NCBI GenBank assembly: GCA_021648145.1
Contig: JAKITI010000004.1
Coordinates: 63,848-127,847, forward strand
From: Gammaproteobacteria bacterium
GTDB lineage: Bacteria; Pseudomonadota; Gammaproteobacteria; JAADGQ01
Length of the DNA stretch: 64,000 nucleotides
Reading direction: 5' to 3'
The notes under the pieces are model-generated. The model ran no database searches. It had not been told where the DNA came from and was given only the letters and a program-made list of their open reading frames with translations. Every line of letters begins with the position of its first letter. Position 1 is the first letter of the stretch. The translations under genes were made by a program, and so were the position numbers. This document shows, piece by piece, positions 1 through 64,000 of this stretch.

Positions 1-237
1 CTACTCATGGTTTATTATTTTCCCTGCTATGATCATATTTTTTGATAAGGGGTCGCTATAGTAATGACTTAATTTTTTTGATAAAACCTGAAATGATGTT
101 CTTATGAATTATATGTTTTTATGAATTATTAAGTTGCTATTTATATGAGCATTAATATAGTCAATGGCTGAACGGCCATTATACGCTACGAGTTTATCGT
201 CGTCACAGGAAAATTTTAAGGGAGAGAGAGGGATATT

Positions 238-1155
238 ATGAAAATTGCTTTAATCGGGTTGGGAAAAATGGGCGCCAATATGGCACGTCGTTTATGTCGT
301 GGTGGTATTGAGGTGGTGGGGCATAATCGATCACAGGAAATTGTTAGTGAATTAGCTGCAGAAGAAGGCATGATTGCAGCAAAATCATTGAAAGATGCCG
401 TGAGCCAACTGCCTTCACCAAAAGTGGTTTGGTTGATGTTGCCGGATGGCGAACCCACGGAGTCTCATATTAAACAGTTGATGGACTTGCTTGATAAGGG
501 CGATGTCATTATTGATGGGGGAAATTCAAACTATCATGATAGTTTGCGCCGAGGCGTGATGCTGGCTGAGCACGGCATTGGTTTTATGGATGCGGGCACT
601 TCGGGTGGTATTTGGGGTGTGGATAACGGTTACTGCTTGATGGTCGGTGCTGAAAAATCAGTCGCAACCATTGTTGAGCCTGCATTAAAGGTTTTGGCAC
701 CTGCACCGGATCGTGGCTGGGCACATGTTGGGCCGATTGGTTCGGGTCATTTTACCAAAATGATTCATAACGGTATTGAGTACGGCATGATGCAATCTTT
801 TGCTGAAGGTTTTGCGTTGCTGCGTGGTAAAAAAGAGTTTGACCTGGATCTGGCGCAAGTTTCGGAGTTATGGCGACACAGCTCTGTTGTGCGCAGTTGG
901 TTGCTGGATTTGACAGCCGATGCACTTCAATCAGATCAAAAGCTAGAGTCTGTGGCTCCTTTTGTGCCAGATTCTGGTGAAGGGCGCTGGACAGTGATTG
1001 AGTCCATTGATCAAGGTGAAGCTGCGCCTGTGATTTCATTGGCATTACAAATGCGCTTTGCCAGTCAGGATGGCGAAGGTTACGCCAACCGAATGCTTTC
1101 AGTTATGCGTAATGCTTTTGGTGGTCACGCAATCAAAGGCGCAGGAGGAAAATAG
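238..1155 (+). CDS. gnd: 6-phosphogluconate dehydrogenase (decarboxylating), short NAD(P)-binding form
   Basis: 305 aa. It has an N-terminal Rossmann motif [19 protein letters not shown] and 6PGDH-like C-terminal motifs. It sits directly upstream of zwf. Confidence 0.8.
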
Positions 1156-1157
1156 AC

Positions 1158-2660
1158 ATGGAGCCATGCACATTAGTGATCTTTGGTGCAACAGGTAATT
1201 TGTCTCGCCTAAAATTAATTCCCAGCCTTTTTGAATTGGATTGTGCAGGCTATTTGCCTGACCATATGGTGATTCTTGCTTTTGCTCGACGGCCTTGGGG
1301 ACGCGAGCAATGGTTGGATGAAGTCAATGGAATGTTGAAAGAAAAATTTCCTGACGGGGTCGATCAGGAGGTCTTGGCTCGGTTTTGCACGAGGCTAGAG
1401 TACTTTCAAGGTAATCTGGATAATGAAGATTCATTTAAAAAATTACGAGAAACAATCGACAGCGATAACAAATTTTCAAATAATATTGCTTTTTACATGT
1501 CGGTTCGCCCTGCAGAGTTTGGCTCTACAACAGCTAAGCTGGGTGAGGCAGGGTTGCTTGAGGAGCAGCACGGCTGGAGGCGGGTCGTTTTTGAAAAGCC
1601 TTTTGGTTATGACTTGCTCAGCGCTCAAATTTTGCAGAAAAAACTAAGTAATTATCTGAGTGAGCACCAAATTTACCGAATTGATCACTATTTAGGTAAA
1701 GGAACCGTTCAGAATGTGTTGGTGTTTCGTTTTGCCAATTTGCTCATGGAGCCACTTTGGAACCGCCAGTATATTGATCATGTTCAGATTACACACTCTG
1801 AAACAGCGGGTATTGGCAGTCGTGCTGATTATTATGAAGGCTCGGGTGCGCTACGTGACATGATTCAGAGTCATTTGTTACAGTTGATGACCATGGTTGC
1901 GATGGAGCCGCCAGCGATGATGGATGATGAATCCTTGCGGGACGAAAAAGTTAAAGTCCTTAAAAGTATTCGTCCAATTACACAAAATGCAGTCCATGCC
2001 CATGCTTTTCGTGGACAATATAAGGCTGGTAATATTAACGGTGACTCTGTGCAAGGCTATCTTGAAGAAGATAATGTTGCCTCTAACAGCACTACAGAAA
2101 CCTACGCTGCACTTAAACTTTATGTGGACAATTGGCGCTGGAAAGGTGTACCTTTCTATTTGCGTACGGGTAAGCGAATGGCCGAAGGGGCATCAGCGAT
2201 CTGTATTCGCTTTAAAGAGCCGCCGACGACCCTGTTTAAAGGCAATCATCTGAACCGTGTTTCACCTAACTGGATCTTGTTGGGTATACAGCCTAATGAG
2301 TGCTTGAAAATGGAGATGCAGGTTAAAATGCCTGGGCTTGAAGTGGAGACGCGAACGGTCAGTCTGGATGCGAGTTACCGTAAAGATAAAGAGCGCGGTA
2401 CGGATGCTTATGAAGGGCTGTTGCTTGATGTGATGAATGGGGATCAGTCGCTGTTTCTGCGCTATGACGAAATAGAGTGGGCATGGCGGGTCGTTGATCC
2501 TATTTTAAAAGTCTGGTCAATGGAAAGGGATTTTATTAATACATATCCCGCAGGCTCCTGGGGGCCAAGAGGAACGTATCGCCTGTTTGATCGTGATGAT
2601 CAATTTTGGCGTCATTCACTGAATGTTTCAGCAACTGATGTCAGTTCAGAGGGTTTTTAA
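1158..2660 (+). CDS. zwf: glucose-6-phosphate 1-dehydrogenase
   Basis: 500 aa. It carries the GATGNL NADP-binding motif and the G6PD active-site region RIDHYLGK. It is translationally coupled to gnd. Confidence 0.9.
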
Positions 2661-2662
2661 AT

Positions 2663-4414
2663 ATGTATGAAAAACATGGAAGTAATACGCATATTGACTC
2701 AGCTTTAGGTGAATATCTTAGTGGTTTTTCTGCGCAGAAAATAGCAGACTTGCAGAATAAAAAAGGTCATACAATGAGTCTATTAACTGCCTCAAAGCCT
2801 TGGAGTGCTTTGATGAGCCATCAAAAGTTGATCTCATCACAGCATATGCGACAAATGTTTGATGCTGATTCTGAGCGTTTTGATAAGTTTTCATTGCGAA
2901 TGAATGATATTTTGGTGGATTACTCCAAAAATCGTATCACAGAAGAGACGCTCTCTTTGTTGTTTGATTTAGCTCGGCAAGCCGAATTAAGTGTCGCAAT
3001 CAAACGAATGTTTTCCGGTGAAAAAATTAACTTTACAGAAAATCGTGCGGTATTACACACAGCATTGCGTAATCGTTCTAATCGTCCGGTTTTAGTGGAT
3101 GGCAAAGATGTCATGCCTGATGTGAATGCTGTATTACGGCATATGAGAGAGTTCACAGAGTCGGTTCGTAATGGCAGTTGGGTGGGTTGCACGGGTAAAG
3201 CCATCACCGATATTGTCAATATTGGGATCGGAGGATCAGATCTAGGGCCCGTTATGGTGACCGAGGCATTGAAATCCTACTCTCAATACGGGTTAAATGT
3301 TCATTTTGTCTCTAATATTGATGGAACTCATCTGACAGAAGCGATTCGGCATTTGAGTTATGAGACAACACTGTTTGTTGTGGTTTCCAAAACCTTTACA
3401 ACACAAGAAACAATTACAAACGCAAACTCTGCGCGTGACTGGTTTTTTCAGCAAGGGGGGCACCTTGCATCAGTTGCCAGGCACTTTGTGGCGGTTTCTA
3501 CGAATGCTCAAAAGGTGTCTGACTTTGGCATCGACCCTAAAAATATGTTTGGTTTTTGGGATTGGGTCGGAGGGCGTTATTCGCTCTGGAGCGCGGTAGG
3601 TCTCACGATTGCGCTTTATATCGGTATGGATCACTTTGAAGAGTTGCTTAACGGTGCACATGAGATGGATGAGCACTTTCGAACCGCACCGTTTGAAAAA
3701 AATATTCCGGTTATACTTGGAATGCTGGGGATCTGGTATAACAATTTTTTTGGTGCTCAAAGCCATGCATTGATGCCATATGATCAATACTTAAGTCGCT
3801 TTCCAGCCTATTTTCAGCAAGGTGACATGGAGAGCAATGGAAAGCGAGTGGATCGCCAGGGTCATGTCGTAGATTATTCGACGGGGCCTATCATTTGGGG
3901 CGAGCCTGGAACAAACGGCCAACATGCTTTTTATCAGTTGATTCACCAAGGGAGTAAATTGATTCCTACTGATTTTCTGGTTGCGATTGAGCCACAAAAC
4001 CCTATCGGTGAGCATCATTCAATTTTGCTTTCTAACTTTTTTGCGCAAACAAAAGCGTTGATGCGCGGCAAAACAGAAGATGAAGCTCGAAGTGAGCTGG
4101 AAGCGCAAGGCATGATGGCGGAAGTACTTGAGCAACTGTTGCCGCATAAAGTCTTTGAGGGCAATAAACCAACAAATTCAATTATGTTTCAGAAGTTAAC
4201 ACCAAAAACACTGGGGTCACTTCTTGCGATGTATGAGCATAAAATTTTTGTTCAAGGTATTGTCTGGAATATTAATTCATTTGATCAGTGGGGTGTTGAG
4301 CTCGGTAAGCAGCTTGCATCAGAAATTTTGCCGAAGCTTTCAGTTGAGGGTGAAGAGAGTGATGGTGATTCGTCAACAAATGGATTGATTAATTATTATA
4401 AAAGTCATAAATGA
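2663..4414 (+). CDS. pgi: glucose-6-phosphate isomerase
   Basis: 583 aa. It is co-linear with E. coli Pgi, with motifs [32 protein letters not shown] and YEHKIF. Confidence 0.9.
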
Positions 4415-4528
4415 GCGTCGGGGCTGGTTTTTATCTAGTGTTGTGATCATGCTCTCGTTTTATGGCTGTAAACTGTATGATAGTTATAGTAGAAAATGTG
4501 TGAGTCGTAATAATTCAAGAGGTTTCTT

Positions 4529-4720
4529 ATGAAGTGGTTAGGTATTATCGGTCTGTTGGTCTTTGTTCCAAATGCCCAAGCGGAAATTCTTTATAGCCAG
4601 GTCTTTGAAGAAGGCAAGGTGATTTAAAAAAGGCTTGAAGGTGAATAGTGGTAGCCACAAATTTGCAATTGATTTAATTAAACTTGATACCAATGCACTA
4701 AATGATCTCACAAGTTCTTT
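4529..4720 (+). pseudogene. 5' remnant of a third PL7-like lyase paralog (signal peptide plus first beta-strands, then a frameshift)
   Basis: An ORF at 4529..4627 encodes MKWLGIIGLLVFVPNAQAEILYSQVFEEGKVI*. That is about 80% identical to the N-terminus of the 6074 protein. Another frame continues ...LKVNSGSHKFAIDL..., which resembles EVRNGNYAASFE of the 4798 protein. It is preceded by a copy of the duplicated promoter segment. Confidence 0.4.
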
Positions 4721-4797
4721 TGAGTGATAGAATGTTAAATATCATGAATATACAGTTAATCAACAAATTTAATCCAAGAATTATTACGAGAAACAGT

Positions 4798-5736
4798 ATG
4801 AATATTATGAAAGGATTACCAGCCAAACCTCTAGGTACAATTGCTTTTTTATTTTTTATAGGATTGCTCTCTAATCCTTCCTATAGCCAAGTTTATCTTA
4901 CCGAAAATTATGAGGATTTTGGATCACAAACTGAAGAAGTCGACTATCGTCTGAATTGTTATCTGTCACAAAATCACTTCGCTATTCAAAGCAGTGAGGT
5001 TCGAAATGGTAATTATGCAGCAAGTTTTGAAAGTTTGGCAAATCATGGAACAAGATGCGAAATGACATTTCAAGACAGAGGTTTCTTTAATTGGGGAGAA
5101 GAAAAATGGATGGGATTTAGTTTTATGATACCGTATATCCCTACAGGAGGTGGCGTAATGAGTCAGCACCATTCAGTGCCGGGGCCCATTGGGAATCCAG
5201 ACTGGACGAATTATGCTTCAGGAGGAAATGGATTTACCATTAGGTTATCAGACGATCAATCCAGATTTGCAATAAGATTAATTCCACCAGAAAATTTAAA
5301 CCATTATGTAAATAACTCAATCGGCAGTCCTGCGCCTTATAGTGCGGCAGAAGGTACTGAGATTTATCATGAGTGGGAAATAGTGGAAAACCAATGGTTC
5401 GACATAGTAATGAACTTTAAATATTCAGATGGAAGTGACGGGTTTTACAAGATTTGGATTAATGGCGATTTAGTTGTTGATATTACTGGATCAAATGTTC
5501 ATTTGCATGATGTTGTTGGTAGACTAAAAGAGAGAAAAAATTATTTTCAATTTGGCATTTATCCAGGAAATTCTGGAGAAGGAAAAATATACTACGATGA
5601 AATCCGTATTGGAAATAGTGCTAGTAGTTATGCAGATGTAGCGCCTGAAGGAGAAGGAAGTGTAGGTAATGGTGGACGCCCAGATTGGTGGGATCTATGG
5701 GGTTGGTTTGCTTCTTGGGGTTGGTCAGGAAGATAG
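4798..5736 (+). CDS. secreted polysaccharide-lyase-like protein (PL7/alginate-lyase-like beta-jelly roll)
   Basis: The ORF track begins at 4702, but the likely start is M at 4798 with the signal peptide MNIMKGLPAKPLGTIAFLFFIGLLSNPSYS. PL7-like motifs are RCEM (compare R[ST]EL), HQHH (compare QIH) and YFQFGIYPG (compare YFKAGVY). It is a paralog of the 6074 gene. Confidence 0.55.
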   Translation: MNIMKGLPAKPLGTIAFLFFIGLLSNPSYSQVYLTENYEDFGSQTEEVDYRLNCYLSQNHFAIQSSEVRNGNYAASFESLANHGTRCEMTFQDRGFFNWGEEKWMGFSFMIPYIPTGGGVMSQHHSVPGPIGNPDWTNYASGGNGFTIRLSDDQSRFAIRLIPPENLNHYVNNSIGSPAPYSAAEGTEIYHEWEIVENQWFDIVMNFKYSDGSDGFYKIWINGDLVVDITGSNVHLHDVVGRLKERKNYFQFGIYPGNSGEGKIYYDEIRIGNSASSYADVAPEGEGSVGNGGRPDWWDLWGWFASWGWSGR

Positions 5737-6073
5737 ACGCTGCGCCCAATCGCCTCAGAGAGAGGTGTGTCAGCTTTAAATTATCGGAAAAGGGTTTCAA
5801 TAAAGGCCATAGTGATTGATTATTTTGCCCTCACCAAGGTTAGCGTTAACCTAATAATGCATACCCACCCACAGGGGGCACAAGCATTGATGCCTGCAAT
5901 TTTGTCATCAACTCAGCATTTTCTGTTTCTCGCTGCCACGCTCCAGCGTGGAAATGCATAAATTGAGTGTTGTTGCTGGCTTTTTGTCTGATGATGTGAT
6001 CGCTCTCTCGTTTTATGGATGTAAACTGTATGATAGTAAATGTGGTTAGTCAAAATAATTCAAGGATCTGTTT

Positions 6074-6991
6074 ATGAAGTGGTTAGGTTATATTGGTTTG
6101 TTGGTCTTTGTTCCAAATGCTCAGGCGGCAATTACTTTTAGTGATGATTTTGAGTCAGGGAGGAGTACAGAGGCAAGGCTAGATTGCGACAATTATAATG
6201 AGAAATTTAAAATTCAAGGAAGCATCGTACGTAATGGCAATAAAGCGGCACTCATGGTGAATGATGCCAATGGAGGTAAACGTTGTGAATTAGTTCCACA
6301 ACCAGCAGGCCGTTTTTTTTGGGGTCGGGAGTATTGGGTAGGATATAGCTTTTACATCCCATCGAACCTTCCTAATACAGGATTTAAAGTTTTTCATCAG
6401 CATCACTCTGCACCGCCTAAAGGAGTTTCCTGTGGATATAGCGGTGGAAATGGATTCCTTCTGATTAGAGGGAAATCAGGCCAGCTGGAAATTCGCATAA
6501 CACCTGAAGGTCAACTGACAGCATTTCCTGAAGGGTCTGCTGGAGGGAATACACGTACAGCGTACTCATTTCCATATGAAACAAATAAATGGTTTGATGT
6601 GGTAATGAATTTTAAATATTCGGATAAAGGTGATGGTTTCTGGAAAATATGGATAGATGGTAAGCAAGTTATTAATAAAAATGGTTCAAATGTGAATCTG
6701 TATATGACTCCAGACAACACAAGAAGTTATAGTGATTGCGGGGATGGTACAGCAAAAAGGGCGCGTATATATGATATGAAATATGGTACGTATGCTGGAA
6801 ACTCTGAAGCTGGCGCAGTTGTCTATGATGAAGTGAAAATCGGTGATGTTAATTCCAGTTATGAGGAAGTTGCACCTGCTAATGGCAAGTCAATATCTAA
6901 CTTTGCTCCCAAAAATACGCCTTACCGAACTCAGTCATCACCAAGTACTCCATTGACAGTTCCAAAAGGGCTTGAGCTTGAAATTAAGTGA
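6074..6991 (+). CDS. secreted polysaccharide-lyase-like protein (PL7-like), paralog
   Basis: 305 aa with the signal peptide MKWLGYIGLLVFVPNAQA. It shares RCEL, HQHH, WFDVVMNFKYSD, KIWIDG and YGTYAGNSE blocks with the 4798 protein. Confidence 0.55.
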   Translation: MKWLGYIGLLVFVPNAQAAITFSDDFESGRSTEARLDCDNYNEKFKIQGSIVRNGNKAALMVNDANGGKRCELVPQPAGRFFWGREYWVGYSFYIPSNLPNTGFKVFHQHHSAPPKGVSCGYSGGNGFLLIRGKSGQLEIRITPEGQLTAFPEGSAGGNTRTAYSFPYETNKWFDVVMNFKYSDKGDGFWKIWIDGKQVINKNGSNVNLYMTPDNTRSYSDCGDGTAKRARIYDMKYGTYAGNSEAGAVVYDEVKIGDVNSSYEEVAPANGKSISNFAPKNTPYRTQSSPSTPLTVPKGLELEIK

Positions 6992-7146
6992 AATTACTTG
7001 GGCTTTAGCGCTAATCAGGTGTGGGCGTAGTTGCTATACGGAGCTAAACAGACAGGGTGGACGCGTCAGTGAGTCAATTTTTGACAGGAAGAGTCATCAT
7101 GAAATTGGTCTTGAGGTAGAAACTCATATCGGATTTTAAAAATTTA

Positions 7147-8217
7147 CTATTTTTTCAATTCGGTATAGAGTAAAAAAACCTTATTGACAATAGTTTTGAT
7201 ATTAAATTTATTGTCAATAAGTGCGAGACTCTCTTTACCCATCCTTTCTCTCAAGGCCTTGTCACTGCATAATTTTTCTAACGCGCCTTTGAGCCCCAAG
7301 ATATCGCCAGGATTAATGAGGTAGCCGTTTTTCCCTTCAATAACCGCTTCAGGAATACCGCCGATGGGAGTAGATATAATAGGAGCTCCAGCGGCCATAG
7401 CCTCTAAAATAGATCCTGGAAGACCTTCATTATAAGAAGGGAGAACATGGATGTCAGTTTTTCTAAAAACCTCAATTTTTCTCTCACCAGAAATCCATCC
7501 AAGTAGTTGAACGGAATTTTCCAAGTTATTTTTTTTTATAAAATCATCTACTTTTTCGATCTCACCATCACCACCTAAAAGTAATTTTGCATTTGGATAT
7601 TCCGTGGTTAATTGTTTGAAAGCTTCGAGTAGGTCATAAATACCCTTTCTTTTACCCAGCCGTCCCATAAAGGAAATGACAATATATTCACCATTGTCAA
7701 TTTTTCCTCTGAATTTATTGGTTGAAGCGCCATTGTAAATAATAACAATTTTTTTATTGGTAGTAATTTTGTTTATGAATCTTTTCCACTCTTCTGATAG
7801 TACGATAATAGCGTCACAGTTATCGAACATCCAACTGATTAATTTTTTCTGTAGTTTATTTCCACTATTATAGAACACCTTAAACTCGGAGCCATGTAAG
7901 TGAATAATAACTTTAGACTGTTTGAATTTGGCTGTTGTAAAAAAAATAAGTTTTCGATAAAAACTGATATAACTTGATAAATGAATATGAACAATATCAA
8001 TTGGCTTAAAGCAGCGAATAACGAAGTGAAAATAGGCTTTTATAGCCTGATGTAATTTTAATGCCTGATGTCCCGGTGCATTTTCATTCAGAGTGGAAAT
8101 GTAATCAAAGTCCACAAGGGACTTGATTCCGGATTCTATCCAGTTACTAACAACAGTTGAAATCCCACCAGTGGCATCAGGGTGCGCACCTAACATGACA
8201 ATTTTAAGTTTTTTCAT
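7147..8217 (-). CDS. glycosyltransferase family 4 (GT1/GT-B fold)
   Basis: 356 aa. It has a GT4 C-terminal signature LPSYNEGLPGSILEAMAAGAPIISTPIGGIPE. The sequence is AT-rich. Confidence 0.8.
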   Translation of the reverse strand: MKKLKIVMLGAHPDATGGISTVVSNWIESGIKSLVDFDYISTLNENAPGHQALKLHQAIKAYFHFVIRCFKPIDIVHIHLSSYISFYRKLIFFTTAKFKQSKVIIHLHGSEFKVFYNSGNKLQKKLISWMFDNCDAIIVLSEEWKRFINKITTNKKIVIIYNGASTNKFRGKIDNGEYIVISFMGRLGKRKGIYDLLEAFKQLTTEYPNAKLLLGGDGEIEKVDDFIKKNNLENSVQLLGWISGERKIEVFRKTDIHVLPSYNEGLPGSILEAMAAGAPIISTPIGGIPEAVIEGKNGYLINPGDILGLKGALEKLCSDKALRERMGKESLALIDNKFNIKTIVNKVFLLYTELKK

Positions 8218-8608
8218 AAATTAACCTGATTACGTATAAGTTTCCACTATTTTTAGAACCTGAAGTCATAAATGACACAAACCCCAGAGTAGATGTGATA
8301 TAAATTTTTTTAGGGTTGAATAATTCAATTGGGTAAACCCCCAGCTATGCTGGGGAGACTCATATAGGTTTTACCGAGACTACGGTAACGTGTACTTTCA
8401 GTTCTCGACCAAGAGAAAAGGAAAGTAAACCTATGCGAGACTACAAGAGTTTCGGTGTTTGTCAACATAGTTGGCACTCTTTTGTTAAATATTTACCCAG
8501 CCATTTCCGAGCCAATATTTTCAAGTCGATCTGGGTTTAAAAACACCGTGCCAATTGGTTCACAATTTGGTAGTGGGTTAAATCTGAAATTGTTCTATAA
8601 TAATCGCC

Positions 8609-8912
8609 ATGAAATGCTATCAAGAAATAAAGTGCCCGAAGTGCAAAAGCCCCGAAATCAAGAAAGTAGGAGAGAGTACACACGGAGCGCCCTGCTATCG
8701 CTGCGAGAATAGTGAGTATCCAACAAAAATCATTTATGCTGTCCTATCGCTATAGGGCTTGTGAGCCAGGAATCAAAGAACAGGCGGTAGAAATGGCAAT
8801 GAATGGACGCGGTATTCGAGATACGGCGAGAGTCCTTAAAATCAATAAAAACACAGTGATCAGTACGCTAAAAAAAAGCGAAAATGCTTGTCCAAGTCAA
8901 TCCCCGCTTTAA
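8609..8912 (+). pseudogene. insA: IS1 InsA-like (zinc finger plus HTH), with an internal frameshift between the two parts
   Basis: The zinc-finger part MKCYQEIKCPKCKSPEIKKVGESTHGAPCYRCENSEY starts at ATG 8609 in one frame. The HTH part SYRYRACEPGIKEQAVEMAMNGRGIRDTARVLKI (ORF 8712..8912) is in another frame. The IS1 InsA order is preserved but the frame breaks near 8700..8750. Confidence 0.5.
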
Positions 8913-9369
8913 CACCAATAAAGAACGAGAAGTAAGACTTGAGCTTGTCTGTGAAGAGGCAGAGCTGGATGAACAGTGGTCATTTGTAGGGAAAAAAGGA
9001 AATCAACGCTGGCTCTGGTATGGCGTTGATCACGCAACCAATACGATGCTGGCGTATGTATTAGGTCGACGTAAAGATGTTGTTTTTAAAGAGTTGAAAG
9101 CTTTGTTGGAACCCTTTGAAATCAGCCGTTACTACACCGATGACTGGGGCGCTTATGAGCGTCACCTAAAACCAGACAACCATGAAATCGGTAAACGTAA
9201 CACCCAAAAAATTGAACGAAAAAACCTAAACCTTCGAACTTGGATTAAACGACTGACCCGCAAAACAATCTGCTTTTCAAAAACAGATGAAATGCATGAT
9301 ATCGTTATTGGACTGTTGATCAATAAAGTAGAATTTAACATCGATATTCATGCAGCCGATCAGATTTAA
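8884..9369 (+). CDS. insB: IS1-family transposase InsB catalytic part
   Basis: 161 aa. It overlaps the insA 3' end at an A-run (ctaaaaaaaagcg near 8870), where IS1 uses a -1 frameshift to make InsAB'. The DDE region is similar to IS1 InsB. Confidence 0.7.
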   Translation: MLVQVNPRFNTNKEREVRLELVCEEAELDEQWSFVGKKGNQRWLWYGVDHATNTMLAYVLGRRKDVVFKELKALLEPFEISRYYTDDWGAYERHLKPDNHEIGKRNTQKIERKNLNLRTWIKRLTRKTICFSKTDEMHDIVIGLLINKVEFNIDIHAADQI

Positions 9370-9668
9370 CCCACTAACAACCTGAATTCGTATGATAAGT
9401 CTGACTTTGAACAGCAATACATAAGAAAATTAAGATGCAAGAACTTATGGAGCTATTGAAATTTACATGCAACACCCCCAATTTTTTTAAAAATTGGGGC
9501 ACATGCTACCAAATGATGACATAATCCATCATAGTCATCGGAACGTGTCAACCTCATATCAAATATCCTGATACTCTTGTAGTAGTCTAATGACACCGAA
9601 TATTTTAAATAAGAGATAATATTCAATTGTTGAGGTGTTAGAGTATACACATATACTAGAGATTAATA

Positions 9669-10127
9669 ATGAGTAAAGCCCTTCTAGCAATACATCGAAT
9701 AATATTTAATATGAAACAGCTTGGCATCCCATTGTTTCCAAGCTTGATTAATAAACTATTTATTCGTCTTTTGTTTGGGTGTCAAATAGGGGTAGAAACA
9801 AAAATTGGAAAGAATGTTGATTTAGGTTATGGAGGACTTGGAGTTGTTATTCATAAAAGAGCTGTTATAGGTGACAACGTTAGTATAGGAAGCGGCGTCA
9901 CGATTGGAGGTACAACAAAGAAATATGACGTGCCCATAATTGGTGATAACACTATAATTTCAACAGGAGCAAAAATATTAGGCCCCATTGAAATAGGAAA
10001 AAACTGCGTCATCGGTGCAAACTCAGTTGTATTGAAGAGTATTCCTAATAATTGTGTGGCTGTAGGTAGTCCTGCTAAAATTATTAAAAGAAATATTGAT
10101 ATTGAAAATTATAAAGTCATGGAGTAA
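9669..10127 (+). CDS. hexapeptide-repeat (left-handed beta-helix) acetyltransferase, CysE/WcaB-like
   Basis: 152 aa with repeated [LIV]G.N..IG hexapeptides: IGDNVSIGSGVTIGG, IGDNTIISTGAKILG, IGKNCVIGANSVV. Confidence 0.7.
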   Translation: MSKALLAIHRIIFNMKQLGIPLFPSLINKLFIRLLFGCQIGVETKIGKNVDLGYGGLGVVIHKRAVIGDNVSIGSGVTIGGTTKKYDVPIIGDNTIISTGAKILGPIEIGKNCVIGANSVVLKSIPNNCVAVGSPAKIIKRNIDIENYKVME

Positions 10128-10187
10128 CATCGGTAATATTTATAGTTCAGACAGTGTGACTTTTCAATTGCTGGATTGAATAATTTC

Positions 10188-11333
10188 TTAAAAATCATGT
10201 TTATTTTTTACGCTATTATTGAATAGAGCCAAGAGAGTATTCGTATTGTCCAATGAGTGTGTTTTTAGTGCGTATTTTTTTGCATTTTTCCCCATTGAAA
10301 TACGCATCTCCTGATCACGAATTAATAATCTTACTTTCTCTACTAGGTTTTCGTAGGTTTTCGTATGAAATCCGATGGAAGGGGATTGTCGATCAAAAAT
10401 TTGATCAGGGTTCACATTTAGACTAACAACGGGAATTTCTCTCATCCAGGCTTGGATAAATGTGTTAGAAAACCCTTCAAACACACTTGTATTTACAAGT
10501 ATGTGCGAAGTTGAAAGTATGTTGTTTACTTCATTTTGTGTTTTTTTTCCAACACAATCTAAGTTGTTAAGTGTTTTTGCAGTGTTAAGTAATTTTTTAT
10601 GCCATCTTGAAGAACCTTGTGCAGCTCCAATCATTATAAAGCGAGTATTTTCTTCATCACTTAAGGCTTTAGCTAATTGGAGAAAAATTTCGGGTCGTTT
10701 GTTTGGTTTTACATTTGCTAGCCAGATGACTTTTATTGGTTTAGATTTGTTGGTTTTTTCTTCTGGGTATGGGTGAAAGTTAGGTACAAGTGCGTAAGAT
10801 TCTCGCTGATAGTTTTGAGTTAAAAGGTGTGCTTGATCTTTTGTTTGAACAATTATTTTATGTGCGTTTTTTATGCCATATTCCAAAATTTTCTTTTCAA
10901 CAAAGCTTGATATTAAGTAGCGTGAGCGTTTGAACATAAAGGGGCGCACATCAGCTTCACTGGCAACATGCCAAATCAGTTTAAAGCCAACCAAATCTGA
11001 AAGGTAAGCAGCGGCTCCTGTTAGGCGACCCCCATCTCTTTGGTAGACGGCATCAGGTTTTAATTGATATAAAATACGTCGAAGAGGACGGTATTCGGAA
11101 ATTAAGCGTATTAGGCCGCGCTTTTTATCAGACCCTTTTGCCAAAGGAATAATTTTGTAACCATCAGGCTGATATGATCTGTCATAACTTCTTGTGATGA
11201 AGGTGATATCGTAACCTCCATGTTTTAACATTTGTTGTATGAGGCATTTGACTTGGTATTCAGCGCCACCCATGCGAAAACTCCAGTGAATGGGCATTAT
11301 GATACAAACCTTGGTTTTTCTATTCATGATCAA
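10188..11333 (-). CDS. glycosyltransferase, GT-B fold (GT4-like)
   Basis: 381 aa. It has a typical GT1/GT4 C-terminal domain, VNTSVFEGFSNTFIQAWMREIPVV. Confidence 0.75.
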   Translation of the reverse strand: MIMNRKTKVCIIMPIHWSFRMGGAEYQVKCLIQQMLKHGGYDITFITRSYDRSYQPDGYKIIPLAKGSDKKRGLIRLISEYRPLRRILYQLKPDAVYQRDGGRLTGAAAYLSDLVGFKLIWHVASEADVRPFMFKRSRYLISSFVEKKILEYGIKNAHKIIVQTKDQAHLLTQNYQRESYALVPNFHPYPEEKTNKSKPIKVIWLANVKPNKRPEIFLQLAKALSDEENTRFIMIGAAQGSSRWHKKLLNTAKTLNNLDCVGKKTQNEVNNILSTSHILVNTSVFEGFSNTFIQAWMREIPVVSLNVNPDQIFDRQSPSIGFHTKTYENLVEKVRLLIRDQEMRISMGKNAKKYALKTHSLDNTNTLLALFNNSVKNKHDF

Positions 11334-11592
11334 TTAAGCAGCGCAAGTATTTTGTTGAGATCGTGCAAATTTTTACTGGGGGATTTAGTCGGTTATGCAC
11401 TTATTATACGAATCCAAGTATAATAGTTTGTTAAGTAATATCAAATAATGGATTATATAGTAACCACTCTGTAACTAATTAAGCAAGGCAATCGGATTAA
11501 TTCTCAGGATTTAGAGAAAAAATCTTGGAGGGAATTCGCATTGATTTTAATTGGATGTAAAGATTTACAAAGGTTCGGAATAAACCTTTCAA

Positions 11593-12705
11593 ATGAGATT
11601 AAATAAAATGGCCAAAAAAGTATTATTAATTCAACCAGGTTATGCGCATTACAGGGATGAGTTATTTAGTATTTTGTCTAAAAGATATGATTTGTTTATA
11701 TTGTATGAAAAAAAGAAAAAGGTTTATCCTGGTGCTGAACGACCTAAGGGTGATAATCATAGGTTCATCATACAGACCCCGCTATTTAAATGGCTCAATT
11801 ATATACTTTCTCTCGTGCGTAGTAATCCGGATATTGTTGTTACCTCCACATCTACATCATTAAGAACATTAGTTGCGTATCTATATTCGAGACTTTTCGG
11901 TAAAAAATTTATTCTATGGATACTTGAATGGCAGGAGCCTGTCTATGATATAAATACGTTTGCGGGAAATATTAAGAGACTCAGGAAGGCTATAGCAAAC
12001 AAAATAATTCTGAAGTCTGATGCGTTACTTGTTGGGGGAAGTGCTTCATATAATTATGCTTTGTCGCTTGGGAAAAAAAGTGATGAAATTTTCACGGCTA
12101 CTCAATGTGCTAAAGATTTGTATGCAAATGGTCAAAAAAGAAGAGTAAAAGCCAATGATGTGGTATTTATTTATTTAAGCCGAATTATCAAATGGAAAGG
12201 GCTTGATTTTTTGATAAGAGCATTTTCAAAGCTCGAAAATGAATCAGATAACGTAAAATTGATAATAGCTGGTGACGGACCATTCAGAAAAGAGTGTGTT
12301 GAGCTATGTGAAAATTTGCAAAGTGAAAATGTCACGTTTTTGGGTAGCGTAGACTCTAGTGATGTTAATGATATATATAGTAGTGCTGATATATTTGTTC
12401 TTCCATCTATTACTTACAGAAACAGTTATGAAGCGTGGGGGCTTGTCGTTAATGAAGCTATGAGCATGAAAATGCCTGTAATAACCACTGATGCAGTTGG
12501 AGCAGCTTACGATCTTGTAAAGGATAATGGAATAGTTGTAAAAAATGCTAATGTCGATGAACTTTATCAAGCTATGAAGAAAATTTTATCAATGAATTTG
12601 AATCTTCTTGGAGAAGCATCAAGGAAAATATTTGTGAGTAAAAATGATTATTATAAGATGGCTGATGGTTTTACCAGTGCTATAGAATATGTGTCAGGAA
12701 AATAG
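11593..12705 (+). CDS. glycosyltransferase family 4
   Basis: 370 aa with motif LPSITYRNSYEAWGLVVNEAMSMKMPVITTDAVGA. An alternative start MAKKVLL lies 15 nt downstream of the track start. Confidence 0.8.
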   Translation: MRLNKMAKKVLLIQPGYAHYRDELFSILSKRYDLFILYEKKKKVYPGAERPKGDNHRFIIQTPLFKWLNYILSLVRSNPDIVVTSTSTSLRTLVAYLYSRLFGKKFILWILEWQEPVYDINTFAGNIKRLRKAIANKIILKSDALLVGGSASYNYALSLGKKSDEIFTATQCAKDLYANGQKRRVKANDVVFIYLSRIIKWKGLDFLIRAFSKLENESDNVKLIIAGDGPFRKECVELCENLQSENVTFLGSVDSSDVNDIYSSADIFVLPSITYRNSYEAWGLVVNEAMSMKMPVITTDAVGAAYDLVKDNGIVVKNANVDELYQAMKKILSMNLNLLGEASRKIFVSKNDYYKMADGFTSAIEYVSGK

Positions 12706-12723
12706 AGTTGCGTAGAGGTTTTT

Positions 12724-13794
12724 CTATTTATGATCAATTAAGCAGTGTAAGTATTTTATTAAATCAGCAGCGATATGTTTCCACTCATATAACTTGGCAC
12801 TTTCTCTAATACTTCTGGATTGATAAGAGTCCCTGTTTTCCCATATTTTGGTGATGCCCTTATAAAAGCCTTCTGCGCTGTCATTAATGCAAACACCATT
12901 AGCTTCATGAATAACAGCCTTGTTTTCTTTTGTGGCTGTTGCAATAACAGGCAGACCTGATAATAAATAATCAAATGTTTTTGTCACGGGCTGGCAATCA
13001 AAATAGTCGGTGCAAGGCACAAATGAAACGCCGATATTATGTGAGTCCATTAATGGTTTGAGATTACAAAAAGGGATTTGTCCTAATAAATGGACTGTTT
13101 TCTCCAGCCCATAGTAACGGATTTTTTCTTTTAGTAATGGCATCTCTTTGCCATCTCCTGCTATGGAGTATATAGCATCAATTTTATTACCATAATGTTG
13201 TAAGAATTTCCCAAAGCCTTCAATTGTTTTTGAAATATCACGACCATTCAATGTGCCAATATATAATAATCGAATTGAGTCGAACTGCTTGTCAACTTTA
13301 GAAATTACATCTGAACCTAGCGGTAATATATAGGCCTTCTCTTTAAAACCGAGGCGAACTGATAGTGATTTGGATATGACGGTTACATTGCGAAAAAAAC
13401 GGGATTCAAATTTCATGAAGAAGTCATATGTTGCTCTTTTTAATCTGTTATTTCCAACAGCCCCTGTTCGAACGTCAAATACAAACAAGGCCTTTCTATG
13501 CATTATTTTTAACAGTGAGCAGCCTCTAAAGTATTTTATAAAACATATATCACACTGGGAAGTAGAAATTTCTTTTGAAGCTGCGGATAAATATTTAATG
13601 TTTCGTGCCAATAGCGAGCCATTCCGAGAAATATATTTTACACAGATGCCTTCATGATCAATTTTATCGAAACCATAGTCCCAACATACATATGTAATAT
13701 CGAATTCGTTAGTTAATAATGTTGCGTATTTATATGTATCAACGTGGTATCCCCACTGCTTTTGACAAAGTATAAGTAGTTTTCGCTTTTTCAT
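12724..13794 (-). CDS. glycosyltransferase (GT-B fold)
   Basis: 356 aa. The C-terminal GT-B domain contains FDYLLSGLPVIATATKENKAVI. Confidence 0.65.
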   Translation of the reverse strand: MKKRKLLILCQKQWGYHVDTYKYATLLTNEFDITYVCWDYGFDKIDHEGICVKYISRNGSLLARNIKYLSAASKEISTSQCDICFIKYFRGCSLLKIMHRKALFVFDVRTGAVGNNRLKRATYDFFMKFESRFFRNVTVISKSLSVRLGFKEKAYILPLGSDVISKVDKQFDSIRLLYIGTLNGRDISKTIEGFGKFLQHYGNKIDAIYSIAGDGKEMPLLKEKIRYYGLEKTVHLLGQIPFCNLKPLMDSHNIGVSFVPCTDYFDCQPVTKTFDYLLSGLPVIATATKENKAVIHEANGVCINDSAEGFYKGITKIWENRDSYQSRSIRESAKLYEWKHIAADLIKYLHCLIDHK

Positions 13795-13797
13795 GAT

Positions 13798-15105
13798 TTA
13801 ATGTTTTTGGTTAGCCTGCCATTTTTTATCTTTTCGATATCTTTGCGCAGCGACAAAGCCTGATAAAAACCAAAATAAAACACCGACTTGCTGTGTCGCG
13901 ATACTATTGCTGTAAAATAGCATGATAAGCATAATAAACATTACAGTTATCCATGATAATGCAATATCATTTTCAGTGTGATTGCCATGTCTGAGTGCGA
14001 GACAGTCCCTAAAGATCAAAAAGAAAATAAGTATAATGATCAATAAGCCGATCAGGCCTATCTCCCATATGAGTTGGGAGGCAATAGTCATCTTTCCTCC
14101 ATGCATTCTGAATTTATAAGAGTAATTTCCAGCCGTGAGTTTTGATGTGTGCTTGGATATAGCGTTTCCAATGCCAACTCCAAAAAGATATTTTATAGGT
14201 TGGTTTGAAAATACTTGAAAGGGGAGGGTGAAGCTATCTATACGGCCGACTTCCCCTTCCTTGGTACCATCACTTTTTGTTGTTGCACCACGGCTTAAAT
14301 AGTCTTCAATATGACCTTCTTCAAAAACCATGTTTAGAATGTTGCCACCATAATGCCTGTTATAATTTATGTTATATATAACAACAAAAAGGATGATAAA
14401 GACGGTGCCCGATATAATAACTGGGAGAATTTTTTTAAGTTTTTCTTTTCGGTTTTCAATAAAAAGTATGGGCCCAATCAGGAGTAGAGGTAGAAAGAAA
14501 AGGGCGGCTTTTGTTTCATTAAGTGCTGCGGGAATAATGAAAAGAGGAGTTAAAATGAGTAATAGTTTTAAGCTGATTTTATTTCTTAGATAAGAAGTAA
14601 TAAGGAAAACTATAGGAATAATCGAACAGATAGCGAGCATTCCTGCGTCCGGGAAGGTTCCTGTGATGACATCTCCAGTCACTAAATGGCTAAACTCTAC
14701 AAATCTTTGATAAAAGACTAATGGGATTTGAAGAAGGATAAGGAGCAAAATCAGTACTAATATTTTTTTTATTTGTTCACCAGAAAAATGGTATACGATC
14801 GGAATAAAGAAAAAGGGTAAAAACCGAAAGTAGGCTCTGATGCCATAAAAGATCGAGCCAGGTTGTACCTGGTTGATAATGAGACCCGCGACTATAAACA
14901 GCAGTAGAATACCGAAAACCAGTATATATTTAAAATGTAATGCGAACGTTTTTTTTGAAATAGCTATTGCTATGACAACTAAAACTGTAACTCCTGATAG
15001 TAACTCAAGCGGTATTGTCGCGATTGCTGTTGGCACGCCCAGTGTTATCAGAAGATATTCACCAATGAATGCAACAATTAGTATGAAGGATACAAATATA
15101 AGCAT
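13798..15105 (-). CDS. polytopic membrane protein, Wzy-like O-antigen polymerase/ligase family
   Basis: 435 aa with more than 10 predicted TM helices and a large periplasmic loop. This is the position expected for Wzy/WaaL in a GT cluster. Confidence 0.55.
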   Translation of the reverse strand: MLIFVSFILIVAFIGEYLLITLGVPTAIATIPLELLSGVTVLVVIAIAISKKTFALHFKYILVFGILLLFIVAGLIINQVQPGSIFYGIRAYFRFLPFFFIPIVYHFSGEQIKKILVLILLLILLQIPLVFYQRFVEFSHLVTGDVITGTFPDAGMLAICSIIPIVFLITSYLRNKISLKLLLILTPLFIIPAALNETKAALFFLPLLLIGPILFIENRKEKLKKILPVIISGTVFIILFVVIYNINYNRHYGGNILNMVFEEGHIEDYLSRGATTKSDGTKEGEVGRIDSFTLPFQVFSNQPIKYLFGVGIGNAISKHTSKLTAGNYSYKFRMHGGKMTIASQLIWEIGLIGLLIIILIFFLIFRDCLALRHGNHTENDIALSWITVMFIMLIMLFYSNSIATQQVGVLFWFLSGFVAAQRYRKDKKWQANQKH

Positions 15106-15216
15106 ATGCTACTGTGTATAGTTCCAATCTTTAAGTGTGCGGTGTTGAATTAAAGCATATGATCGGTCAAATTTGGTGGGACTAATATTCAAGAGTTTTT
15201 ATTAATTTAGATTGAG

Positions 15217-15303
15217 TGGTGCCGAGGAGAGGACTTGAACCTCCACGGGGTTACCCCCACTAGCACCTGAAGCTAGCGCGTCTACCAATTTCGCCACCTC
15301 GGC
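15217..15303 (-). tRNA. tRNA-Leu (anticodon CAG)
   Basis: The reverse complement reads GCCGAGGTGGCGAAATTGGTAGACGCGCTAGCTTCAGGTGCTAGTGGGGGTAACCCCGTGGAGGTTCAAGTCCTCTCCTCGGCACCA. This is a type II tRNA with a long variable arm and an encoded CCA end. Confidence 0.85.
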
Positions 15304-15466
15304 ATAGAGCATAAAAACACTGAGCCGCGAACTCTACCAAATTATAGATTAAACTAGCAAGATTTTTTTTTGATTGTGTAAAATTTAATTAAAACATTAT
15401 ATAGTCTTGTTATATTAAATTGATGTGGCTGTTTCAGATAACTAATTATAAATTATAAAGGTTAAC

Positions 15467-17698
15467 GTGAATACTTCGAAAAAATCGAATGATCCTCATG
15501 CGGTACGGGAGGCAAGCAAGTATGAAAACCCTATCGCAAGCAGGGAATTTATTATGGCACTTTTCAATGATGAGAGTCTTCTACTTTCATCTAAGCAGAT
15601 TGCTGAAACTTTGGAATATGATGATGAAGATCGTCTGGAGGCATTGCGCCGTCGCTTAATCGCTATGGAGCGAGATGGGCAGTTGATATGCAACCGTCGT
15701 GGGAAGTATGGCTTGCTAAGCAAGATGGCTTTACTTAAAGGGCGTGTTATTGGTCATCCAGATGGTTTTGGATTTTTAACACCGGAAGATGGTGGGGATG
15801 ATCTGTTTTTATCAGGGCGACAGATGCAGTCATTGCTGCATGGTGACACGGTTGTAGCAAGGGTTGTCGGTCAAGATCGCCGTGGGCGGCGAGAAGGAGC
15901 CGTTGTTGAGGTTCTGGAGCGTGCTATTCGGCAGGTGGTGGGGCGTTTTCATGAAAAAGATGATGTGACGTATGTGGTTCCTGATGATAAACGTCTGAAT
16001 CAAGATTTCATGATTCCTGTCAGCCATCAAGGTCAGGCAAAAAAAGGCGATATCGTGGTTGCCGAGATCGTCGCCTATCCAACACGCCATGCACGAACAG
16101 TTGCCCGTATTGCTGAAGTGATTGGCAAGCACATGGCGCCTGGTATGGAGATTGAAATTGCAGTGCGCAATTATGATCTGCCGGACTCATTTTCAGAGTC
16201 AATCGAAAAAGAGATGTCAGGGCTAGCAGAAGAGGTTCCGTCTAGCGCCTGGTCAGGGCGAAAAGATATTCGTGACTTGCCTTTGGTGACGATTGATGGT
16301 GAAGATGCGCGTGATTTTGATGATGCTGTCTATTGCGAAAAAACAGCCGAAGGGTGGCGACTGCTGGTGGCGATTGCCGATGTCTCTTCCTATGTAAAAA
16401 CAGGGACGGCGTTAGATGAGGAGGCATTTAAACGGGGGAACTCGGTCTATTTTCCTGGTAATGTCATTCCCATGTTGCCGGAAGTGTTATCGAATGGATT
16501 GTGTTCAATTAATCCCGATGTGAACCGCTTGTGTATGGTTTGTGAATTAGAGATTAATGATCAAGCAGAAGTTTTAAATTCACGATTTTTTGATGCTGTT
16601 ATGTGCTCTCATGCGCGTTTAACCTACACTAAAGTGGCGGCAATAGTGGTGGACGGTGATGAAGTGCTAACTGCTGAATATAAAGCAGTGCTGCCTACGT
16701 TAAAAGAGCTTCATTCTTTATATAAAGTGCTGCTTACGGGTAGGGAAAAGCGTGGCGCAATTGATTTTGAAACCACTGAAACCCAAATTGTTTTTGGTGA
16801 TGATCGAAAAATTGAGCGTATTACCCCGTTGGTACGTAATGATGCTCACAAGATGATTGAAGAGTTTATGATTCTTGCAAATGTCGCGGCGGCTCGTTTT
16901 CTTGGTGAAAATAATATCCCGATTCCTTACCGAATTCATAAAGGGCCAACGACAGAAAAATTACAGGGTTTGCGTGAATTTCTTGGCGAATTAGGGTTGA
17001 AACTGGGAGGAGGGGATACCCCTGCAGCGGCTGATTATGGTGCACTTTTGAAAAAATCAAGAGAACGCCCTGATGCCCATCTGGTTCAAACCGTATTACT
17101 GAGAAGCATGAGTCAAGCGCTGTATACCCCCGACAATATTGGCCACTTTGGTTTGGGGTTTGATGACTACGCTCATTTTACATCTCCCATTCGTCGTTAC
17201 CCGGACTTATTGGTGCATCGAGCGATTCGGCACGTACTGAGTGGTAAAACGGCAGAAACATTCACATACAGTCACAATGATATGGTCTCGTTGGGTGAGC
17301 ACTGTTCATCAACAGAGCGTCGTGCAGATGAAGCAACACGCGATGTGGAAAGTTGGCTGAAGTGTGAATATATAGAAGATAAAATTGGTGAAGTTTTTGA
17401 CTCCATAATTACTTCCGTTACAGGCTTTGGTTTTTTTGCTGAGCTGAACGAAATCTATGTGGATGGACTAGTTCATATCACGTCATTGGGGGACGAATAC
17501 TTTGTTTTTGACCCTGCTAAACAGCGCCTGACGGGTGAGCATTCGAATAAAACATATCGTTTGGGTGATAAAGTACGAGTCCGTATCGCTAAGGTTAATC
17601 TGGATGAACGCAAAATTGACTTTGAGCTAGAGGATGGAGTTGAGCGTAAGCCTAAGCCTAAGCCCAAACCCAAACGCCGTCGGACAAAACGTAAGTGA
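15467..17698 (+). CDS. rnr: ribonuclease R
   Basis: 743 aa. It has a cold-shock/OB N-terminus, an RNB catalytic domain (DIDGEDARDFDDAV) and an S1 domain. The C-terminal tail is basic and KP-rich. Confidence 0.9.
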   Translation: MNTSKKSNDPHAVREASKYENPIASREFIMALFNDESLLLSSKQIAETLEYDDEDRLEALRRRLIAMERDGQLICNRRGKYGLLSKMALLKGRVIGHPDGFGFLTPEDGGDDLFLSGRQMQSLLHGDTVVARVVGQDRRGRREGAVVEVLERAIRQVVGRFHEKDDVTYVVPDDKRLNQDFMIPVSHQGQAKKGDIVVAEIVAYPTRHARTVARIAEVIGKHMAPGMEIEIAVRNYDLPDSFSESIEKEMSGLAEEVPSSAWSGRKDIRDLPLVTIDGEDARDFDDAVYCEKTAEGWRLLVAIADVSSYVKTGTALDEEAFKRGNSVYFPGNVIPMLPEVLSNGLCSINPDVNRLCMVCELEINDQAEVLNSRFFDAVMCSHARLTYTKVAAIVVDGDEVLTAEYKAVLPTLKELHSLYKVLLTGREKRGAIDFETTETQIVFGDDRKIERITPLVRNDAHKMIEEFMILANVAAARFLGENNIPIPYRIHKGPTTEKLQGLREFLGELGLKLGGGDTPAAADYGALLKKSRERPDAHLVQTVLLRSMSQALYTPDNIGHFGLGFDDYAHFTSPIRRYPDLLVHRAIRHVLSGKTAETFTYSHNDMVSLGEHCSSTERRADEATRDVESWLKCEYIEDKIGEVFDSIITSVTGFGFFAELNEIYVDGLVHITSLGDEYFVFDPAKQRLTGEHSNKTYRLGDKVRVRIAKVNLDERKIDFELEDGVERKPKPKPKPKRRRTKRK

Positions 17699-18465
17699 GC
17701 CAAGCCATACTTAGCGTAAAGAAAAATGAAGTGTTCATTTATGGCCAGCATGCGGTCGCTGCCGCGCTCAAACAGCGTCCTAAAGCAATGTGCGGGATGT
17801 GGTTTGATAGCTCACGCCGTGATGAGCGTATGAACTCTTTGTTTCAACTGGCTGAAAAGTATTCAGTGCAGCAGCACCCTGTTTCTAAAAAGGATCTTGA
17901 TGAGGTTTTTCCAGATTCAACACACCAAGGCGTGGTCGCAATTGTTAAAAGTGTCTCCCCGCGTGGCGAAGGTGATTTACAAGAGCTGCTCAAACATCTG
18001 GATGAACCCCCTTTTTTATTGATTCTGGATCATATACAAGATCCTCATAATTTAGGGGCATGCATACGCACGGCGAATGCATGTGGTGTGCATGCGGTGA
18101 TTGCGCCTAAAGATCGAGCTGTGGGGCTGACACCCGTGGTGCGAAAAGTATCCTGTGGCGCGACTGAAAGCACCCCCTTTGTACAGGTGACGAATTTGGC
18201 ACGTACGATGCGTATGTTGCAACAAGAAGGGGTCTGGATGATCGGTGCCGCAATGGAGGGGGCGAGCTCTGTTCATGAGGCTGCGTTGACGGGGCCGCTT
18301 GCTTTGGTGATGGGTGCAGAAGGGCGTGGTTTGCGCCGCCTGACTCGAGAAAATTGTGATGCATTGGTGAATATTCCAATGACAGGTGATGTAGAAAGTC
18401 TAAATGTCTCAGTTGCTGCGGGCGTTTGTCTTTTTGAGGCGGTCAGGCAGAGAAGTCAAAAATAG
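17695..18465 (+). CDS. rlmB: 23S rRNA (guanosine-2'-O)-methyltransferase, SpoU/TrmH family
   Basis: 256 aa with a SpoU methylase C-terminus ([38 protein letters not shown]). The rnr-rlmB order is conserved. Confidence 0.85.
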
Positions 18466-18485
18466 TAAACAGGATAGAAAAAATC

Positions 18486-19904
18486 ATGAGTGTTCGTACC
18501 CGTTTTGCACCGAGTCCAACTGGTTATTTACATGTCGGTGGCGCGCGCACCGCGCTTTTTTCATGGCTCTATGCTCGCAAGCATGGCGGCTCGTTTATTT
18601 TACGGATTGAGGATACTGATCGGGAGCGTTCCACGGCTGAATCTGTGAATGCGATTTTGGAAGGGATGACATGGTTAGGGCTGGAGTATGATGAAGGCCC
18701 GTTATATCAGACCGACCGTTTTGCCCGGTATGACGAAGTGATCCAGAAGCTTTTGAAAGAAGATAAAGCCTACTACTGTTACTGCTCAAAAGATAAATTG
18801 GAAATAATGCGAGCCAAACAGATGGCTCGCAAAGAGAAGCCTCGTTACGATGGGTGTTGTCGAGACGGGGTGGAGACCTCCCCTGAAGGTGTTGCGCCTG
18901 TCGTACGCTTCAGAAATCCACAGAAAGGTTCAGTGGTGATTGAAGATCAGGTGCGTGGTCGAGTCGTTTTCCAAAACAGTGAACTGGACGATCTGATTCT
19001 TGCACGTTCTGATGGTACTCCGACTTATAACCTTACCGTTGTGGTTGATGATTTGGATATGGGGTTAACCCATATTATTCGGGGTGACGATCACCTGAAT
19101 AATACACCGCGCCAGATCAATATTATGAAAGCATTGGATGTTGCTGATATCCCGAGTTACGCCCATGTTCCCATGATTTTAGGGGATGATGGCAAGCGGC
19201 TTTCAAAGCGACATGGTGCTGTGAGTGTCATGCAGTATCGTGATGAGGGGTACTTGCCTGAAGCGCTGTTAAATTATTTGGTTCGGCTGGGTTGGTCTCA
19301 TGGGGATCAGGAAATATTTTCTTTAGACGAACTGATTGAGCTTTTTGATGATAAAAACATCAATAATTCAGCATCCACTTTCAACACAAGCAAGCTGCTC
19401 TGGTTGAACCATCACTACATAATGAATGGTGCACCTGAACATGTTGCCCATCATTTGAGTTGGCATATGGGGAGGTTGGGTATTGACCCAAGTCAGGGGC
19501 CAAGTCTTATTGATGTTGTACTTGCAATGAGAGAGCGATCAAAAACATTGGTTGAAATGGCGGAAGGTAGCGTCTTTTTTTACAAAGACTTTGATGAATT
19601 TGATGCTAAAGCGGCTAAAAAGAACTTAAAACCTGCAGTTCAAAAACCACTGTCGGCATTGTGTGAGCAGTTGGAAACACTGGTGTCTTGGAAGGGGGAG
19701 GCGATACACAATGCAATCATTGAGGTGGCCGAGCGTTTTGAGATAAAAATGGGTAAGTTGGCTCAACCACTTCGTGTAGCGATCACGGGCAATTCAATGT
19801 CACCACCGATTGATATTACTGCAGAGTTGATTGGAAAAGAGGGCGTACTAAAACGTATCAATTTAGCGCTGGAATATATCCGTAATCGTATTGGTGAAAA
19901 TTAA
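18486..19904 (+). CDS. gltX: glutamate--tRNA ligase
   Basis: 472 aa with the class I HIGH motif [17 protein letters not shown] and a KMSKS-like motif RLSKRHG. Confidence 0.9.
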
Positions 19905-19915
19905 TAAAAAAAGTC

Positions 19916-19944
19916 TTGACGAACATAATCTCGTTACGTATTAT
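19916..19944 (+). promoter_or_regulatory. sigma70-type promoter for the tRNA-Ala/tRNA-Glu pair
   Basis: TTGACG, a 17-nt spacer, then TATTAT. The -10 element ends 18 nt upstream of the tRNA-Ala 5' end. Confidence 0.55.
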
Positions 19945-19962
19945 TCCGACTCCTTGGCACGA

Positions 19963-20038
19963 GGGGCCATAGCTCAGCTGGGAGAGCGCTACACTGGCAG
20001 TGTAGAGGTCGGCGGTTCGATCCCGCCTGGCTCCACCA
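19963..20038 (+). tRNA. tRNA-Ala (anticodon GGC)
   Basis: GGGGCCATAGCTCAGCTGGGAGAGCGC...CTGGCAG...GGTTCGATCCCGCCTGGCTCCACCA. It has the G3:U70 identity pair and is 76 nt long. Confidence 0.9.
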
Positions 20039-20079
20039 ACTTTTATATGGATCTCGTGCTAGAGAAAAGCAAGTCCTAC

Positions 20080-20155
<76 letters not shown>

Positions 20156-20409
20156 TATTATACTGAAAGTTAGCTGCAAACTTGTAGCTGACCTCGAATT
20201 CGTGATTGACCTAGTCAACCACTGAAGAATAATAGGTCTTTAAAAGCCCCTTTTTCCATATATTCTGATATTTCGCTCAGAAACAGCACTAATTTAATTC
20301 CGTATAATTCTCCAAGAGTACCGCTGAAGCATACTTGCTTTGCTATTTTTGATAAATAGTTATATAAGTTTACCTGTATTATGTATAATTATTCAAAAAG
20401 AGAATAAAA

Positions 20410-21516
20410 ATGAATAATTGGCACTTCCCTAGACCTCAACTAGCAAAGCACTACCTTAATATTCTGGCGCTGGGTATCTCTTCGAATTTAGCGATTATCG
20501 CGCCCAGACGAAAAGGCAAGACTCTTTTTGTACTGCAAGATCTCTCCCCTCTCGCACAAAAAAATGAATATTTGCCCGTGTATGCCAGCCTTTGGCAAAA
20601 TATCAATGCCCCTCATGAAGGCTTAATACTTGCTCTTGAAGATGCGATAGAAGCTTTGGATAAAAGATCCCCTATCAGCCGATTGCTTAAAGCTAAAATA
20701 AAAAGGACAACGGTCAGTAATGAGTTGCTTGGAAAGATGGAGGTTGAGTTTGCCGATAAAGCAACGAAGGTCACAAGCAAAGAACTGCTATTTCTGGAAA
20801 GGCTGTTAGCAGAGCTGCAAAAAAAAGCAGGGAAAAAAACAGTTTTACTTCTGATTGACGAAGTTCAACATCTCGCAACATCCCCTCTTTTTGATCCATT
20901 AACTCATGCGCTCAGAACGATGTTGGATAAACGGCAGGGGTGTGTGAAAACAATTTTTACAGGTTCATCGCGGCATTATATGAATCTGCTCTTTAATGAA
21001 TCACAATCTCCGTTCTATCATTTTGTAGAAACCGTACCGTTCCCTGATTTAGGGGATGAGTTCATCGACTTTCTCGTGACCAAATTAGAGCAAGAGCACA
21101 GTATATCCATCAGTCAAAAGTCACTGAGCAAAGTATTTGATGCGATTGATCAATCCCCCTACTGGATGATGAAACTCATCACTTATATTTTGACATCGGG
21201 TTCGAATATAAAGAGTGCTCAGGAATATATCCTTGAGCTGCTTGAAGCTGCTGAAGGTTTTGAGGATATCGCAAAGCGAATGAAAGTTATTGATCGAATT
21301 GTTTTTCTTGCACTGTCAGAAGGCGACAACCCTTTTTCAAAAGAGTTGTTATCCAAAATTGATAAAGAGACATCTGTGAAAGGAATTCCCTCAAATATAC
21401 AGCGCTCGATCAAGCGCCTTGCACAGAAGAATTTAATTAGCCAGATGGAAAAAGGGCGATATTACATAGAAAAACCAGGTTTGAAGCGCTACTTGCTTGA
21501 AGAGAGTTCAAGGTAG
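20410..21516 (+). CDS. AAA+-type ATPase of the 'archaeal ATPase'/DUF234 family
   Basis: 368 aa with a P-loop-like IIAPRRKGKT, a Walker B LLIDEVQHL, and a C-terminal winged-helix-like region. It lies just after the tRNAs and follows an AT-rich spacer. Confidence 0.55.
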   Translation: MNNWHFPRPQLAKHYLNILALGISSNLAIIAPRRKGKTLFVLQDLSPLAQKNEYLPVYASLWQNINAPHEGLILALEDAIEALDKRSPISRLLKAKIKRTTVSNELLGKMEVEFADKATKVTSKELLFLERLLAELQKKAGKKTVLLLIDEVQHLATSPLFDPLTHALRTMLDKRQGCVKTIFTGSSRHYMNLLFNESQSPFYHFVETVPFPDLGDEFIDFLVTKLEQEHSISISQKSLSKVFDAIDQSPYWMMKLITYILTSGSNIKSAQEYILELLEAAEGFEDIAKRMKVIDRIVFLALSEGDNPFSKELLSKIDKETSVKGIPSNIQRSIKRLAQKNLISQMEKGRYYIEKPGLKRYLLEESSR

Positions 21517-21581
21517 AGCCATCGACAATTATTGATCCGCTGGTGTAAACGTCATGATGTATTCTACCTTGGTTTTTCATA

Positions 21582-22298
21582 TCAAGAAATAGTGCAAAAA
21601 TCTTTCATATATTTTCGGCTGACGGGGATGATCGCACCGCTAACGGTGTGAATCTCTCCTAAACCATTTTCCTGCTTTGTGATCATTTTTATACAGTCTG
21701 GATCGACTAAATGTTGTCGGTAACATCGTACTAATGGAGTATTTTCTTCAAGCACTTTTAAAGAAAGGTCGGTATGAAATTCCTCGCAATTTTTGCCCGT
21801 AACAATATGCACTCCCGTAGTAGTAGTGGAGAATGCACGACAGACATCTTTGACATTGATGAGATAGTTGCAACCATCTTTGTAGCAGGGAATAAATTGC
21901 ATGGTTGTAGATAAGATTTTTACGATATCAGGCTGTGGTCGATAGTCCTCTTTAAGACGCTCTAATGTGATGTTTAAACGATCTGTTTTTACAGGTTTTA
22001 ATAAAAAGTCGATAGCATTTTTTTCAAATGCTTCGATTGCATATTCAGGGTAAGCGGTGACAAAAACAATGCGTGGCATGTCATCTTTATCCAGCATGCG
22101 AAGCATCTCTATGCCTGATATTTTGGGCATGATGATATCAAGAAAAACAACATTCGGGCGCTTGCTGTTGATCTCTTTAATTGCTTCGAATGCATTGGCG
22201 CATTTACCCACGATGTTAAAATCAGGGTCTGCCCCGATCTTTTCTTCCAGATCATCACGCGCGTGAGGTTCATCATCAACAATGAGGGCATTAATCAT
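21582..22298 (-). CDS. LytTR-family response regulator (receiver plus LytTR DNA-binding domain)
   Basis: 238 aa with a receiver domain (ALIVDDEPHARDDL...VVFLDIIMP) and a C-terminal LytTR domain. It overlaps the lytS stop by 4 nt. Confidence 0.85.
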   Translation of the reverse strand: MINALIVDDEPHARDDLEEKIGADPDFNIVGKCANAFEAIKEINSKRPNVVFLDIIMPKISGIEMLRMLDKDDMPRIVFVTAYPEYAIEAFEKNAIDFLLKPVKTDRLNITLERLKEDYRPQPDIVKILSTTMQFIPCYKDGCNYLINVKDVCRAFSTTTTGVHIVTGKNCEEFHTDLSLKVLEENTPLVRCYRQHLVDPDCIKMITKQENGLGEIHTVSGAIIPVSRKYMKDFCTIS

Positions 22299-22301
22299 CT
22301 T

Positions 22302-24110
22302 TTACTCCTTATTATATGGCAGGCGGATATTGACTTGAGTCCACTGCTCCGGTTCACATGAAATAGTAATTCCATAATCCTGACCGTAGCGTATTTTAAT
22401 CCGTTCATCTATTTTCAGTCCGATTCCATGCGGGCTGTTTTTTATATACAGACCCGCATTATCTTCGACGGTCAAGGTCAGCTTATCACTATTTGTCGCA
22501 CAGCTGATCTTGATTACGCCTGTGCCAAGTAATTCACTTGTGCCATGTTTTATGGCATTTTCAACAATCGGTTGTAACGTAAAAACAGGAATCACTTGAT
22601 CAAATAAATACTCTGGAATATCAATATGAATTTGCAAGCGGTCTTCAAAACGTGCTTTTTCTATTGCGAGATAAGATTTGATATGTTCCAGCTCGGATCG
22701 AAGCGTGATGGTATCATCAGATGTTTCCAGGCTTTTTCTGAAAAAATCCGATAAATGATGCAATAAATCACGCGCTCTTTCGGGTTGTTTTTTTGTGATA
22801 TGGCTGATGGTTGCGAGTGCATTATAGAGGAAATGCGGATTGACTTGCGCAGTTAATAGCTTGTATTGGTCTTCAATGCGTAATTCTCGTTGGCGTTCAT
22901 AACGACCGGCGAGAATCTTGCTGGACAGAAGCTCAGCAATATTTTCACCCAGCTTTCTATTAATGTTACGAAATAGTTTATTTTTAGGTTCATATAGCCT
23001 GATGGTACCAATCACCTGATTGTAAACATCATCTTTGAGAGGAATAATCAATACCGAACCCAATCCACAGAACGCTTCGCGTCTGCACTGATAGTTTCGC
23101 CTGAATATCACTTTATTATTCTTAATTGCCTCCAGAGTATCTTCTGAAGCAATGAGTGAGCCGGGTATGTGATGATCATCCCCCAAGCCAGTAAATGCGA
23201 GTAGCCTTTTTTTATCGGTAATGGCGACAGCACCTACTTGGGTTTCCTGTTGTATGATTTCAGTAATTTGCTTGCTGGATTCTGGGTTAAATCGAGTAAA
23301 TATGATGCTTGCGGTTTTCTCTGCAATTTGCCATGCCGTCGTGCTGCTGCGGAGTGTGTCACAAGCACGTTTTTGTTCCTTGATCATATACATGATCAAT
23401 GCTACACCTGCAGAGTTAGCAATTAACATCGGCGGCGCAATCTCCTTAATCAAAACCCAAGTCTTGGATATTTCGTTAAAAAATAGTCCGAATAGTAAAA
23501 TAATTAACATGTGTCCCAGCACGGCAATCAGGGTGACTAAAAAGACAGCTCTAGGAGAAAATAGACGCTCCATTCGGCCGCGATGTGATAAGTAGTAGTG
23601 TACAAAACCTGCTAGAAGTCCTTCGAATGTGGTGGCCACCGCACAGGCGATATCAATATAGTGAATAGGGTCCGTCGGTGATGACATGTACCAAACTCGA
23701 TGAATTCCCCCAGTGAACCCGACAAAAAAGCCAACGACAGGGCCACCCAATAGTCCACCGAGTACCGCCCCAATGGCTCTGGTGTTGGCTATTGCACTCT
23801 CTGATTCAAATGATTGCTCGCTTAGAAATGTTCCCAGAATACAAAAACCGGAAAATACCAGATAGATAACAATTTTATCTGGTAGAGAGAGCGTGTTGTT
23901 GACCAGGTCAGTAAACACAGGTGTTTTGGTGAATAAATAAGCTAAACCTAAAAACACGAGAACGTGCAGCAATAAAGGAGTGATGTGTTCTAAAAATAGA
24001 AGGTCTTGCATGAGTGTTTCGCTGTTATAAAAATATTTATACGACAGATTAACACAAGAAAAAAATCCACTCAGATGATATGGCTGCCACTTAGAAGCTA
24101 TATCAACCAC
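22302..24110 (-). CDS. LytS/BtsS-type sensor histidine kinase (5TM-Lyt plus GAF plus His_kinase plus HATPase)
   Basis: It has an N-terminal multi-TM 5TMR-LYT region, a GAF-like middle, the His_kinase motif NPHFLYNALATISHI and an ATPase domain. The real start is probably MQDLLFLEHI near 24011. The track start at 24110 would overlap the regulatory box. Confidence 0.85.
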   Translation of the reverse strand: MVDIASKWQPYHLSGFFSCVNLSYKYFYNSETLMQDLLFLEHITPLLLHVLVFLGLAYLFTKTPVFTDLVNNTLSLPDKIVIYLVFSGFCILGTFLSEQSFESESAIANTRAIGAVLGGLLGGPVVGFFVGFTGGIHRVWYMSSPTDPIHYIDIACAVATTFEGLLAGFVHYYLSHRGRMERLFSPRAVFLVTLIAVLGHMLIILLFGLFFNEISKTWVLIKEIAPPMLIANSAGVALIMYMIKEQKRACDTLRSSTTAWQIAEKTASIIFTRFNPESSKQITEIIQQETQVGAVAITDKKRLLAFTGLGDDHHIPGSLIASEDTLEAIKNNKVIFRRNYQCRREAFCGLGSVLIIPLKDDVYNQVIGTIRLYEPKNKLFRNINRKLGENIAELLSSKILAGRYERQRELRIEDQYKLLTAQVNPHFLYNALATISHITKKQPERARDLLHHLSDFFRKSLETSDDTITLRSELEHIKSYLAIEKARFEDRLQIHIDIPEYLFDQVIPVFTLQPIVENAIKHGTSELLGTGVIKISCATNSDKLTLTVEDNAGLYIKNSPHGIGLKIDERIKIRYGQDYGITISCEPEQWTQVNIRLPYNKE

Positions 24111-24112
24111 TC
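24085..24112 (+). promoter_or_regulatory. LytTR-type direct-repeat box (GCCACTTA-N12-ACCACTCA), copy 1 of a ~130-bp conserved promoter module
   Basis: It lies in the divergent lytS / lipoprotein intergenic region. The flanks aaaaatatttatacgacagattaacaca...ccactcagatg and cctgatttgt are conserved in the other copies. Confidence 0.5.
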
Positions 24113-24153
24113 ACCTGATTTGTACTTTCTCAGTAATTGATGAGCGTTATATT

Positions 24154-25089
24154 GTGGGTAAGACCAGTTGTTTGACTGTCGTGTGCGAAGTAATTTCGCT
24201 TAATTTTTTTGATAAGGGAAATGTAATGAAAAAACTATTGTGGTGTATGTTTGCTATTTTTTTAACACTATTGAGTGCGTGTGGTGGTGACGGTGTTACC
24301 GAACCCAACGAACCAAAAATTACAAGTTTTCGTGCGGATAAAAACAGCATCATAGCTGGAACAGGAGTCAACTTAACACCTATTTTTTCTGATGGTACTG
24401 GGTCCATTGATAACGGTATAGGTCAAGTTACATCTGGCATCTCTGTCTTAGTAACCCCCGACTCTACAACAAAGTACACCTTAACGGTGAAAAATTCTGA
24501 TGGAAAATCAGTAATGTCAACTACTACCGTTAGGGTTAGTGAACCACCTAACTTACTAGAAAAGCTCGCTGGAAAGGTGAGGTTTGATTATACAGTGAAC
24601 TCGTTTCTCTTTAGTACCACTGCAAATCTTTCCAGCATAGTCTTTAATGGAGAGAAGTATCTTTTTGATAGAGTAACAAGTACCGCTTGCCTCCTTTTTG
24701 AATCACCTTCATTTGAATACTTTTGTATGAAAACAAACACCTCGGGCTCAAAAGATGTTTTTGTATTTGACATGACATCTGACACAAAAGGGGCGGGGCA
24801 ATATGAGTTTTGTCGAAGCAACGAATCAGACGAAGAGTGTGCTTTAGGGATTATGAGTCCAGATGGAGACGTTAAAGTCACCGTAATAAGTAGCTCACCT
24901 AATAGACAGTTAGAGTTAGTGATACCAACAAATTTTGAGTATATCTATAATGATGTAGAGATATACAAGCAAGGCAGTGATATGGACTCTTACTCAGAGA
25001 CTACTGTGCTGAATAGTGATAGTAAGCAAGTTGATACATTAAGTGAACGTATTGAAGCACTTCAACAAATAATCAGAGGTCATTTATGA
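24154..25089 (+). CDS. lipoprotein of unknown function
   Basis: The likely start is MKKLLWCMFAIFLTLLSACGGDG at 24226, with a lipobox LLSAC. The protein is Ser/Thr-rich and looks secreted. Confidence 0.55.
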   Translation: MGKTSCLTVVCEVISLNFFDKGNVMKKLLWCMFAIFLTLLSACGGDGVTEPNEPKITSFRADKNSIIAGTGVNLTPIFSDGTGSIDNGIGQVTSGISVLVTPDSTTKYTLTVKNSDGKSVMSTTTVRVSEPPNLLEKLAGKVRFDYTVNSFLFSTTANLSSIVFNGEKYLFDRVTSTACLLFESPSFEYFCMKTNTSGSKDVFVFDMTSDTKGAGQYEFCRSNESDEECALGIMSPDGDVKVTVISSSPNRQLELVIPTNFEYIYNDVEIYKQGSDMDSYSETTVLNSDSKQVDTLSERIEALQQIIRGHL

Positions 25090-25410
25090 AGTTTAATGAA
25101 GAAGAAAAAGCAAAATTACTGAGCCTCAATGGAGTGGGATCTACGGTGATTAAGCGATTTGAAGAAATAGGAATTAGTTCATTTAAAGAACTGAGTAAAT
25201 ATAGCGTCGATGAGGTTGCGAATAGAGTGGCGGACATGCTTGGAACGACTTGTTGGAAGAATAGTCCACAAGCACGAGCAGCCATAAAATCCGCATTAGA
25301 ACTGGCCAAAAAGGGATAAATAGTTAAGAGGCTGTCTGGTTAAAATGGTATCAGCTGAAAAGGTCTGGCCGGTCACACCACAAGGAAGTCACTTTTGCTC
25401 TGGTTGCCAG
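25000..25410 (+). repeat. ~410-bp duplicated segment, copy A (3' end of the lipoprotein gene, the HhH gene and a downstream spacer)
   Basis: About 85-90% identical to 30785..31200 when compared by eye. Example: ...aagtgaacgtattgaagcacttcaacaaataatcagaggtcatttatgaag aligns with ...aagtgaacgtattgaaacactttagcaaataatcagaggttatttatgaag. Confidence 0.6.
25086..25319 (+). CDS. small helix-hairpin-helix DNA-binding protein (Cdd1/PF11731-like)
   Basis: 77 aa with an HhH motif LNGVGSTVIKRFEEIGISSFKEL. A near-identical copy lies at 30874..31107. Confidence 0.55.
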   Translation: MKFNEEEKAKLLSLNGVGSTVIKRFEEIGISSFKELSKYSVDEVANRVADMLGTTCWKNSPQARAAIKSALELAKKG

Positions 25411-25614
25411 GCTCCTGTGCGGGCAATCCATACCGAACATGAATTTACTTGCCTTATGCTATTGTTTTCATTGCCAATAATTTTCGCTTCACTTGAGCGG
25501 CTCACAATTACAAGCCTCTGGCTTTGCCTGAGGAATTTGGCTTGTAGATATGACAACTATAATGACACAGGGGATGGATGCAGCTCTTGTAAAATCCATT
25601 TAGCACGAGTGACG

Positions 25615-25642
25615 ACCACTTAGAAGCTATATCAACCACTCA
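25615..25642 (+). promoter_or_regulatory. LytTR-type direct-repeat box (ACCACTTA-N12-ACCACTCA), copy 2
   Basis: About 155 bp upstream of the S8 peptidase start. It is followed by the conserved module tail cctagtttgtgcttttccagtcatag...tattgtttgtaaagg. Confidence 0.5.
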
Positions 25643-25766
25643 CCTAGTTTGTGCTTTTCCAGTCATAGTGAAGACTCTATTGTTTGTAAAGGCTCAGAGT
25701 TACATTCAATGCGTAGCGATGGCAAATCTGGTATTAATAGCCAGCGACTTCAATATGATATGAAAA

Positions 25767-27620
25767 ATGAAAGCCAACATATGGACAGCAATAAAAATGA
25801 AAGCAGTTATTCCATTGTTTATAACAATAATTTTTATCTCGGGTTGTGGAAGTGGGGCGGAGCCACCTCCACCTGTTAGTTATACAATTACAGTCAAGGC
25901 AGGCGTGGGGGGAGCAATTTCATCAACAACAGACCTTGATCGTGTTAATGACCCAGTTCGTTTTGATGTGCGCCCGAACAGAAGCTATACCATTGATACC
26001 ATAAGTGGTTGCGGGGGTTCGCTATCAGGCCCTACTCGATTAGGTGAATATTCTTATACGACACAGACACTCACAGCGGATTGCACAATTAATATTTCAT
26101 TTAAAGCTTTAGGTGACCCACTGTATTCTGACCAGTGGCATCTAAAAAACATAGGGCAGGCAGGGAGTGATAAAAACCCCGGAAAAGTGGGGGAAGATAT
26201 TAATGTTGAGGCTGTGTGGAACGGTTGTCAGGAAAATTCATGCCGAGGTGAAGGGGTGCGTATTGTTATCGTTGATGATGGCCTGGAAATTGGGCATGAA
26301 GATTTAAAGGCGAATGTGGTGTTGGGTAAAAGTTACGATTATATTGACAACGATACTGACCCATCGCCATCAGTTACAGAGCCAAGTGATGAAGCCATAC
26401 ATGGTACCAGTGTTGCGGGTATTATCGCTGCACGAGATTCGAATGGAGTCGGTGTCGTCGGTGTTGCGCCGCGTGCAGAGTTGGTTAGTTATAACTATTT
26501 AAATGCACAAACCGTAATGAATGAAAGTGATGCGATGACTCGGGATGCAGCACAAAATCATGTTTCCAACAATAGCTGGGGAACAGTTGACGGTACGGGA
26601 TGGCTTATGGATTCTCCCGCAGTATGGCGTACCGCTATAGATACTGGCCATCGTATTGGGCGGCATGGCTTGGGAACCATTTACGTTTGGGCGGCAGGTA
26701 ATGGTTATATCGGAAGTTTTTTGGGCAGACCATTCATAGCAGATAATTCAAATTATGATGGTTATGCGAATTATCGAGGCGTGATTGCAGTGGGTTCAGT
26801 GACAAATTCAGGAAAGAGCTCTTCTTATAGTGAGCAAGGTGCAAACCTGTTAATCAGTGCGCCGGGGGGTGAATTTTGTGATACACATGCAATTGTGACA
26901 ACCGATATCACTGGAGCGAATGGTTATAATTCAGGTTCGTCAAATAATGACTATGACGATAGTAACTATACCGCTTGTTTTGGAAGCACTTCCGCTGCAG
27001 CGCCAATGGTATCCGGTGTTGCAGCCTTGATATTGCAGGCCAATCCTCGTTTGGGTTGGCGTGATGTGCACGCTATTTTAGCACGCAGTGCCAGAAAAAA
27101 TAATCCGTCCCAATCAGATTGGAAAACAAATGGAGCAGGGCTCTCTATCAATCACAACTATGGTTTTGGTGTGGTGGATGCACAGGCGGCTGTTTTATTG
27201 GCAAAAAAATGGGTGAATTTACCGTCGGAGAAAAAATATTCAACTGCTAAAAAGGATGTCAATATAAGCATTGGTGATAATGATGATACTTCTGTTGGCT
27301 CGACCTTGAATGTGGTTTCAAGTGGTATTAATAATATTGAGTTTATTGAAATTACATTCAGGGCAGATGACCATGCTTACTCGGGTGACCTGGAAATCAT
27401 ACTGCTCAATCAGACGACAGGCACGACCAGTCGTTTAGCAGAGAAGCATGAGTGTGGTGGCTTGTTCGGTTGTATTTTGCCTTATAAAAATTGGCGTTTT
27501 GGTTCAACACGCCACCTTGGTGAAAGCGCAGATGGCGATTGGCAGCTCATCGTTAAAGATAAGGCTGATGGTGATACAGGAACATTTCAGTCATGGAAGC
27601 TGACTTTTTATGGAACTTAG
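25767..27620 (+). CDS. subtilisin/kexin-like serine peptidase (S8) with a C-terminal P-domain (proprotein-convertase type), lipoprotein
   Basis: The likely start is MKAVIPLFITIIFISGC (lipobox) at 25797. The catalytic triad regions are VIVDDGLE, HGTSVAGIIAA and GTSAAAPMVSGVAAL. The C-terminal P-domain ends DWQLIVKDKADGDTGTFQSWKLTFYG. Confidence 0.85.
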   Translation: MKANIWTAIKMKAVIPLFITIIFISGCGSGAEPPPPVSYTITVKAGVGGAISSTTDLDRVNDPVRFDVRPNRSYTIDTISGCGGSLSGPTRLGEYSYTTQTLTADCTINISFKALGDPLYSDQWHLKNIGQAGSDKNPGKVGEDINVEAVWNGCQENSCRGEGVRIVIVDDGLEIGHEDLKANVVLGKSYDYIDNDTDPSPSVTEPSDEAIHGTSVAGIIAARDSNGVGVVGVAPRAELVSYNYLNAQTVMNESDAMTRDAAQNHVSNNSWGTVDGTGWLMDSPAVWRTAIDTGHRIGRHGLGTIYVWAAGNGYIGSFLGRPFIADNSNYDGYANYRGVIAVGSVTNSGKSSSYSEQGANLLISAPGGEFCDTHAIVTTDITGANGYNSGSSNNDYDDSNYTACFGSTSAAAPMVSGVAALILQANPRLGWRDVHAILARSARKNNPSQSDWKTNGAGLSINHNYGFGVVDAQAAVLLAKKWVNLPSEKKYSTAKKDVNISIGDNDDTSVGSTLNVVSSGINNIEFIEITFRADDHAYSGDLEIILLNQTTGTTSRLAEKHECGGLFGCILPYKNWRFGSTRHLGESADGDWQLIVKDKADGDTGTFQSWKLTFYGT

Positions 27621-27652
27621 AAACGGTCACAAAATTTCAGGATGGTTTTATT

Positions 27653-28285
27653 ATGAATAAAATATTATTACGTCAATGTGTCTTCGTCAGTATGGTCATA
27701 GGGTTGGCGGTATTTCAGGTAAGCTGGGCGATGAGTTCAAAGCCTGACGTTAATGCTAAACAACTGGTAGAGCCAGCTCACTATTTTTGGTATGACGGAG
27801 ATGAAAAACGATCCGTTTGGGTGAACCCAAAATTAATGGTTGAATTTAAGTTGCAGCCCGAGACGAGCACTCAACTACAATTACGTTACGCGGCAAAAGA
27901 GATTGATGTACCGTCATCTTTTGTTCGCCTTTGGGAAATTGAAAGTGATCTGTCAACCAAAGCTGTTGCTAGAAGTTTGAATAAAGATGTGGGTAGCCAG
28001 CTCTCTCCTGTATTGCATGATAGTGCGTCAATCTCTGGAGCCAAAAGAGCGTTGCCTGGAAATGTTTTGGTTCAAATGAGAGCTGATTGGAGCATGGGGC
28101 AAATAGAGTCCTGGTTTGAAATGCATGATTTAATCATGATTAAATCTTTAACTTTTGCGGAAAATTCATTTTTGATCAGATCAAATCCGGGGTTGGACGC
28201 ACTGAATACGGCAAACCGAATTTACGAAACAGGTGACGTAGTATTGGCTTCACCTGATTGGTGGCAGGAAATGGTTGCTAGGTAA
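27653..28285 (+). CDS. secreted protein co-transcribed with the S8 peptidase (possible cognate chaperone, ASP/ORF2-like arrangement)
   Basis: The track ORF starts at 27593 but the signal peptide MNKILLRQCVFVSMVIGLAVFQVSWA begins at 27653. There is no detectable catalytic motif. It follows the protease with a 30-nt gap. Confidence 0.45.
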   Translation: MNKILLRQCVFVSMVIGLAVFQVSWAMSSKPDVNAKQLVEPAHYFWYDGDEKRSVWVNPKLMVEFKLQPETSTQLQLRYAAKEIDVPSSFVRLWEIESDLSTKAVARSLNKDVGSQLSPVLHDSASISGAKRALPGNVLVQMRADWSMGQIESWFEMHDLIMIKSLTFAENSFLIRSNPGLDALNTANRIYETGDVVLASPDWWQEMVAR

Positions 28286-28355
28286 ATTCAGATCTTTACT
28301 TATTATTAATTAACAAAATAGTTTTTTCTCCAATTTAAAAATATGGAAATTTATC

Positions 28356-29900
28356 ATGCATAAAAAAAAGTATTGGCTGCTTGCTCTAGTCATTTTGTTT
28401 ATATGTCTATTTATATCAAACCAAGCCTTTGCTGCTGAGAGCGCAGGTTTCGGAGAAGCGCTTGATAGATGGTTTGGAGTGTTAGTCGGTTATATTGCTG
28501 CCGTTTCATTTTTTGATCTGCTTTTTTTCAGCGATGATTACAAACTCCCCTTCGCCGTTGCATGGCTCATTGTCGGTGCTGTTTTTTTCACATTCCGTAT
28601 GGGGTTTATTAACGTAAGAGCCTTCACTCATGCGATTCAATGTGTTCGCGGGCGTTATGACAATCCAAACGATGTCGGTGAAACCAGCCACTTTCAAGCG
28701 CTGACAACTGCACTTTCTGCGACTGTCGGTTTAGGCAATATTGCCGGTGTTGCAATCGCCATCAGTATCGGTGGGCCAGGCGCTACATTCTGGATGATTG
28801 TGGCCGGTTTTTTAGGAATGACGGCTAAATTCACTGAGTGTACTTTGGCGCAGATGTATCGAAAAGTTCGCCCTGATGGTCATATCATGGGGGGGGCTAT
28901 GGAATATTTAAGTCAGGGACTGGCTGAAATGGGCTGGGCCAGGTTAGGTAAAGTGCTGGCCGTGTTGTTTTGTATTCTATGTATTTTGGGCTCTTTCGGT
29001 GGCGGCAATGCTTTTCAAGTTAATCAATCACTCGGAATCATCCAGCAGCATATTCCCTTGTTAGAGAGCAGTCCCTGGATTTTTGGGCTATTTATGATGG
29101 TATTAGTTGGTGCAGTTATTATTGGTGGAATTAAGCGTATTGCCCATGTGACTGAAGCCATTGTACCTACAATGTGTGCTATCTATGTAGCCGCCTGCCT
29201 CTGGGTTATCTTAACCAATATGCCTGAAATTCCTGCAGCATTTTCACTGATTTTTACGGGTGCTTTTTCACCTGAAGCTGGGTTGGGCGGTATCATCGGT
29301 GTTTTGATTATTGGCTTTCAACGTGCCGCATTTTCCAATGAAGCTGGCATTGGCTCAGCAGCCATCGCTCACTCAACCGCAAAAACAAAATATCCAGTGC
29401 GTGAGGGTATTGTTTCACTGCTTGAGCCTTTTATTGATACCATCATTATCTGCACAATGACTGCTTTAGTCATCATTATTACGGGTGTTTACAATAGCCC
29501 TGAAACGGCTGAATTGGTTGCAAATAGACAAGGTGCAGCGTTAACCAGTGTTGCTTTTGGCAGTGCCATTTCATGGTTTCCTATCATACTGAGCATATGT
29601 GTCACTCTATTTGCTTTCAGTACAATGATCGCTTGGTCTTTTTATGGTGAGCGTTGCTGGTCATACCTATTTGGTGATCAATCCTCCATTATTTATAAAT
29701 TATTGTTTTTATTGTTTGTTTTATTAGGCTCCGTGGTCAGCGCCCCTAATGTTTTAGATTTCAGTGATTTAATGATTTTACTCATGGCAATTCCTAATCT
29801 GATTGGCCTCTATTTTCTGCATGGGAAAGTAAAAATAGCACTGCGTAGTTATATGAAAAAATTAAAGAGTGGTGAATTTGAAAAAGAGCGTCAGCATTGA
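28356..29900 (+). CDS. alanine/glycine:cation symporter (AGCS family)
   Basis: 514 aa with about 11 TM helices and AGCS hallmark blocks GLGNIAGVAIAISIGGPGATFWMIVAGFLGMTAKFTEC and QRAAFSNEAGIGSAAIAHS. Confidence 0.85.
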   Translation: MHKKKYWLLALVILFICLFISNQAFAAESAGFGEALDRWFGVLVGYIAAVSFFDLLFFSDDYKLPFAVAWLIVGAVFFTFRMGFINVRAFTHAIQCVRGRYDNPNDVGETSHFQALTTALSATVGLGNIAGVAIAISIGGPGATFWMIVAGFLGMTAKFTECTLAQMYRKVRPDGHIMGGAMEYLSQGLAEMGWARLGKVLAVLFCILCILGSFGGGNAFQVNQSLGIIQQHIPLLESSPWIFGLFMMVLVGAVIIGGIKRIAHVTEAIVPTMCAIYVAACLWVILTNMPEIPAAFSLIFTGAFSPEAGLGGIIGVLIIGFQRAAFSNEAGIGSAAIAHSTAKTKYPVREGIVSLLEPFIDTIIICTMTALVIIITGVYNSPETAELVANRQGAALTSVAFGSAISWFPIILSICVTLFAFSTMIAWSFYGERCWSYLFGDQSSIIYKLLFLLFVLLGSVVSAPNVLDFSDLMILLMAIPNLIGLYFLHGKVKIALRSYMKKLKSGEFEKERQH

Positions 29901-29940
29901 GCTGACAACTTGTTTTTGTTATTTGGGCTGGTACGGAAAA

Positions 29941-30063
29941 TTCATTTTTAATCAGCCTAAATCTGAGGTTGGATGCACCGCAGACAGCGAACCAAACTTA
30001 TGAAACAGGTGACGTGGTATTGGTTTCAGAGAATTGGTGGCAAGGTGATTTTATGTGGATAGA
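29941..30063 (+). pseudogene. diverged duplicate of the 3' end of the 27653..28285 gene (gene fragment)
   Basis: About 80% identical to 28165..28285. It would encode ...TANQTYETGDVVLVSENWWQ, compare ...TANRIYETGDVVLASPDWWQ. Together with the original it flanks the AGCS gene as a direct repeat. Confidence 0.45.
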
Positions 30064-30101
30064 TTAACAAAGTAAAAAAACCCCACTCAGATGGAATAAC
30101 T

Positions 30102-30129
30102 GCCACTTAGAAGCTATATCAACCACTCA
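30102..30129 (+). promoter_or_regulatory. LytTR-type direct-repeat box (GCCACTTA-N12-ACCACTCA), copy 3
   Basis: About 140 bp upstream of the 30271 ORF. The full module is present: ccccactcagatggaataactgccacttagaagctatatcaaccactcacctgatttgtgcttttccagtcatga.... Confidence 0.5.
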
Positions 30130-30270
30130 CCTGATTTGTGCTTTTCCAGTCATGATTAAGACGATATTGTTTGTAAAGGATCATGGTTACATTCAATACG
30201 AAACAACAAAAAATTAGTTAAGAAGAGCATAAGTGATCAATATAAAACCGATAATGCACCCGAAATAATA

Positions 30271-30774
30271 TTGGATAGGGTTCGTTCTTGGATTCTTGAA
30301 GATAGCGAAGTTAAGCCGTCTGATTATGATTTTAAGGGTGAGCATTTGCTTGATATACGTCGGGCGTATCAAAGTGCATGTCTTTTATATGGTGCTAGTC
30401 CAGCAGATTGGTTCAGTGACATAAAGTTTTTAAAGTTTTCGGAAAATGACCTCGCCAATTGTTCAGATACCGCGCCCGATCAAACTATAGGTTGGAAAAA
30501 AGTGCTTGAGCCATATAAATTGTCCGAAGGTACGTCTAATAATGTTGAGATAATATATGGTGAAGGGTCGATGAAAAATCAAATGATGGCAACGGGTATA
30601 CTTGAAGAATTTGCTGAAACGGTCAAGCAGTTTAATTGGCCTGAACCTATTATAATTCATTTTGATCATTGTGATAGAGGAGCTTCGTGGAGTCGGGAGA
30701 AGCGTAGAATTATGCTTTGTGATGATTATGTTTCTAGGTTTATTCGTCAAGGCGAAGCTATTCAGTCGAATTAA
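30271..30774 (+). CDS. hypothetical protein (possible metal-binding motif HFDHCD)
   Basis: 167 aa with no confident family assignment from sequence alone. Confidence 0.4.
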   Translation: MDRVRSWILEDSEVKPSDYDFKGEHLLDIRRAYQSACLLYGASPADWFSDIKFLKFSENDLANCSDTAPDQTIGWKKVLEPYKLSEGTSNNVEIIYGEGSMKNQMMATGILEEFAETVKQFNWPEPIIIHFDHCDRGASWSREKRRIMLCDDYVSRFIRQGEAIQSN

Positions 30775-30784
30775 TTTTAACTGG

Positions 30785-31200
30785 GTACTTACTGTGCTTA
30801 ATAGCGATAGCGAGCTAAGCTGATACATAAGTGAACGTATTGAAACACTTTAGCAAATAATCAGAGGTTATTTATGAAGTTTAATGAAGAAGAAAAAGCA
30901 AAATTACTGAACCTCAAAGGAGTGGGATCTACGGTGATTAAGCGATTTGAAGAAATAGGAATTAGTTCATTTAAAGAACTGAGGAAATATAGCGTCGATG
31001 AGGTTGCGAATAGAGTAGCGGACATGCTTAGAACAACTTGTTGGAAGAATAGTCCACAAGCACGAACAGCCATAAAATCTGCAATAGAACTGGCCAAAAA
31101 GGGATAAATAGTTAAGAGGCTGTATGGTTAAAATGGTTTCAGCTGCAAAGGGCTGAGCCGTCATCACAAGAAAGTCACTTTTGTTCTGGTTTCCACGCCG
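30785..31200 (+). repeat. ~410-bp duplicated segment, copy B (a non-coding remnant of the lipoprotein 3' end, then the HhH gene and spacer)
   Basis: See copy A. The lipoprotein-derived part here has stop codons in all frames and is a remnant. Confidence 0.6.
30874..31107 (+). CDS. small helix-hairpin-helix DNA-binding protein, second copy
   Basis: 77 aa and 70/77 identical to the 25086 protein. Confidence 0.55.
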   Translation: MKFNEEEKAKLLNLKGVGSTVIKRFEEIGISSFKELRKYSVDEVANRVADMLRTTCWKNSPQARTAIKSAIELAKKG

Positions 31201-31480
31201 GAACGATGATCAATATAAATATATTCTTTCCGCAGCTTATTTTAGCGTTAAGTAATAAGTGCGCGAATTCAGGGTACATTATTTGCAGAGTTTCGTTCAT
31301 AATACCTTCACTGTATGTGAAATTGATAAAGGAGTTGATAGTGAAATTGAGTCAGTATTTTATGTTGTTACTTGGGTTGAATTCAGGGAATGATATGTGC
31401 GGCAAAAATACATGCCTCTTTACACCGCCCAATGAGCATGGCGATATACATCTTAAAAAATCCACCCAAGGATATCAGTT

Positions 31481-31774
31481 ATGCATGTCACACTGGAAAA
31501 ACTACAATCCTATAAAAGTGAAATTTCTCGTATTGCTGCAAACTATCATGCGAATAATATAAGGGTCTTTGGCTCTGTCGTTCGAGGGGAGTCCTATGAA
31601 AATAGTGACATTGATCTATTGGTTACTTTTCAATCTGGGGCAAGCCTGCTTGATCAGGCGGGTTTGATCAGCGAACTAGAAGGCATGCTTGGTACTACTG
31701 TAGATGTTGTCAGTGACCGCGCTCTTAATCGTCACCTGAGCACAAAAATTTTAAATGAAGCACAACCGCTATGA
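31481..31774 (+). CDS. mntA: MntA-type nucleotidyltransferase antitoxin (type VII TA)
   Basis: 97 aa with the minimal nucleotidyltransferase motif RVFGSVVRGESYENSDIDLLV. Its stop overlaps the downstream HEPN gene start (ATGA). Confidence 0.75.
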   Translation: MHVTLEKLQSYKSEISRIAANYHANNIRVFGSVVRGESYENSDIDLLVTFQSGASLLDQAGLISELEGMLGTTVDVVSDRALNRHLSTKILNEAQPL

Positions 31775-32098
31775 AGCAGCGGAAAATATATGCTCTAGCA
31801 ATTTATGATTGTATTCAACGCATTCATGAGTATACAGACGGTTATGATGTTGATGCTTTTACAAAGGATTACAAAACGCAAGATGCTGTTGTACGAAACC
31901 TTGAAATCATCGGGCAAGCAGTTAAGGACTATGGTGTTGACCATCTAATTGACCATGCTCCAAATGTCCCTTGGTCACAAGTCGCAGGAATGAGAAATAT
32001 CATCGCTCATGAATATCTTGGTGATCGTGTGGGAAACAGTAAAATGGAATCTTCCTCAGTTGGAAAGTGCTATCATAGAGCTCACTCAGCATGAGTGA
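31771..32098 (+). pseudogene. hepT: HepT-type HEPN toxin (DUF86) with an apparent frameshift near its 3' end
   Basis: It has the HEPN motif RNIIAHEY. After ...YLGDRV the annotated frame reads GNSKMESSSVGKCYHRAHSA*. The +1 frame reads IVWETVKWNLPQLESAIIELTQHE*, which is the canonical DUF86 C-terminus. Confidence 0.6.
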
Positions 32099-32218
32099 AG
32101 AATTTTAGTTGTTTTTTATATTCGTAATATTTTATTTCTCGCTTGTTTTCTTCGCTGTATAAAAATATTTATACGACAGATTAACACAGGAAAAAAACCC
32201 CACTCAGATGGAATAACT

Positions 32219-32246
32219 GCCACTTATAAGCTATATCAACCACTCA
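32219..32246 (+). promoter_or_regulatory. LytTR-type direct-repeat box (GCCACTTA-N12-ACCACTCA), copy 4
   Basis: About 115 bp upstream of the SPFH gene. The full ~130-bp module is present, including the aaaaatatttatacgacagattaacaca 5' arm. Confidence 0.5.
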
Positions 32247-32360
32247 TTTGATTTGTGCTTTTCCAGTCATGATGAAGACGATATTGTTTGTAAAGGATCA
32301 TGGTTATATTCAATACGAAGACTTGATTCCTTTGTTTTGTCTTTATAGGAGGAGGAAAAG

Positions 32361-33419
32361 ATGAGTAAATATTTGTTTGTAATGGGTGCTTTTTTATTGG
32401 CCCACCTGATTGTCATTTCTCCTGAGAGAGGAATGGATATGGCAAAGGCTCTGGATATTGATGTCAGTGTGCTCACATACGCCTTGTGGGCGATTATTCT
32501 GGTCTTATTGATCAAATTTGCTTTCTCTTTACCTGGAATATACGTAAACATTGCTGAGGGAAATGTCGGTGTTGTCTCGCGTTTTAGTCGCTTCTCAAGA
32601 ACGCTAAGCCCGGGGTTTAACTTTATCTATCCGTGGGAGAAAGTTGAAAATTTGTCGATCCAGTGTCGTGCCATCGAGCTGGAGTTCCAGGCGATTACGC
32701 TAGACCAAGCCAGTGTCTATTTTAACTGTGCCATCATTTTTTCGGTTGTTGGTACAGATAAGGAAATGGTGCGCAGGGCTGTCTATTCGTTTGGGTCAGA
32801 AAGTGAGTTTGAGTTATCTGTCCAGCGTTTGCTCGAAGATGAAACCCGTGCCTATGTGGCCACCAGATGCCAGGCAGATATGATAGGAATATCCCAGGAT
32901 GTTGTCGTAAAAATCAAAACAAATGTCGAGAAAAATATCGAAAAATGGGGGTATAAGGTAGAGGATCTCCGTTATGCAAACCTTCATTTTGATGAGGTGG
33001 TTACAAAGTCAATGGCAAGGGTTGTTGCTGCCGTCAATGAAAGGGATGCCGCAGAAAATGAAGGCCAGGCACTACTTATTCGCAAGGTCAAATTAGCCGA
33101 GGCTGAAGGGGAATTTGTCCGCATTCAGGCCGAAGCGGAACGAACCGCATGGAAGTTGCGAGGGCAAGGCTTGTCTGATTTTCGAAAAGAGGTTGCCAAA
33201 GGTATCCACGTTGCAGTGGATGAGATGACAACAGCAGGGCTTGACCCTAACTTCCTTCTGTTTTTTATGTACACGGAAACATTGAAACACATCGCAGAAA
33301 ACTCAAATGCGGGTAGTACTATTTTTGTGGACAACAGTCCTTCTGTACCTAATACCATCATGCAGCAGATGTCTGCATTTTATAAAAACGAACCCATTTC
33401 AGAGAAAACTGAAAGTTAA
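32361..33419 (+). CDS. SPFH/band-7 (stomatin/prohibitin-like) membrane protein
   Basis: 352 aa with an N-terminal TM helix, an SPFH core (NVGVVSRFSRFSRTLSPGFNFIYPWEKVENLSIQ) and a coiled-coil segment. Confidence 0.8.
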   Translation: MSKYLFVMGAFLLAHLIVISPERGMDMAKALDIDVSVLTYALWAIILVLLIKFAFSLPGIYVNIAEGNVGVVSRFSRFSRTLSPGFNFIYPWEKVENLSIQCRAIELEFQAITLDQASVYFNCAIIFSVVGTDKEMVRRAVYSFGSESEFELSVQRLLEDETRAYVATRCQADMIGISQDVVVKIKTNVEKNIEKWGYKVEDLRYANLHFDEVVTKSMARVVAAVNERDAAENEGQALLIRKVKLAEAEGEFVRIQAEAERTAWKLRGQGLSDFRKEVAKGIHVAVDEMTTAGLDPNFLLFFMYTETLKHIAENSNAGSTIFVDNSPSVPNTIMQQMSAFYKNEPISEKTES

Positions 33420-33543
33420 CAGAGAAAGAGCAGAAATAGGGGTCAAACATTGACCCCTTGCCCCCAGGTTTTAATGAAGACTCTATTCAAGGCATTGTTG
33501 AGTATAACAGTGGGCAATATAAGTTTAGTGAAGGAGAGTATAA

Positions 33544-33693
33544 ATGAACACAATATTATTGGGCATATTTAAACTTACAGGAATAGGAGGACTTTTGCTC
33601 ATAATTATGGTGCTTTGTATAGTGGGTGTTATTAATAGAACTGAAGGTAAAAATAGTAAAGGGGGAGGTTGGGATGATGGCTGTGGCGGCTGA
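33544..33693 (+). CDS. unannotated small single-TM peptide (49 aa), copy A
   Basis: MNTILLGIFKLTGIGGLLLIIMVLCIVGVINRTEGKNSKGGGWDDGCGG*. It has an RBS-like GAAGGAGAG upstream. Its conserved 5' leader is shared with copy B at 36761. It is below the 60-aa ORF-track cutoff. Confidence 0.45.
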   Translation: MNTILLGIFKLTGIGGLLLIIMVLCIVGVINRTEGKNSKGGGWDDGCGG

Positions 33694-33802
33694 CTTTAGT
33701 GTTAGGTGTGACGTTCTCGTATTCAGAAAGCATTTGAGTTGCGTTTGTAAAAATGTGCCGATAAATTAACACAGGGAAAAATCCCACTCAGATGGAATAA
33801 CT

Positions 33803-33830
33803 ACCACTTAGAAGATATATCAACCACTCA
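33803..33830 (+). promoter_or_regulatory. LytTR-type direct-repeat box (ACCACTTA-N12-ACCACTCA), copy 5
   Basis: About 98 bp upstream of the pspA-like ATG at 33928. Confidence 0.5.
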
Positions 33831-33927
33831 CCTGATTTGTGCTTTTCTAGCCGCGTTCAAGCGATTACTGTTTACCCTTGTTTCCACGTTCATGTGTGGA
33901 AGTACATATCTCAAACAGGAGAGCAAA

Positions 33928-34606
33928 CATGAGTGAAACTTTAACAGGCCGTGTTGGGCGTATTATCAGCGGCAGTGTCAATACACTGGTCGATGCTATT
34001 GAAAACGCGACACCCGAGATGGTCATGGAACAAGCGGTTCGTGAAATTGATAGCTCTGTAGATGATGTGCGCACCGAACTAGGCCGTATGATGGCGAAGA
34101 AGCATCTTGCCAATAAACGTCTTATGGAAGAGAGTAGAAAACATAAGGAGTTAGCCGAAAAAACCAACCTCGCTATAGAGCAAGGTCGGGATGATTTGGC
34201 CGAAGCAGCCATTGCACAGCAGTTAGATATTGAAGCGCAAATTCCGATACTGGAAAACGCCATTGCAGATGCCGCCAATCAGGAAAAAGAGCTGGAAGGT
34301 TATATCTTTGCGCTTCAAGCAAAAAAACGGGAGATGAAAGAGGAGCTGCAACTGTTTCATGCGGCGAAAAAAGAGGCTGCCGCGAGTCGCAATACAAATT
34401 CAACCGTGCGCACAAACTCCAATGTGCAATCTCGCGTAGAAAAAGCAACATCAGCATTTGAACGTGTGGTTGAAAACTCCACGGGTATGCCGAGTAGTCA
34501 CGGCCCTAGTGACCGAAAAACAGCCGTTCAGCTGGTGGAATTAGAGGCGCTTGCCCGCAAAAACCGCATCCAGAAACGATTAACGGCTATCAAAGAAAGG
34601 GCTTAA
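33928..34606 (+). CDS. pspA: PspA/IM30-family protein (phage-shock protein A-like, ESCRT-III fold)
   Basis: The track ORF starts at 33878. The likely start is MSETLTGRVGRIISGSVNTLVDAIE at 33928 with the RBS caggagag. The whole protein is coiled-coil and co-linear with PspA. Confidence 0.85.
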
Positions 34607-34633
34607 CAAAACTCCTGACGGGAGCGGATTTAT

Positions 34634-34894
34634 ATGTCAATTGATGAAACCGACGCAGTATCTGAAGAAACCTTTATTGGACGAGTGGCCAAGATCACCT
34701 TAGGGAAAGCTGAGATTAGCAGTCCAGCACAAGCAAAGTTAAAAGATGAGCATGGCCAGATCCATTACATCATGGTTGAGCCTGACATGCAGAATGAAAT
34801 TTTTGAAACCGGTCGTTTAGTTATTTTAGTCAGCAGGGTTGGTGCTATTTTTAAAGCGATTCCCAACGACAAATCGGTTCTTTTTGATGAATAA
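34634..34894 (+). CDS. hypothetical soluble protein co-operonic with pspA and flotillin
   Basis: 86 aa with no TM helix. The gaps are tight: 27 nt after pspA and 17 nt before the flotillin gene. Confidence 0.45.
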   Translation: MSIDETDAVSEETFIGRVAKITLGKAEISSPAQAKLKDEHGQIHYIMVEPDMQNEIFETGRLVILVSRVGAIFKAIPNDKSVLFDE

Positions 34895-34911
34895 AAAAGG
34901 AAGGAATACCA

Positions 34912-36669
34912 ATGAATTTTGATTTAACGAATATACAGATTATTACAGTAGCCTTCATCACTTCTCTGATTGTACTTGGGTTGATATGTAGCCGTTTATA
35001 TAGGCGGGCTTCTAAACAAGTCTCTTTTGTGCGAACCGGATTTCGTGGCCAAAAGGTGATTAAAAATGGCGGTTGCCTCGTCTATCCCGTGCTGCATGAA
35101 ATCATTCCCGTTAACATGAATACGTTACGCTTGGAGGTTCGGCGGTCAAATGAACAAGCTTTAATTACACGAGACCGTATGCGTGTTGATGTGGCCGCTG
35201 AATTTTACGTACGAGTAAAACCAACAGAAGATGCCATTGGCGATGCGGCTCAAACTTTGGGCATGAAAACCATGAAACCCGAACTATTAAAACAGTTGAT
35301 TGAAGGTAAATTTGTTGATGCCCTACGTGCCGTTGCCGCCGAGATGGCGATGGAAGAACTGCATGAACAACGGGTCGATTTTGTTCAAAAAGTTCAACAA
35401 GCCGTCTCAGAAGATTTATTGAAAAATGGCTTGGAACTAGAGTCCGTTTCACTCACAGGTTTAGACCAAACCAGTAAAGAGTTCCTTAACCCTGACAATG
35501 TTTTTGATGCGGAGGGTTTAACCAAGCTAACAGAGGCAATTGAAAGTCGTCGCAAGAAGCGTAATGACATTGAGCAAGACACTGAAGTGGCCGTTGCCAA
35601 TAAAAATCTCGACGCTGAGCGTAACAAATTAGAAATTCAACGAGAACAAGAATACGCTCGACTAGAACAAGAGCAGGAAATTGAAATTCGTCGCGCCGCA
35701 CAAACGGCAGAAATTTCACGTGAACGAGCAGAGAAACAACGTGATGCTGAGCAAGCGCAAATTAATGCACAACAACAAGTAGAATCTTCAAAAATTGCAA
35801 CTGAGCGTGCTATTGAAGAGCAGCGTATCGATAAAGATCGTCAGCTAAAAGAAAACGAAATCACTAAGACTAAGGCCGTAGAAACGGCGGAAATAGAACG
35901 CCTCAAAACAGTCGAATTAGCTGAGCAAGACCGCGCTATCGCCATTGCAGAAAAATCGAAAGAAAAATCTGTCAGTGAAGCCACTGCCGACAAAGCGCGG
36001 GCCGAGGCGGTAAAAGCTGAAGAAATGGTTGTCACCGTTCGTGAAACGGAACAAGCTGAGCGAGCAAAAGCCGTTGAACTGGTTCTTGCAAGTCAACAAG
36101 CCGAGCGCCAGGCGATCTCTATCAAAGTCGCTGCCGAGGCAGAAAAAATGGCGGCAGAGGATCAAGCCGAAGCCGTGGCCATTTTAGCCAATGCAGAAGC
36201 ACAAAAGCTGCGCATTACCGCTGAAGGCTGTGCCGATGCGGAAAAACTAAAAGCTGAAGCGGCTGAAAAAACATATGCAGTCGATGCTGAAGGCCAACAC
36301 GCCCTCAATGAGTCACGCAACATTCTCAGCGCAGAACAGATCGCGATGCAAATACGCATGGCCTTGATAGAGCAACTACCGCAAATCATCCGTGAAAGCG
36401 TTAAGCCCATGGAGCAAATTGACGGTATTAAAATTATTCAAGTTGATGGTTTAAATGGCGGTTCAAATGGATCTGGAGAAACAGCAACCAATAATAGTAA
36501 TGGTGGAAGCTTGGCCGATCAGTTAGTCAATAGTGCCTTGAAATACCGCAGCCAGGCACCGTTGGTTGATTCGCTATTATCCGACATTGGCTTGGACGTG
36601 GGTGATATTAATGGCATGAGCAGAATGCTTCACAATAAGCCCGAAACAGAGAGTAAAAGAGGGGTTTAA
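34912..36669 (+). CDS. flotillin-family protein (SPFH domain plus long EA-rich coiled coil, YqiK/FloT-like)
   Basis: 585 aa with an N-terminal TM helix, an SPFH domain, and about 250 aa of Glu/Ala/Arg/Gln-rich coiled coil (EQEIEIRRAAQTAEISRERAEKQRDAEQAQ...) followed by a flotillin C-terminal region. Confidence 0.85.
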   Translation: MNFDLTNIQIITVAFITSLIVLGLICSRLYRRASKQVSFVRTGFRGQKVIKNGGCLVYPVLHEIIPVNMNTLRLEVRRSNEQALITRDRMRVDVAAEFYVRVKPTEDAIGDAAQTLGMKTMKPELLKQLIEGKFVDALRAVAAEMAMEELHEQRVDFVQKVQQAVSEDLLKNGLELESVSLTGLDQTSKEFLNPDNVFDAEGLTKLTEAIESRRKKRNDIEQDTEVAVANKNLDAERNKLEIQREQEYARLEQEQEIEIRRAAQTAEISRERAEKQRDAEQAQINAQQQVESSKIATERAIEEQRIDKDRQLKENEITKTKAVETAEIERLKTVELAEQDRAIAIAEKSKEKSVSEATADKARAEAVKAEEMVVTVRETEQAERAKAVELVLASQQAERQAISIKVAAEAEKMAAEDQAEAVAILANAEAQKLRITAEGCADAEKLKAEAAEKTYAVDAEGQHALNESRNILSAEQIAMQIRMALIEQLPQIIRESVKPMEQIDGIKIIQVDGLNGGSNGSGETATNNSNGGSLADQLVNSALKYRSQAPLVDSLLSDIGLDVGDINGMSRMLHNKPETESKRGV

Positions 36670-36760
36670 TTATTAAAATATATAGGTTTTGATGAAGACT
36701 CTATTCAGGGTGTTGTTGAGTATAACAATGGGCAATATAAATTAGTGAAGGAGAGTATAA

Positions 36761-36931
36761 ATGAACACAATATTATTGGGCATATTTAGTGTCGTTATGA
36801 TAGTGGTCGTAGTGAACATATTCGAACTTACAGGAATAGGAGGACTTTTGCTCATAATTATGGTGCTTGGTATAGTGGGTGTTATTAATAGAACTGAAGG
36901 TAAAAATAGTAAAGGGGAGAGGTTGGGATGA
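36761..36931 (+). CDS. unannotated small TM peptide, copy B (56 aa, with a 1-nt indel near the 3' end relative to copy A)
   Basis: MNTILLGIFSVVMIVVVVNIFELTGIGGLLLIIMVLGIVGVINRTEGKNSKGERLG*. Its leader matches copy A: gatgaagactctattca.ggc.ttgttgagtataaca.tgggcaatataa.tt.agtgaaggagagtataaatgaacac. Confidence 0.4.
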   Translation: MNTILLGIFSVVMIVVVVNIFELTGIGGLLLIIMVLGIVGVINRTEGKNSKGERLG

Positions 36932-36995
36932 TGGCTATAGTGGTTGATTTTTTATGCAACGAGCAGGGTGAATAAACAGCCCCTTTGGAGGATCC

Positions 36996-38747
36996 ATGGA
37001 TTCTGATTATTTTAGTCAAATGCTCTATGCCTTCCCAGGGATTTCCGTACTGGCACCCTGGTTCAACAGCCTACTCATCATAGATATTTTACAGCAGATG
37101 GCCCTGCTATTCGTTGTTGCCTTCCTGTTTAGCCGTTCAGGAGCCTTCGGGCTGTTGGTCAAGGATTCACTTCGGACTCGTGACTGGCTGTTGCTCTACC
37201 TGATTTTTTTTGCTATCTCAGCTATGGGCTCTGTATTGGCTTCCAATGTTCCACTGACGCCAGGCGGCGATGACTGGACTCAGGTGGATACTCGTTCCAT
37301 CGGCGCAGTGCTAGCGGGGTTTTTGGGTGGTCCCTTGCTTGGAACTGCGGTTGGCTTTACCGCTGGCCTCTATCGGTGGAGCCTGGGCGGGCCTACTGCT
37401 ATGGCGGGTTTCATAGGAACCACATTAGTCGGGCTTATAGCAGGTCTGGTCTACATGTTTTTTCTGAAAAAAAATCAGGAGGTACGTTTTGGTTGGAAAA
37501 TTGCGGTAGTCGCCACCTGCGTGGGTGAGCTGATCATGAAGGTCTTGGTGCTGCTTACCGTTCAACCATTCGATAAAGCACTGGCTCTTATTCAGATTAC
37601 CACCGTTCCCAGTTTAATTGGCAATAGTATCGGAGCCGCCTTGTTCGTTACCATATTGAATGATAAAGAGCGTCTTGGTGTCTTGCATACCACCACCGCA
37701 CTGCGTATGGCCAAGCGTTTAGTTGATGTTCTGAAATATGGCTTCAATAAAAGTGCTGCAAGGGCAATCGTCAACATCATCCGCGGAGAGACCCAGATTG
37801 CAACAGTAGCGATCACTGATCATACCAATAAAGTCATGGCAATAACCGGAGTCGGAGCCGATCATCATCACGTCGGTGATGAAATTGTCGCTGACCTGGT
37901 TCAAAACGCCATTGACCAACAGCGGGTTATCTTTATAAATGGTTCAACCGACCGGCTCCATTGTGCAACTTCTGCCAACTGCCCATTACATTCTGCGCTC
38001 ATCGCTCCACTTATTGTGGAGGGAAACGTACTGGGTGTATTGTTGCTGATTGAACCAAAGCGACGTTTTTTCCCCAAGTTGAACCGTGCTTTGGGCGTGG
38101 GCGTTGCCGAGCTTTTATCCGAGCAGATGCAATTAGCTATGTATCAAGAGCAACTGGCCAGCGCAAAACACAAGCTTCTTATTGCACAGATAAATCCACA
38201 TTTTTTATCCAATGCATTGAACACCATCTCTGCCATTGTTCGAACTGATACAGCTCGCGGCAGAGAGCTGTTGACCAAGCTGGCGTTCCTGATGCGCAAG
38301 AGCATAAAATATGAAAATGAAATCAGCACCCTAGAGGAAGAGTTGGAACATATGGATGCACATCTCAGTATCGATCTGGCTCGTTATGGCGACAAACTTC
38401 GAATAGAAAAAAATATCGAACCGAAACTGATGAATGCACTACTTCCCAGTTTTGTTCTTCAGCCATTGGTAGAAAATGCAGTCAAACATGGAACATCTCG
38501 CCTATTGATCCCTGGCATTATCCAGATACGCGCCTATCAAACAGGTGATGGATTGATTAAAATTGAGGTCAAAGACAATGCAGGACAATATCAGCCTAAA
38601 TTATCAGCGACTCAAGGCCTTGGCATGAAAAACGTCGAAGGAAGAATCAAAACGCTATTTGGTCGCCAATATGGATTAAGTATCGACTGTTCACCGAACC
38701 AGCACACCAGCGTTACAATTACCATACCATTCAGGGATCAGCTATGA
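36996..38747 (+). CDS. LytS/BtsS-type sensor histidine kinase, second paralog
   Basis: 583 aa with the same architecture as the 22302..24110 protein and the His_kinase motif NPHFLSNALNTISAIV. Confidence 0.85.
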   Translation: MDSDYFSQMLYAFPGISVLAPWFNSLLIIDILQQMALLFVVAFLFSRSGAFGLLVKDSLRTRDWLLLYLIFFAISAMGSVLASNVPLTPGGDDWTQVDTRSIGAVLAGFLGGPLLGTAVGFTAGLYRWSLGGPTAMAGFIGTTLVGLIAGLVYMFFLKKNQEVRFGWKIAVVATCVGELIMKVLVLLTVQPFDKALALIQITTVPSLIGNSIGAALFVTILNDKERLGVLHTTTALRMAKRLVDVLKYGFNKSAARAIVNIIRGETQIATVAITDHTNKVMAITGVGADHHHVGDEIVADLVQNAIDQQRVIFINGSTDRLHCATSANCPLHSALIAPLIVEGNVLGVLLLIEPKRRFFPKLNRALGVGVAELLSEQMQLAMYQEQLASAKHKLLIAQINPHFLSNALNTISAIVRTDTARGRELLTKLAFLMRKSIKYENEISTLEEELEHMDAHLSIDLARYGDKLRIEKNIEPKLMNALLPSFVLQPLVENAVKHGTSRLLIPGIIQIRAYQTGDGLIKIEVKDNAGQYQPKLSATQGLGMKNVEGRIKTLFGRQYGLSIDCSPNQHTSVTITIPFRDQL

Positions 38748-39469
38748 CCATAAACGTTATTCTCATAGACGATGAAACTTTGGCGCAAGACGAGCTGGCA
38801 TATCTTTTGGAACGGCACGATGACTTTCGCATCGTTGCCCGATGTGAAGATGTTTTCTCTGCCCTGCGTAAAATTCGCGAACACAAACCAGATGCTATTT
38901 TTTTGGACATTATCATGCCCGGACAAGATGGTTTTACGCTGCTCGACTATATGGCGCCGGAGGAACACCACCCTCACGTCGTGGTTGCCACTGGAGGGGA
39001 AAGTGATTTTGCAGTGCGTGCCTATGCAGAGGGTGTGCTGGATTATCTAACAAAACCCATCGAAGAGGAGCGTTTTGATAAAGCGATAGAACGAATTAGG
39101 AGTCAGGTTTCAGACCCAAGTATCGAAGTACTCCCTTATCCAGATCGCATACTCGAAATTATTCCGTGTATTTTCAATCATCGAATAAAATTTATTAAAC
39201 CTAAAGAGATAGAATTTGTACGGTCTGATAGCCGTGGTATTTACGTCATATGTGCAGAAAAAGATTTTTATACCGAATTAACATTAGCTACTTTCGAGAC
39301 TAAAACCACACTCATTCGTTGTCATCGTCAACACATGATAAATCTTGTACATATTGACGAACTTATTCCACTGGAAAATGGTTTAGCAGAAATTAAAACA
39401 ATATCTGGGCATCGCGTTCCGGTCAGTCGTCATTATCTCAAATGTTTAAAGGAAAAATTAGGGGTGTAA
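38744..39469 (+). CDS. LytTR-family response regulator, second paralog
   Basis: 241 aa with a receiver domain (VILIDDETLAQDEL...AIFLDIIMP) plus a LytTR domain. It has a 4-nt overlap with lytS2. Confidence 0.85.
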   Translation: MTINVILIDDETLAQDELAYLLERHDDFRIVARCEDVFSALRKIREHKPDAIFLDIIMPGQDGFTLLDYMAPEEHHPHVVVATGGESDFAVRAYAEGVLDYLTKPIEEERFDKAIERIRSQVSDPSIEVLPYPDRILEIIPCIFNHRIKFIKPKEIEFVRSDSRGIYVICAEKDFYTELTLATFETKTTLIRCHRQHMINLVHIDELIPLENGLAEIKTISGHRVPVSRHYLKCLKEKLGV

Positions 39470-39647
39470 ACATGAACAGGACTACCGAAGGCGAAGAGAA
39501 GTAGATATGTTTAGTGACCCCAATGCCGGAATTGTTGAGGAGGTTCATTTTCCTCACAATAAAGCTGCCACTTAAAAAAGCATAAGGCGGCGACTATTGC
39601 ACAAAGCCGATCTGTTTAACGCAGTAAAAAATAGTTTAAATTTAATT

Positions 39648-40907
39648 TCAGGAAGAAGCTAAATGAACTTCTTCCTGACCTGCATCAGGGTTATTGAAAA
39701 CCTTCATCGAAATATTTCTTTCGCTGCGAGCAACAATCATAGATACGACCACATCTCCCGTCACATTCACGGCTGTGCGCATCATATCCAATATTCGATC
39801 TATTACCAGAATTAAGGCAATGCCTTCTATCGGCAAGCCGACTTGGCTAAAGACCATTGCTAACATTGCCAACCCAAGCCCGGGAATTCCAGCAGTACCA
39901 ATGGATGCCAATATCGTCATGGCAACGACGGTAAGATAATCTATGATGCCCAGATCTATTCCATAAACATTGGCAATGAATACCGTTGCTACGCCATGAG
40001 TAATGGCCGTGCCATCCATGTTAAGGGTTGCACCAAAAGGAACCACAAATGAAGCCGTTGCATGATCAATACCCAGTCGCTTTTTTGCAGTGTGTAGTGT
40101 GATGGGAATAGTCGCATTTGAACTTGCAGTACTAAATGCAAGCATCTGGGTCGAACGCATTTTTTTCATGAACATTAAGGGGCTAACATGACCAAATAAT
40201 TTTAATAAAAGCATCAAAGTACCCGTTGCATGAAAAATCAGCACAACAGCAACCAGACCAAAATAGCTGATCATGGGTGAGATTAAACTGAGCCCTTGTT
40301 CAGAAAATGTTTTGGCCATCAGTGCGAATATACCAATCGGTGCCACCCGCATGACAACATTGACGACTTGCATCATCACCACATTTAGCTTTTCAGCGAA
40401 CTCGGTGATGAGTTTTCCCCGCTCTCCAATCATCAGTACACAAACGGAAAAGAGGATAGTAAAAAATATTATTTGCAACATATTGCCTTCAACATAGGCG
40501 GCAATAGGGTTTCCTGGTATTAAATCAATAAAAACTTGAGTCCATGATAATACCGGCGGTGGAGGCAGTGTATTTTGGGGTATTTGTGTTATATCAAACC
40601 CCTGGCCTGGTTGGACAATGACTGCCACAGTCATGGCCAGTGTCGTTGCTAACGCCGTAGTCAGCATAAATAGTAGAAATGTTTTAGTTCCCACACGTCT
40701 AAGAATAGCCACATCGCCGATGCTGCAAACACCACAAATGAGAGAGAATGTGAGTAATGGAATCACAAGCATTTTTAATACATTAATAAAAATACTGCCC
40801 ACGACATGAAAAAGACCATCGACTAAATACTCTTGTATAAATACAGCATCATTTGTGAGTGTATTGATTAAGCATCCTGTGACCAGACCGAGGGTCATCC
40901 ACACCAT
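39648..40907 (-). CDS. dicarboxylate/amino-acid:cation symporter (DAACS/SDF family)
   Basis: 419 aa with the SDF signature FSTASSNATIPITL and a polytopic topology. Confidence 0.85.
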   Translation of the reverse strand: MVWMTLGLVTGCLINTLTNDAVFIQEYLVDGLFHVVGSIFINVLKMLVIPLLTFSLICGVCSIGDVAILRRVGTKTFLLFMLTTALATTLAMTVAVIVQPGQGFDITQIPQNTLPPPPVLSWTQVFIDLIPGNPIAAYVEGNMLQIIFFTILFSVCVLMIGERGKLITEFAEKLNVVMMQVVNVVMRVAPIGIFALMAKTFSEQGLSLISPMISYFGLVAVVLIFHATGTLMLLLKLFGHVSPLMFMKKMRSTQMLAFSTASSNATIPITLHTAKKRLGIDHATASFVVPFGATLNMDGTAITHGVATVFIANVYGIDLGIIDYLTVVAMTILASIGTAGIPGLGLAMLAMVFSQVGLPIEGIALILVIDRILDMMRTAVNVTGDVVVSMIVARSERNISMKVFNNPDAGQEEVHLASS

Positions 40908-41176
40908 AATTTTTGTGGTTATATTAATTTTTTTCTGCCCTGCTATTTAATAGCATATCCACTGCTAATGATAAAAAATAATTTGTTCTCAATTGGTCTT
41001 GGTTTTTAGAAATCATATTGAGCTAGGTGGGGGTATTTAATTTTGGACAAGGCTAATATATAGTGTTATGCGTTATAAATGGGACTTTGAGAGCATACTC
41101 TTGTGCAAAATCCTAATGATCTCAACAATATATTTCCGTATAATAGCCAGCCAAAAATCAAACTGGAGATTAAAAA

Positions 41177-41386
41177 TTGGATAGCCGTTTAATTGAGATT
41201 GAAACTCGTATCGCATTTCAAGATGATACTATTGAGCAACTTAATCAAATCGTCACGACACAACAACAGCAAATTGACCAGCTTCGTAAAGAGGTCACTG
41301 CCATTGCTGCAAGAGTTTCGGAGCCTAGTGTGGCGGCCTCTAATATTGCCACTCAAGCAGAAGAGACACCGCCGCCACACTATTGA
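41177..41386 (+). CDS. slyX: SlyX-family protein
   Basis: 69 aa. The N-terminus RLIEIETRIAFQDDTIEQLNQIV and the C-terminal tail SQAEETPPPHY match SlyX. Confidence 0.8.
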   Translation: MDSRLIEIETRIAFQDDTIEQLNQIVTTQQQQIDQLRKEVTAIAARVSEPSVAASNIATQAEETPPPHY

Positions 41387-41389
41387 GGC

Positions 41390-42700
41390 TTATGCTTTAC
41401 TCGGCTGCTGATGCGGTAAATGAACCTCTTCAATATGCCCAGCCGTTGGATCATTAAAAGTCTCCATTGAGATTTTATCTTCAGCACGAGCTACAATCGT
41501 AGTGATGGCTGCATCGCCAGTCACATTCACGGCAGTACGCATCATATCCAGCAAGCGATCCACACCCATGATTAAAGCAATGCCTTCAATAGGCAGGCCC
41601 ACTTGATTGAATACCATCGCCAACATAATCAAGCCAACACCTGGCACACCGGCAGTCCCAATGGATGCCAACACAGCCATACCAATTACAGTCAAATAAC
41701 CAGTAATGCCTAGATCAATGCCATAGACATTGGCAATAAATACCGTGGCAACACCTTGCATAATGGCCGTGCCATCCATATTAATGGTCGCACCGAATGG
41801 CACCACGAATGAGGCTGTCGAGTTATCTACACCCAAGCGTTTTTCTACGGTACGCAGTGTCACTGGAATGGTTGCATTTGAACTTGAGGTACTAAAGGCA
41901 AATATCTGTACCGAACGCATTTTTTTCAAAAACATTAGTGGGCTGACACGCCCTAATAGTTTTAGTAAAATCATTAAAGTGCCTGTTGCATGCAAGAGCA
42001 ACACAACAGCAACCACACCAAAATAACTGATCATCGGTAAAATCATACCCAAACCTTGCTCGGAAAATGTTTTGGCGATCAGCGCAAATACACCAATAGG
42101 AGCTGTATGCATAACCACGTCAACCACTTTCATCATCACTTCATTTAACCGCTCAGCACCATCAGCAATGGGTTTACCACGTTCGCCGATCATGAGCACA
42201 CAAACAGCAAATAAAATTGTAAAAAAGATAATTTGCAGCATATTGCCTTCGGCATAAGCGGCCACTGGGTTGCTTGGAACCAGATCAATAAACACTTGAG
42301 TCAATGGAGGTGCAGAATTCGCTACAAAAGTACTTTCTGCGGTGCTGCTCATATCAAAACCTTCACCTGGCCCTACTAACACGGCGACTGTGATCGCCAG
42401 AGTAATTGCCAGTGCGGTCGTCAACATAAAGAGTAGGAAGGCTTTTACACCCACGCGCCCAAGAACGCCTATATCTCCAATACCACATACACCACAAATG
42501 AGAGAAAATGTAACCAGTGGCACCACCAGCATTTTTAATGCGCTGATAAAAATGGCTCCGATAACATGAAAAAGCCCATTAACAAGATAGTCTTGAACAA
42601 ACGCGATATCACTCGCAAAGGCATTGATTAAACTGCCGACCACTAGACCACAAACCATCCAGATCATGATCTTTGTCGTCATACTCATTTTTTGCGACAT
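41390..42700 (-). CDS. dicarboxylate/amino-acid:cation symporter (DAACS/SDF family), paralog
   Basis: 436 aa and about 70% identical to the 39648..40907 protein, with motif FSTSSSNATIPVTL. Confidence 0.85.
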   Translation of the reverse strand: MSQKMSMTTKIMIWMVCGLVVGSLINAFASDIAFVQDYLVNGLFHVIGAIFISALKMLVVPLVTFSLICGVCGIGDIGVLGRVGVKAFLLFMLTTALAITLAITVAVLVGPGEGFDMSSTAESTFVANSAPPLTQVFIDLVPSNPVAAYAEGNMLQIIFFTILFAVCVLMIGERGKPIADGAERLNEVMMKVVDVVMHTAPIGVFALIAKTFSEQGLGMILPMISYFGVVAVVLLLHATGTLMILLKLLGRVSPLMFLKKMRSVQIFAFSTSSSNATIPVTLRTVEKRLGVDNSTASFVVPFGATINMDGTAIMQGVATVFIANVYGIDLGITGYLTVIGMAVLASIGTAGVPGVGLIMLAMVFNQVGLPIEGIALIMGVDRLLDMMRTAVNVTGDAAITTIVARAEDKISMETFNDPTAGHIEEVHLPHQQPSKA

Positions 42701-42830
42701 AAAATAGCTCCATAAATATCGTATTGAATTTGCGGTCGTAGTATACAGTAATTATTTCAGCAACTTTTTTCACACTTGTTAAAATACTGTTATCTAGGAT
42801 CATTATCAGAAATAAAGGGTACATATAAAA

Positions 42831-43376
42831 ATGGGAAACTCATTTCAGGATCAGTTTTTAAAAGCAGGGCTCGTTAATGAAAAACAGATCAAAAAATCCA
42901 AAAAATCCAAATATATAAAAACCAAGCAAGCGGGCAAAAAAAAGGTTGAAAAGGTTGTTGATGAAAATAAGCTACATGTTCAGCAAAAACTGAAAGAGCA
43001 AGCAGAGAAAGATCGTGAGCTGAACCTTGCAAGACAAAAAGAGGCGAATCTCAAAGCTATTTCAGCGCAGATCAAACAGTTGATTGATGTGCACCATCAA
43101 ATGGATATGATGGGCGAAACAGCCTACAACTTTACCGATGGCACTCTCATTAAAAAAATCTATGTGACTGATATAGCAGTAAAACAAATTGCGAATGGTC
43201 GGTTAGCCATCGTGAAATGGGAAGAGCAGTATAAAATTGTGCCCAAAGTGGTGGCAGAAAAAATTAGTGAACGCGATGAAAAATATATCATTCATCTCGA
43301 AACAGCCAGCAAATCTATTGATGATGACAATGATCTTTATGCGGACTACCAAATTCCAGATGATTTGATGTGGTAG
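42831..43376 (+). CDS. DUF2058 (YaiL-like) protein
   Basis: 181 aa with a Lys-rich N-terminus KKSKKSKYIKTKQAGKKK and the YaiL-like C-terminal block ...YVTD..........LAIVKWEE...P..VAEKI.ERDE. Confidence 0.55.
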   Translation: MGNSFQDQFLKAGLVNEKQIKKSKKSKYIKTKQAGKKKVEKVVDENKLHVQQKLKEQAEKDRELNLARQKEANLKAISAQIKQLIDVHHQMDMMGETAYNFTDGTLIKKIYVTDIAVKQIANGRLAIVKWEEQYKIVPKVVAEKISERDEKYIIHLETASKSIDDDNDLYADYQIPDDLMW

Positions 43377-43587
43377 TTATTTTTGTATAAAAGCTGAGAA
43401 TTGTTAAGCCCTTGCGACCTGGGTGGCTGTTGCTATTTGCTAATAGTTAGTGTTAAATTTCGCCCTGTTTAAAATGACCTTTAAGTAATTATAGATTTTT
43501 ATTTTACTTCGCAAGTTAGTGTCCATGCTGGGCGTGCGCAAGGAAGACGAATTAGTCGTCAGTTTTAAAAACGGAGACTCTTAGTTA

Positions 43588-45876
43588 GTGGTTTGGATAT
43601 ATTTAACATTTTTCTTGGCAGGATTCCCTGCGCTCATTTATCAACTGGTTTGGCAACGGTCACTCTTTACATTTTTTGGCACAAACATTGAATCAGTGAC
43701 TGTCGTAGTGACTGCATTTATGTTGGGGCTGGGGATTGGAAGTTTGCTGGGTGGGCGTATCTCCAAATATGCTAAAATTAGCCCGTTGCTTGCATTTGCT
43801 TTTATGGAGTTTGGAATTGCAACTTTTGGGATTTTCTCTATCTCACTGTTTGATTATGTGGGTGCAACAACAGCAGGAAGTTCAGCGTTTACCGTCTTCT
43901 TTATTGCCTTCCTTCTCGTGCTTGTCCCAACCCTTTTAATGGGCGCAACCCTGCCCATTCTCACCGCATATCTGGTTAATAAAGTGAGCAATGTTGGCCG
44001 CTCAGTGGGGGTTTTATATTTTGTAAATACTTTAGGTTCTGCTTCGGCCTGTTTTCTTGCTGCCATCTGGTTGTTCGCAAGCTTTGGCATGTCAGGTGTC
44101 GTAAATATTGCTGTTATATTAAATATTGTGGTTGGAGCGGGTGCGCTTTTGTTGTGGCTTGTTAATAGTAGAAAAACTAAAGTAATAAGTAATATAGCTG
44201 AGGTTAAGCAGTCAGAGCCTCACGCAACTATTATCGACTTTCGTTTAGGTTTAATACTTGCTGCTTCTGTAGGCTTCATTGCTCTTTCATATGAAATCTT
44301 ATGGCTTCGTGTAATCATGTTTACCTCGGCAGGCTGGGCATTGGCATTTCCAATATTTCTTGGGTTTTTTCTGTCTGGAATAGCAATAGGCTCCTATGCT
44401 GCTCGAAAGTTTTGTCGCAGTGGTGTTATTGAGTTCCCTAAAAAACACCTGAAAACCTTAGCCTGGTTTCTGTTTTGTGCGAATCTGGTCGGGTTTAGTA
44501 CAATCCCTATACTGACTCAAGTCATTACCAGCGGTGTTGCTGCGTCTGTTGTTTTTTTTGTATTCGTGGCATTGAGTGCTGCAATGTTCGGAGCAGTCTT
44601 ACCATTAGTCGCGCACTATAGCGTTCCTGCAGATAGTAATTCAGGCTCAAAATTAAGCTATTTGTATATGGCGAATATTGTGGGTTCAGCGGCTGGGAGC
44701 TTGTTTACGGGCTTCATCCTTCTTGATAATTTTTCTATTGGCTATGTTAATACCTTCTTAGCTTTACTGGGTCTTTTGTTGGCATTCATATTGTTCGTTT
44801 CCAACAGAGATTCAGGCTCAAAAAACTATGGAATTGTTGCAACGGTCGTAGTGGCGCTTCTGTTTGTAGTATTGCAACCCAGTTTATTCAATCATGTTTA
44901 CGAACGATTGCAACTTAAACAAGGCTATAACGGACAAGCCTTTGCCCGTGTTATTGAAAATAAGAGTGGTGTCATCACGGTTAAAGAGGATGGTTCAGTC
45001 TGGGGTGGAGGTGTTTATGATGGTATTTTTAGCACGAGCCTTGTCGATGATAAAAATGGCATTGTTCGTGCTTACTCACTGTTTGCTGTTCATGACTCTC
45101 CAAGCAGGGTATTAATGATTGGTCTCGCTTCTGGCGCATGGGCGCAGGTTGTTGCCAATAATCCAGCGGTTGAAAAACTGACTATCGTTGATATTAATGA
45201 GGGGTATGTAAGTATAATTTCTGAGAACCCTGTCGTTTCTTCACTATTAAACAACCCCAAGGTTGAGATTATTATTGATGATGGCCGACGCTGGTTGAAC
45301 GCAAACCCGAACCAGATGTTTGATGTCATCATATCGAATTCAACCCTTCACTGGCGCGCATACGCGAGTAATTTATTATCGCAGGAGTATATTGAGCTTG
45401 AAATGTCTCATATAAATCCTGGTGGAATCGTTATGTATAATGGTACTTGCGCCCCCGAAGTATATAAAACAGCCGTCGAAACCTTCCCTTATGCACTGCG
45501 TTTTCTTTCAATGGCTATTGGTAGTAACGAACCGATTCAATTTAATAAAGAGCGTTGGAGAAATACTCTTGAAAATTACAAGATTGATGGTAAGCCAGTA
45601 TTTGATTTGAATAATGAAATTCACCGATCCAAACTTGAGACTATCCTCTCTCTTCCAGAGCAAAAAGCACCAGGAGATGCCCAGGCGAGTATTTATTCAT
45701 CATCAGATTATTGTTATGACTATCAACTCGCATTGGAAACAAAGGATGTTTTACTGCAAAACACAAAAAACTACACCAAAATAACGGATGACAATATGGG
45801 GACGGAGTGGCACCGGCAGCCCTGGAAAGATATTGTTGGCAATAAAGCGACTTACAATTCTCAAACAGCAAAATAA
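43588..45876 (+). CDS. spermidine-synthase-like membrane fusion protein (polytopic N-terminal domain plus aminopropyltransferase-like domain)
   Basis: 762 aa. About 400 aa of TM helices are followed by a SpeE-like domain VLMIGLASGAWAQVVANNPAVEKLTIVDINEGYV...IIIDDGRRWL. Confidence 0.7.
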   Translation: MVWIYLTFFLAGFPALIYQLVWQRSLFTFFGTNIESVTVVVTAFMLGLGIGSLLGGRISKYAKISPLLAFAFMEFGIATFGIFSISLFDYVGATTAGSSAFTVFFIAFLLVLVPTLLMGATLPILTAYLVNKVSNVGRSVGVLYFVNTLGSASACFLAAIWLFASFGMSGVVNIAVILNIVVGAGALLLWLVNSRKTKVISNIAEVKQSEPHATIIDFRLGLILAASVGFIALSYEILWLRVIMFTSAGWALAFPIFLGFFLSGIAIGSYAARKFCRSGVIEFPKKHLKTLAWFLFCANLVGFSTIPILTQVITSGVAASVVFFVFVALSAAMFGAVLPLVAHYSVPADSNSGSKLSYLYMANIVGSAAGSLFTGFILLDNFSIGYVNTFLALLGLLLAFILFVSNRDSGSKNYGIVATVVVALLFVVLQPSLFNHVYERLQLKQGYNGQAFARVIENKSGVITVKEDGSVWGGGVYDGIFSTSLVDDKNGIVRAYSLFAVHDSPSRVLMIGLASGAWAQVVANNPAVEKLTIVDINEGYVSIISENPVVSSLLNNPKVEIIIDDGRRWLNANPNQMFDVIISNSTLHWRAYASNLLSQEYIELEMSHINPGGIVMYNGTCAPEVYKTAVETFPYALRFLSMAIGSNEPIQFNKERWRNTLENYKIDGKPVFDLNNEIHRSKLETILSLPEQKAPGDAQASIYSSSDYCYDYQLALETKDVLLQNTKNYTKITDDNMGTEWHRQPWKDIVGNKATYNSQTAK

Positions 45877-45883
45877 TATCCGT

Positions 45884-46876
45884 TTAATTGCTGGTGTTAC
45901 GCGAGCCACGAAACCAGGGAATCAACAGTAATCCCAGTCCAATTCCTAGTGGAAAAGAATATATTTCCTGGGGCTGTATTAATGGGTTTTCTTCAATGGG
46001 GAGTGTTTCAAGCCGCTCAATGTCTTTGATAATTTGTTGCATGCTTTCTATATCAATCGCATGGTAATAACGCCCTCCTGTTTCTGTTGCGATGTCTCGT
46101 AGAGTAGTTTCATCCAGTGGCAGTTCAGCCATTTCGGGGGATTCGATAGGGCCACGGGGGAAAGGAACAGCGCCCTGTGAACCGATACCGACGGTATAGA
46201 TCCGTATGCCGTGTTTGTGAGCGAGCAGTGCAGCATCAAGAGGTTGAATGATCCCGGCTGTATTGGTGCCGTCGGTGAATAAAATCAATATTCGATTGGG
46301 ATGTTCGTGGTCTTGCAGGCGCTTCACTGCCAGCATCATGGCGGTACCGAGTGCGGTCTTTTCACCGGCAATACCATTTCTGATCTGCCCAATGAGTGTT
46401 TTCAACAGTCCTAAGTCAGTTGTAATAGGCGTGAGTGTGAAAGCATCATCGGCAAAGATAATCAAGCCTGCACGGTCTCCCTGACGATTGTTTAAGAACT
46501 CAGTCACAACACGTTTCAGCATATCTAGGCGACTGACCTGAGTGTTGTCGATGGTGTAATCAAGTGCGCGCATGGAGCCTGAAAGGTCAATGGCTAACAT
46601 AAAATCACGGCCTTGCCCTTGATGCTCACTGACACTAAACCATTGAGGTCTGCAAAGGGCTGTGATTAATAACATGCAGCCAATAAGCCAAAACCAAGGA
46701 GGTTGTTTATTAACGCTCGCACTGTTTGATAGCTGGCTCAGGAGTGCGGTTTGGGGATGAATGATGGCTGGACGATGAGGTTCTGCTCTGTCTTTTATAA
46801 AACGCATAGAGGCTTGCCATAGTAACCAGGGCAGTGGCAGAGCAAGCAGCCAGAGTGGTGTCGCTAGTTGCAACAT
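45884..46876 (-). CDS. BatA-type von Willebrand factor A domain membrane protein
   Basis: 330 aa with an N-terminal TM helix and a vWA MIDAS motif DLSGSM. Confidence 0.75.
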   Translation of the reverse strand: MLQLATPLWLLALPLPWLLWQASMRFIKDRAEPHRPAIIHPQTALLSQLSNSASVNKQPPWFWLIGCMLLITALCRPQWFSVSEHQGQGRDFMLAIDLSGSMRALDYTIDNTQVSRLDMLKRVVTEFLNNRQGDRAGLIIFADDAFTLTPITTDLGLLKTLIGQIRNGIAGEKTALGTAMMLAVKRLQDHEHPNRILILFTDGTNTAGIIQPLDAALLAHKHGIRIYTVGIGSQGAVPFPRGPIESPEMAELPLDETTLRDIATETGGRYYHAIDIESMQQIIKDIERLETLPIEENPLIQPQEIYSFPLGIGLGLLLIPWFRGSRNTSN

Positions 46877-47101
46877 CTATTTGCTAAAAAAGTTCTGAAT
46901 GACTGCCGCACCGTTCAAGTTTTACCAAACATGTCACGTAATTCATCAAGAGTTACTTTTTCATGTTGTTCATTAAAAGCATTAATGGTTGTTTGGTTTG
47001 GGATTTTTAGTTCAGGGTTTAATTTTTTTCTAACCGTAGCATCTATCGGAGTAGCGACCATGATTATATCTCTTTCAGTAGTTTGCTGGAATCCAAGTGT
47101 A

Positions 47102-47554
47102 CTATATATTGATACGTTCAATTTCATTGCTTTGCAACCACTGCTCGATGGTTTTAAATAGATCAGGGGTGATTTTTTGGTGGCTGTTGTTTTTATAGCG
47201 CAGTCTGTCTAGTTGCTTAACTGTTTTGCACCACTCTTGCTCATTTATTGTCAGCATGGAGGGCGGTGTGGTGGGTAAGTTGGGCAGTTGCCAGTGGTGG
47301 CGTAAGATTGAGGCAAGCCAGTATGCGGTCAATCGATTGTCCAGCTCGCCCGTTTGCCACTGTTTCTGTATTCGTTTAAGTTGGTTTTGTGGTGAAATAG
47401 TGGTGGGCTGACTTTTTCTAAACTTCCAGATAAAGCCACCACAGATAAACAGGAGCCCGATCGTAATCAGCATAATCATGGGCCACCACGTGGGCGCTTC
47501 GGGCGGCACAATATCAGCCATTTGGGCGAGCGATGCTAATGGGTCCATTGCCAC
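47102..47554 (-). CDS. DUF4381-like small membrane protein (Bat-operon component)
   Basis: 150 aa with a single TM helix (WWPMIMLITIGLLFICGGFIW). It sits between the DUF58 and BatA genes, as is typical for these clusters. Confidence 0.5.
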   Translation of the reverse strand: MAMDPLASLAQMADIVPPEAPTWWPMIMLITIGLLFICGGFIWKFRKSQPTTISPQNQLKRIQKQWQTGELDNRLTAYWLASILRHHWQLPNLPTTPPSMLTINEQEWCKTVKQLDRLRYKNNSHQKITPDLFKTIEQWLQSNEIERINI

Positions 47555-48447
47555 TTCTGGAGTTGTTTGAACGTCTCTTGTGCCGTTGATAGCATGTGAT
47601 AAGGGATGGCTGCTTTTTTGAAGCAGGTGAAAAGTTCGCTGCGTCCGAGTGTCATGGCGTGTTCGTATCGCTGGCGTAATTTTTTATCACAGGTATCAAT
47701 CTGGCTGGCTTTTCCCGTGAGTGGGCAGACGATATTCATGGTTCCGATATTTTTCAATTGCTCTTCGGCAGGGTCGGTAATATATATCGCTGCAACCTCT
47801 TGTTGTAAAGCTAGGTGTTGTAATCGCTGTTGAGAGCTTTCAATGAGTTGAACGAAATCACTGATGAAAATGGTGCTGCAAGCGTTTCCACCTAAATGCT
47901 CTATAGTTGTAAATAGTTGCTGCCAAGAACTCTGGTTTTTCGGTGTTGTGGCGGGTTGAAGTGGTTTTGATATGGCTCTTAATAAAGGTAGAAGAGTTTC
48001 ATTCGTTCGGGCGGCTGGGTAAATAGAAACTCCATCTTCAATCACAATGCCTAAAACTTCTTCGCTGTTGGCAATGGCAGAGAAGGCTATAATTGCGGCA
48101 GCACGTGCTGCCACGGTTGCCTTCAGATCAACGGTTGTACCAAACGCCATCGTTTGGCGACGATCGACCACAAGCAGCAATTTACGCTGACGTTCTTCTT
48201 GAAATACCTTAGTGGTGGCTTTGCCACTGCGAGCCGTTGCGCGCCAGTCCAAATGCCGTAAATCATCACCTGCTTGATAAGCCCGAGTATCAACCCAGTC
48301 CATGCCATGACCGCGATAAAGTGACTTGTAACGGCCTGACAATGCGGTTTGTCCACGCGCATGAAGTGGGGTGTTATTCAGCAAACAGCTCCGTAACTGG
48401 CTAAGTTCGCTGGGTGAAATCAGAGGGGGAAGGTTGCTTGCTTTCAT
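47536..48447 (-). CDS. DUF58 protein (MoxR-partner family)
   Basis: 303 aa with the DUF58 hallmark [20 protein letters not shown]. Confidence 0.7.
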
Positions 48448-50903
48448 CTTTATTAGGGCGTATTAATCGGCTCTCATCAAAACCCATAAATTATAGCACT
48501 GTTGAGTATCGCTTGTTCGACTGGCAAAATGGCTGCATCTTATACGTCAGCGGATTGAATATTTTGGCTCAAGCAACTCGAACTAAAACGCAAAAAGAAC
48601 AGGCACCTCTAAGCACTCATATCAGCCGTGCCTTACGTGAGGGCGGTTTTTTGGTGCTGGGGGCTGTTGCACTTTATCTCGCAATTTCTCTTTTTACCTA
48701 TCATTCCAGTGACCCTGGTTTTTTTCGTAATACGATGTATGGTCCTGTCAAAAATACCGGTGGTTTGGTGGGTGCCTGGTTTGCCGATCTGGCTTTTTAT
48801 ACTTTTGGAATATTAGCTTATCTTTTTCCTGTCGTGATTGTTTATTGTGCTTTTGTTTTTTACAAAGGGCGAAAGCATGCGGGTGATAATTGGTGGCGAC
48901 AAGGTTGGGTGCGTAGTGGTGGATTTTTATTGCTATTATTGTCGGGTGCGGCATTGGTTCACCTTCACTTAGCTGGTTTGGGTGGCGTGCTGCCGTTAGA
49001 TGGGGGCGGTATTCTTGGTGCAATGACGGGCTCAACTCTGTTGGGATTATTTAACCTTCTGGGCTCAACACTTATTTTATTCACACTATTTTTGGTTGGG
49101 ATCAGTATTTGTACAGGGCTTTCATGGATTGGTTTGGTGGATGCGACAGGGCGGGTCACATTGAATGGTTTTTCATGGGTTGGACAAAAAAGACAGCGCC
49201 GGAAAATTTTAGCTCGACAAAAACGTGCGTTGAAAAAAGCAGAAAAAGAGAAAAAAATAGCAGAAAAAACGGCAAGAAAAGATGAGAAAAAAGCCGAGAA
49301 GAAGGCTAAAAAACTATTGTCGAAAAAAGCTCATATTGAGCCACTTTTTAAAGGGATTGAAGTCAGTAAACGGGCTGAAAAAGAGCGCCAAAAACCATTG
49401 TTTCATAATGTAGAAGCAGGCACTTTGCCGCCGTTATCATTGCTAGATGATGCGGAACCTCCTAAAAACAGTATCTCCAAAGCAGATCTGGAAACAATGT
49501 CACGCCTGCTGGAAGTTAAACTGAAGGAGTTTAATGTTTCGGTTGAAGTGGTCGCAGTGCACCCTGGGCCGGTGATCACACGTTATGAGCTTAAACTGGC
49601 GGCGGGTGTAAAAGTCAGTCAAATCGCCAATTTATCTAAAGACCTGGCGCGATCATTGTCGGTGATGAGTGTTCGGATTGTCGATGTGATTCCAGGTAAG
49701 CCTGTGGTTGGCGTAGAAATTCCAAATGAGTATCGGGAAATTGTTCGGCTCAGTGAAATTTTAAAATCGACAGTTTACGATAACGCCAGCTCACCCTTGA
49801 CGATGGGGCTGGGGAAAGATATTTCAGGCCAGCCCTTTGTCGCTGATTTAGGAAAAATGCCTCACTTACTCATTGCGGGAACGACTGGTTCCGGTAAGTC
49901 GGTCGGAGTCAATGCCATGATTCTGAGCTTTCTCTATAACGCCACGCCTGAGCAGGTTCGATTGATTATGATCGATCCCAAAATGTTGGAGTTGTCGATC
50001 TATGAGGGAATTCCACATCTGCTGGCCCCCGTTGTCACAGATATGAAAGAAGCCTCCAATGCATTGAAGTGGTGTGTGGGTGAGATGGATCGGCGTTATC
50101 GTTGTATGGCCTCGGTCGGGGTGCGTAATATTGCGGGTTATAATCGTAAGTTAAAAGAGGCAGCTGAAAAGGGTGAGTCGTTCCCTGATCCACTTTTTCA
50201 GTTCACAGAAGGTGTGACCGAGGTTCCTGTGTTAGAGCATCTGCCTTATATTGTCGTGGTCATTGATGAACTTGCAGATATGATGATGGTGGTCGGTAAA
50301 AAGGTTGAAGAGCTGATTGCACGATTGGCGCAAAAGGCTCGGGCGTGTGGTATTCATTTGATTTTGGCAACACAGCGCCCTTCGGTGGATGTTATTACAG
50401 GTCTGATTAAAGCGAATATTCCAGCGCGTATCGGCTTTCAAGTCTCGTCAAAAATTGATTCTCGAACAATTCTTGATCAGATGGGTGCGGAGCAATTGCT
50501 GGGGCATGGCGATATGCTCTATTTGCCTGGCGGAAAAAGCATCCCTGAGCGTATTCATGGAGCATTTGTGGATGATCATGAGGTTCATGCGGTTGTTGAG
50601 TTTTTGAGTCAGACGGGATCCCCTCAATATATCGATGAAATACTTGAAGGCAGTGTTGCGGAAGATATTGCTGCAGCATTGGGTGGGAGCGGTGGTGCAG
50701 AGGAAGATGAGCTGTACGATGCCGCGCTGCAAATTGTGACTGAGACGCGTAAAGCATCGGTCTCTGGTGTCCAGCGACGACTGAAAATTGGTTACAATCG
50801 AGCGGCTCGTCTGGTTGAAGCGATGGAGGCGGCAGGGGTTGTGAGTTCTGTGCAATCGAATGGTCAGCGTGAAGTGTTGGCACCGCCACCAATTGATGGA
50901 TAA
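48414..50903 (+). CDS. ftsK: DNA translocase FtsK
   Basis: It has an N-terminal 4-TM domain, a long Lys/Glu-rich linker, and the motor domain (Walker [21 protein letters not shown]) and gamma domain. The true start is probably TTG at 48555 or 48564, which would avoid overlap with the divergent DUF58 gene. Confidence 0.9.
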
Positions 50904-51190
50904 AAAAGTGCTAATGGATGGTGTCTAAAGCAACAGGGGTAGGTTTCACTTTGAGTCTTTTTTGTTTAAGTCTATATTATTAGCTGTTAAGCTCCATGTT
51001 CTTTTTGATTCAAGTAGTTTATTCAGCAATGAGTTTGCCTGAACTTGGAAGTGATCTATAGGCTTTACTCAATATATCTTATAGATTTTTTCAATTAGTC
51101 AAATGAGTTGGGGGTATGTAGTATCGGTTCCGAATTATATTTCAACGCCAAAACACAATTCTAAACAAAAACTCGTAAGGAGAAAAATTT

Positions 51191-52606
51191 ATGGCAAATC
51201 AAACTTTTGATGCTGGTGTGCAGGATTACAAGCTAACTTATTGGACGCCTGATTATACGCCGCTAGATACAGATTTATTGGCATGTTTTAAGGTTGTAGA
51301 GCAAGAAGGTGTTCCACGTGAAGAAGCAGCAGCAGCAGTAGCAGCAGAAAGCTCAACAGGCACATGGACAACTGTATGGACTGATTTGTTATCAGACATG
51401 GAGTATTACAAAGGACGTGCCTACAGAATCGAAGAAGTTCCTGGTGATAAGGAAGCTTTTTATGTATTCATCGCTTATCCACTGGATCTGTTTGAAGAAG
51501 GTTCTGTTGTAAACGTACTGACTTCTTTGGTTGGTAACGTATTCGGATTTAAAGCAATTCGTTCTTTAAGACTTGAAGATATCCGTTTCCCAGTTGCATT
51601 TGTTAAAACTTGCATGGGTCCTCCAAGTGGTATCCAGGTTGAACGCGACAAATTAAATAAATACGGTCGCCCAATGTTGGGTTGTACTATCAAGCCTAAA
51701 TTAGGTCTGTCTGCCAAGAATTACGGTCGTGCAGTTTATGAGTGTCTTCGTGGTGGTCTTGATTTCACTAAAGATGATGAAAACATTAACTGTCAGCCTT
51801 TCATGCGCTGGAGAAATCGTTTTGAATTCGTTGCTGAAGCGGTTCATAAAGCACAAGCCGAAACGGGTGAGGTTAAAGGTCATTATCTGAACGTTACTGC
51901 GGCAGATTGTGAAGCGATGATTGAACGTGCAGAATTTGCTAAAGAATTGGGTATGCCAATCATTATGCATGACTTCTTGACCGCTGGTTTTAGTGCGAAT
52001 ACTTCGCTGGCTAAATGGTGTCGTAAAAATGGCATGTTGTTACATATCCATCGCGCAATGCATGCAGTAATTGACCGTAATCCTCGTCACGGCATTCATT
52101 TTCGTGTTCTTGTTAAATGTTTACGTTTGTCTGGTGGTGATCATCTGCATACTGGAACCGTTGTTGGTAAGTTGGAAGGTGATCGTGCGACAACTTTGGG
52201 TTTTGTTGACTTGTTGCGTGAAGATTTCATTCCAGAAGATCGTGCTCGTGGAATCTTCTTTGATCAAGACTGGGCCTCTATGCCTGGTGTATTCGCAGTA
52301 GCATCGGGTGGTATTCATGTATGGCACATGCCTGCACTGTTAAATATCTTTGGTGACGACTCTGTTCTACAGTTTGGTGGTGGAACACAAGGTCATCCAG
52401 ATGGAAATGCAGCGGGTGCAGCAGCAAACCGTGTTGCATTGGAAGCTTGTGTTAAAGCTCGTAACGAAGGTCGTGATTTAGAAAAAGAAGGTGGTGACAT
52501 CTTACGTGAGGCGGCTCAGCACAGTAAGGAACTTGCTGTTGCTCTTGAGACTTGGAAAGAGATCAAGTTTGAGTTTGATACTGTTGACAAGCTAGACGTA
52601 CGTTAA
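51191..52606 (+). CDS. cbbL: RuBisCO large subunit, form I (carboxysomal type)
   Basis: 471 aa containing [21 protein letters not shown], including the carbamylated-Lys motif KDDE. Confidence 0.95.
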
Positions 52607-52653
52607 TTTTTTATTAGTTAATATATATATAAGCATTTAATAGGAGTTCAATT

Positions 52654-52998
52654 ATGAGCCAACAAATTCAAGAAGATTACCGCACAAAGTACACCCTGGA
52701 GACCTTTTCTTTTTTGCCTCCATTAACTTCTGATGAGATCTATAACCAGATCGTTTACATTATTAATCAAGGCTGGACACCTGCTCTTGAGCATGAAACA
52801 CCTGAGTCAGCTTCTGCCCATTACTGGGGTATGTGGAAACTACCATTCTTCGGTATGCGTGATCCTAATGAGGTTTTGCAAGAAATTGAGGCGTGCCGTC
52901 AACAATACCCAGATCACCTGATCAGAGTGTTGGGATATGATAGCTATACTCAATGTCAAGGTCACAACTTTGTGGTTTATCGCCCTAGAGGCATGTAG
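52654..52998 (+). CDS. cbbS: RuBisCO small subunit
   Basis: 114 aa containing WTPALEHE and MWKLPFFG. Confidence 0.9.
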
Positions 52999-53031
52999 TC
53001 ATCAGCAAAGAAAGAGTATGGAGCCTTTAAT

Positions 53032-54993
53032 ATGAGTAATTCTATAAATGACGTGAGCGGACGCTCGCAGTCAAAGGCACGTCGTAAGTCAAAGCTTTCT
53101 GGTGGAAAATCAGGTGTAGCTAGAGCGACAAGAGTCCCTAGAAAAAAATCTGAGCCAGTCATTTTGGCTTCAGGTTCTAGTGCTTCTGTTGTAGCTGCGC
53201 CTGTTAAGTCTGAATTCACTTCAGCTTCTACAAAGCGTCAATCGCCTTCTCTGCAATCCATTACAGTTGCTGAAGGGCGTGCGATGGCGAAGCAAAAAAG
53301 AAAGCGGATGATTCGTGGTAAAACTGGGTCATCTCAAACAAATACGCAAGGTTCTTTGAAAACGAGAAAAAAGCCTGATGAGATGATTGAGCTTCGTTCT
53401 ACTACTACAAGTAAAAGCGCTGCTTTGAAGGGTAAAAAAGTTTCTCCTGCTATTAATAAATCGCAGGTTAAATCTGAATCATCAAAGGGTCGCAATATGT
53501 CAAAAGCCAGGCGTAAAGCTCTTGTCAAAGGCAAAGCTGGTCAGTCCTCTTTTAGTAGTCAGTCTAGCTCTGTTGCCAAGATGGCTAATCCCGGCGCTTC
53601 GGTAAGAGATGTGGCTCGAGTGGTAAGGGCAGAGCGCTGCAGCAAAGGCAAGACAGTTTGTTCTGCTGTTACAAAGTCTTCTAGGCGACAAAAGCGTAAA
53701 AGTGTAAATGATGCTCCAGAAAAAGTTTCTTTATCTGAAACTTTGAGTGGTAGCGTTGTTTCTGGCGTGCATGTGGGTCAAGGCCAGTTAACTGGCGCAG
53801 AGAAAGGTGCTTGCAAAAATGTGAGTGGTACTGAGTATTTGGGAATGGAAGAGTTTGTAACGCACTGCTCTACTGTTCCTGAAGCATCACCTTCAAAAGT
53901 TTCTTTTACTCAAACAAGTAAAGGAAGAACGGTGAGTGGTACTGAGTTTGGGCAAGACAAATCTGTCACGGGTGATAGAGCGGGGCTATGCTCTTCAGTG
54001 ACGGGTACAGAGTACCTTCCTGCGGATCAAGGTGATTTGTTTTGTGGTGCTGATCAAGCGTTAACGAAGTCTGACACAGGTTCTATGATTCCACGTCTAA
54101 TGAAGCCGAGTTGTACGCCTAAGTCAAAAGCTGTTCCTGCTAAAGTGGTTATTTCAACGACAATGGCTGGGAATATGACGACTGGCACACAAGTTGGAAG
54201 AGGCTTGTCCGTGACTGGTGATGAACGTGGTTACTGTCAAGCAATTACTGGTATTGGTTATCAAGGTAAAGAGGAGGTTTCGGCTGTTTGTGAAACGAAA
54301 TCTCCTGTTTCCCCGCCTGCTAAAGTATTAGTTTCTGGTACGGTGGGTGGTCAAATTGTGACGGGCGATCGTAGTGGCAGCGTAAGTGGAATGACCGGTG
54401 CAGAAATTGGAAGCTGTCAGCCTGTGAGCGGAACTGCTTATGTAGGCACAGAGTTTGCCTCAGATAGTTGTTCAGTAGAAGCTCAGGCATCTATCGCTCA
54501 GCGTTCAAAACAAGCAGCGGTTCAAAGTAGCCAGCCTATGACGGGTGTTCGGCCCGGTATGATGGGTCTAACAGGGGCTCAAAAAGGCGCTTGTGAAGTT
54601 GTTTCTGGAACGCATTATCAATCTGCTTCTGAAATGAGTCAGTTGTGTGAGGGCAGTGGTGCTGCAACACTTGGTGAGTCTGATTATCCTATGATAATTG
54701 GTCAAGCGACTGCAGCAACTCTTGCGGGTAGTGTTACAGCGCCTTCGGTTTCACCACCGAGTGCTATCACCGGTGATGGTTGGGAAAAAGGTAATAAAGT
54801 GACGGGTACTGATGGTGCTTGGGCTGCAAAGCGTAATCCTTCTATCCGAGGGGTTCAAGGGCAGTCTCCAATGAGCGCATCTAACTTTAGACCGCACTCA
54901 ATGCCTGAGGTACCTCAGAGTCCAATTACAGGTTCCTCTGGAAATACCACGGAAGGGAGTAAAGTGACCCTTTCTGGTGGCGCAAGAGCGTAA
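53032..54993 (+). CDS. csoS2: alpha-carboxysome scaffold protein CsoS2
   Basis: 653 aa and Lys/Arg/Ser/Gly-rich. It has repeated VTG.E, G.....VSGT.Y and C-containing repeats (GAEKGACKNVSGTEYLG, DRAGLCSSVTGTEYL, ERGYCQAITGIGYQG, EIGSCQPVSGTAYVG). It sits between cbbS and csoSCA. Confidence 0.8.
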   Translation: MSNSINDVSGRSQSKARRKSKLSGGKSGVARATRVPRKKSEPVILASGSSASVVAAPVKSEFTSASTKRQSPSLQSITVAEGRAMAKQKRKRMIRGKTGSSQTNTQGSLKTRKKPDEMIELRSTTTSKSAALKGKKVSPAINKSQVKSESSKGRNMSKARRKALVKGKAGQSSFSSQSSSVAKMANPGASVRDVARVVRAERCSKGKTVCSAVTKSSRRQKRKSVNDAPEKVSLSETLSGSVVSGVHVGQGQLTGAEKGACKNVSGTEYLGMEEFVTHCSTVPEASPSKVSFTQTSKGRTVSGTEFGQDKSVTGDRAGLCSSVTGTEYLPADQGDLFCGADQALTKSDTGSMIPRLMKPSCTPKSKAVPAKVVISTTMAGNMTTGTQVGRGLSVTGDERGYCQAITGIGYQGKEEVSAVCETKSPVSPPAKVLVSGTVGGQIVTGDRSGSVSGMTGAEIGSCQPVSGTAYVGTEFASDSCSVEAQASIAQRSKQAAVQSSQPMTGVRPGMMGLTGAQKGACEVVSGTHYQSASEMSQLCEGSGAATLGESDYPMIIGQATAATLAGSVTAPSVSPPSAITGDGWEKGNKVTGTDGAWAAKRNPSIRGVQGQSPMSASNFRPHSMPEVPQSPITGSSGNTTEGSKVTLSGGARA

Positions 54994-56538
54994 TTGGAAA
55001 AAGTGATGTTAAGCACAAGCTATCGCAAAAGCTCTATGTTCTCTAGATCGAAGGCTAAGCCGCCAGCTCTTGGTATGCGTCCTATAAAAAGGACCTTTAA
55101 GGCAGGTGGCAGTCTTGATGTGGCTATGAAGATGGAGAGTTTTTCGAGCTTTAATAGCAACCCTCTTGTTAGGGTTGAGCAAAATAATACTTTTCATGAT
55201 TATGAAGTTCGCATCAAAGCTGGCTTTGATGGTGTTGAGTCTGTTGTTCAGCAGTTGGTTGTAAAACAAAAATGTCTAGACTTTCTGAAAACTGCTTATT
55301 TACTAATCCAGGAAAAGTTAAATCTTTCACTCAGTAATGAGCAGTTAAACATTCTTAGTAAAGATCAGTTTGACAGTAATGATTTTTATGCGGAATGCAT
55401 TTTTGCGCAGTTTATGAGAATGTCAGAAGATTTTTTTAAAAATGACCCGTTATGTGGGCAAAATAAAATTGAAGCAGAAAATGTTTTCAAAAAATTGGGT
55501 TTTCATGCGGTTGGAATTGCGGCATGTTCTGATGGACGTTTAGCTCATTTTTCTACCTATGTATTGCGATTACCCTACTCGTTACCTCGAAGGAAGTTTC
55601 ATGCTGGAACTTTATTTGATGTCAGTGAGAGTGTACGTAATTGGGTCTTTATTGAGCACGGGCGTTTCAGAGAAGGAATACCTAACTCAGCTGAAGAAGC
55701 AACTAAATATTTAAAAATTGCCGTATATCATTTCTCTAAGTCTGACCCAGAGCATCAAGGTTGTGCCGCGCACGGTAGTGATGATAGCAAGGCCGCGACA
55801 AGTGCTTTGTCAAAGTTAAATGATTTTAAACAAGCAATTGAAAATAGATTTGGGTGTGGGTCAACCATTAAGACATTATTAATCGGTATAAATACAGATG
55901 ATGATAGCTTGAAGATTCACGTCCCTAATGCGCATGGAAAAATGTGTTTGCAACGTTTTGTTGAGACGGATGCGCTTTTTTTACAAACAATCGGGCTCAA
56001 TGCCGAGCAGGCTAAGTTAAGCATTAAAAAATCTGTTGGTGTATGTGGTGGAAAAAAGGTAGCGAACTCTTCAGATTCGATGAACGCTTTAATCTGTTGG
56101 TTAATTGAGAATAATTTTTCCCAGATAGAGTACGTTAAAAGCTATGAAAATGGTTTCTATCATGATACGGGTCATGCAGAGCGTTTTATCGGTATTGGTA
56201 GTGGATTTGAAGAGGTTCAACTTCGTAATTTAAGTTACTACAGTTTCTTGAATACAGTTGAAGAGGGTTTGAATGATGTCAATATTGGCATCAAAATTTT
56301 TACGGGATTGAATTTAAGTAAAGGTTTACCAATTCCTATTATTATTCGCTCTGATTATGATGGCAAAGTGCCTGGCTCAAAAAATAGAGCTCAGGAGAAG
56401 GTTTTTCGTATCGAGCAAGCATTACATGAGCGCTACCAAGAGTTGTCTATGCAAGGAAAATTAAAGTCTATGTGTACTTTAAAAGACAACACTGGTCACA
56501 AACCAGCTGAAAGAGTTTCAAACTTGGTAGAGCAATAA
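54994..56538 (+). CDS. csoSCA: carboxysomal beta-class carbonic anhydrase CsoSCA (CsoS3)
   Basis: 514 aa in the canonical position after csoS2. The start codon is uncertain: TTG at 54994, GTG at 55003 or ATG at 55006. Confidence 0.75.
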   Translation: MEKVMLSTSYRKSSMFSRSKAKPPALGMRPIKRTFKAGGSLDVAMKMESFSSFNSNPLVRVEQNNTFHDYEVRIKAGFDGVESVVQQLVVKQKCLDFLKTAYLLIQEKLNLSLSNEQLNILSKDQFDSNDFYAECIFAQFMRMSEDFFKNDPLCGQNKIEAENVFKKLGFHAVGIAACSDGRLAHFSTYVLRLPYSLPRRKFHAGTLFDVSESVRNWVFIEHGRFREGIPNSAEEATKYLKIAVYHFSKSDPEHQGCAAHGSDDSKAATSALSKLNDFKQAIENRFGCGSTIKTLLIGINTDDDSLKIHVPNAHGKMCLQRFVETDALFLQTIGLNAEQAKLSIKKSVGVCGGKKVANSSDSMNALICWLIENNFSQIEYVKSYENGFYHDTGHAERFIGIGSGFEEVQLRNLSYYSFLNTVEEGLNDVNIGIKIFTGLNLSKGLPIPIIIRSDYDGKVPGSKNRAQEKVFRIEQALHERYQELSMQGKLKSMCTLKDNTGHKPAERVSNLVEQ

Positions 56539-56559
56539 CTATTTGGGATCTTTTAGTTT

Positions 56560-56808
56560 ATGAAAATTTTAAAAGTTGATAAGACACTGGTTTCGACAAA
56601 TAGAATTTCAAGCATGGATCACAAGCCTTTGTTGGTTGTGCGTGAGAAAGATGGTGGAACACCACAAGTGGCTGTTGACCCTGTAGGCTGTAAACCAGGT
56701 GATTGGGTGCTTTGTGTTGGTAGTTCTGCTGCAAGGGATGCCACGGGTATAAAAGCTTACCCGAGTGACTTAACCATTGTTGGTATTATCGATAAGTGGG
56801 AGGTGTGA
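56560..56808 (+). CDS. csoS4A: carboxysome vertex protein CsoS4A (EutN/CcmL family)
   Basis: 82 aa. MKILKVDKTLVSTNRI...KPGDWVLCVGSSAARDA...IVGIID is the EutN/CcmL pentamer fold signature. Confidence 0.85.
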   Translation: MKILKVDKTLVSTNRISSMDHKPLLVVREKDGGTPQVAVDPVGCKPGDWVLCVGSSAARDATGIKAYPSDLTIVGIIDKWEV

Positions 56809-56814
56809 TTTCTT

Positions 56815-57060
56815 ATGGAAATACACCAGGTTAAGCAAAAATTAATTGTAACGAGCAGGTTGGATGGCTTAGGTCACTTGCCTATTAAAGTGCTGCAAAG
56901 TGTATCGGGTGCAAGACTTGTTGCACTTGATCCAATCGGTGTTAAAGCAGGGGACTGGGTGTTTACAATTGCAAATTCAGCGGCCAGAACTGCCGCAGGT
57001 GATGACAAAATTTTAACGGACTTAACAGTCGCTGGAATTATTGATAACTGGCAATCATAA
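56815..57060 (+). CDS. csoS4B: carboxysome vertex protein CsoS4B (EutN/CcmL family)
   Basis: 81 aa and a paralog of csoS4A (KAGDWVFTIANSAARTA...VAGIID). Confidence 0.85.
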   Translation: MEIHQVKQKLIVTSRLDGLGHLPIKVLQSVSGARLVALDPIGVKAGDWVFTIANSAARTAAGDDKILTDLTVAGIIDNWQS

Positions 57061-57087
57061 ATAAAATTTAAACTTAGGAGAAAAACC

Positions 57088-57366
57088 ATGAGCACAGAAT
57101 ACGGTATTGCTTTAGGAATGATAGAGACACGCGGGTTAGTTCCTGCCATTGAAGCAGCAGATGCGATGACTAAAGCAGCAGAAGTTCGCCTGGTCAGTCG
57201 TGAATTTGTAGGCGGTGGTTATGTCACTGTATTGGTTCGTGGTGAAACGGGCGCAGTCAATGCCGCAGTTCGTGCGGGCGCTGATGCCTGTGAGCGTGTT
57301 GGAGATGGCCTTGTTGCTGCCCACATCATTGCGCGTCCTCATAATGAATTAGGGTCTATGCTATAA
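57088..57366 (+). CDS. csoS1: carboxysome shell hexamer CsoS1 (BMC domain)
   Basis: 92 aa with the canonical BMC sequence ALGMIETRGLVPAIEAADAMTKAAEVRLV. Confidence 0.95.
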   Translation: MSTEYGIALGMIETRGLVPAIEAADAMTKAAEVRLVSREFVGGGYVTVLVRGETGAVNAAVRAGADACERVGDGLVAAHIIARPHNELGSML

Positions 57367-57436
57367 ATAGCAAAGTCTATTATTATAATAATTAGAGTAC
57401 TTTAGAGGGGAAAACCCTCTACGAAAGGAAAAAATT

Positions 57437-57985
57437 ATGAGTTATCGCCCATTTATGCAAGGCAATGCTATGTCTGGTGCAGCTGGTTTTCCTAGATTTG
57501 ATAGTTCTACACAGCTAGAGAGTAATTCTAAAATACTAGGGTATTTAGGACGTTCTTTAAGCTTGGAATTTACCTCTGGTCAGCATTATTTGGCCCAGGC
57601 TTCTTTGGCTAAGTTTCGTAATGAGGCTCATTATGCGCAAGGTTTTGTGACCTTGGCGAATGAAGAGTTTCAGCACGCCAACTTAATTACTGATCGCATC
57701 ATTACTCATGGTGCTTTACCTGCGGGTAGCGTTCTAAGCCCTTCGACTTATTCTGGCTCTATCGTTGATGCGTTGAAAAGTTGTGAGGCAAGAGAAATTG
57801 CTTTAATCCAGCTTTATGGTGAGGCAGCTCAGTATTGTGCAAACATGGGAGCAGCAGAAGATAGCTCTTTATTTAACAGGTTGTTTGAAGAAGAGCAGGC
57901 TCAGTTGGTTAGAATTAGAGGCTGGATCAAAGAATATTATCATGTGATGAATGTAAACCCTGCTATGACTAGGAGTTTTGCATGA
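57437..57985 (+). CDS. ferritin-like (bacterioferritin-like) protein of alpha-carboxysome loci
   Basis: 182 aa with the ferritin-like helix pattern E..HY......L..EE.QH. This is the position where bfr-like genes are found in cso operons. Confidence 0.65.
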   Translation: MSYRPFMQGNAMSGAAGFPRFDSSTQLESNSKILGYLGRSLSLEFTSGQHYLAQASLAKFRNEAHYAQGFVTLANEEFQHANLITDRIITHGALPAGSVLSPSTYSGSIVDALKSCEAREIALIQLYGEAAQYCANMGAAEDSSLFNRLFEEEQAQLVRIRGWIKEYYHVMNVNPAMTRSFA

Positions 57986-58257
57986 AAAGTAACTGGAGGA
58001 AGAAGGAAAAGCCTCCTTTATTAGAAGCTAGATTTGAGTTTACAGAATTTAGGGTTTTGATGTCTTTTTTAGATTCCTTAGCAGAGGTTGCTGAAGAAAT
58101 GGATCACCACCCTAATATCAGTTTTAGCCGTCAGCATGTATCAGTTGTGATTTATTCAAAGACGGAAACACTTAATGATACTGATTTTAAACTCGCAGAA
58201 GAGATAGATGTGAGGCATAAACAGTCGATAGACTTTTCAAAAGGAGTTCTTGAATGA
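57982..58257 (+). CDS. pterin-4a-carbinolamine dehydratase-like protein (alpha-carboxysome RuBisCO assembly factor acRAF-like)
   Basis: 91 aa with PCD/DCoH-family core EEMDHHPNISFSRQHVSVVIYS. It overlaps its neighbours by 4 nt on each side. Confidence 0.7.
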   Translation: MKSNWRKKEKPPLLEARFEFTEFRVLMSFLDSLAEVAEEMDHHPNISFSRQHVSVVIYSKTETLNDTDFKLAEEIDVRHKQSIDFSKGVLE

Positions 58258-58598
58258 GCAAGCTAGATGATAAAAAAAAACAAGCTGTTATTAATCAAAA
58301 ATCTGTACAAAAAGCAGTTAAACCTATCAAAACAACAAAAAAATCTGTAATAAAAAAAATAAATCCGGCTGTAAAAGCTATGCCTAAAAAAGATAATGTT
58401 AAGTTGGTAGCCAGTAAGTCAGTAGTTGTTGTTAAGCCATCCTCAGCTAATGCTCAAAAAAAACCAGTGTCAGCGAAGTCTTCACCTGCTAATACTCAAA
58501 AAAAATCAACAAAAACAAAGAAGTTAATAAGCAAGCCAATGAAGCATATTGCAGATCAAATTAAAGAGTTACCTAGCAAAAGGGTTTGGCCTGACTAG
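58254..58598 (+). CDS. Lys-rich intrinsically disordered protein ending in WPD, a candidate alpha-type McdB (carboxysome positioning adaptor)
   Basis: 114 aa, low-complexity and K/S/A/V-rich (KKSVIKKINPAVKAMPKKDNVKL...KKSTKTKKLISKP). The C-terminus reads ...LPSKRVWPD*. It is translationally coupled to the acRAF-like gene. Confidence 0.45.
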   Translation: MSKLDDKKKQAVINQKSVQKAVKPIKTTKKSVIKKINPAVKAMPKKDNVKLVASKSVVVVKPSSANAQKKPVSAKSSPANTQKKSTKTKKLISKPMKHIADQIKELPSKRVWPD

Positions 58599-58630
58599 TT
58601 AAATTATTAGTGCTTGGTTCAAAATTAATG

Positions 58631-58655
58631 GCGGGAATGTTACCCCGCTTTTTTT
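58631..58655 (+). terminator. weak rho-independent terminator after the cso operon
   Basis: GCGGG-aatgttac-CCCGC followed by TTTTTTT. Confidence 0.4.
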
Positions 58656-58854
58656 ATGTGAACTTGCTTTGTAGCGAAGTTGGTATTTATTTGAAAAAAT
58701 AGCAACAACCTATTGACTACTCTCTATACATGAGAGTTGTATTACCAACTTCTATTCTAGTACTATTTTTCGTATCATACTCGCACTAAAAATAAATGTT
58801 CTATACACAGAGGCGAATACACCTCTCTTAACAGTATAGAAAAAGGTATAAATT

Positions 58855-59841
58855 ATGGGATTAGACAGTTTATTAATACCAGCAGTTCTATTTTTTGCAT
58901 TAGGTGCTTTTGCAAAATTTATTAATTCGGATCTCAAATTCCCTGAAGGGATGACAAAAGGGATTGGTCTATACTTATTAATGGCGATTGGTTTAAAAGG
59001 TGGTGTTGCATTAAGTGATGCTGATTTTGGCTTGGCAATTTCCAGTATTATTTGGGGCGTGATTCTTGGTTTCCTATTACCGTTGATTGGGTATGCACTT
59101 TTAAGGTTCAGAAATAAAATAAATCCTTTTGATGCAGCCGCTATTGCAGCACACTATGGTTCTGTCAGTGCAGCTACTTTTTTAACTGCCGTTGCTTTCT
59201 TAGAAGTTTCTGGTGTGGAATATGAAAGCTACCCAATTATTATGATGGTTATTATGGAAACGCCAGCCATTATTATTGGTCTTGTATTAGCGGCTCTAGC
59301 TCGAAAAAAATTAGCAGCAGCTTCTGGAGAGGCTATCCCTAAAACAGAGTGGAGCCCCTTACTTAAAGAGGCATTTACTAATGGTAGCGTGATTGTTTTG
59401 ATAGGTGCTTTAGTGATCGGTACTGTGGCAACGCCAGAGGCGATGGCTAAAGTGACTCCATTTACGAGTGATATATTCATGGGTGTGCTTTGCTTGTTTT
59501 TATTGGATATGGGCATGGAAGCAGCCAAAAAAGCGGGTACGCTTAGGAAGGTGGGTGGCGTTCTAGTTGCATTTGGTGTTGTGATGCCGCTTATTGGTGG
59601 TACGATTGGTGTGGTTGTTGGGGTCTCTTTTCTGGGGTTTTCGGTCGGAGGCGCTTTCTTGTTAGCCATATTGTCTGCCAGTGCATCGTATATTGCCGTA
59701 CCTCCAGTGATGCGTTACGGGGTGCCTGAAGCAAACTCATCGTATTACCTAACCTTATCATTGGGGATTACTTTCCCATTTAATGTCGTAATCGGAATAC
59801 CATTGTTTTATCAAATGGCGATTATGTACTCTGCACTCTAA
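58855..59841 (+). CDS. sbtA: SbtA-family (DUF897) putative Na+-dependent bicarbonate transporter
   Basis: 328 aa. Blocks co-linear with cyanobacterial SbtA include IGLKGGVAL, HYGSVSAATFLTAVAFLEVS, LLDMGMEAAKKAGTLRKV and SASASYIAVPPVMRYGVPEANSSYYL. Confidence 0.75.
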   Translation: MGLDSLLIPAVLFFALGAFAKFINSDLKFPEGMTKGIGLYLLMAIGLKGGVALSDADFGLAISSIIWGVILGFLLPLIGYALLRFRNKINPFDAAAIAAHYGSVSAATFLTAVAFLEVSGVEYESYPIIMMVIMETPAIIIGLVLAALARKKLAAASGEAIPKTEWSPLLKEAFTNGSVIVLIGALVIGTVATPEAMAKVTPFTSDIFMGVLCLFLLDMGMEAAKKAGTLRKVGGVLVAFGVVMPLIGGTIGVVVGVSFLGFSVGGAFLLAILSASASYIAVPPVMRYGVPEANSSYYLTLSLGITFPFNVVIGIPLFYQMAIMYSAL

Positions 59842-59855
59842 AAAGGAGCTAAATT

Positions 59856-60179
59856 ATGCCTGCTACAATGTGCCCTGGAAAATCTGTACACATCATTGTT
59901 AATGCAACCTTTGAGAATGAACTGGTTAGAGTATTAGATAAAGTCGGTGTCACTGGTTATACGCAGCTAGATGCTAGAGGAAATGGCTATTCTGGTGTTC
60001 AAGATGGTCATTCAGAAGGTGAGACAAATGTGATGTTTATTGTCTTGGTCACCTCTGAAGTCGCAGAAGTATTGATTGAAAGTCTGATTGATTATATCAA
60101 GCGTGGATACCCTATTGTTTCTTATACTAGCGATGTTGAAGTTTTGACTACTAATAAGTATGGCAAGCCGACAATATAG
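59856..60179 (+). CDS. sbtB: PII-like signalling protein, SbtB-type
   Basis: 107 aa with a PII-fold length and pattern, located immediately after sbtA. Confidence 0.65.
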   Translation: MPATMCPGKSVHIIVNATFENELVRVLDKVGVTGYTQLDARGNGYSGVQDGHSEGETNVMFIVLVTSEVAEVLIESLIDYIKRGYPIVSYTSDVEVLTTNKYGKPTI

Positions 60180-60188
60180 GATATTCAG

Positions 60189-60809
60189 ATGACACCCTTA
60201 GTTCTTGCTACCGGAAACCCTCATAAGGCGATTGAAATTGAATCAATGCTTGCCCCGTATAAGCTTGACCTCCATCGCCAGACTGAATTTTTTTCACAAG
60301 AGGTTGAAGAGGATGGGCTAAGTTATCTTGAAAATGCTTTAAAGAAAGCAAGATATGCAAGCCAAAGAACAGGGCTGCCTGCGCTTGCGGATGATTCAGG
60401 AATAGAGGTTGATATGCTTAAGGGGAGGCCTGGAATATATTCAGCACGTTACTCTGAAGGCTTTAATGGTTTGCATGCATCGGACAGACAGAACAATGAA
60501 ATGTTATTACATGAGTTACAAGGAGCCATTTCTTCTCAAAGATACGCCTGTTATATTTGCGTGATGGTATTCATTCGCCATGCTTTAGATCCTAACCCTG
60601 TCATAGGTTTAGGGAAATGGTGTGGTGAAGTTTTGTCTCATCCTAAAACCTTGTGCGGTGTTGGTTACGATCCTATTATGTGGTTTAGTGAATACAATAA
60701 AACGGGTTCAGAAATATCTATGGAGCTTAAGAATCAAGTGAGCCATAGAGCGAAAGCGCTACAGAGTCTTTTGCAAAATTTAAGACAGGAAGACTCATGG
60801 TCGAATTAA
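60189..60809 (+). CDS. rdgB: dITP/XTP pyrophosphatase (Ham1/RdgB family)
   Basis: 206 aa, co-linear with E. coli RdgB: [48 protein letters not shown]. Confidence 0.85.
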
Positions 60810-61402
60810 GAACCTATGTTTTTTTAGATTCATTACAACCTCAACTAGCTTCTTATATGGGAACTGTTTCTATGGGGTTCTTGCCCGTCCCTGGTGATTC
60901 CTGTTTATGGATAGAGGTCGCTCCTGGGATGGCGGTTCACCGTGTTTCAGATATTGCTTTGAAAGCGTCTAATGCCAGGTTGGGCCAACAAGTTGTTGAG
61001 CGAGCTTATGGCTCAATGGTGATTCATCATCGTGACCAAAGCGATGTATTAGAGTCTGGAAATCACATTCTGCGCTACTTAAAGACCGAAGATGCTGATC
61101 GTCCATCTTGCCTGGTCAAATGGAATGAAGTTATTTGTAATATTACTGTAGATCATGCAACCTTAATTAATCGAGATAATCGTCGAGGTTCTATGGTTTT
61201 ACCTGGCCAAAGTATTTTCATTATGGAAACCGAGCCTGCCGGGTATATCATTTATGCTGCAAATGAAGCTGAAAAATCTTCAAACATCACCTTGGTAGAA
61301 GCAAAAGCAGTGGGTGCTTTCGGTCGATTGATTATGTCAGGTAAAGAAGCTGATATTATGGAAGCCTCTAGAGCTGCAATGCTTGCTTTGCAAAGACTAT
61401 AG
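60797..61402 (+). CDS. tandem-BMC-domain shell protein, CsoS1D-like (tentative)
   Basis: 201 aa with an internal duplication: [36 protein letters not shown] versus [34 protein letters not shown]. It ends with a BMC-like [31 protein letters not shown]. Confidence 0.45.
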
Positions 61403-61441
61403 TCTTGTATAAGGAACCTCAGACTTAATCAGAGGTTAAAT

Positions 61442-62392
61442 ATGAATGAACAAGATACCTCCTCAAATCTTGCTGGATACCTGATTCGGCATGCTTCACT
61501 TCGTCAGATTCAAATTTTTGAAGCCGTCGCTAGAAATCTTAGCTTTACCAATGCAGCAAGGGAATTGTTTTTGACCCAGCCAACCGTATCGGCGCAGGTC
61601 AAAAGTTTTGGTGAATCAATTGAAATGCCTCTGTACGAACAAGTGGGAAGAAAAATTTACTTGACGGAAGTGGGGCAGCATGTTGCTTCCAGTTGTAGGG
61701 AAATTATACTTCAGCTCTCTAACCTCGAAATTTTATTAGATGATTTTAGAGGTATGACTCGTGGTAGTTTGAAAATTGGTATTGTTTCAACAGCAAAATA
61801 CTTTACTCCAATCGCTTTGGGAAAGTTTATTAAAAAGCACCCTGATATTGATTTAAGTCTAAAAATAACCAACCGAGACAATTTAGTTAAACGTATTCAT
61901 GATAATCTGGATGACTTGTATATTCTGGGGCAAGTTCCTGATACTAAGCTTGATTTAGAGGTTATTCCTTTTGCTGCCAACCCACTGGTTGTCATTGCGA
62001 ATAAAAATAATAAACTGGTGGGTAAAAAAGTTTCCTTAGAAGAGTTATCTAAACAGCCTTTTATTATGAGGGAAGAAGGTTCGGGTATTCGTTCTGTGGT
62101 AGAGAATATGTTTTCAAAAATGGATTTAAAGGTCAATGAAAGGGTGACTCTGGAAACAAATGAGGCAATTAAACATTGTGTTGTTGGTGACTTGGGTGTT
62201 GCGGTGGTTTCAAAGCAAACGTTATACCTTGAAGGTGATGCTAGCCCTGTAGTGATATTAGATGTCGAAGGGTTTCCGATCAATAAAGAGTGGAATATCG
62301 TGTACCTTAGGGGAAAGGAGCTCTCTTTGCTTGCGAAAGAATTTTTAGCCTTTTTGAAAAATAAAGGGACTGAGTACCTTCAATTAGATTAA
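61442..62392 (+). CDS. LysR-family transcriptional regulator (possible CbbR-like regulator of the CCM locus)
   Basis: 316 aa with an N-terminal HTH (LRQIQIFEAVARNLSFTNAARELFLTQPTVSAQVKSFGE) and a LysR substrate-binding domain. Confidence 0.8.
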   Translation: MNEQDTSSNLAGYLIRHASLRQIQIFEAVARNLSFTNAARELFLTQPTVSAQVKSFGESIEMPLYEQVGRKIYLTEVGQHVASSCREIILQLSNLEILLDDFRGMTRGSLKIGIVSTAKYFTPIALGKFIKKHPDIDLSLKITNRDNLVKRIHDNLDDLYILGQVPDTKLDLEVIPFAANPLVVIANKNNKLVGKKVSLEELSKQPFIMREEGSGIRSVVENMFSKMDLKVNERVTLETNEAIKHCVVGDLGVAVVSKQTLYLEGDASPVVILDVEGFPINKEWNIVYLRGKELSLLAKEFLAFLKNKGTEYLQLD

Positions 62393-62418
62393 TCTCCTCC
62401 AGTTTGTAGTGTTGTTGA

Positions 62419-63069
62419 GTGAAATATATGAATAATAAAACGATGAATAAAATAGCTGCAATTTTTTTTCTTTTTATTTTAAGCTCAGTCTCAGTGATGG
62501 CGGACGATGGCGCTGAGCGACTCTCTACTTTTCTTAAAAAATCACAAACCTTGCAAGCAGTATTTGAACAAACCGTGTTCGATGCGGATGGTGGGGTAAG
62601 CCAGCAAGCAAAAGGGCTGTTTTATCTTTCAAGACCGGGCCGTTTTCGTTGGGATTATACCGAGCCTTATAAGCAGCTGATTGTGGCGGATGGAAAAAAT
62701 ATCTGGCTGTATGATGATGATTTGGAACAGGTGACGGTTAAATCACAACAGAGTGGTTTAGGTGACCTTCCTGCGTTGTTACTTGCTGGTGGGGATCAAT
62801 CACTGGAAAAAAACTTTAAAATTAAATCACTGGGTTCGAGCGACTCTATCGAATGGCTGGAGCTATTGCCTAATACAGAAGAGCGCAGTTTTGAACGTGT
62901 GCGTTTAGGTTTGAAAGGTTCTGTTTTACAGGAGATGGAGCTGCTCGATGCATTCAATCAAACCACTCGACTCGTCTTCAGTGATATTAAACTGGGAGTT
63001 AAATTATCGCCATCACTTTTTAAATTTACTCCGCCCAAAGGTGTGGATGTTGTGGGTGATGTTGAGTAG
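62419..63069 (+). CDS. lolA: outer-membrane lipoprotein carrier protein LolA
   Basis: 216 aa with a signal peptide and the LolA motif FYLSRPGRFRWDYTEPYKQLIVADGKNIWLYD. Confidence 0.85.
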   Translation: MKYMNNKTMNKIAAIFFLFILSSVSVMADDGAERLSTFLKKSQTLQAVFEQTVFDADGGVSQQAKGLFYLSRPGRFRWDYTEPYKQLIVADGKNIWLYDDDLEQVTVKSQQSGLGDLPALLLAGGDQSLEKNFKIKSLGSSDSIEWLELLPNTEERSFERVRLGLKGSVLQEMELLDAFNQTTRLVFSDIKLGVKLSPSLFKFTPPKGVDVVGDVE

Positions 63070-64000
63070 TGATTAGCGATCCCTTCCGGCCTTTGGCTGA
63101 TCGCATGCGCCCTCAGGTGCTGGGTGATTTTTATGGACAAAGCCATCTGTTAGCGGCTAATAAACCGCTGAAATTATCGGTTGAAACCGGACGTTTGCAC
63201 TCCATGATTTTCTGGGGGCCGCCCGGTACAGGAAAAACAACACTGGCACGAATGATTGCTCGTTGCGCTGATGTTCATATGATTGAGATATCAGCGGTCA
63301 TGGCTGGAGTGAAAGAAGTACGCGGCGCGGTTGAGCAAGCCAAAAAAATTCGTCAAAAGGAAAATAGAAGCACATTGCTGTTTGTTGATGAGGTTCATCG
63401 TTTTAACAAATCTCAGCAAGATGCTTTTTTGCACAGCGTGGAAGATGGCACGCTGATGTTCATTGGAGCGACCACGGAAAACCCATCATTTGAACTCAAT
63501 AATGCGTTACTTTCACGGGCGCGTGTTTATGTTTTAAAGTCTTTACAATTACAAGAAATCATTCAGGTGCTCAAGCGGGCACTACACGACTCTGAGCGAG
63601 GTTTGGGTTCATTGTCTCTTGATATTGAAGAGGCTCAGCTTGAACGCATTGCAACCGCCGCGGATGGTGATGCAAGGCGTAGCTTGAATTTTCTGGATAT
63701 CGTCGCTGATCTTGCAGAAAAAAAAGGTGACCGGAATGTAGTGAGCGATGCTTTGCTCGATGAAGTTTTATCGGGGGGTACTCGCCGTTTTGATAACAAA
63801 GGTGAAGCATTTTACGACCAGATTTCAGCATTGCATAAGTCAGTGCGAGGCTCATCACCCGATGCAGCACTCTATTGGTTTTGCCGAATGCTGGATGGGG
63901 GCTGTGATCCGCTCTATCTGGCACGACGCGTGGTTCGGATTGCGAGTGAAGATATTGGCAATGCTGATCCACGTGCTTTGCAGATGGCGCTGAGTGCATG
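63070..64000 (+). CDS. rarA: replication-associated recombination protein A (AAA+), 3'-truncated by the window end
   Basis: It has a GTG start adjacent to the lolA stop. The translation begins ...RPQVLGDFYGQSHLL...MIFWGPPGTGKTTLARMIA...LLFVDEVHRFNKSQQDAFL. This ORF is not in the track because it is open-ended. Confidence 0.85.

Follow-up and report, generated by a model that had tools for sequence, protein, structure and literature searches.

Two LytS/LytTR sensor systems bracket a long run of genes for a lipoprotein, a protease, a transporter and a set of PspA, flotillin and SPFH proteins, which raises the question of whether these genes are under common control and to which signal they respond. 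The locus belongs to an uncultured, carboxysome-bearing autotrophic gammaproteobacterium, and all evidence is the sequence of one metagenome-assembled genome and its relatives; the window is the whole 64-kb stretch of DNA analysed, and the block is the part framed by the two systems. Pfam searches of the window confirmed the gene order of the block and every family named in the first-pass annotation. Three starts were corrected, to 24011 instead of 24110 for LytS1 (HK1), 24226 for the lipoprotein and 33929 for PspA, in agreement with deposited or called proteins (a 569-aa protein identical to HK1 is already deposited). The features, including five copies (A to E) of a promoter module and its boxes, are as follows.

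21582–22298, minus: RR1, BtsR-type response regulator (REC and LytTR; Pfam)
22302–24011, minus: HK1, BtsS-type LytS histidine kinase (Pfam 5TM-5TMR_LYT, GAF, His_kinase)
24018–24161, plus: module copy A, boxes at 24067, 24087 and 24107, in the divergent HK1/lipoprotein intergenic region
24226–25089, plus: orphan lipoprotein (lipobox LSAC)
25086–25319, plus: 77-aa HhH protein, copy a (weak HHH_5/IMS_HHH_1 matches), its start overlapping the lipoprotein stop
25596–25716, plus: module copy B, boxes at 25596 (CCATTTA), 25616 and 25636
25767–27620, plus: kexin/furin-like S8 protease with P-domain (Pfam Peptidase_S8 and P_proprotein)
27593–28285, plus: secreted tandem prodomain-like protein, the S8 partner
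28356–29900, plus: AGCS alanine/glycine:cation symporter (Pfam Na_Ala_symp, 431 bits)
29934–30042, plus: 3'-end remnant of the chaperone (S8 partner) gene, a duplication scar 81% identical to 28158–28266
30053–30202, plus: module copy C, boxes at 30083, 30103 and 30123
30271–30774, plus: DUF4344 (putative metallopeptidase), C-terminal part only (Pfam profile positions 146–220 of 220)
30790–31198, plus: duplicate segment with a lipoprotein 3'-end remnant, HhH copy b (30874–31107) and downstream sequence
31481–32094, plus: MntA/HepT toxin-antitoxin pair (MntA, the NTase, 31481–31774; HepT 31771–32094; Pfam Polbeta/NTP_transf_2, HepT-like)
32151–32320, plus: module copy D, boxes at 32200, 32220 and 32240
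32361–33419, plus: membrane-anchored SPFH/Band-7 protein (Pfam Band_7, 85 bits)
33466–33697, plus: small-TM module copy 1 (ORF 33544–33693, 49 aa), duplicate of 36684–36951; gene called in L001, the locus of this organism's own copy
33753–33850, plus: module copy E, boxes at 33784, 33804 and 33824
33929–34606, plus: PspA/IM30 (Pfam PspA_IM30, 70 bits; RBS and ATG read; 225-aa call in L001)
34634–34894, plus: YqiJ/NfeD OB domain only, 86 aa (Pfam YqiJ_OB, 94.7 bits)
34912–36669, plus: YqiK-type flotillin (Pfam Band_7 and Flot)
36684–36951, plus: small-TM module copy 2 (ORF 36761–36931, 56 aa), immediately 5' of HK2
36996–38747, plus: HK2, second BtsS-type LytS kinase (Pfam)
38744–39469, plus: RR2 (LytTR2), second BtsR-type regulator (Pfam)
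39559–39577, plus: solitary box remnant GCTGCCACTTA, 3' of RR2
39648–42700, minus: two paralogous SDF (DAACS) transporters (Pfam SDF)

Both sensor pairs are nearer to E. coli BtsS/BtsR (YehU/YehT), with which they share domain architecture and 38–47% full-length identity, than to YpdA/YpdB. HK1 is 47% identical to BtsS over its full length, and RR1 reaches 279.5 bits against the NCBIfam BtsR equivalog (cut-off 246), with 45% identity to BtsR vs 32% to YpdB. HK2 is 38% identical to BtsS, 27% to YpdA and 36% to HK1; RR2 falls just under the cut-off at 244.8 bits and is 40% identical to BtsR, although its LytTR domain is the closer of the two to that of BtsR (47%, vs 37% for RR1). Identities between the pairs are 32% and 36%, and, judged by these values, the two pairs are old paralogues, each a nutrient-sensor homologue of the BtsS/BtsR type. 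E. coli likewise carries two interconnected LytS/LytTR systems in one cell, and A. hydrophila two BtsS/BtsR-type systems; the block differs from E. coli in that its second pair is BtsS/BtsR-like, not YpdA/YpdB-like, and in its autotrophic host.

Regarding the ligand, the two carboxylate-binding arginines of BtsS (R72 and R99) are kept in both kinases, whereas the full pyruvate-binding site is kept in neither: HK1 retains C110 but has Ala at S113 (three of four residues kept), and HK2 has Gly at both C110 and S113. Because the arginines are kept and other pocket residues are changed, a small extracellular carboxylate other than pyruvate itself is the most likely signal. Nothing in the sequence points to membrane-stress sensing, as had been proposed for these systems.

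The promoter module is a repeat of about 100–170 nt whose five copies, 84–94% identical in pairs, are confined to the block within the 64-kb window; all have the same orientation and lie about 105–150 nt from an intact downstream start codon. Copies C and D are 94% identical across 145 nt, and copy D additionally contains the HK1-proximal part of copy A. Each copy carries CCACTYA-N13-CCACTYA-N13-CCACTYA, i.e. three direct CCACT(C/T)A repeats, extendable to (C/G/A)CCACT(C/T)A, at a 20-bp period, and paired-box searches returned 10 matches in the block and one weak match elsewhere vs 1.3 expected. The window boxes read CCCACTCA-N12-GCCACTTA-N12-ACCACTCA, while the E. coli btsT (yjiY) promoter reads GCCGCTCA-N12-ACCGCTTA-N13-ACCACTCA inside the published YehT-binding oligonucleotide, with three (A/G/C)CC(A/G)CT(C/T)A repeats at 20–21-bp spacing 5' of the target. 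At the sequence level, the module boxes share the layout of this experimentally defined BtsR operator. The modules precede, in order, the lipoprotein gene, the protease/chaperone/AGCS genes, the DUF4344 remnant, the SPFH gene and the PspA–YqiJ–flotillin–small TM–LytS2/LytTR2 run. Since one cis-element that matches the E. coli BtsR operator is common to these units, the best reading, as first suggested, is that the flanking LytS/LytTR systems control them in a coordinated way, and the sequence supports this well. The accompanying claim of a LytTR box before each of the SPFH, PspA and flotillin genes stands for the first two; flotillin has no box of its own, the box before PspA being common to both.

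The flank CCTGATTTGTGCTTTTCC is common to all five window modules. Among relatives, it characterises the promoter divergent from HK1 in L214 and, on the minus strand, in L206, and it also occurs in L216, where the module does not adjoin HK1. Promoters before HK2 orthologs have a different flank, CTCCTTTACATCAAT, but the 7-mers themselves are identical in both classes. Because every copy has HK1-type flanks, yet RR2 has the more BtsR-like DNA-binding domain, the regulator binding the modules could be RR1, RR2 or both. Copy A is directed away from HK1, leaving autoregulation of pair 1 ambiguous.

The orphan lipoprotein had no Pfam or NCBIfam match, and only two such proteins were found among 5.8 billion; a 63% identical ortholog adjoins the HK1 ortholog in L216. 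The HhH copy a that follows is included in a 412-nt duplicate (25002–25412 and 30790–31198, 92% identical). The S8 protease, probably a lipoprotein, matches PDB sequences of furin/kexin (1e-50) and Aeromonas sobria ASP (1e-44). Three entries of the first-pass annotation can now be named: the S8 partner is a prodomain-like, ORF2-like external chaperone, the 30271 ORF is the C-terminal part of DUF4344 and probably a remnant, and the 86-aa protein is a YqiJ/NfeD OB domain. The partner family has 807 representatives, with a Fervidolysin_NPro-like match in 17 of 41 members, and its AF2 model (pLDDT 84.9) was matched by Foldseek to PC1/3 and furin prodomains (TM 0.69–0.77) and to the ASP chaperone ORF2 (3wqb_B, TM 0.60). 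The pair resembles A. sobria ASP/ORF2 (PDB 3WQB): here, too, the gene of a kexin-like, P-domain-bearing S8 protease (E = 1e-44 to ASP) precedes that of a secreted partner with a prodomain fold. It differs in that the partner is of low sequence identity (18%) and contains two prodomain-like repeats, the protease is an apparent lipoprotein, and the pair would form a unit with AGCS behind a BtsR-type promoter. A terminator-like hairpin (29890–29906) lies at the end of the AGCS gene. The translated chaperone remnant is 68% identical over 37 aa, and the gene remnants mark recent local duplication.

PspA–YqiJ–flotillin is a widespread, already described operon type, conserved in about 64 of 80 flotillin-anchored loci without LytS/LytTR nearby, so that the combination, at first taken as undescribed, is new only in part; no other paper combining LytTR, PspA and flotillin was found in the literature searched. 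The best relatives of the flotillin, 61–75% identical, come from Desulfobacterota and Gammaproteobacteria. A conserved gene of about 165 aa occurs in at least 51 of the 80 loci (directly 5' of PspA in the two inspected) and is missing from the window, as are the wHTH regulators adjacent to the operon in relatives. YqiJ in the block has no N-terminal membrane domain: 77 of the 79 YqiJ ORFs in fetched loci are 212–283 aa long and one 178 aa, and only the L001 copy has 86 aa. Compared with these loci, both the usual upstream gene and the membrane domain of YqiJ have been lost from the psp operon here, which stands behind a copied promoter. Surveys of the Psp system (PMC11237479, PMC9239133) describe operons of PspA, band-7/flotillin and YqiJ/YuaF (NfeD); the block has PspA, YqiJ_OB and a TM+Band_7+Flot protein in this order, like the roughly 64 related loci. 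The operon in the block differs in being without the upstream gene, adjacent wHTH regulators and YqiJ membrane domain, in its fusion to a promoter of the LytTR type and in the sensor pair that comes after it. In the one survey scanned for LytTR, the term stands solely alongside Toastrack proteins.

The two small-TM copies differ in frame; at the position of copy 2, relatives encode a 2-TM protein whose tail is Gly-rich, and a 77-nt region 5' of the small-TM gene is conserved. LytS2/LytTR2 lacks a boxed promoter of its own; it comes after the boxed pspA–flotillin unit, and no terminator was predicted between flotillin and HK2. For these reasons, the earlier suggestion of co-transcription and feed-forward is plausible, as a possible cascade or feedback loop through HK2–RR2.

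In related metagenomic contigs, 11 further box sites were found, beside HK1/HK2 orthologs or before envelope genes (OMP beta-barrel-like proteins, 2-TM small proteins, DUF2207). At these sites, the three 7-mers keep their spacing while spacers and flanks diverge, and conservation across distant sites is highest in the box columns. What relatives retain is the box promoter beside the sensors, as well as the divergent orientation in which the two sensors are paired. L212 has both pairs side by side in divergent orientation, separated by about 2 kb, with a box promoter before each operon; the 12.9-kb run here would therefore be an expanded target zone. The arrangement LytS...SPFH–PspA–flotillin...LytS, whose conservation in relatives had been suggested as a check, was absent from all 80 flotillin-anchored loci and from every examined contig bearing an orthologous sensor. 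Rearrangements of the region were seen in all relatives examined, and by the first-pass annotation's own yardstick of synteny the block is a recent mosaic, which the gene remnants support. SDF genes adjoin sensor loci in three genomes: in L208 an 80% ortholog neighbours the HK2 locus, and in L212 a fragment is next to RR1. Neither SDF gene of the window was found to have a box pair 5' of it.

We consider it likely that the block is a target zone which has been enlarged between two divergent, anciently paralogous BtsS/BtsR-type systems, one promoter module having been copied five times and each copy now preceding one unit. Phosphorylated RR1, RR2 or both would bind the repeats and activate the orphan lipoprotein with HhH (unit 1), the kexin-like lipoprotein protease with the ORF2-like chaperone and alanine/glycine symporter (unit 2), the DUF4344 remnant with HhH and possibly MntA/HepT (unit 3), SPFH with a small TM protein (unit 4), and PspA, the YqiJ OB domain, flotillin, a small TM protein and HK2–RR2 (unit 5). 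In this last unit, the copied promoter has probably taken the place of the gene normally upstream of the psp operon and so recruited it. Transcription of HK2–RR2, which has lost the boxed promoter seen in relatives, probably starts at the pspA promoter, so that switching on the regulon would raise the level of the second sensor. The protease/transporter unit and the PspA–flotillin–SPFH set are probably placed under one signal, which would join nutrient scavenging with membrane maintenance, the least certain step. As counterpoints, high copy identity could mean very recent duplication and not selection, several units hold remnants, and E. coli BtsR controls a single gene, for a CstA-family pyruvate transporter, whereas here there are five clustered units and no such transporter in the window.

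The remnants (of the lipoprotein and chaperone genes, the DUF4344 fragment, the truncated YqiJ, the small-TM frame difference and the solitary box), together with the rearrangements in relatives, including an inverted S8 fragment in L216, would also fit repeats that are scars of segmental duplication or recombination among mostly decaying units, with no selected regulon. We regard this as improbable, given the uniform orientation and distance of all copies to intact start codons, the conservation of the boxes across distant sites and the intact large genes (S8, AGCS, SPFH, PspA, flotillin and both sensor pairs). About 70 nt conserved 3' of the boxes among the copies and in L216 might point to a structured leader RNA of the riboswitch or attenuator kind, or to a miniature mobile element. 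Both are very improbable: no Rfam family matched in the block, the leaders fold no better than shuffles (z −1.4 to +0.35), no terminal inverted repeats were seen, and the copies have a single orientation and occur only within the block.

Division of labour between the sensors is a more serious, albeit doubtful, possibility, in which only pair 1 would use the five promoters and pair 2 would act separately, e.g. on the SDF transporters, without a cascade. The HK1-type flanks of all window modules, the neighbourhood of SDF genes and sensor loci, and the 77-nt stretch, which could hold a separate promoter, agree with it; the identical 7-mers, the more BtsR-like DNA-binding domain of RR2, the unboxed SDF genes and the flotillin–HK2 interval without a predicted terminator argue against it. 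Somewhat less likely still is a membrane-stress regulon modelled on the proposal for Firmicute LytS, in which the sensors would monitor membrane potential or damage to the envelope, PspA, flotillin and SPFH would carry out repair, and the other units would be accessories of envelope remodelling. All three effectors are behind boxes, the box targets in relatives are likewise envelope proteins, and pair 2 forms part of the psp unit. However, the arginines of both BtsS-type kinases point to a small-molecule ligand, the psp–flotillin operon is a recent recruit unlinked to these sensors in any relative, and the protease/chaperone/amino-acid symporter unit suits scavenging better than repair.

With the enlarged target zone as the preferred reading, the block is a variant of known BtsS/BtsR-type control and not a wholly novel kind of system. 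Neighbouring operons each behind the same direct-repeat pair or triplet, with autoregulated regulators in the locus, are also known from L. plantarum pln and streptococcal blp/com, where peptide-pheromone HPK10 kinases govern bacteriocin or competence genes; the block differs in its 5TM-Lyt/GAF sensors and its cargo of envelope, protease and transport genes. Two-component control of a PspA homologue is exerted by Bacillus LiaRS on liaIH, although LiaR is of the NarL type, not LytTR, and sensor type and operon content differ. According to the available text on Bacillus pspA-ydjGHI (PMC8581546), a PspA-family protein there works with an SPFH/flotillin partner.

The first-pass annotation had described a run of plus-strand genes framed by two LytS/LytTR pairs (21582–39469), and nearly every item of that gene map was borne out by the ORF listing and Pfam scans. 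In both pairs, Pfam identified a kinase with a 5TM-Lyt membrane domain, GAF, His_kinase (HisKA_3-like) and HATPase_c domains, and a regulator with REC and LytTR domains. Start codons were corrected to 24011 for the first kinase, 24226 for the lipoprotein and 33929 for PspA, in agreement with deposited or called proteins. The sensor pairs and the toxin–antitoxin genes of the block are:

21582–22298, minus strand: regulator of pair 1 (RR1), REC and LytTR domains (Pfam)
start at 24011, minus strand: sensor kinase of pair 1 (HK1), 5TM-Lyt/GAF/His_kinase (Pfam), divergent from the unbroken plus-strand run
31481–31774 and 31771–32094: MntA/HepT toxin–antitoxin, a minimal nucleotidyltransferase and a HepT-like RNase with overlapping stop and start (Pfam)
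36996–38747, plus strand: sensor kinase of pair 2 (HK2)
38744–39469, plus strand: regulator of pair 2 (RR2), closing the run

The genes between the pairs would form five units: lipoprotein and HhH; S8 protease, chaperone and AGCS transporter; a DUF4344 fragment and HhH, possibly with MntA/HepT; SPFH and a small transmembrane (TM) protein; and PspA, YqiJ, flotillin and a second small TM protein, followed by HK2 and RR2. The ORF at 30271 matches only the last third of DUF4344 in Pfam, and the 86-aa protein is a YqiJ/NfeD OB domain. The S8 protease is kexin/furin-like and resembles the Aeromonas sobria protease ASP. The partner (230 aa) falls in a large unnamed family with members that match a fervidolysin prodomain model, and its confident structure model (pLDDT 84.9) resembles the ASP chaperone ORF2 as well as the prodomains of furin and PC1/3. 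An S8 catalytic domain with a P-domain and an adjoining secreted protein of prodomain fold are thus both present, as in ASP/ORF2-type pairs. A single homologue was found for the orphan lipoprotein, and its single-sequence AlphaFold model (pLDDT 36.9) was too low in confidence to use. Against PADLOC defence models the block proteins yielded no defence system, a generic subtilase model being the sole match.

Both pairs were assigned to the BtsS/BtsR family by sequence comparison. Identity to E. coli BtsS/BtsR is 47% for the kinase and 45% for the regulator of pair 1, and 38 and 40% for those of pair 2; all four proteins are closer to BtsS/BtsR than to YpdA/YpdB by 8–18 percentage points. RR1 passes the NCBIfam BtsR model NF008677 (279.5 bits, cut-off 246), and RR2, at 244.8 bits, falls short by 1.2 bits. 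Domain by domain, the receiver is more BtsR-like in RR1 and the LytTR domain more BtsR-like in RR2. Because the pairs share just 32–36% identity with each other, they are old paralogues. Pyruvate binding by E. coli BtsS involves R72, R99, C110 and S113 (PMC10653868). In our alignments the corresponding residues are R, R, C and A in HK1, and R, R, G and G in HK2, and in E. coli each of the substitutions S113A, C110G and S113G abolishes btsT induction (PMC10653868). Pyruvate sensing by HK1 or HK2 is therefore doubtful; since the carboxylate arginines are kept and other pocket positions are altered, a carboxylate ligand, not necessarily pyruvate, is plausible. No CstA-family transporter of the btsT/yjiY type was found among the Pfam-scanned ORFs of the window.

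The LytTR boxes that the first-pass annotation had placed upstream of the units are real, and a repeat search resolved them into five copies of one element. These modules sit just 5' of the transcription units headed by the lipoprotein, the S8 protease, the DUF4344 fragment, SPFH and PspA, are 84–94% identical pairwise over 51–145 nt, and each carry three CCACT(C/T)A boxes with a period of 20 bp. Paired boxes number 10 in the block plus one weak pair elsewhere in the 64 kb, compared with 1.3 expected from shuffles; outside the module copies, the single 7-mer occurs at chance level. We compared the modules directly with the operator as it stands in the YehT (BtsR) binding-site oligonucleotide of PMC4847170, which contains the E. 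coli btsT promoter repeats, and in the E. coli genome sequence. The btsT promoter of MG1655 reads GCCGCTCA-N12-ACCGCTTA-N13-ACCACTCA, and the window copies read CCCACTCA-N12-GCCACTTA-N12-ACCACTCA. BtsR operators in target promoters are characterized by direct repeats of ACC[G/A]CT[C/T]A about 20–21 bp apart, and all five promoters have this arrangement, with three repeats each. In the window, the third box lies about 105–150 nt ahead of the start codon; in E. coli the corresponding distance is 142 nt. When 16 sites were stacked with that of E. coli, the three 7-mers were the most conserved columns, and the sites fell into two flank classes, with all five window copies in the class that accompanies HK1 in relatives. 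A scan for sigma-70-like consensus promoters returned fewer sites than shuffles and none usable in the modules. A metagenome scan with the triple-box pattern gave at least 120 stretches, nearly all unrelated repeats; among the matches listed, only L156 resembled the module. The region upstream of the small TM gene is similar to the module core over only 16 nt, too short to use.

The history of the block is recorded in duplications. The HhH gene is duplicated together with the final 88 nt of the lipoprotein gene (25002–25412 and 30790–31198, 92% identity), the 3' end of the chaperone gene is repeated after the AGCS gene (81%), and the small-TM module is present twice, after SPFH and after flotillin. 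Because these scars lie between the promoter copies, the window looks like an enlarged ancestral divergent operon pair, in which the intervening region would have grown from about 2 kb to 12.9 kb as the promoter on the HK1 side was copied repeatedly to sites ahead of resident and acquired genes. Unlike its orthologues in relatives, HK2-RR2 no longer has a boxed promoter of its own and now follows pspA-yqiJ-flotillin and a small TM gene. The gaps on either side of the small TM gene measure 92 and 64 nt, and no terminator was predicted between flotillin and HK2. Downstream of RR2, the interval 39510–39577 holds a solitary box remnant (GCTGCCACTTA) and, beside it, 47 nt that are complementary to the 3' end (41412–41458) of the second of two SDF-family transporter genes; both are further recombination scars.

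Loci fetched from relatives (L-numbers) place the same boxes beside orthologous sensors. HK2 orthologues (71–79% identity) never adjoin psp genes and carry the boxes upstream, usually driving a small two-TM protein or an outer membrane protein (OMP)-like protein and then the kinase. The small two-TM protein, which has a Gly/Ser/Asp-rich tail and no Pfam match, lies directly 5' of HK2 orthologues behind the box promoter in several genomes and may be a kinase accessory. The OMP beta-barrel-like family (about 200–224 aa) is a recurrent box-promoter target in relatives and is absent from the window. The genes of these two families are:

L210, 9475–9711: small two-TM protein
L208, 9313–9678: small two-TM protein
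L212, 8298–8579, minus strand: small two-TM protein
window, 36761–36931: small two-TM protein
L156, 10844–11518: OMP-like protein
L212, 9031–9705: OMP-like protein
L206, about 9000–9310, minus strand: OMP-like protein
L205, 9337–9921: OMP-like protein

L212 has the two pairs side by side in divergent orientation, separated by about 2 kb, with a box promoter before each operon and an OMP-like gene heading the HK1 operon. In L214, the box promoter is divergent from HK1, as in the window, and in L216 the neighbours of the HK1 orthologue are a lipoprotein orthologue and an S8 fragment in inverted orientation. L216 also contains a module copy, 82% identical, whose cargo is unlike that of the window (4179–7656, minus strand); the module cargo varies from genome to genome. 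The cargo there comprises small ORFs, a FeeM-like N-acyl amino acid synthase, a methyltransferase and a LuxR-type autoinducer-binding protein.

The first-pass annotation had read LytS, SPFH, PspA, flotillin and a second LytS as one coherent sensor–effector arrangement. This did not recur: among 80 flotillin loci from reference genomes, taken with 10 kb on each side, none had a LytS kinase, SPFH or S8 protease nearby, and a weak 28% LytTR-like match 4 kb downstream in L061 was the sole one of its kind. PspA, YqiJ and flotillin occur in the same order in about 64 of the 80 loci, an operon type already described in two Psp-system surveys (PMC11237479, PMC9239133). The window matches this class in order and families, and lacks the YqiJ membrane domain and the upstream partner. 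YqiJ is 212–283 aa long and keeps its N-terminal membrane domain in 77 of 79 ORFs; the 86-aa form, occurring in this organism only (34634–34894, set against loci L002–L081), is an OB-only copy that has lost that domain. More speculatively, the two copies of the small two-TM ORF that follow SPFH and flotillin might replace the lost anchor. At least 51 of the 80 loci share a conserved gene for a protein of about 165 aa (L007, 8055–8558; L018, 8159–8647; and at least 49 others), which the window lacks; in both inspected loci it lies directly 5' of PspA beside a wHTH regulator. The N-terminus of its product is RHH-like (ISxRLTQEDAxFI), Pfam gives no match, and the protein may be the partner named CesT/Tir-like in the Psp survey. 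The window PspA scores 70.1 bits with PspA_IM30 (cut-off 33.9) and fails the strict PspA and LiaH equivalogs. The window ORFs that were scanned contained no PspF/sigma-54, PspB, PspC or LiaRS domains. Immediately past the block, 42831–45876 encodes DUF2058 and a fusion protein of 762 aa, MFS-like and spermine synthase; a Psp-system survey has noted spermine-synthase-like genes near PspA.

What the sequences show directly is the family of the sensors, the operator match and its enrichment, the conservation of the boxes beside orthologous sensors, and the duplication history. The reading that they support best is that the five units make up a BtsR-type regulon, in which pair 2 is a downstream member. 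One or both response regulators would bind and activate the modules, and read-through from the PspA unit would reach HK2. A serious sub-variant is that the module copies are used by pair 1 only, in line with the flank classes. Somewhat short of an even chance is the fuller proposal that carboxylate-sensing BtsS/BtsR-type pairs grew their regulon by copying their own promoter, capturing a horizontally spread PspA-YqiJ-flotillin operon, SPFH and a kexin-like protease/amino-acid-uptake unit; a cascade would then be built in, with pair 1 switching on pair 2. The LytS pairs may instead sense membrane stress, as the first-pass annotation proposed, given that envelope proteins are among the targets both here and in relatives; this idea has no supporting sequence feature, and the ligand-pocket arginines favour a small-molecule signal. 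A purely neutral mosaic is disfavoured because the copies share one orientation, lie at an even distance from intact genes and have conserved boxes. An RNA leader or a mobile element in place of an operator is effectively excluded: the transcribed leaders showed no significant RNA structure and no Rfam match, the Rfam scan of the window returned three tRNAs and nothing else, and we dropped the leader idea because the leaders fold no better than shuffles.

The components themselves are already known, namely BtsS/BtsR and its operator, the PspA-flotillin-NfeD operon, ASP/ORF2-like protease–chaperone pairs and MntA/HepT. BtsS/BtsR has been described as a single-target pyruvate sensor governing a transporter, the one target of E. 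coli BtsR being of the CstA family. PspA systems are known under sigma-54/PspF, LiaRS and a few other regulators, and the literature searched gave no link of LytTR/BtsR regulators with PspA and flotillin, the Toastrack context excepted. What is new is the wiring, in which BtsR boxes in front of several operons form a cluster that takes in a captured set of Psp, flotillin and SPFH genes; the growth of the regulon through promoter-cassette amplification; and, probably, two BtsS/BtsR-type pairs acting in series. If the fuller proposal is true, the block would hold the first Psp/flotillin response for membrane maintenance under LytTR control and a clear natural case of regulon growth by promoter-cassette duplication, for which local copying of a complete activator-dependent promoter before newly acquired genes is a plausible route. 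The locus also suggests that the same sensor family and operator can run a multi-operon envelope/scavenging programme in a chemoautotroph. Because the operator is nearly identical to that of E. coli, predictions for this uncultured organism could feasibly be tested in E. coli. The altered pockets offer natural variants for re-targeting BtsS to other carboxylates, an aim stated in PMC10653868.

The window also encodes alpha-carboxysome proteins, with Form I RuBisCO large subunit, CsoS2, the carboxysome carbonic anhydrase CsoSCA and an SbtA-like bicarbonate transporter at 51191–56538 and 58855–59841. The host is a carboxysome-bearing autotroph, which makes the presence of two nutrient-sensor-like systems notable; proteins identical to those of the window have been deposited from a gammaproteobacterial MAG. 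Two paralogous SDF/DAACS transporters (72% nucleotide identity) lie at 39648–40907 and 41390–42700 on the minus strand, convergent with RR2; no convincing box pair was found upstream of either. In L208 an 80% orthologue adjoins the HK2 locus, and L212 has a fragment after RR1, which suggests a conserved link between SDF transporters and these sensors. To the left, 19963–21516 holds tRNA-Ala(GGC) and tRNA-Glu(TTC) after gltX, and an AAA-type ATPase gene immediately beside the block (20410–21516), with no integrase seen. A VWA, DUF4381 and DUF58 set of the BatA/MoxR-associated type adjoins ftsK (45884–48447, minus strand), and a low-GC region (0.35–0.39) at 4702–13794 carries two paralogous polysaccharide-lyase genes and four clustered GT4 glycosyltransferases.

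Follow-up and report, generated by a model that had tools for sequence, protein, structure and literature searches.

In Escherichia coli, one target has been reported for the two-component system BtsS/BtsR (YehU/YehT), a CstA-family pyruvate transporter (PMC5431176, PMC5552118). The published 'yjiY YehT bs' oligonucleotide and the MG1655 btsT (yjiY) upstream region reveal a BtsR (YehT) site of the form GCCGCTCA-N12-ACCGCTTA-N13-ACCACTCA, with three units ordered CTCA/CTTA/CTCA and a repeat-to-start-codon distance of 135 nt. The half-site consensus was reportedly worded ACC[GA]CT[CT]A by Kraxenberger in 2012; an earlier reading of the DNA analysed here (the original prediction) had given it in this form, which both the oligonucleotide and the btsT upstream region fit.

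LytTR sites generally consist of two 9-11-nt repeats with 11-13-nt spacers, and the Staphylococcus aureus AgrA P2/P3 and LytSR-lrgAB systems combine direct repeats of 8-11 nt, spacers of 11-13 nt, and a regulator with the LytTR beta-fold (PMC4847170). The pln regulon of Lactobacillus plantarum comprises five clustered operons, each with a direct-repeat pair (12-bp spacer) 5′ of its promoter; the two homologous LytTR regulators PlnC and PlnD bind the same repeats, and within each functional group the spacer sequence is conserved (PMC2714321). Genes for PspA, band-7/flotillin proteins and YqiJ are known to cluster in a conserved neighbourhood, and control of pspA homologues by two-component systems has been described (PMC11237479). 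Described routes to pspA are PspF/sigma-54 in E. coli and LiaRS in Bacillus, while at the locus described below the candidate is a LytS/LytTR system of the BtsS/BtsR type, whose connection to pspA does not figure in the survey PMC11237479.

A five-copy repeat module in one gene cluster

We searched a 64-kb stretch of DNA from an uncultured marine gammaproteobacterium (the window) for RCCACTYA-N12-ACCACTYA and found five exact matches, all on the + strand, at 24086, 25615, 30102, 32219 and 33803. The expected number was 0, and none of 100 dinucleotide-preserving shuffles gave a match. A repeat search placed the matches in a single five-copy family of 145 nt, whose members are 60-94% identical to copy 3 (the reference), and an nhmmer profile of the module recovered exactly the same five copies and no degenerate extra copies in the window. 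These searches bear out the original prediction of a five-copy module; four of its core positions were exact, and the one given as 24085 is off by one.

Each module contains three 8-nt half-sites, [T/C]CCACTCA-N12-[G/A]CCACTTA-N12-ACCACTCA (consensus RCCACTYA), with both spacers 12 nt long in 5/5 copies. Thus, the predicted direct-repeat box with half-sites 20 bp apart is present, but with three half-sites per copy rather than two. Since the 8-bp repeats recur at 20-bp phasing, all lie on one helix face. Only the source species preserves the distal repeat well, and its copy 2 has a degenerate one (TCCATTTA). The conserved arms had been claimed for every copy. The 5′ arm, ATACGACAGATTAACACA, occurs in copies 1, 4 and 5, is partial in copy 3 and missing from copy 2, while the long 3′ arm is common to copies 2, 3 and 4 and only partial in copies 1 and 5.

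Table 1. Coordinates of the repeat modules, genes and transcription units (positions in the window)
Feature	Position	Strand	Details
RR1	21582-22298	-	BtsR-type REC-LytTR response regulator
HK1	22302-24011	-	BtsS-type LytS histidine kinase; corrected ATG 24011, giving 569 aa; Pfam 5TM-5TMR_LYT + His_kinase
Module copy 1	24042-24186	+	half-sites 24066-24073 (TCCACTCA), 24086-24093 (GCCACTTA), 24106-24113 (ACCACTCA)
Copy 1 -10-like hexamer	24150-24155	+	TATTGT (TATATT 24148-24153)
Unit 1 (24226-25319): lipoprotein	24226-25089	+	lipobox LLSAC; corrected ATG 24226
Unit 1: HhH-like ORF	25086-25319	+	77 aa
Module copy 2	25571-25715	+	half-sites 25595-25602 (TCCATTTA), 25615-25622 (ACCACTTA), 25635-25642 (ACCACTCA)
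Copy 2 -10-like hexamer	25678-25683	+	TATTGT; S8 protease unit downstream
Unit 2 (25767-29906): S8/kexin-like protease	25767-27620	+	P-domain
Unit 2: protease partner	27593-28285	+	230 aa
Unit 2: Na:alanine symporter	28356-29900	+	AGCS
Unit 2: hairpin	29890-29906	+	terminator-like
Module copy 3	30058-30202	+	half-sites 30082-30089, 30102-30109, 30122-30129
Copy 3 -10-like hexamer	30165-30170	+	TATTGT; patchwork unit downstream
Unit 3 (patchwork, 30271-32094): 30271 ORF	30271-30774	+	DUF4344 C-terminal fragment
Unit 3: duplicated segment	30790-31198	+	lipoprotein 3′ end + paralogue of the 77-aa ORF
Unit 3: MNT/HepT pair	31481-32094	+	toxin-antitoxin
Module copy 4	32175-32319	+	half-sites 32199-32206, 32219-32226, 32239-32246
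Copy 4 -10-like hexamer	32282-32287	+	TATTGT; SPFH gene downstream
Unit 4 (32361-33693): SPFH/Band-7 protein	32361-33419	+	
Unit 4: transmembrane ORF	33544-33693	+	49 aa; Gly/Asp-rich tail
Module copy 5	33759-33903	+	half-sites 33783-33790, 33803-33810, 33823-33830
Copy 5 -10-like hexamer	33866-33871	+	TACTGT; pspA downstream
Unit 5 (33929-39469): pspA	33929-34606	+	corrected ATG 33929
Unit 5: yqiJ	34634-34894	+	
Unit 5: yqiK	34912-36669	+	flotillin
Unit 5: transmembrane ORF	36761-36931	+	56 aa
Unit 5: HK2	36996-38747	+	BtsS-type with GAF
Unit 5: RR2	38744-39469	+	

All five modules lie within one 10-kb cluster, co-oriented with the downstream gene. The predicted order of targets (lipoprotein, S8 protease, 30271 ORF, SPFH gene and pspA) was confirmed; the claimed distance of 100-155 bp becomes about 95-141 nt from the end of the proximal repeat to the start codon. 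As predicted, copy 1 sits in the divergent HK1/lipoprotein promoter region, an intergenic region of 215 bp. Its HK1 boundary agrees with the start (MQDLLF) of the orthologue in a related locus, L006.

Several features of the cluster would fit a promoter cassette of the mobile, MITE-like kind, able to transpose and carrying the regulator box by chance. Over their 145 nt, copies 3 and 4 share 94.5% identity, yet the sequences around them are unrelated; copy 4 also has the stretch of the 5′ arm that adjoins the start codon of HK1 in copy 1. The region has undergone rearrangement, other segments in it are duplicated, and strain variant L020 has an IS66-family element inserted just 3′ of copy 3. 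However, the copies share no terminal inverted repeats, we saw no target-site duplications at them, and there is no associated transposase. Moreover, there are only five copies, with a single orientation and at about 95-141 nt from the start codon, and neither the window nor same-species metagenome contigs contained copies outside the cluster. Modules also occupy syntenic positions in other species, beside the kinase and beside the protease. The mobile cassette, offered as an alternative in the original prediction, is therefore not supported, and we regard it as very unlikely.

Recent segmental duplication could also have left only one or two working copies, with the others as non-functional passengers. 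Unit 3 is a patchwork that tolerates the IS insertion. Its first ORF has a TTG start, lacks a Shine-Dalgarno sequence and covers no more of DUF4344 than its C-terminal third, so that it looks like a truncated remnant; the unit as a whole looks degenerate, a point that we counted against the five-unit regulon proposed below. In two related loci (L003 and L012), an orphan, degenerating copy lies beside a transporter-gene fragment. In contrast, the 28-nt core is 93-100% identical among the copies in the source genome, while identity in the arms has dropped to 60-85%, indicating purifying selection on each core, and in four of the five cases the gene that follows is intact and has a good ribosome-binding site. 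We thus consider it unlikely that most copies are passengers.

Conservation beside BtsS/BtsR-type genes

Two BtsS/BtsR-type two-component systems, HK1/RR1 and HK2/RR2, flank the cluster. On the NCBIfam BtsR equivalog NF008677 (cutoff 246), RR1 scored above the cutoff, at 279.5 bits, and RR2 about 1 bit short of it, at 244.8 bits. Identity to E. coli BtsR is 45% for RR1 and 40% for RR2, and both match PyrR far more weakly; RR1 aligns with PyrR/YpdB in the REC domain alone. Along its full length HK1 shares 47% identity with E. coli BtsS; for HK2 the figure is 38%. By these comparisons, both flanking regulators are BtsR-type, not YpdB-type. Since they are only 40-45% identical to BtsR, we infer a shared DNA specificity from the co-occurrence of the sites.

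This co-occurrence held throughout a set of about twelve related metagenomic loci. Across species and positions, identity was 81-100% in the 27-28-nt core, the spacer GCTATATCA included, and fell to 20-50% in the flanks. The core always adjoined orthologues of one or both systems: HK1/RR1-type genes in L006, L021 and L027, and HK2/RR2-type genes in L013, L025, L026, L027 and L028. The syntenic L006 copy aligned with copy 1 over the entire module, and a module was also found 5′ of orthologous protease genes in L013 and L014. BtsR-like repeat pairs occurred directly 3′ of RR1 orthologues in L002, L003, L006 and L007, and both 12- and 13-nt spacers were found among the related loci.

Comparison with E. 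coli revealed a shared architecture with different outputs. The half-sites of the btsT site, ACC[A/G]CT[C/T]A, match the proximal and middle units here ([A/G]CCACT[C/T]A), the three units follow in the same order, and the distance to the start codon is similar. The spacers are 12/12 nt here and 12 (distal pair)/13 (proximal pair) in E. coli. Unlike in E. coli, the spacer sequence itself is conserved, two paralogous systems flank the targets, and there are five putative promoters instead of a single target. None of the five modules has a CstA-family gene 3′ of it; instead, the predicted outputs comprise PspA, flotillin, an SPFH protein, a protease, a lipoprotein and an AGCS symporter. Together, the E. 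coli half-site match, the BtsR-type regulators, and the core conserved beside orthologous systems support the prediction that these are the binding sites of a LytS/LytTR regulon.

The near-invariance of the spacer GCTATATCA and the conservation of the block CCTGAYTTRTGCTTTT exceed what a two-half-site model needs, and a second factor could be involved. The modules might therefore be the operator of another transcription factor, encoded elsewhere, or bind a second factor at the spacer and proximal block, with the LytTR genes as neighbours by coincidence. However, the half-sites agree with those of the E. coli BtsR fragment, the repeat geometry is standard for LytTR proteins, and at every related locus that we examined the motif accompanied BtsS/BtsR-type gene pairs, two paralogue families included. 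An operator unrelated to the LytTR neighbours thus seems improbable.

Promoter architecture and the candidate regulon

We found a -10-like hexamer (xAxxxT) starting 34-37 nt 3′ of the proximal repeat in 16/19 sites, distant species included; in the modules it reads TAYTGT. A standard sigma-70 scan detected no consensus promoter in any module. The -35 region reads TTTTCC, and the proximal repeat ends about 12 nt ahead of this position. Thus, of the -35/-10 elements that the 3′ arm had been proposed to supply, a positionally fixed -10-like hexamer is present and a recognisable -35 is not. The position of the hexamer, if it is real, would put the repeat centres near -51.5, -71.5 and -91.5. Neither a sigma-54 motif nor PspF was found here.

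About 25-30 nt 3′ of the putative -10 are common to copies 2-4 and L006, as might be expected if the conserved element were transcribed (as a 5′ leader, a riboswitch or a small RNA) and not a DNA operator. However, no Rfam family matched at threshold, folding energies were no different from those of shuffles (z from -1.0 to +0.9), and the best-conserved part is the repeat core 5′ of the -10-like element, while the part that would be transcribed diverges between species. A transcribed element is therefore highly improbable.

A reading that we consider probable (roughly 0.8) is that each module forms an entire sigma-70-type promoter, dependent on an activator and with a BtsR-type LytTR operator, and that the five units make up one regulon. 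In response to a presumed signal, one or both LytS-type kinases (HK1, HK2) would phosphorylate the BtsR-type regulators, which would occupy the repeats cooperatively and bring RNA polymerase to a promoter with the -10-like TAYTGT and no usable -35. The five co-oriented units (the lipoprotein; protease, partner and symporter; the decaying patchwork; SPFH; and pspA-yqiJ-flotillin) would then be induced together. The module is probably ancestral beside the kinase genes and the protease gene, and segmental duplication copied or homogenised it in this lineage and so recruited more genes. Judged from the sequence, the local expansion of the regulon is real and its mechanism is of a known kind, with E. 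coli PbtsT and the five-promoter pln regulon as the closest analogues.

Like the pln operons, the cluster has five putative promoters with 12-nt spacers of conserved sequence and two paralogous regulators, for which binding is predicted. In pln, however, the kinase is of the peptide-pheromone HPK10 type and controls bacteriocins, while the kinases here are LytS-type with 5TM-Lyt domains and the putative regulon is envelope-related. The pln repeat TACGTTAAT also abuts the -35, unlike the proximal member of the three repeats here. In LytSR, the LytS-type sensor is tied to membrane state. The modules, with direct repeats (three of 8 nt) and spacers within 11-13 nt, have the general form of LytTR operators, but repeat sequence and targets differ from those of AgrA and LytSR-lrgAB, and we found no evidence of holin/antiholin-type genes here.

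More tentatively, the two paralogous systems may converge on one shared composite operator of ~45 bp, in which spacer and proximal flank are constrained like the half-sites, and the regulators may act as competing activator and repressor, as PlnC/PlnD, or as co-binding partners. If so, an envelope response combining Psp, flotillin, SPFH and protease would be reached through a LytS-type system, with no need of PspF/sigma-54 or Lia, and the regulon would have grown by copying the whole promoter module instead of by de novo site evolution.

Transcription of pspA-yqiJ-flotillin in unit 5 probably reads through into HK2-RR2, which would result in positive feedback; we found no convincing + strand terminator ahead of HK2. 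In L028, the pspA-yqiJ-flotillin unit is divergent from an SDF-HK2-RR2 operon.

Repeat modules and the genes they precede

The window contains five matches to RCCACTYA-N12-ACCACTYA, always on the + strand, while none of 100 dinucleotide-preserving shuffled controls contained a match. The original prediction had placed four of these cores correctly and the first at 24085, which should read 24086. A repeat search placed the five sites in a single family whose 145-nt members are 60-94% identical to copy 3, and a profile HMM of the module run over the 64-kb window recovered the same five, with no degenerate sixth copy. When mismatches were tolerated, all copies also showed a distal half-site, 20 bp further upstream (degenerate in copy 2, TCCATTTA), bringing the number of half-sites to three; a fourth, at +20, is absent. 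Therefore, the full unit is a triple repeat, [T/C]CCACTCA-N12-[G/A]CCACTTA-N12-ACCACTCA. The five copies share 93-100% identity over the 28-nt core, which includes spacer GAAGCTATATCA, and 60-94% over the arms outside it. The predicted description of the modules holds apart from small points, one being the 5′ arm, which copy 2 lacks.

All genes between the two flanking kinases HK1 and HK2 lie on the + strand and form five units, each headed by a module whose proximal repeat ends ~95-141 nt before the start codon. In the predicted gene layout, several start codons needed correction. No convincing terminator separates the small membrane ORF of unit 5 from HK2. Read-through into HK2-RR2, like binding, activation, the signal and the identity of the acting regulator, is a functional statement that we infer.

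Coordinates of modules, genes and other features in the window and in related loci (L-numbers)
Feature	Position	Strand	Description
Two tRNA genes	19963-20152
AAA-ATPase gene	20410-21516		AAA_14-type
RR1	21582-22298	-	REC-LytTR regulator, left of modules
HK1	true start ATG 24011	-	LytS-type kinase, left of modules
Palindrome	24014-24055		imperfect, 75% complementary
Possible HK1 promoter	24024-24052	-	TTAATC-17-TATAAC
Module copy 1	24042 (core 24086)	+	unit 1: lipoprotein, 77-aa ORF
Module copy 2	25571 (core 25615)	+	unit 2: S8/kexin-like protease with P-domain, 230-aa partner, Na:alanine symporter
Module copy 3	30058 (core 30102)	+	unit 3 (patchwork): DUF4344 C-terminal fragment, duplicated 77-aa ORF, MNT/HepT pair
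Module copy 4	32175 (core 32219)	+	unit 4: SPFH protein, small membrane ORF
Module copy 5	33759 (core 33803)	+	unit 5: pspA-yqiJ-flotillin, small membrane ORF, then HK2-RR2
First ORF of unit 3	30271-30774	+
MNT/HepT pair	31481-32094	+
HK2	36996-38747	+	LytS-type kinase with GAF domain, right of modules
RR2	38744-39469	+	REC-LytTR regulator, right of modules
Duplicated segment	25002-25412 / 30790-31198		412 nt, 92% identity
77-aa ORFs	25086-25319, 30874-31107	+	helix-hairpin-helix-like
Duplicated segment	28158-28266 / 29934-30042		109 nt, 81% identity
Duplicated segment	33466-33697 / 36684-36951
49-72-aa ORFs, window	33544-33693, 36761-36931	+
49-72-aa ORF, L006	132-287	-
49-72-aa ORFs, L014	3132-3290, 3987-4205	-
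SDF genes	39648-40907, 41390-42700	-	sodium:dicarboxylate symporters
DUF2058 gene	42831-43376
MFS-synthase fusion	43588-45876		762 aa
Distal btsT unit, L023 (E. coli MG1655)	5416-5466	-
LytTR-domain ORF, L027	8440-8784	-	114 aa, no receiver domain
IS66-family transposase gene, L020	711-2270	-	519 aa

A family of 49-72-aa ORFs recurs near the modules. Its members have a single hydrophobic helix, a Gly/Asp-rich C-terminal tail (e.g., ...GGGWDDGCGG), a strong ribosome-binding site and no Pfam match. In the window they lie 3′ of the SPFH and flotillin genes, and in L006 and L014 they immediately follow a module. Separately, unit 3 contains an MNT nucleotidyltransferase and HepT-like toxin-antitoxin pair between modules 3 and 4.

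Flanking regulators and the E. coli btsT site

Against the NCBIfam BtsR equivalog model (cutoff 246 bits), RR1 scored 279.5 bits and RR2 244.8 bits. RR1 is 45% identical to E. coli BtsR over its full length and aligns to PyrR (YpdB) in the receiver domain alone; RR2 is 40% identical to BtsR and 27% to PyrR. HK1 and HK2 share 47% and 38% identity with E. coli BtsS. On these scores and identities, the cluster is flanked by two paralogous BtsS/BtsR-type systems, with only 32% identity between RR1 and RR2. The exact RR1 sequence is annotated BtsR in an NCBI MAG named 'Gammaproteobacteria bacterium', and relatives of RR1 are encoded in MAGs of Thiotrichaceae and from hydrothermal vents; a contig search for RR1 itself gave only a 2.5-kb Logan contig.

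Upstream of btsT, strain MG1655 carries GCCGCTCA-N12-ACCGCTTA-N13-ACCACTCA, with 135 nt between its end and the ATG. This site and the modules share the half-site, the number of units and their CTCA/CTTA/CTCA order; the sole difference in layout is the proximal spacer, which is 13 nt in E. coli and 12 nt in the modules. Both the btsT upstream sequence and the 'yjiY YehT bs' oligonucleotide given in a paper on YpdB (PMC4847170) are consistent with the YehT/BtsR half-site consensus given in the original prediction. LytTR sites in general consist of two 9-11-nt repeats with 11-13-nt spacers (PMC4847170). Usually two repeats are cited for btsT; the distal E. coli unit, 12 nt further upstream, mirrors the triple arrangement of the modules. 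The repeats could instead be the operator of a different transcription factor, but the identity of the motif to the E. coli site and the consistent synteny with BtsS/BtsR-type genes speak against this. The modules probably work mechanistically like PbtsT.

E. coli BtsS/BtsR has one reported target, a pyruvate transporter, whereas the window has five promoters. The cluster also differs from E. coli in that its outputs are envelope-related, the spacer sequence itself is conserved and the targets are flanked by two sensor systems. In organization the cluster resembles the L. plantarum pln locus, where five operons have a common repeat pair with a 12-bp spacer, to which two LytTR regulators both bind (PMC2714321). 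The pspA/band-7/flotillin/YqiJ neighborhood is already known, as is two-component control of pspA homologs; a survey of the PSP system describes no link of LytS/LytTR to pspA (PMC11237479).

A scan for consensus sigma-70 promoters found none in any module. However, judged by positional conservation across species, 16 of 19 sites, distant species included, have a -10-like hexamer that begins 34-37 nt past the proximal repeat. Its second base is A and its sixth is T (TATTGT, TACTGT, TATACT, TATTAT, GATAAT and TAATAT among others). If this hexamer is the -10, the repeats would be centered near -51.5, -71.5 and -91.5, and the -35 position would read TTTTCC. Activator-dependent promoters typically have a poor -35. 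Conservation across species also covers CCTGAYTTRTGCTTTT, a block that follows the proximal repeat and precedes the -35 position. We infer the promoter architecture from these sequence patterns. It is unlikely that the modules are a structured RNA rather than a DNA operator, as they have no Rfam matches, fold with z-scores of -1.0 to +0.9 and are most conserved upstream of the -10-like hexamer; this reading was rejected after the Rfam and folding tests. A sigma-54 promoter was also discarded, since CCTGATTTGTGCTTTT, inspected by eye for GG-N10-GC, did not fit at the required spacing.

The 5′ arm of copy 1 contains an imperfect palindrome, conserved in copy 4 and L006, together with a possible divergent HK1 promoter. 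A second operator is one possible role of the palindrome, the kinase promoter another. We do not claim the HK1 promoter, as its leader would be only 5-6 nt.

Related loci in other species

To compare loci, we collected regions around RR1 and RR2 homologs and scanned genome and metagenome collections for the core plus spacer. The genome collection, which does not include the source MAG, yielded only two other species (L012 and L013). Over all related sites, the 27-nt core is 81-100% identical, while the flanks drop to ~20-50% between species.

Several sites accompany RR1-type systems. L006, whose regulator is 76% identical to RR1, has the core at the position of copy 1, in the kinase-divergent region, and the module aligns in its entirety, arms included; it would drive a 51-aa membrane ORF. 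In L021, a co-oriented core lies 102 nt upstream of the HK1-type operon itself. BtsR-like repeat pairs without the conserved spacer occur directly downstream of RR1 orthologs. Other sites accompany RR2-type systems. The L013 core lies between an HK2/RR2-type operon and an ortholog of the S8 protease, with a second, weaker site on the opposite strand facing the kinase, and L025, L026 and L028 each have a site upstream of operons with HK2/RR2-type genes. In L028 this operon is divergent from pspA-yqiJ-flotillin; a BtsR-type site upstream of that pspA was unconvincing, with a single good half-site. L014/L015 carry two copies, one before small ORFs and the other before the protease, with an RR2-like gene upstream and an HK1-type start downstream, and L027 has two back-to-back sites between divergent HK1-type and HK2-type operons. 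Since the motif is found with both paralog families, RR1, RR2 or both may use the window modules. L003/L012 hold a degenerate orphan copy adjoining a transporter-gene fragment. The L027 locus, which carries both systems back to back, also encodes a stand-alone LytTR-domain ORF adjoining the RR2-type gene.

Origin of the copies and significance

The original prediction had offered a small mobile promoter cassette as an alternative. We rejected this MITE-like reading: the copies have no common terminal inverted repeats, no transposase is associated with the modules, and no copies lie outside the cluster in the window or in same-species metagenome contigs. The latter (L016-L020; 98.5-99.9% identity to the window) cover copies 2-5 only and hold no extra sites. 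Instead, the shared arms and the other duplicated segments point to an origin within the genome by segmental duplication, gene conversion or both. Identity between copies 3 and 4 is 94.5%, and copy 4 keeps the 5′-arm sequence that abuts the HK1 start in copy 1 and L006. Copy 2 sits at the ancestral protease position, with a 3′ arm like that of copies 3 and 4 and unlike that of the orthologous L013/L014 copy. The region upstream of HK2 is homologous to that upstream of copy 5 but lacks the module. The 412-nt duplication includes the lipoprotein gene's 3′ end as well as the 77-aa ORF, which makes unit 3 a mosaic. The 109-nt repeat lies on either side of the Na:alanine symporter gene: one copy forms the 3′ end of the 230-aa ORF, and the second directly precedes module copy 3. 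This suggests that insertion of the symporter gene split an older junction between protease partner and module.

Some of the copies, copy 3 in particular, may be decaying. The first ORF downstream appears truncated, as its match to the DUF4344 model (220 positions) is confined to positions 146-220, and a same-species metagenome variant (L020) has an IS66-family insertion with its breakpoint at ~30243, ~115 nt downstream of the proximal repeat of copy 3 and between the module and this ORF.

Our data suggest that in uncultured Thiotrichaceae-like gammaproteobacteria from vent or sediment samples, a multi-operon envelope/membrane-stress program is driven by the regulator type known from E. coli, through almost the same DNA site. 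The program would comprise PspA, flotillin/YqiJ, the SPFH protein and the kexin-like lipoprotein protease, and also an amino-acid symporter. The locus opens no new mechanism and settles no long-standing question. It is a clear example of regulon growth through promoter-module duplication, and its five natural operator variants, with orthologous sites in ~12 loci, could help to work out how BtsR-type regulators recognize DNA and what the spacer and the third repeat contribute.

The tRNA genes and AAA-ATPase gene directly precede the HK1/RR1 end of the cluster, which as a whole may thus be an island, although its GC content is not distinctive. Adjoining RR2 are two paralogous SDF genes (72% nucleotide identity), with no BtsR-like sites upstream (40890-41400 and 42690-42840 searched). 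SDF genes or fragments also adjoin BtsS/BtsR-type systems in L012, L021, L026, L027 and L028, in some cases preceded by a BtsR-like site. Beyond the SDF genes, a DUF2058 gene is followed by a fusion of an MFS transporter to a spermine/spermidine-synthase-like domain; polyamine-synthase genes are a reported theme of PspA neighborhoods (PMC11237479).

Follow-up and report, generated by a model that had tools for sequence, protein, structure and literature searches.

How a kexin-like protease without a propeptide of its own is brought to maturity, and whether the small secreted protein encoded directly behind it takes part, is the question raised by positions 25,767 to 28,285 of a 64,000-nt stretch of Gammaproteobacteria DNA (contig JAKITI010000004.1; the whole stretch is called the window here). 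The first gene of the pair (25767..27620, +) encodes a 617-aa protein that ends in GDWQLIVKDKADGDTGTFQSWKLTFYGT according to the ORF list, and GenBank holds the same 617-aa form as MCF6235470.1, labelled 'S8 family serine peptidase'. Based on Pfam, it combines a Peptidase_S8 domain (PF00082, residues 161-468, E 4.9e-46; 26247..27170, +) with a P_proprotein domain (PF01483, residues 535-614, E 1.8e-12; 27369..27608, +). Among solved structures, its sequence is closest to furin (E 1.4e-50), followed by kexin (6e-49) and the Aeromonas protease ASP (3hjr/3wqb_A, 1e-44), confirming the proprotein-convertase-type P-domain that the sequence-only reading had recognised. The same reading had called this combination uncommon in bacteria. 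However, plasmid records alone yielded 28 matches at E<=1e-20, of which 12 span 80% of the query or more, so the combination is no great rarity among bacteria.

A residue-by-residue alignment with furin, together with the family alignment, places the catalytic residues D170, H212, N312 and S409 at furin D153, H194, N295 and S368. The protein thus carries the Asp-His-Ser triad and oxyanion Asn of subfamily S8B; the DDG motif is present as well, and the P-domain follows the S8 domain directly, as it does in that subfamily, with the furin/kexin alignment spanning it and the furin alignment reaching the C-terminus. In the S1 pocket, D275 and D331 are the equivalents of furin D258 and D306 in both the furin and the family alignments, and further acidic pocket residues are D171 (S2) and E253 and D282 (S4). 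Since these pockets are furin-like, the protease is predicted to cleave after basic residues (Arg/Lys).

The N-terminus is of a different kind. A lipoprotein signal peptide with the lipobox IIFISG-C27 can be read from the sequence (25767..25847, +), as had been proposed earlier from the motif FISGC, and its I-S-G-C27 fits the pattern [LVI][ASTVI][GAS]C. The lipobox Cys and a Gly-rich linker (e.g. LLTACGGGG) are common to the homologous proteases inspected, and the enzyme is accordingly a predicted membrane-anchored lipoprotein. An internal ATG at 25797 (MKAVIPLFITIIFISGC) leads to a lipoprotein signal of a more typical kind, and it may be the true start instead of 25767. Between the lipobox and the mature N-terminus DPLYSDQW, there is only an 86-residue spacer (residues 28-113; 25848..26105, +). 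Judging from a sub-threshold Pfam match to Flg_new_2 (E 0.031) and by analogy with locus L023, this variable spacer is probably no prodomain but an all-beta domain resembling InlB B-repeats. A search for homologues with the spacer domain as query returned no candidates. In homologous proteases, the same position is often empty or filled, as judged by eye, by FN3-like, Ig-like or B-repeat-like patterns. A cis prodomain was found neither in the protease nor in its homologues by family alignment and N-terminal inspection. The enzyme therefore differs from eukaryotic convertases, which typically have the S8B feature of an N-terminal cis prodomain removed by autoprocessing.

The second gene (27653..28285, +), also in agreement with the earlier reading, encodes a secreted partner of 210 aa, supported by the ORF list, an alignment of its relatives (A1) and an AF2 model. 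The intergenic spacer (27621..27652, +) measures 32 nt rather than the 30 nt first given, and it contains a Shine-Dalgarno AGGA at 27639-27642, 10 nt ahead of the partner ATG; a terminator scan revealed no terminator-like site between the two genes. A longer 230-aa form starting at 27593 was rejected because every homologue begins at an MNK-type signal. The N-terminus reads MNKILLRQCVFVSMVIGLAVFQVSWA followed by MSS, i.e. a Sec signal peptide (residues 1-26; 27653..27730, +) with a predicted cut after SWA, leaving a mature protein of about 184 aa. In alignment A1, A26 hardly varies, and the model has a pLDDT under 50 over residues 1-38.

Neither the single sequence nor a 39-sequence profile of the partner matched any entry of Pfam, NCBIfam or the PDB by sequence. 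The AF2 model resolves two domains. The first (residues 43-122; 27779..28018, +; pLDDT ~90) is ferredoxin-like and carries a motif, YxWYDGD...NP..AEF, which is conserved in alignment A1. The second (residues 137-201; 28061..28255, +) has the beta-alpha-beta-beta-alpha-beta order of a subtilase prodomain-type fold; the predicted model of this domain has proprotein-convertase and subtilisin prodomains as its top structural matches and can be overlaid on subtilisin prodomains as well as on I9 inhibitors. The isolated C-terminal domain gave no Pfam match to the Inhibitor_I9 HMM (PF05922), even at E<=10.

The sequence-only reading had likened the pair to ASP and its chaperone ORF2, and had named a comparison of the partner's fold with ORF2 as a check that could overturn this idea. 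No unrelated fold emerged: the C-terminal domain is of the prodomain type, and Foldseek aligned the partner model to the ORF2 chain 3wqb_B with a probability of 1.00 and a TM of 0.62. On the sequence level, searches of the PDB with phmmer and with the 39-sequence profile did not retrieve 3wqb_B or 2mk4_A. In Vibrio campbellii, an ORF2-type gene adjoins a propeptide-less kexin-like protease, and its product has 2mk4_A/3wqb_B as a weak top match (E ~0.04). An hhalign comparison of alignment A1 with this Vibrio ORF2-type protein returned a probability of 0.2%, i.e. no similarity, and membership of the partner in the ORF2 sequence family was rejected for this reason.

The partner ends in a tail, PDWWQEMVAR (28256..28282, +), whose last residue, Arg210, stands right before the stop codon. 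Exactly 6 residues follow P[DN]WW in 255 of 270 relatives. Of these standard tails, 204 close with R, 39 with K and 8 with Q, giving 95% (243/255) with a basic end. According to PMC5638518, the C-terminal Lys of ORF2 sits in the active site and contacts the catalytic centre. By the same token, Arg210 is the predicted P1 residue for the S1 pocket of the protease. Both Q-tailed pairs (L054-type) lack both S1 aspartates; with L007 as a counter-example and the loci being related, a covariation of S1 pocket and partner tail is no more than suggestive and does not count as a test.

In 43 of 47 genome loci, the partner gene directly follows one for a prodomain-less kexin-like lipoprotein, and the neighbourhoods are otherwise unrelated. 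The pair occurs in Pseudomonadota, Nitrospirota, Planctomycetota, Bdellovibrionota and Spirochaetota; L005 and L040 carry solo partners. Most of the partner family comes from environmental Gammaproteobacteria, Nitrosomonadales, Nitrospirota, Bdellovibrionota and Spirochaetota. At 50% identity it counts 1332 clusters or more, and its members are labelled 'hypothetical protein'. Diagnostic of the family are a pair of ferredoxin-like domains, the ending P[DN]WW-x5-[RK]-stop and an adjacent S8B lipoprotein protease that lacks a prodomain. In one relative, partner and protease are naturally fused, with the partner in the prodomain position. A third conserved gene near the pair was not found in the 47 genome loci, where the other recurrent ORFs are antisense shadows of the two genes.

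The reading that accounts best for these observations, and which we consider likely, is that the pair is a split zymogen, in which the partner acts in trans as a prodomain, both folding chaperone and temporary inhibitor, in the manner of ASP-ORF2. It builds on the domain content, the missing cis prodomain, the fold, the conserved basic C-terminus, the pairing and the single fusion, all of which bear out the earlier idea of a dedicated partner. From these we infer physical binding, the docking geometry, the chaperone and inhibitor activities and a role for the extra N-terminal domain. The protease would be exported as a lipoprotein without a prodomain, and the partner separately through Sec. 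In the periplasm, the prodomain-type C-terminal domain of the partner would dock onto the catalytic domain. The fixed-length tail would thereby come to lie in the substrate cleft, and its free end, Arg210, would enter the acidic S1 pocket (D275/D331) in imitation of a cis prodomain after cleavage. While bound, the partner would template folding and hold the protease inhibited until its own release or degradation, in the way published for ASP/ORF2.

Another possibility might be that the partner is a dedicated tight-binding inhibitor only, an I9-like 'immunity' protein guarding the periplasm until the lipoprotein protease arrives, with the protease folding alone. This appears unlikely. Subtilases lacking any prodomain generally need one to fold (subtilisin, furin, ASP), and the whole protease family here is without a cis prodomain; moreover, the family member with the fused partner carries it just where a prodomain belongs. 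The inhibitor and chaperone roles are not mutually exclusive.

Less probable still is an accessory factor working away from the active site, either for localisation (hand-over to Lol or surface export) or for substrate recruitment, with substrates presented via the N-terminal domain. The conserved motif-bearing N-terminal domain, to which nothing corresponds among the ~99 residues of ORF2 that are ordered in 3wqb_B, and the predicted lipoprotein nature of all family proteases speak for it. However, such a role leaves the prodomain-type C-terminal domain and the Arg/Lys tail of invariant length unexplained, and Lol or secretion genes are not conserved nearby. Finally, that the partner merely neighbours the protease, being a substrate or some unrelated periplasmic protein, as its lack of a recognised family and a basic end that could have been trimmed might suggest, is very improbable and strongly disfavoured, given the pairing in 43/47 loci of five phyla, the prodomain fold, and an R/K that is the encoded C-terminus and no processed end.

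The proposed split-zymogen pair is also predicted to be under LytTR-type transcriptional control. Upstream of it, three LytTR boxes of the BtsR/YehT type at 20-nt spacing make up a promoter-like element (25590..25715, +; pattern search and alignment A2). The boxes are a degenerate CCATTTA at 25596-25602, CCACTTA at 25616-25622 and CCACTCA at 25636-25642, all on the + strand. The pattern ACCRCTYA-N12-ACCRCTYA matches 6 times in the window, compared to 0.04 expected; one such pair, at 25615-25642, precedes the protease start by 125-155 nt. Alignment A2 shows five + strand copies of the ~150-nt box element, and four related loci (L052, L053, L007 and L054) have the same box pair 5' of the protease. 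The LytTR boxes proposed earlier are therefore genuine. According to PMC4847170, LytTR sites lie ahead of the gene as direct repeats of ~8-11 nt with gaps of 11-13 nt, and the YehT site of E. coli yjiY reads GCCGCTCA-N12-ACCGCTTA-N13-ACCACTCA. The three-box operator found here, CCCACTCA-N12-GCCACTTA-N12-ACCACTCA, fits both this rule and the known yjiY operator. In the source organism and its closest relatives, a BtsR-type LytTR regulator is predicted to drive transcription through this operator. Two LytS/LytTR pairs lie near the protease locus. One of them (21582..24110, -), with a LytS-type histidine kinase at 22302-24110 and a LytTR response regulator at 21582-22298 (Pfam 5TM-5TMR_LYT, His_kinase, Response_reg, LytTR), is a candidate regulator of the box-bearing promoters. 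A second LytTR regulator is encoded at 38744-39469. The predicted BtsR-type regulon comprises the protease pair and genes for a lipoprotein, Band_7, PspA and flotillin. In scans for sigma-70 consensus and terminators, the numbers of sites were not above chance. A search of the 450-nt upstream region against Rfam returned no RNA family, three tRNAs being the only matches in the window.

Downstream of the partner, after 70 nt, follows a Na+/alanine symporter gene (28356..29900, +; Pfam Na_Ala_symp). As the first terminator-like hairpin after the pair is located at 29890-29906, the symporter is possibly part of the same transcript. This order is the same in L052, and the symporter accompanies the pair in this closest relative only. 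The earlier speculation that neighbouring small peptides or the lipoprotein might be the substrate found no support, since no neighbour gene is kept with the pair.

On a broader scale, the partner would represent a large family of free-standing tandem prodomains, unnamed in protein-family databases, with the splitting off of the prodomain being a common way across phyla of maturing kexin-like lipoproteins, and with the extra N-terminal domain perhaps adding a function beyond those of ORF2 and cis prodomains. This wider proposal is tentative, and we give it slightly less than an even chance. Such an added function may be, for example, the timing of enzyme release to outer-membrane sorting or to a signal. 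If true, there is a new family for annotation pipelines to name, as well as a natural two-piece system in which to study prodomain-assisted folding and inhibition of furin-like enzymes. It would also tie a kexin-like protease to a BtsS/BtsR-type regulon with PspA, Band_7 and flotillin genes, and would make the prodomain as a separate gene a common route in several phyla and not an Aeromonas peculiarity.

Compared to known systems, the regulation resembles that of E. coli BtsS/BtsR (YehU/YehT), as the sequence, number and spacing of the boxes match the yjiY operator and LytS/LytTR pairs are nearby. However, the E. coli target is a CstA-type pyruvate transporter, unlike the regulon predicted here. 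The free-standing I9 inhibitors Pleurotus POIA1 and yeast PBI2 are eukaryotic and single-domain and have no operon link to a prodomain-less protease. Cis prodomains (furin, PC1/3, PCSK9, subtilisins; PF05922) are part of the protease itself, whereas the partner is a separate gene, therefore making autoprocessing needless. Furthermore, its tail is monobasic in place of R-X-K/R-R, and it is a tandem of two domains without an I9 HMM match. 

The closest counterpart is ASP-ORF2, to our knowledge the one structurally studied external-chaperone case. In both systems, a propeptide-less kexin-like S8 protease that has a P-domain is followed directly by the gene of a small Sec-secreted protein, and this small protein ends in a basic residue (Arg here, Lys in ORF2). 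The partner also matches 3wqb chain B in fold. They differ in that the partner has no sequence homology to ORF2 or to the Vibrio ORF2-type protein, is longer (~184 aa mature versus 133-148 aa for the ORF2 PDB chains) with its additional ferredoxin-like domain, and is paired with a protease which by sequence is a lipoprotein, while ASP is secreted. Using PSI-BLAST with ORF2, asp-orf2-like operons were identified in Vibrio, Shewanella, Chromobacterium and Pseudoalteromonas besides Aeromonas (PMC5638518). In a 2022 survey of MEROPS holotypes, AspA was one of only two propeptide-less subtilases (PMC9549277), and such enzymes are treated as rare exceptions among the well-characterised subtilases. 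The present comparison suggests that the ASP-ORF2 type of solution also exists in a much larger, sequence-unrelated family: a split layout previously known from one Aeromonas protease is here that of a large unannotated family.

The protease ORF (25767-27620, + strand; deposited in GenBank as MCF6235470.1, 'S8 family serine peptidase', in the same 617-aa form, from a Gammaproteobacteria MAG) encodes a Peptidase_S8 domain (residues 161-468, Pfam, E 4.9e-46) and, C-terminal to it, a proprotein-convertase P-domain (residues 535-614, Pfam, E 1.8e-12). Among solved structures, the best sequence matches are to furin (E 1.4e-50), to kexin (6e-49) and to Aeromonas sobria ASP (1e-44). Based on the furin and family alignments, the catalytic residues are D170, H212, N312 and S409. 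The furin subsite residues D154, E236, D258, D264 and D306 have conserved counterparts in D171, E253, D275, D282 and D331, so that cleavage after basic residues would be expected. A lipobox (IIFISG-C27) is present at the N-terminus, while an ATG inside the ORF at 25797 would give a signal peptide of a more canonical type. The partner ORF (27653-28285, + strand, 210 aa) carries a Sec signal, with cleavage predicted after SWA26. The sequence-only reading of this pair is confirmed with small corrections: both ORFs, the S8 and P-domains, the lipobox and the quoted C-terminal motif were all found. The gap between the genes measures 32 nt instead of the reported 30, and P-domain subtilases, described there as uncommon in bacteria, are not rare according to our search.

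The protease lacks a prodomain of its own. Alignments with mature furin, kexin and ASP begin only at residues 114-139, and only 86 residues separate the lipobox from the mature-type N-terminus DPLYSDQW. This spacer has a sub-threshold match (E 0.031) to the InlB B-repeat family Flg_new_2. Related proteases from some 50 loci have a lipobox and a Gly-rich linker. In part of them DPLYxDQW comes next, whereas the others have a variable spacer, FN3-, Ig- or B-repeat-like by eye; some of those without a spacer have just 32-63 open codons 5' of the catalytic domain. No prodomain-like spacer was seen when these loci were inspected by eye. The lipoprotein anchor and the missing cis prodomain are therefore traits of the entire family. 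Among characterised subtilases, propeptide-less ones are regarded as rare (PMC9549277).

No match to the partner was found in Pfam, NCBIfam or PDB, neither with the single sequence nor with a profile. An initial search retrieved 38 relatives of about 205-230 aa, and searching 1.84 billion representatives with a profile yielded 1332 clusters at E<=1e-3 (951 at E<=1e-10). Nearly all of the 150 clusters listed are stand-alone proteins of ~200 aa, and every relative is named 'hypothetical protein' at source. An AlphaFold2 model built on the family alignment (pLDDT 81.8 overall, about 90 for residues 40-210) shows ferredoxin-like domains in tandem, at 43-122 and 137-201, followed by a tail of nine residues. 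In a structural comparison with 48,164 chains, subtilase prodomains and I9 inhibitors took eight of the top ten places: the propeptides of subtilisin BPN', Aspergillus Alp1 and PCSK9, together with POIA1, EpiP, pro-subtilisin E and PAM protease. The partner is like I9 in fold but does not match the I9 HMM.

Scanning one genome per species gave 47 loci, from Gammaproteobacteria (Thiomicrorhabdus, Chromatiales, Marinospirillum), Nitrosomonadales/Gallionella, Nitrospirota, Planctomycetota, Bdellovibrionota and Spirochaetota. A kexin-like protease lies directly 5' of the partner on the same strand in 43 of them; in the others the order is inverted (one), the contig ends (one) or the partner stands alone (two). 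The surrounding genes differ completely from locus to locus, and clustering of all ORFs in the loci revealed no third conserved gene. In the relative P0177 (locus L057, 4001-5683), a partner-like tandem domain (...VTR|KNS...) and, 3' of it, a kexin-like catalytic domain form a natural fusion within a single ORF, the former in the position of a cis prodomain. This ORF ends prematurely within the catalytic domain, which may be due to a frameshift or an assembly error.

Some loci have peculiarities of their own. In one MAG the pair lies immediately 3' of rpsH (ribosomal protein S8; L001/L002, 5699-8618) with the remainder of the spc operon absent downstream, which reflects an uncommon site of insertion or else a misassembly. 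In Thiomicrorhabdus MAGs (L003/L004/L010, 6337-11456) the pair is duplicated in tandem, the copies having different N-terminal spacers and different residues at S2 (G or N in place of D). Solo partner genes are found at L005 (6001-6630) and L040 (6001-6450), the former adjoining murJ and a class A PBP gene by eye from translations. At L052 and L054, an ORF of 72-73 aa precedes the protease.

As to the partner's C-terminus, 255 of the 270 relatives collected end exactly six residues past a conserved P[DN]WW; 204 have R as the last encoded residue, 39 have K and 8 have Q. A cleaved cis prodomain looks like this, with a conserved basic C-terminus at a fixed distance after the final strand of its fold. 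In both recoverable pairs with a Q-tailed partner, the S1 aspartates of the protease are both missing; this covariation is only a hint, because a related R-tailed pair lacks them too. L055 (1-2874) and L054 (2025-4767) are such pairs, with a C-terminal Gln on the partner and neither S1 aspartate in the protease; L055 has a replaced catalytic Asp as well (VVGGG), which points to a pseudoprotease or to altered specificity.

Taken together, the partner is probably a trans-acting prodomain of the protease. It would bind the newly exported enzyme in the periplasm and template its folding, and its C-terminal Arg would block the active site until the partner is released or degraded. The main rival, a partner that is purely an inhibitor, overlaps with this mechanism and is considered rather unlikely.

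The LytTR box proposed upstream of the protease is real: the window has six matches to ACCRCTYA-N12-ACCRCTYA, with 0.04 expected. The pattern sits in a promoter-like element of ~150 nt present in five copies, all on the + strand. These precede a lipoprotein and a 77-aa helix-hairpin-helix (HhH) protein (24067-24122), the protease-partner-symporter unit (25596-25642; boxes at 25596 and 25616), a DUF4344 fragment and a second HhH copy (30083-30129), a Band_7 protein and a small TM peptide (32200-32246), and PspA-YqiJ_OB-flotillin (33784-33830). Two separate LytS-type kinase/LytTR regulator pairs (21582-24110, - strand; 36996-39469, + strand) flank this region, and the units have the look of a LytS/LytTR-controlled regulon for envelope or membrane stress. 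The box pair is kept 5' of the protease in four related loci. Since more distant family members lie in unrelated contexts, the predicted regulation of the pair through the boxes would be lineage-specific.

Other ORFs of the region were inspected as well. The near-identical HhH-like copies (25086-25319 and 30874-31107) each close a box-driven unit. The ORF at 30271-30774 starts with TTG, and its match to the profile of the putative metallopeptidase DUF4344 is confined to the C-terminal third; lying downstream of a box element, it may be truncated. A nucleotidyltransferase (MNT)/HepT-like toxin-antitoxin pair (31481-32094) lies between two box-driven units, and a similar ORF pair is seen by eye near the solo partner gene of L005 (7897-8527). 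The 'Gly/Cys-rich peptides' of the earlier reading are two related small hydrophobic peptides (MNTILLGIF...INRTEGKNSKG...; 33544-33693, ending GGGWDDGCGG, and 36761-36931) that match no family and are not linked to the pair in other genomes. That they or the nearby lipoprotein serve as substrates is pure speculation.

The box element closely resembles the E. coli yjiY YehT/BtsR site, with three boxes (CTCA/CTTA/CTCA) at a 20-nt period (PMC4847170). However, BtsSR governs a pyruvate-transporter regulon in E. coli, unlike the envelope-related set seen here. As for the pair itself, membership of the partner in the ORF2 sequence family is ruled out: its profile shows no similarity to the ORF2-type protein beside the ASP-like gene of Vibrio campbellii, whose own match to ORF2 in PDB is weak (E about 0.04). 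In function, the pair would work like ASP and ORF2. ORF2 helps ASP to fold and inhibits it temporarily, its C-terminal Lys touching the catalytic centre of the protease (PMC5638518), and the partner family likewise ends mostly in R/K. In contrast to ORF2, the partner has two domains, is tied to a lipoprotein protease and occurs far more widely than is reported for ORF2 homologues. It is best filed among external chaperones and split prodomains, as a new form.

Follow-up and report, generated by a model that had tools for sequence, protein, structure and literature searches.

Two copies of a cassette of ~230 bp, located at 33466-33697 and 36684-36951 by sequence comparison within the window (the whole 64,000-nt stretch of DNA that was analysed), probably carry, in a gammaproteobacterium from a hydrothermal vent, a genuine, lineage-restricted gene for a small membrane peptide, within a BtsR-type membrane-stress cluster. 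The two open reading frames, pepA and pepB, would be copies of an orphan gene whose product is a very small peptide of the inner membrane, and each cassette appears to bring its own strong Shine-Dalgarno (SD) sequence and start codon, from which translation is expected. In the proposed arrangement, two operons lie side by side, R2-SPFH1-pepA and R2-pspA-yqiJ(OB)-flotillin-pepB, and pep is the final cistron of each. The interpretation that we favour, if tentatively, is that pepA and pepB represent a young gene restricted to this lineage, whose product is an accessory or client of BtsR-type membrane-stress operons and not an obligatory SPFH partner. The features of the region are as follows.

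32151-32320, + strand: R2 promoter-like repeat upstream of SPFH1, with three BtsR(YehT)-like boxes at 32199-32246
32361-33419, + strand: SPFH/Band_7 gene (SPFH1; PF01145, E 8e-24), longest ORF of 352 aa, with a true start that may lie further 3'
33438-33458, + strand: 9-bp GC-rich hairpin just 3' of the SPFH1 stop codon (-15.2 kcal/mol, z = -2.0)
33466-33697, + strand: pep cassette A, with a 78-nt leader, the SD sequence GAAGGAGAG at 33530-33538 and the pepA ORF
33544-33693, + strand: pepA ORF, 49 aa, MNTILLGIFKLTGIGGLLLIIMVLCIVGVINRTEGKNSKGGGWDDGCGG, one hydrophobic helix at about residues 2-37 and, after it, an acidic tail rich in Gly
33730-33873, + strand: promoter-like R2 repeat that precedes pspA; its boxes span 33783-33830
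33929-34606, + strand: PspA/IM30 family gene (PF04012, E 2e-19)
34634-34894, + strand: YqiJ (NfeD-like) reduced to its OB-fold, 86 aa, without the 3-TM N-terminal domain (PF07290, YqiJ_OB, E 3e-27)
34912-36669, + strand: flotillin (YqiK-type) gene (PF15975, PF01145)
36684-36951, + strand: pep cassette B, with the leader, the SD sequence at 36746-36754, the pepB ORF and the decayed rest of the ancestral C-terminal coding part
36761-36931, + strand: pepB ORF, 56 aa, ending in NSKGERLG, with insertions of 36 nt (36789-36824, in frame) and of 1 nt (36918)
36996-38747, + strand: LytS/BtsS-type histidine kinase gene (domain matches to 5TMR-LYT, GAF, His_kinase and HATPase)
38744-39469, + strand: LytTR response regulator gene (244.8 bits, just under the NCBIfam BtsR cut-off of 246)

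The initial annotation had placed the two ORFs at these same positions and had described them as paralogous copies with a common leader and a strong ribosome-binding site, and both descriptions hold. A 43-nt core has exactly two occurrences against 0.00 expected by chance, the 78-nt leader is 90% identical between copies A and B, and in both of them GAAGGAGAG is found 5 nt upstream of the ATG (7 nt when counted from AGGAG). Identity reaches 100% over the 47 nt that comprise the SD sequence, the ATG and the first nine codons. The sole large indel between the copies is the in-frame insertion of pepB, SVVMIVVVVNIF, which encodes hydrophobic residues and which the initial annotation had not mentioned. 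The 1-nt insertion that had been reported for copy B is real, as it is common to three independent assemblies (the window, L001 and L099); it changes GGGGG to GGGGAG, and the stop codon of the ancestral frame is kept at 36945-36947. Over the 151 nt from the SD sequence to the actual pepB stop codon, the copies differ at no position (L001 allele) or at one (window allele), as compared with 6 differences over 58 nt in the leader and 7-8 over 25 nt (~30%) after the pepB stop (Fisher p about 1e-6 for the partition), such that both ends of the identity block coincide with the SD sequence and the pepB stop codon. The proposal that copy B is degenerating is thus borne out in part, in that the frameshift is fixed in the three assemblies, but its translated part is identical to that of copy A and decay is confined to the sequence past the new stop. 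There is no synonymous difference between pepA and pepB, and the identity block could therefore have arisen by gene conversion instead of selection on the protein; dN/dS is not estimable. Strain differences within pepB number two, both nonsynonymous. Contrary to the earlier statement that the genes are unannotated, pepA is present in GenBank as MCF6235478.1 (hypothetical protein L3J70_03765); a gene caller predicts both ORFs, and pepB is missing from the protein collection.

Several lines of evidence favour pepA and pepB as real coding sequences, namely codon usage, the in-frame indel and the SD-to-stop identity block. The codon-usage log-likelihood of pepA, 0.242 per codon, equals the mean of the real genes in the window and is higher than in 98.5% of a set of 134 spurious ORFs comparable in length; the value for pepB, 0.148 per codon, exceeds about 94% of them, and the scores of the remaining frames of both cassettes are all negative. 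The description of the products as hydrophobic-helix peptides with strong translation signals is also supported, with a single helix predicted by AF2 for residues 2-37, a KD19 hydrophobicity maximum of 2.76 (about 2.8; peptides of 49 and 56 aa) and a conserved SD sequence. The tail of the peptide, 19 residues, is predicted to be disordered, and pepB has a second hydrophobic stretch together with a tail shortened by the frameshift. Other identities for the cassette were considered and set aside. A structured non-coding RNA is not indicated, because Rfam gave no match and the cassettes fold no better than shuffled sequences (z = 0.15 and 1.32). The minus-strand ORFs differ between the copies and have negative codon scores, which speaks against an ORF conserved on the opposite strand. 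By eye, ELTGIGG does not fit the double-glycine leader pattern E-L-x-x-I-x-G-G, and MVLC is no lipobox; none of the window's large ORFs was seen to encode a C39-type transporter.

Each pep copy lies 3' of an SPFH-family gene, as originally remarked, pepA after SPFH1, whose homologues are 310-360 aa long, and pepB after the flotillin gene. The hairpin that follows SPFH1 has no adjacent U-tract and could therefore be an attenuator or a stabiliser instead of a clear terminator; no terminator is predicted after the pepA or pepB ORF, nor within the 64 nt that separate the pepB stop from the start of the kinase gene. Operons of the PspA-YqiJ/YuaF-flotillin type have been described (PMC11237479), and segment 33929-36669 of the window is the same operon, with a gene order that matches 65 of 80 related loci. 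It differs from them in its YqiJ devoid of the 3-TM domain, in its BtsR-box promoter and in the presence of pepB at its 3' end. In 78 of the 80 homologous loci, the yqiJ product is 178-283 aa long, nearly always 212 or more, and has the 3-TM domain. The flotillin gene of the window thus already has an NfeD-type neighbour, YqiJ_OB at 34634-34894, which had been missed. The operon also adjoins the LytS/LytTR system, an association present in one of the 80 other loci, where it is at a distance. Truncated genes in the region include the OB-only yqiJ, a C-terminal DUF4344 fragment at 30271-30774 and, in the relative L098, an N-terminal DUF2207 fragment.

The R2 repeats that head both operons have the features of a putative BtsR/YehT-type operator, with direct repeats of an ACC[G/A]CT[C/T]A-like 8-mer about 12-13 nt apart. 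The boxes upstream of SPFH1 read CCCACTCA-N12-GCCACTTA-N12-ACCACTCA, an arrangement like that of the YehT site of E. coli yjiY, GCCGCTCA-N12-ACCGCTTA-N13-ACCACTCA (PMC4847170). The pattern CCACTYA-N12/13-CCACTYA has nine matches, all of them inside five R2 copies, for 0.01 expected; other organisms have it again close to their orthologues of the kinase-regulator pair, and it is absent from the 80 unrelated flotillin loci. Judging from these motifs, the BtsS/BtsR-like (LytS/LytTR) system appears to control, via R2, the SPFH gene, the PspA-flotillin genes, a subtilase-alanine symporter operon and other genes. As the same R2 element with three BtsR/YehT-type LytTR boxes precedes both pep operons, we infer that they are switched on together, and the adjacent BtsS/BtsR-like system would induce them jointly. 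The modules between R2 repeats vary among ~95%-identical genomes, and R2 seems to serve as a recombination joint between strains.

No pep homologue was found in about 15 billion proteins, the coverage of small ORFs in protein databases being incomplete (pepB itself is absent); the searches covered 5.8 billion clusters and, separately, 1.84 billion representatives. Viral contigs, plasmids and phages also yielded none. A contig of a metagenome collection, VAPF01029475.1, carries pepA. The gene is found at none of the 80 flotillin loci and at none of six loci that encode the nearest relatives of SPFH1 (72-89% identity), and no pep-like ORF lies upstream of the orthologous kinase in six loci (L090-L095, 70-81% identity). 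A short, strongly hydrophobic ORF just 3' of the flotillin gene occurs in only about 2 of the 80 loci, and there is thus no pattern. The initial annotation had taken conservation of the ORF in homologous loci as the test of its own proposal: none was found, and the whole SPFH1-pepA module is missing from a relative of ~95% identity.

The statement that the peptides do not resemble NfeD or YqiJ is in agreement with our profile searches. Pfam and NCBIfam gave no match of pepA or pepB to the NfeD/YqiJ OB-fold (PF01957/PF07290), even at E values up to 10. An HMM built from 78 YqiJ proteins scored pepA at 0.9 bits and pepB at -1.3 bits, values reached as well by 2% and 63%, respectively, of their shuffled versions, and a remnant of the lost YqiJ 3-TM domain was thus rejected. 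A remnant of the DUF2207 C-terminus (PF20990) is unsupported, with 10.4 bits for pepB (E 0.52) against a cut-off of 33 and no match for pepA; the N-terminal DUF2207 fragment of L098, at the syntenic place, is matched neither in the window nor in the plasmid collection. A defence-system or phage origin found no match in PADLOC or among phages, plasmids and viral contigs, and PHROGs yielded nothing beyond a match to a generic 'membrane protein' (E 3e-4), driven by the TM segment.

The most serious rival to a membrane-peptide gene, unlikely in our judgement but deserving real weight, is that the pep ORFs are not functional genes at all, and that duplicated intergenic or 3'-UTR DNA, or the remnant of a larger membrane-protein gene, has kept an open frame by chance in a rearrangement-prone region, its core having been homogenised by gene conversion. 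The lack of homologues, the abundance of truncated genes nearby (OB-only YqiJ, DUF4344, and DUF2207 in L098), the inter-R2 modules that differ among ~95%-identical genomes, the identical core devoid of synonymous differences, the pepB frameshift and the weak match of pepB to DUF2207_C (E 0.52) would all be compatible with such an origin. However, codon usage lies within the range of real genes, the SD sequence is perfect and its spacing good, the indel is hydrophobic and in frame, and the identity block runs from SD to stop at both ends; the DUF2207_C score is far under the cut-off, with none for pepA, and no parent gene was found although the proteins of the source MAG are in the searched database. 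A dedicated partnership with the SPFH protein and the flotillin, possibly as an in-trans membrane anchor for the truncated YqiJ, seems improbable. It would accord with the position of both copies immediately 3' of SPFH-family genes, with the absence here of the 3-TM domain found at 78 of the 80 loci, and with the precedents of PspA-YqiJ-flotillin operons (PMC11237479) and of SPFH-NfeD pairing, which is well established (PMC2636767). Like pep, the NfeD/YqiJ/YbbJ/YuaF partners (QmcA-YbbJ, YqiK-YqiJ) are membrane proteins encoded in the same operon as, and adjoining, an SPFH or flotillin gene, but they have 150-450 aa with TM helices and a C-terminal OB-fold, whereas pep has neither OB-fold nor sequence similarity, and they lie upstream of SPFH genes, whereas pep is downstream. 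Moreover, pep was found neither at any of the 80 flotillin loci nor beside the closest relatives of SPFH1, the YqiJ profile yields no similarity, and placement after SPFH genes amounts to two instances in one genome, which could stem from R2-mediated module shuffling. Since pep occurs in no other organism examined, nothing shows a general SPFH/flotillin partner, and the suggestion of partner proteins of that kind is not sustained. In a more specific and still less probable form, an NfeD-type partner would have been split, YqiJ keeping the soluble OB domain and the new micro-peptide pepA/pepB supplying the membrane part, co-induced with SPFH, PspA and flotillin by the BtsS/BtsR-type sensor; if true, this would join a de novo born component of SPFH cages to a LytS-type membrane-stress regulon.

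Two further functions are conceivable for a peptide of this size, and both appear very unlikely. MgrB, of 47 aa, exerts feedback on PhoQ, and YjeT/DUF2065, of 65 aa, is encoded directly after hflC. By analogy, pep might regulate the LytS/BtsS-type kinase encoded next to it, as a small membrane protein that is made from BtsR-dependent operons and feeds back on the sensor. The 64 nt free of predicted terminators between the end of pepB and the kinase gene, the BtsR-like boxes in the operons of both copies, and a size and TM-plus-short-tail architecture that seem akin to those of MgrB-type regulators are consistent with this idea. Pep is similar to MgrB and YjeT in size class, in its single helix with a short tail, and in lying last in a stress-regulated operon or beside a sensor kinase, but it has no sequence relationship with them or with any known regulator (no Pfam match) and is not conserved with kinase or SPFH genes in relatives, including the six orthologous kinase loci. 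Type I toxins, for their part, are typically small, hydrophobic, multi-copy and taxonomically narrow, and so is pep, which might then damage membranes under the control of an antisense RNA from within the cassette, a reading slightly less probable still. Hok, Ldr, TisB and Ibs share with it hydrophobicity, a length of about 50 aa or less (49 and 56 aa for pepA and pepB), several copies, conserved leaders and a narrow range; both cassettes contain weak minus-strand promoter-like hexamers (ATAACA-17-CATAAT), and pep adjoins membrane-repair genes. In contrast to such toxins, no clear sign of an antisense RNA or a structured leader was seen: promoter-like sites are not above the level of shuffled sequence (7 vs 9.2 expected), neither leader nor mRNA is unusually structured, no antisense terminator common to both copies was found, Rfam and PADLOC gave no match, and the ORFs are in sense orientation at the 3' ends of operons.

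According to the accessory or client model that we prefer, the peptide would insert into the membrane as a single helix. Positive charges occur directly past that helix, and the Gly-rich tail is therefore probably cytoplasmic, on the side of flotillin and PspA. Its role within the membrane might then be that of an accessory or client to the membrane-stress gene set. The peptide would not be a conserved, obligatory SPFH partner, and contacts with SPFH proteins are conjectural; the understanding of those proteins is unchanged unless an interaction is demonstrated. If translated, pepA and pepB would provide a clean case in which a micro-protein gene of very recent origin was duplicated and recruited to the ends of membrane-stress operons, and the natural frameshift variant pepB would help to identify the part of the peptide that matters. 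The wider use of the locus lies in its context, with a BtsS/BtsR-like system and a repeated operator-promoter module.

The two small membrane-peptide ORFs, pepA and pepB, were found at the positions claimed for them in the initial annotation and, as it had also stated, each follows a gene of the SPFH family, SPFH/Band_7 (SPFH1) for pepA and flotillin for pepB. The gene order is R2 (a repeated promoter-like element), SPFH/Band_7, hairpin, pepA, R2, PspA, YqiJ_OB (an NfeD-like YqiJ reduced to its OB domain), flotillin, pepB, kinase and LytTR regulator. The remainder of the window is an ordinary chemoautotroph chromosome (RuBisCO, carboxysome genes, gltX, RNase R, FtsK).

Features of the pep region
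32361-33419, SPFH/Band_7 gene (SPFH1)
33466-33697, pep cassette, copy A
33544-33693, pepA ORF, 49 aa
33929-34606, PspA
34634-34894, YqiJ_OB, 86-aa OB domain
34912-36669, flotillin
36684-36951, pep cassette, copy B
36761-36931, pepB ORF, 56 aa
36996-38747, LytS/BtsS-type kinase
38744-39469, LytTR regulator, 244.8 bits against NCBIfam BtsR (cut-off 246)

A 43-nt core of the cassette is found at exactly two places in the 64-kb window, where 0.00 would be expected. The leaders (78 nt in copy A, 77 nt in copy B) are ~90% identical, and the 47 nt comprising GAAGGAGAG, the ATG and the first nine codons are without any difference between the copies, which bears out the conserved leader and strong ribosome-binding site described earlier. 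Relative to pepA, pepB carries a 36-nt in-frame insertion at 36789-36824 that encodes SVVMIVVVVNIF and had escaped the initial annotation, and the previously reported 1-nt insertion, at 36918, which leads to an earlier stop (36929-36931); the ancestral-frame stop is still discernible at 36945-36947. This frameshift is common to the window, to another assembly with a 99.6%-identical contig (L001) and to the JGI metagenome contig SWIR1 (L099), and is thus no sequencing error. pepB is known from two natural alleles, E/G in the window and in SWIR1, and K/C, as in pepA, in L001; the differences (E/K at 36824, G/C at 36869) are both nonsynonymous and would reflect either two rapid changes or a gene conversion by pepA that is still under way. 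The description of the ORFs as unannotated does not apply to pepA, which GenBank already holds as MCF6235478.1, a hypothetical protein of a gammaproteobacterial MAG.

The most likely reading, adopted tentatively, is that pep is a genuine, very young small membrane-peptide gene, duplicated, and that its copies are the final cistrons of two operons of membrane-stress proteins that carry BtsR boxes. The Shine-Dalgarno (SD) sequences are strong and lie at a proper distance from the start codon. In codon usage, pepA scores 0.242 bits per codon, which is at the level of real window genes and above 98.5% of 134 spurious ORFs; pepB (0.148) is above ~94% of them, and the remaining five frames score negatively. 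The large indel between the copies keeps the frame and encodes hydrophobic residues, and the AF2 model is a single helix (residues 2-37) with a disordered tail. Neither Rfam nor folding gave any sign of structured RNA in the cassettes, and their opposite strand has no conserved ORF. Divergence between the copies is partitioned (Fisher p ~1e-6) among the leader (6 differences in 58 nt), the block from the SD to the present stop of pepB (0-1 in 151 nt) and the stretch directly beyond that stop (7-8 in 25 nt). Thus, the proposed degeneration of copy B holds for the stretch left untranslated by the frameshift, but the still-translated part has not decayed. Set against this coding evidence, it is rather unlikely that the cassette is a non-functional repeat or a gene remnant. 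Two findings speak against coding: the identical block shows zero synonymous differences, an identity for which a gene-conversion tract is as good an explanation as selection on the protein, and both strain differences in pepB are nonsynonymous. A type I toxin-like peptide is very improbable, and so is a kinase-modulating small protein, suggested by the gene next to pepB; tblastn found no pep at orthologous-kinase loci (70-81% identity).

The proposal of a dedicated SPFH/flotillin partner, for which conservation in homologous loci had been put forward as the test, does not stand in any general sense: tblastn retrieved no pep from 80 flotillin loci or from the loci of those SPFH1 homologues that are nearest in sequence (72-89% identity), where the next gene is SIR2 or a 430-aa gene. 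The peptide is of no known family. Its sole match among 5.8 billion clusters, and among 1.84 billion representatives (HMMER, without word filter), was pepA itself, in a protein collection that represents small ORFs incompletely and lacks pepB; viral, plasmid and phage collections yielded none. The metagenome contig VAPF01029475.1 carries pepA and was overlooked, though in the collection, by a metagenome peptide scan that degenerate hydrophobic patterns had saturated, and which provides no valid negative.

The operon PspA-YqiJ-flotillin has been described before and is conserved (PMC11237479). Among related flotillin loci, PspA lies upstream in 65 of 80, and in 78 of 80 YqiJ is present at a length of 178-283 aa, nearly all at least 212, with a 3-TM domain. 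The window YqiJ is the 86-aa OB domain alone, shortened in the same way in L098, a relative with ~95% nucleotide identity. The window flotillin thus has its NfeD-type neighbor, minus the membrane part; the YqiJ profile shows no similarity to the pep peptides.

R2 is present in five copies, each 5' of a plus-strand gene or operon.

R2 copies (approximate positions) and their downstream units
24018-24161, unknown 311-aa gene
25612-25716, subtilase, 230-aa gene and Na:alanine symporter
30053-30202, DUF4344 fragment
32151-32320, SPFH
33730-33873, PspA-YqiJ-flotillin

It contains three BtsR/YehT-type boxes with 20-nt spacing, and its invariant core, CCCACTCA-N12-GCCACTTA-N12-ACCACTCA, is closely like the YehT/BtsR site of E. 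coli yjiY, GCCGCTCA-N12-ACCGCTTA-N13-ACCACTCA (oligo, PMC4847170). All 9 matches to CCACTYA-N12/13-CCACTYA fall in R2 copies (0.01 expected). The box pattern also adjoins orthologous kinase-regulator pairs of other organisms (L090, L093, L098) and was found at 0 of 80 unrelated flotillin loci. R2 is read here as a putative BtsR-type operator-promoter, with binding predicted from sequence; as such, it would probably place both pep-bearing operons in one regulon, and the five R2-headed units suggest a clustered regulon of local LytS/LytTR systems. On the minus strand, at 21582-24110, a LytS-type kinase and a LytTR regulator form a second such pair, divergent from the R2 copy at 24018-24161. In the loci L086-L088 (~175-2153), a LytTR response regulator is directly followed by an SPFH1 homologue (74% identity), and ACCACT-like boxes lie between the two; thus, the SPFH-LytTR link recurs outside the window genome.

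L098 has both the subtilase-symporter operon and R2-pspA-yqiJ(OB)-flotillin, and between them the R2-bounded modules are entirely different: an OMP-like gene and a DUF2207 N-terminal fragment (5292-7221), versus the DUF4344 fragment, MntA/HepT and SPFH-pepA in the window (30053-33873). Homology restarts at window position 33777, within R2; L098 thus lacks the SPFH1-pepA module, and its contig stops within the flotillin gene, short of any pepB position. With break points inside it, R2 apparently serves as a joint for recombination. The 167-aa ORF at 30271-30774 covers no more of the DUF4344 metallopeptidase model than its final ~75 positions; it is probably a truncated gene with an R2 promoter in front of it. 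Just 5' of R2-SPFH, at 31481-32094, is a nucleotidyltransferase/HepT-like toxin-antitoxin pair, whose HepT gene differs by 12 nt in frame between strains (31937-31948 absent in L001).

That pepA and pepB both follow SPFH-family genes is an observation with n=2 in one genome. Given the visible exchange of R2-bounded modules and the many truncated genes, this placement may be due to the history of the region as readily as to function. A small hydrophobic orphan ORF at the end of an operon is of a familiar kind; as an SPFH/flotillin partner, pep would be lineage-specific at most, a possibility to which the shortened YqiJ lends a little more interest.
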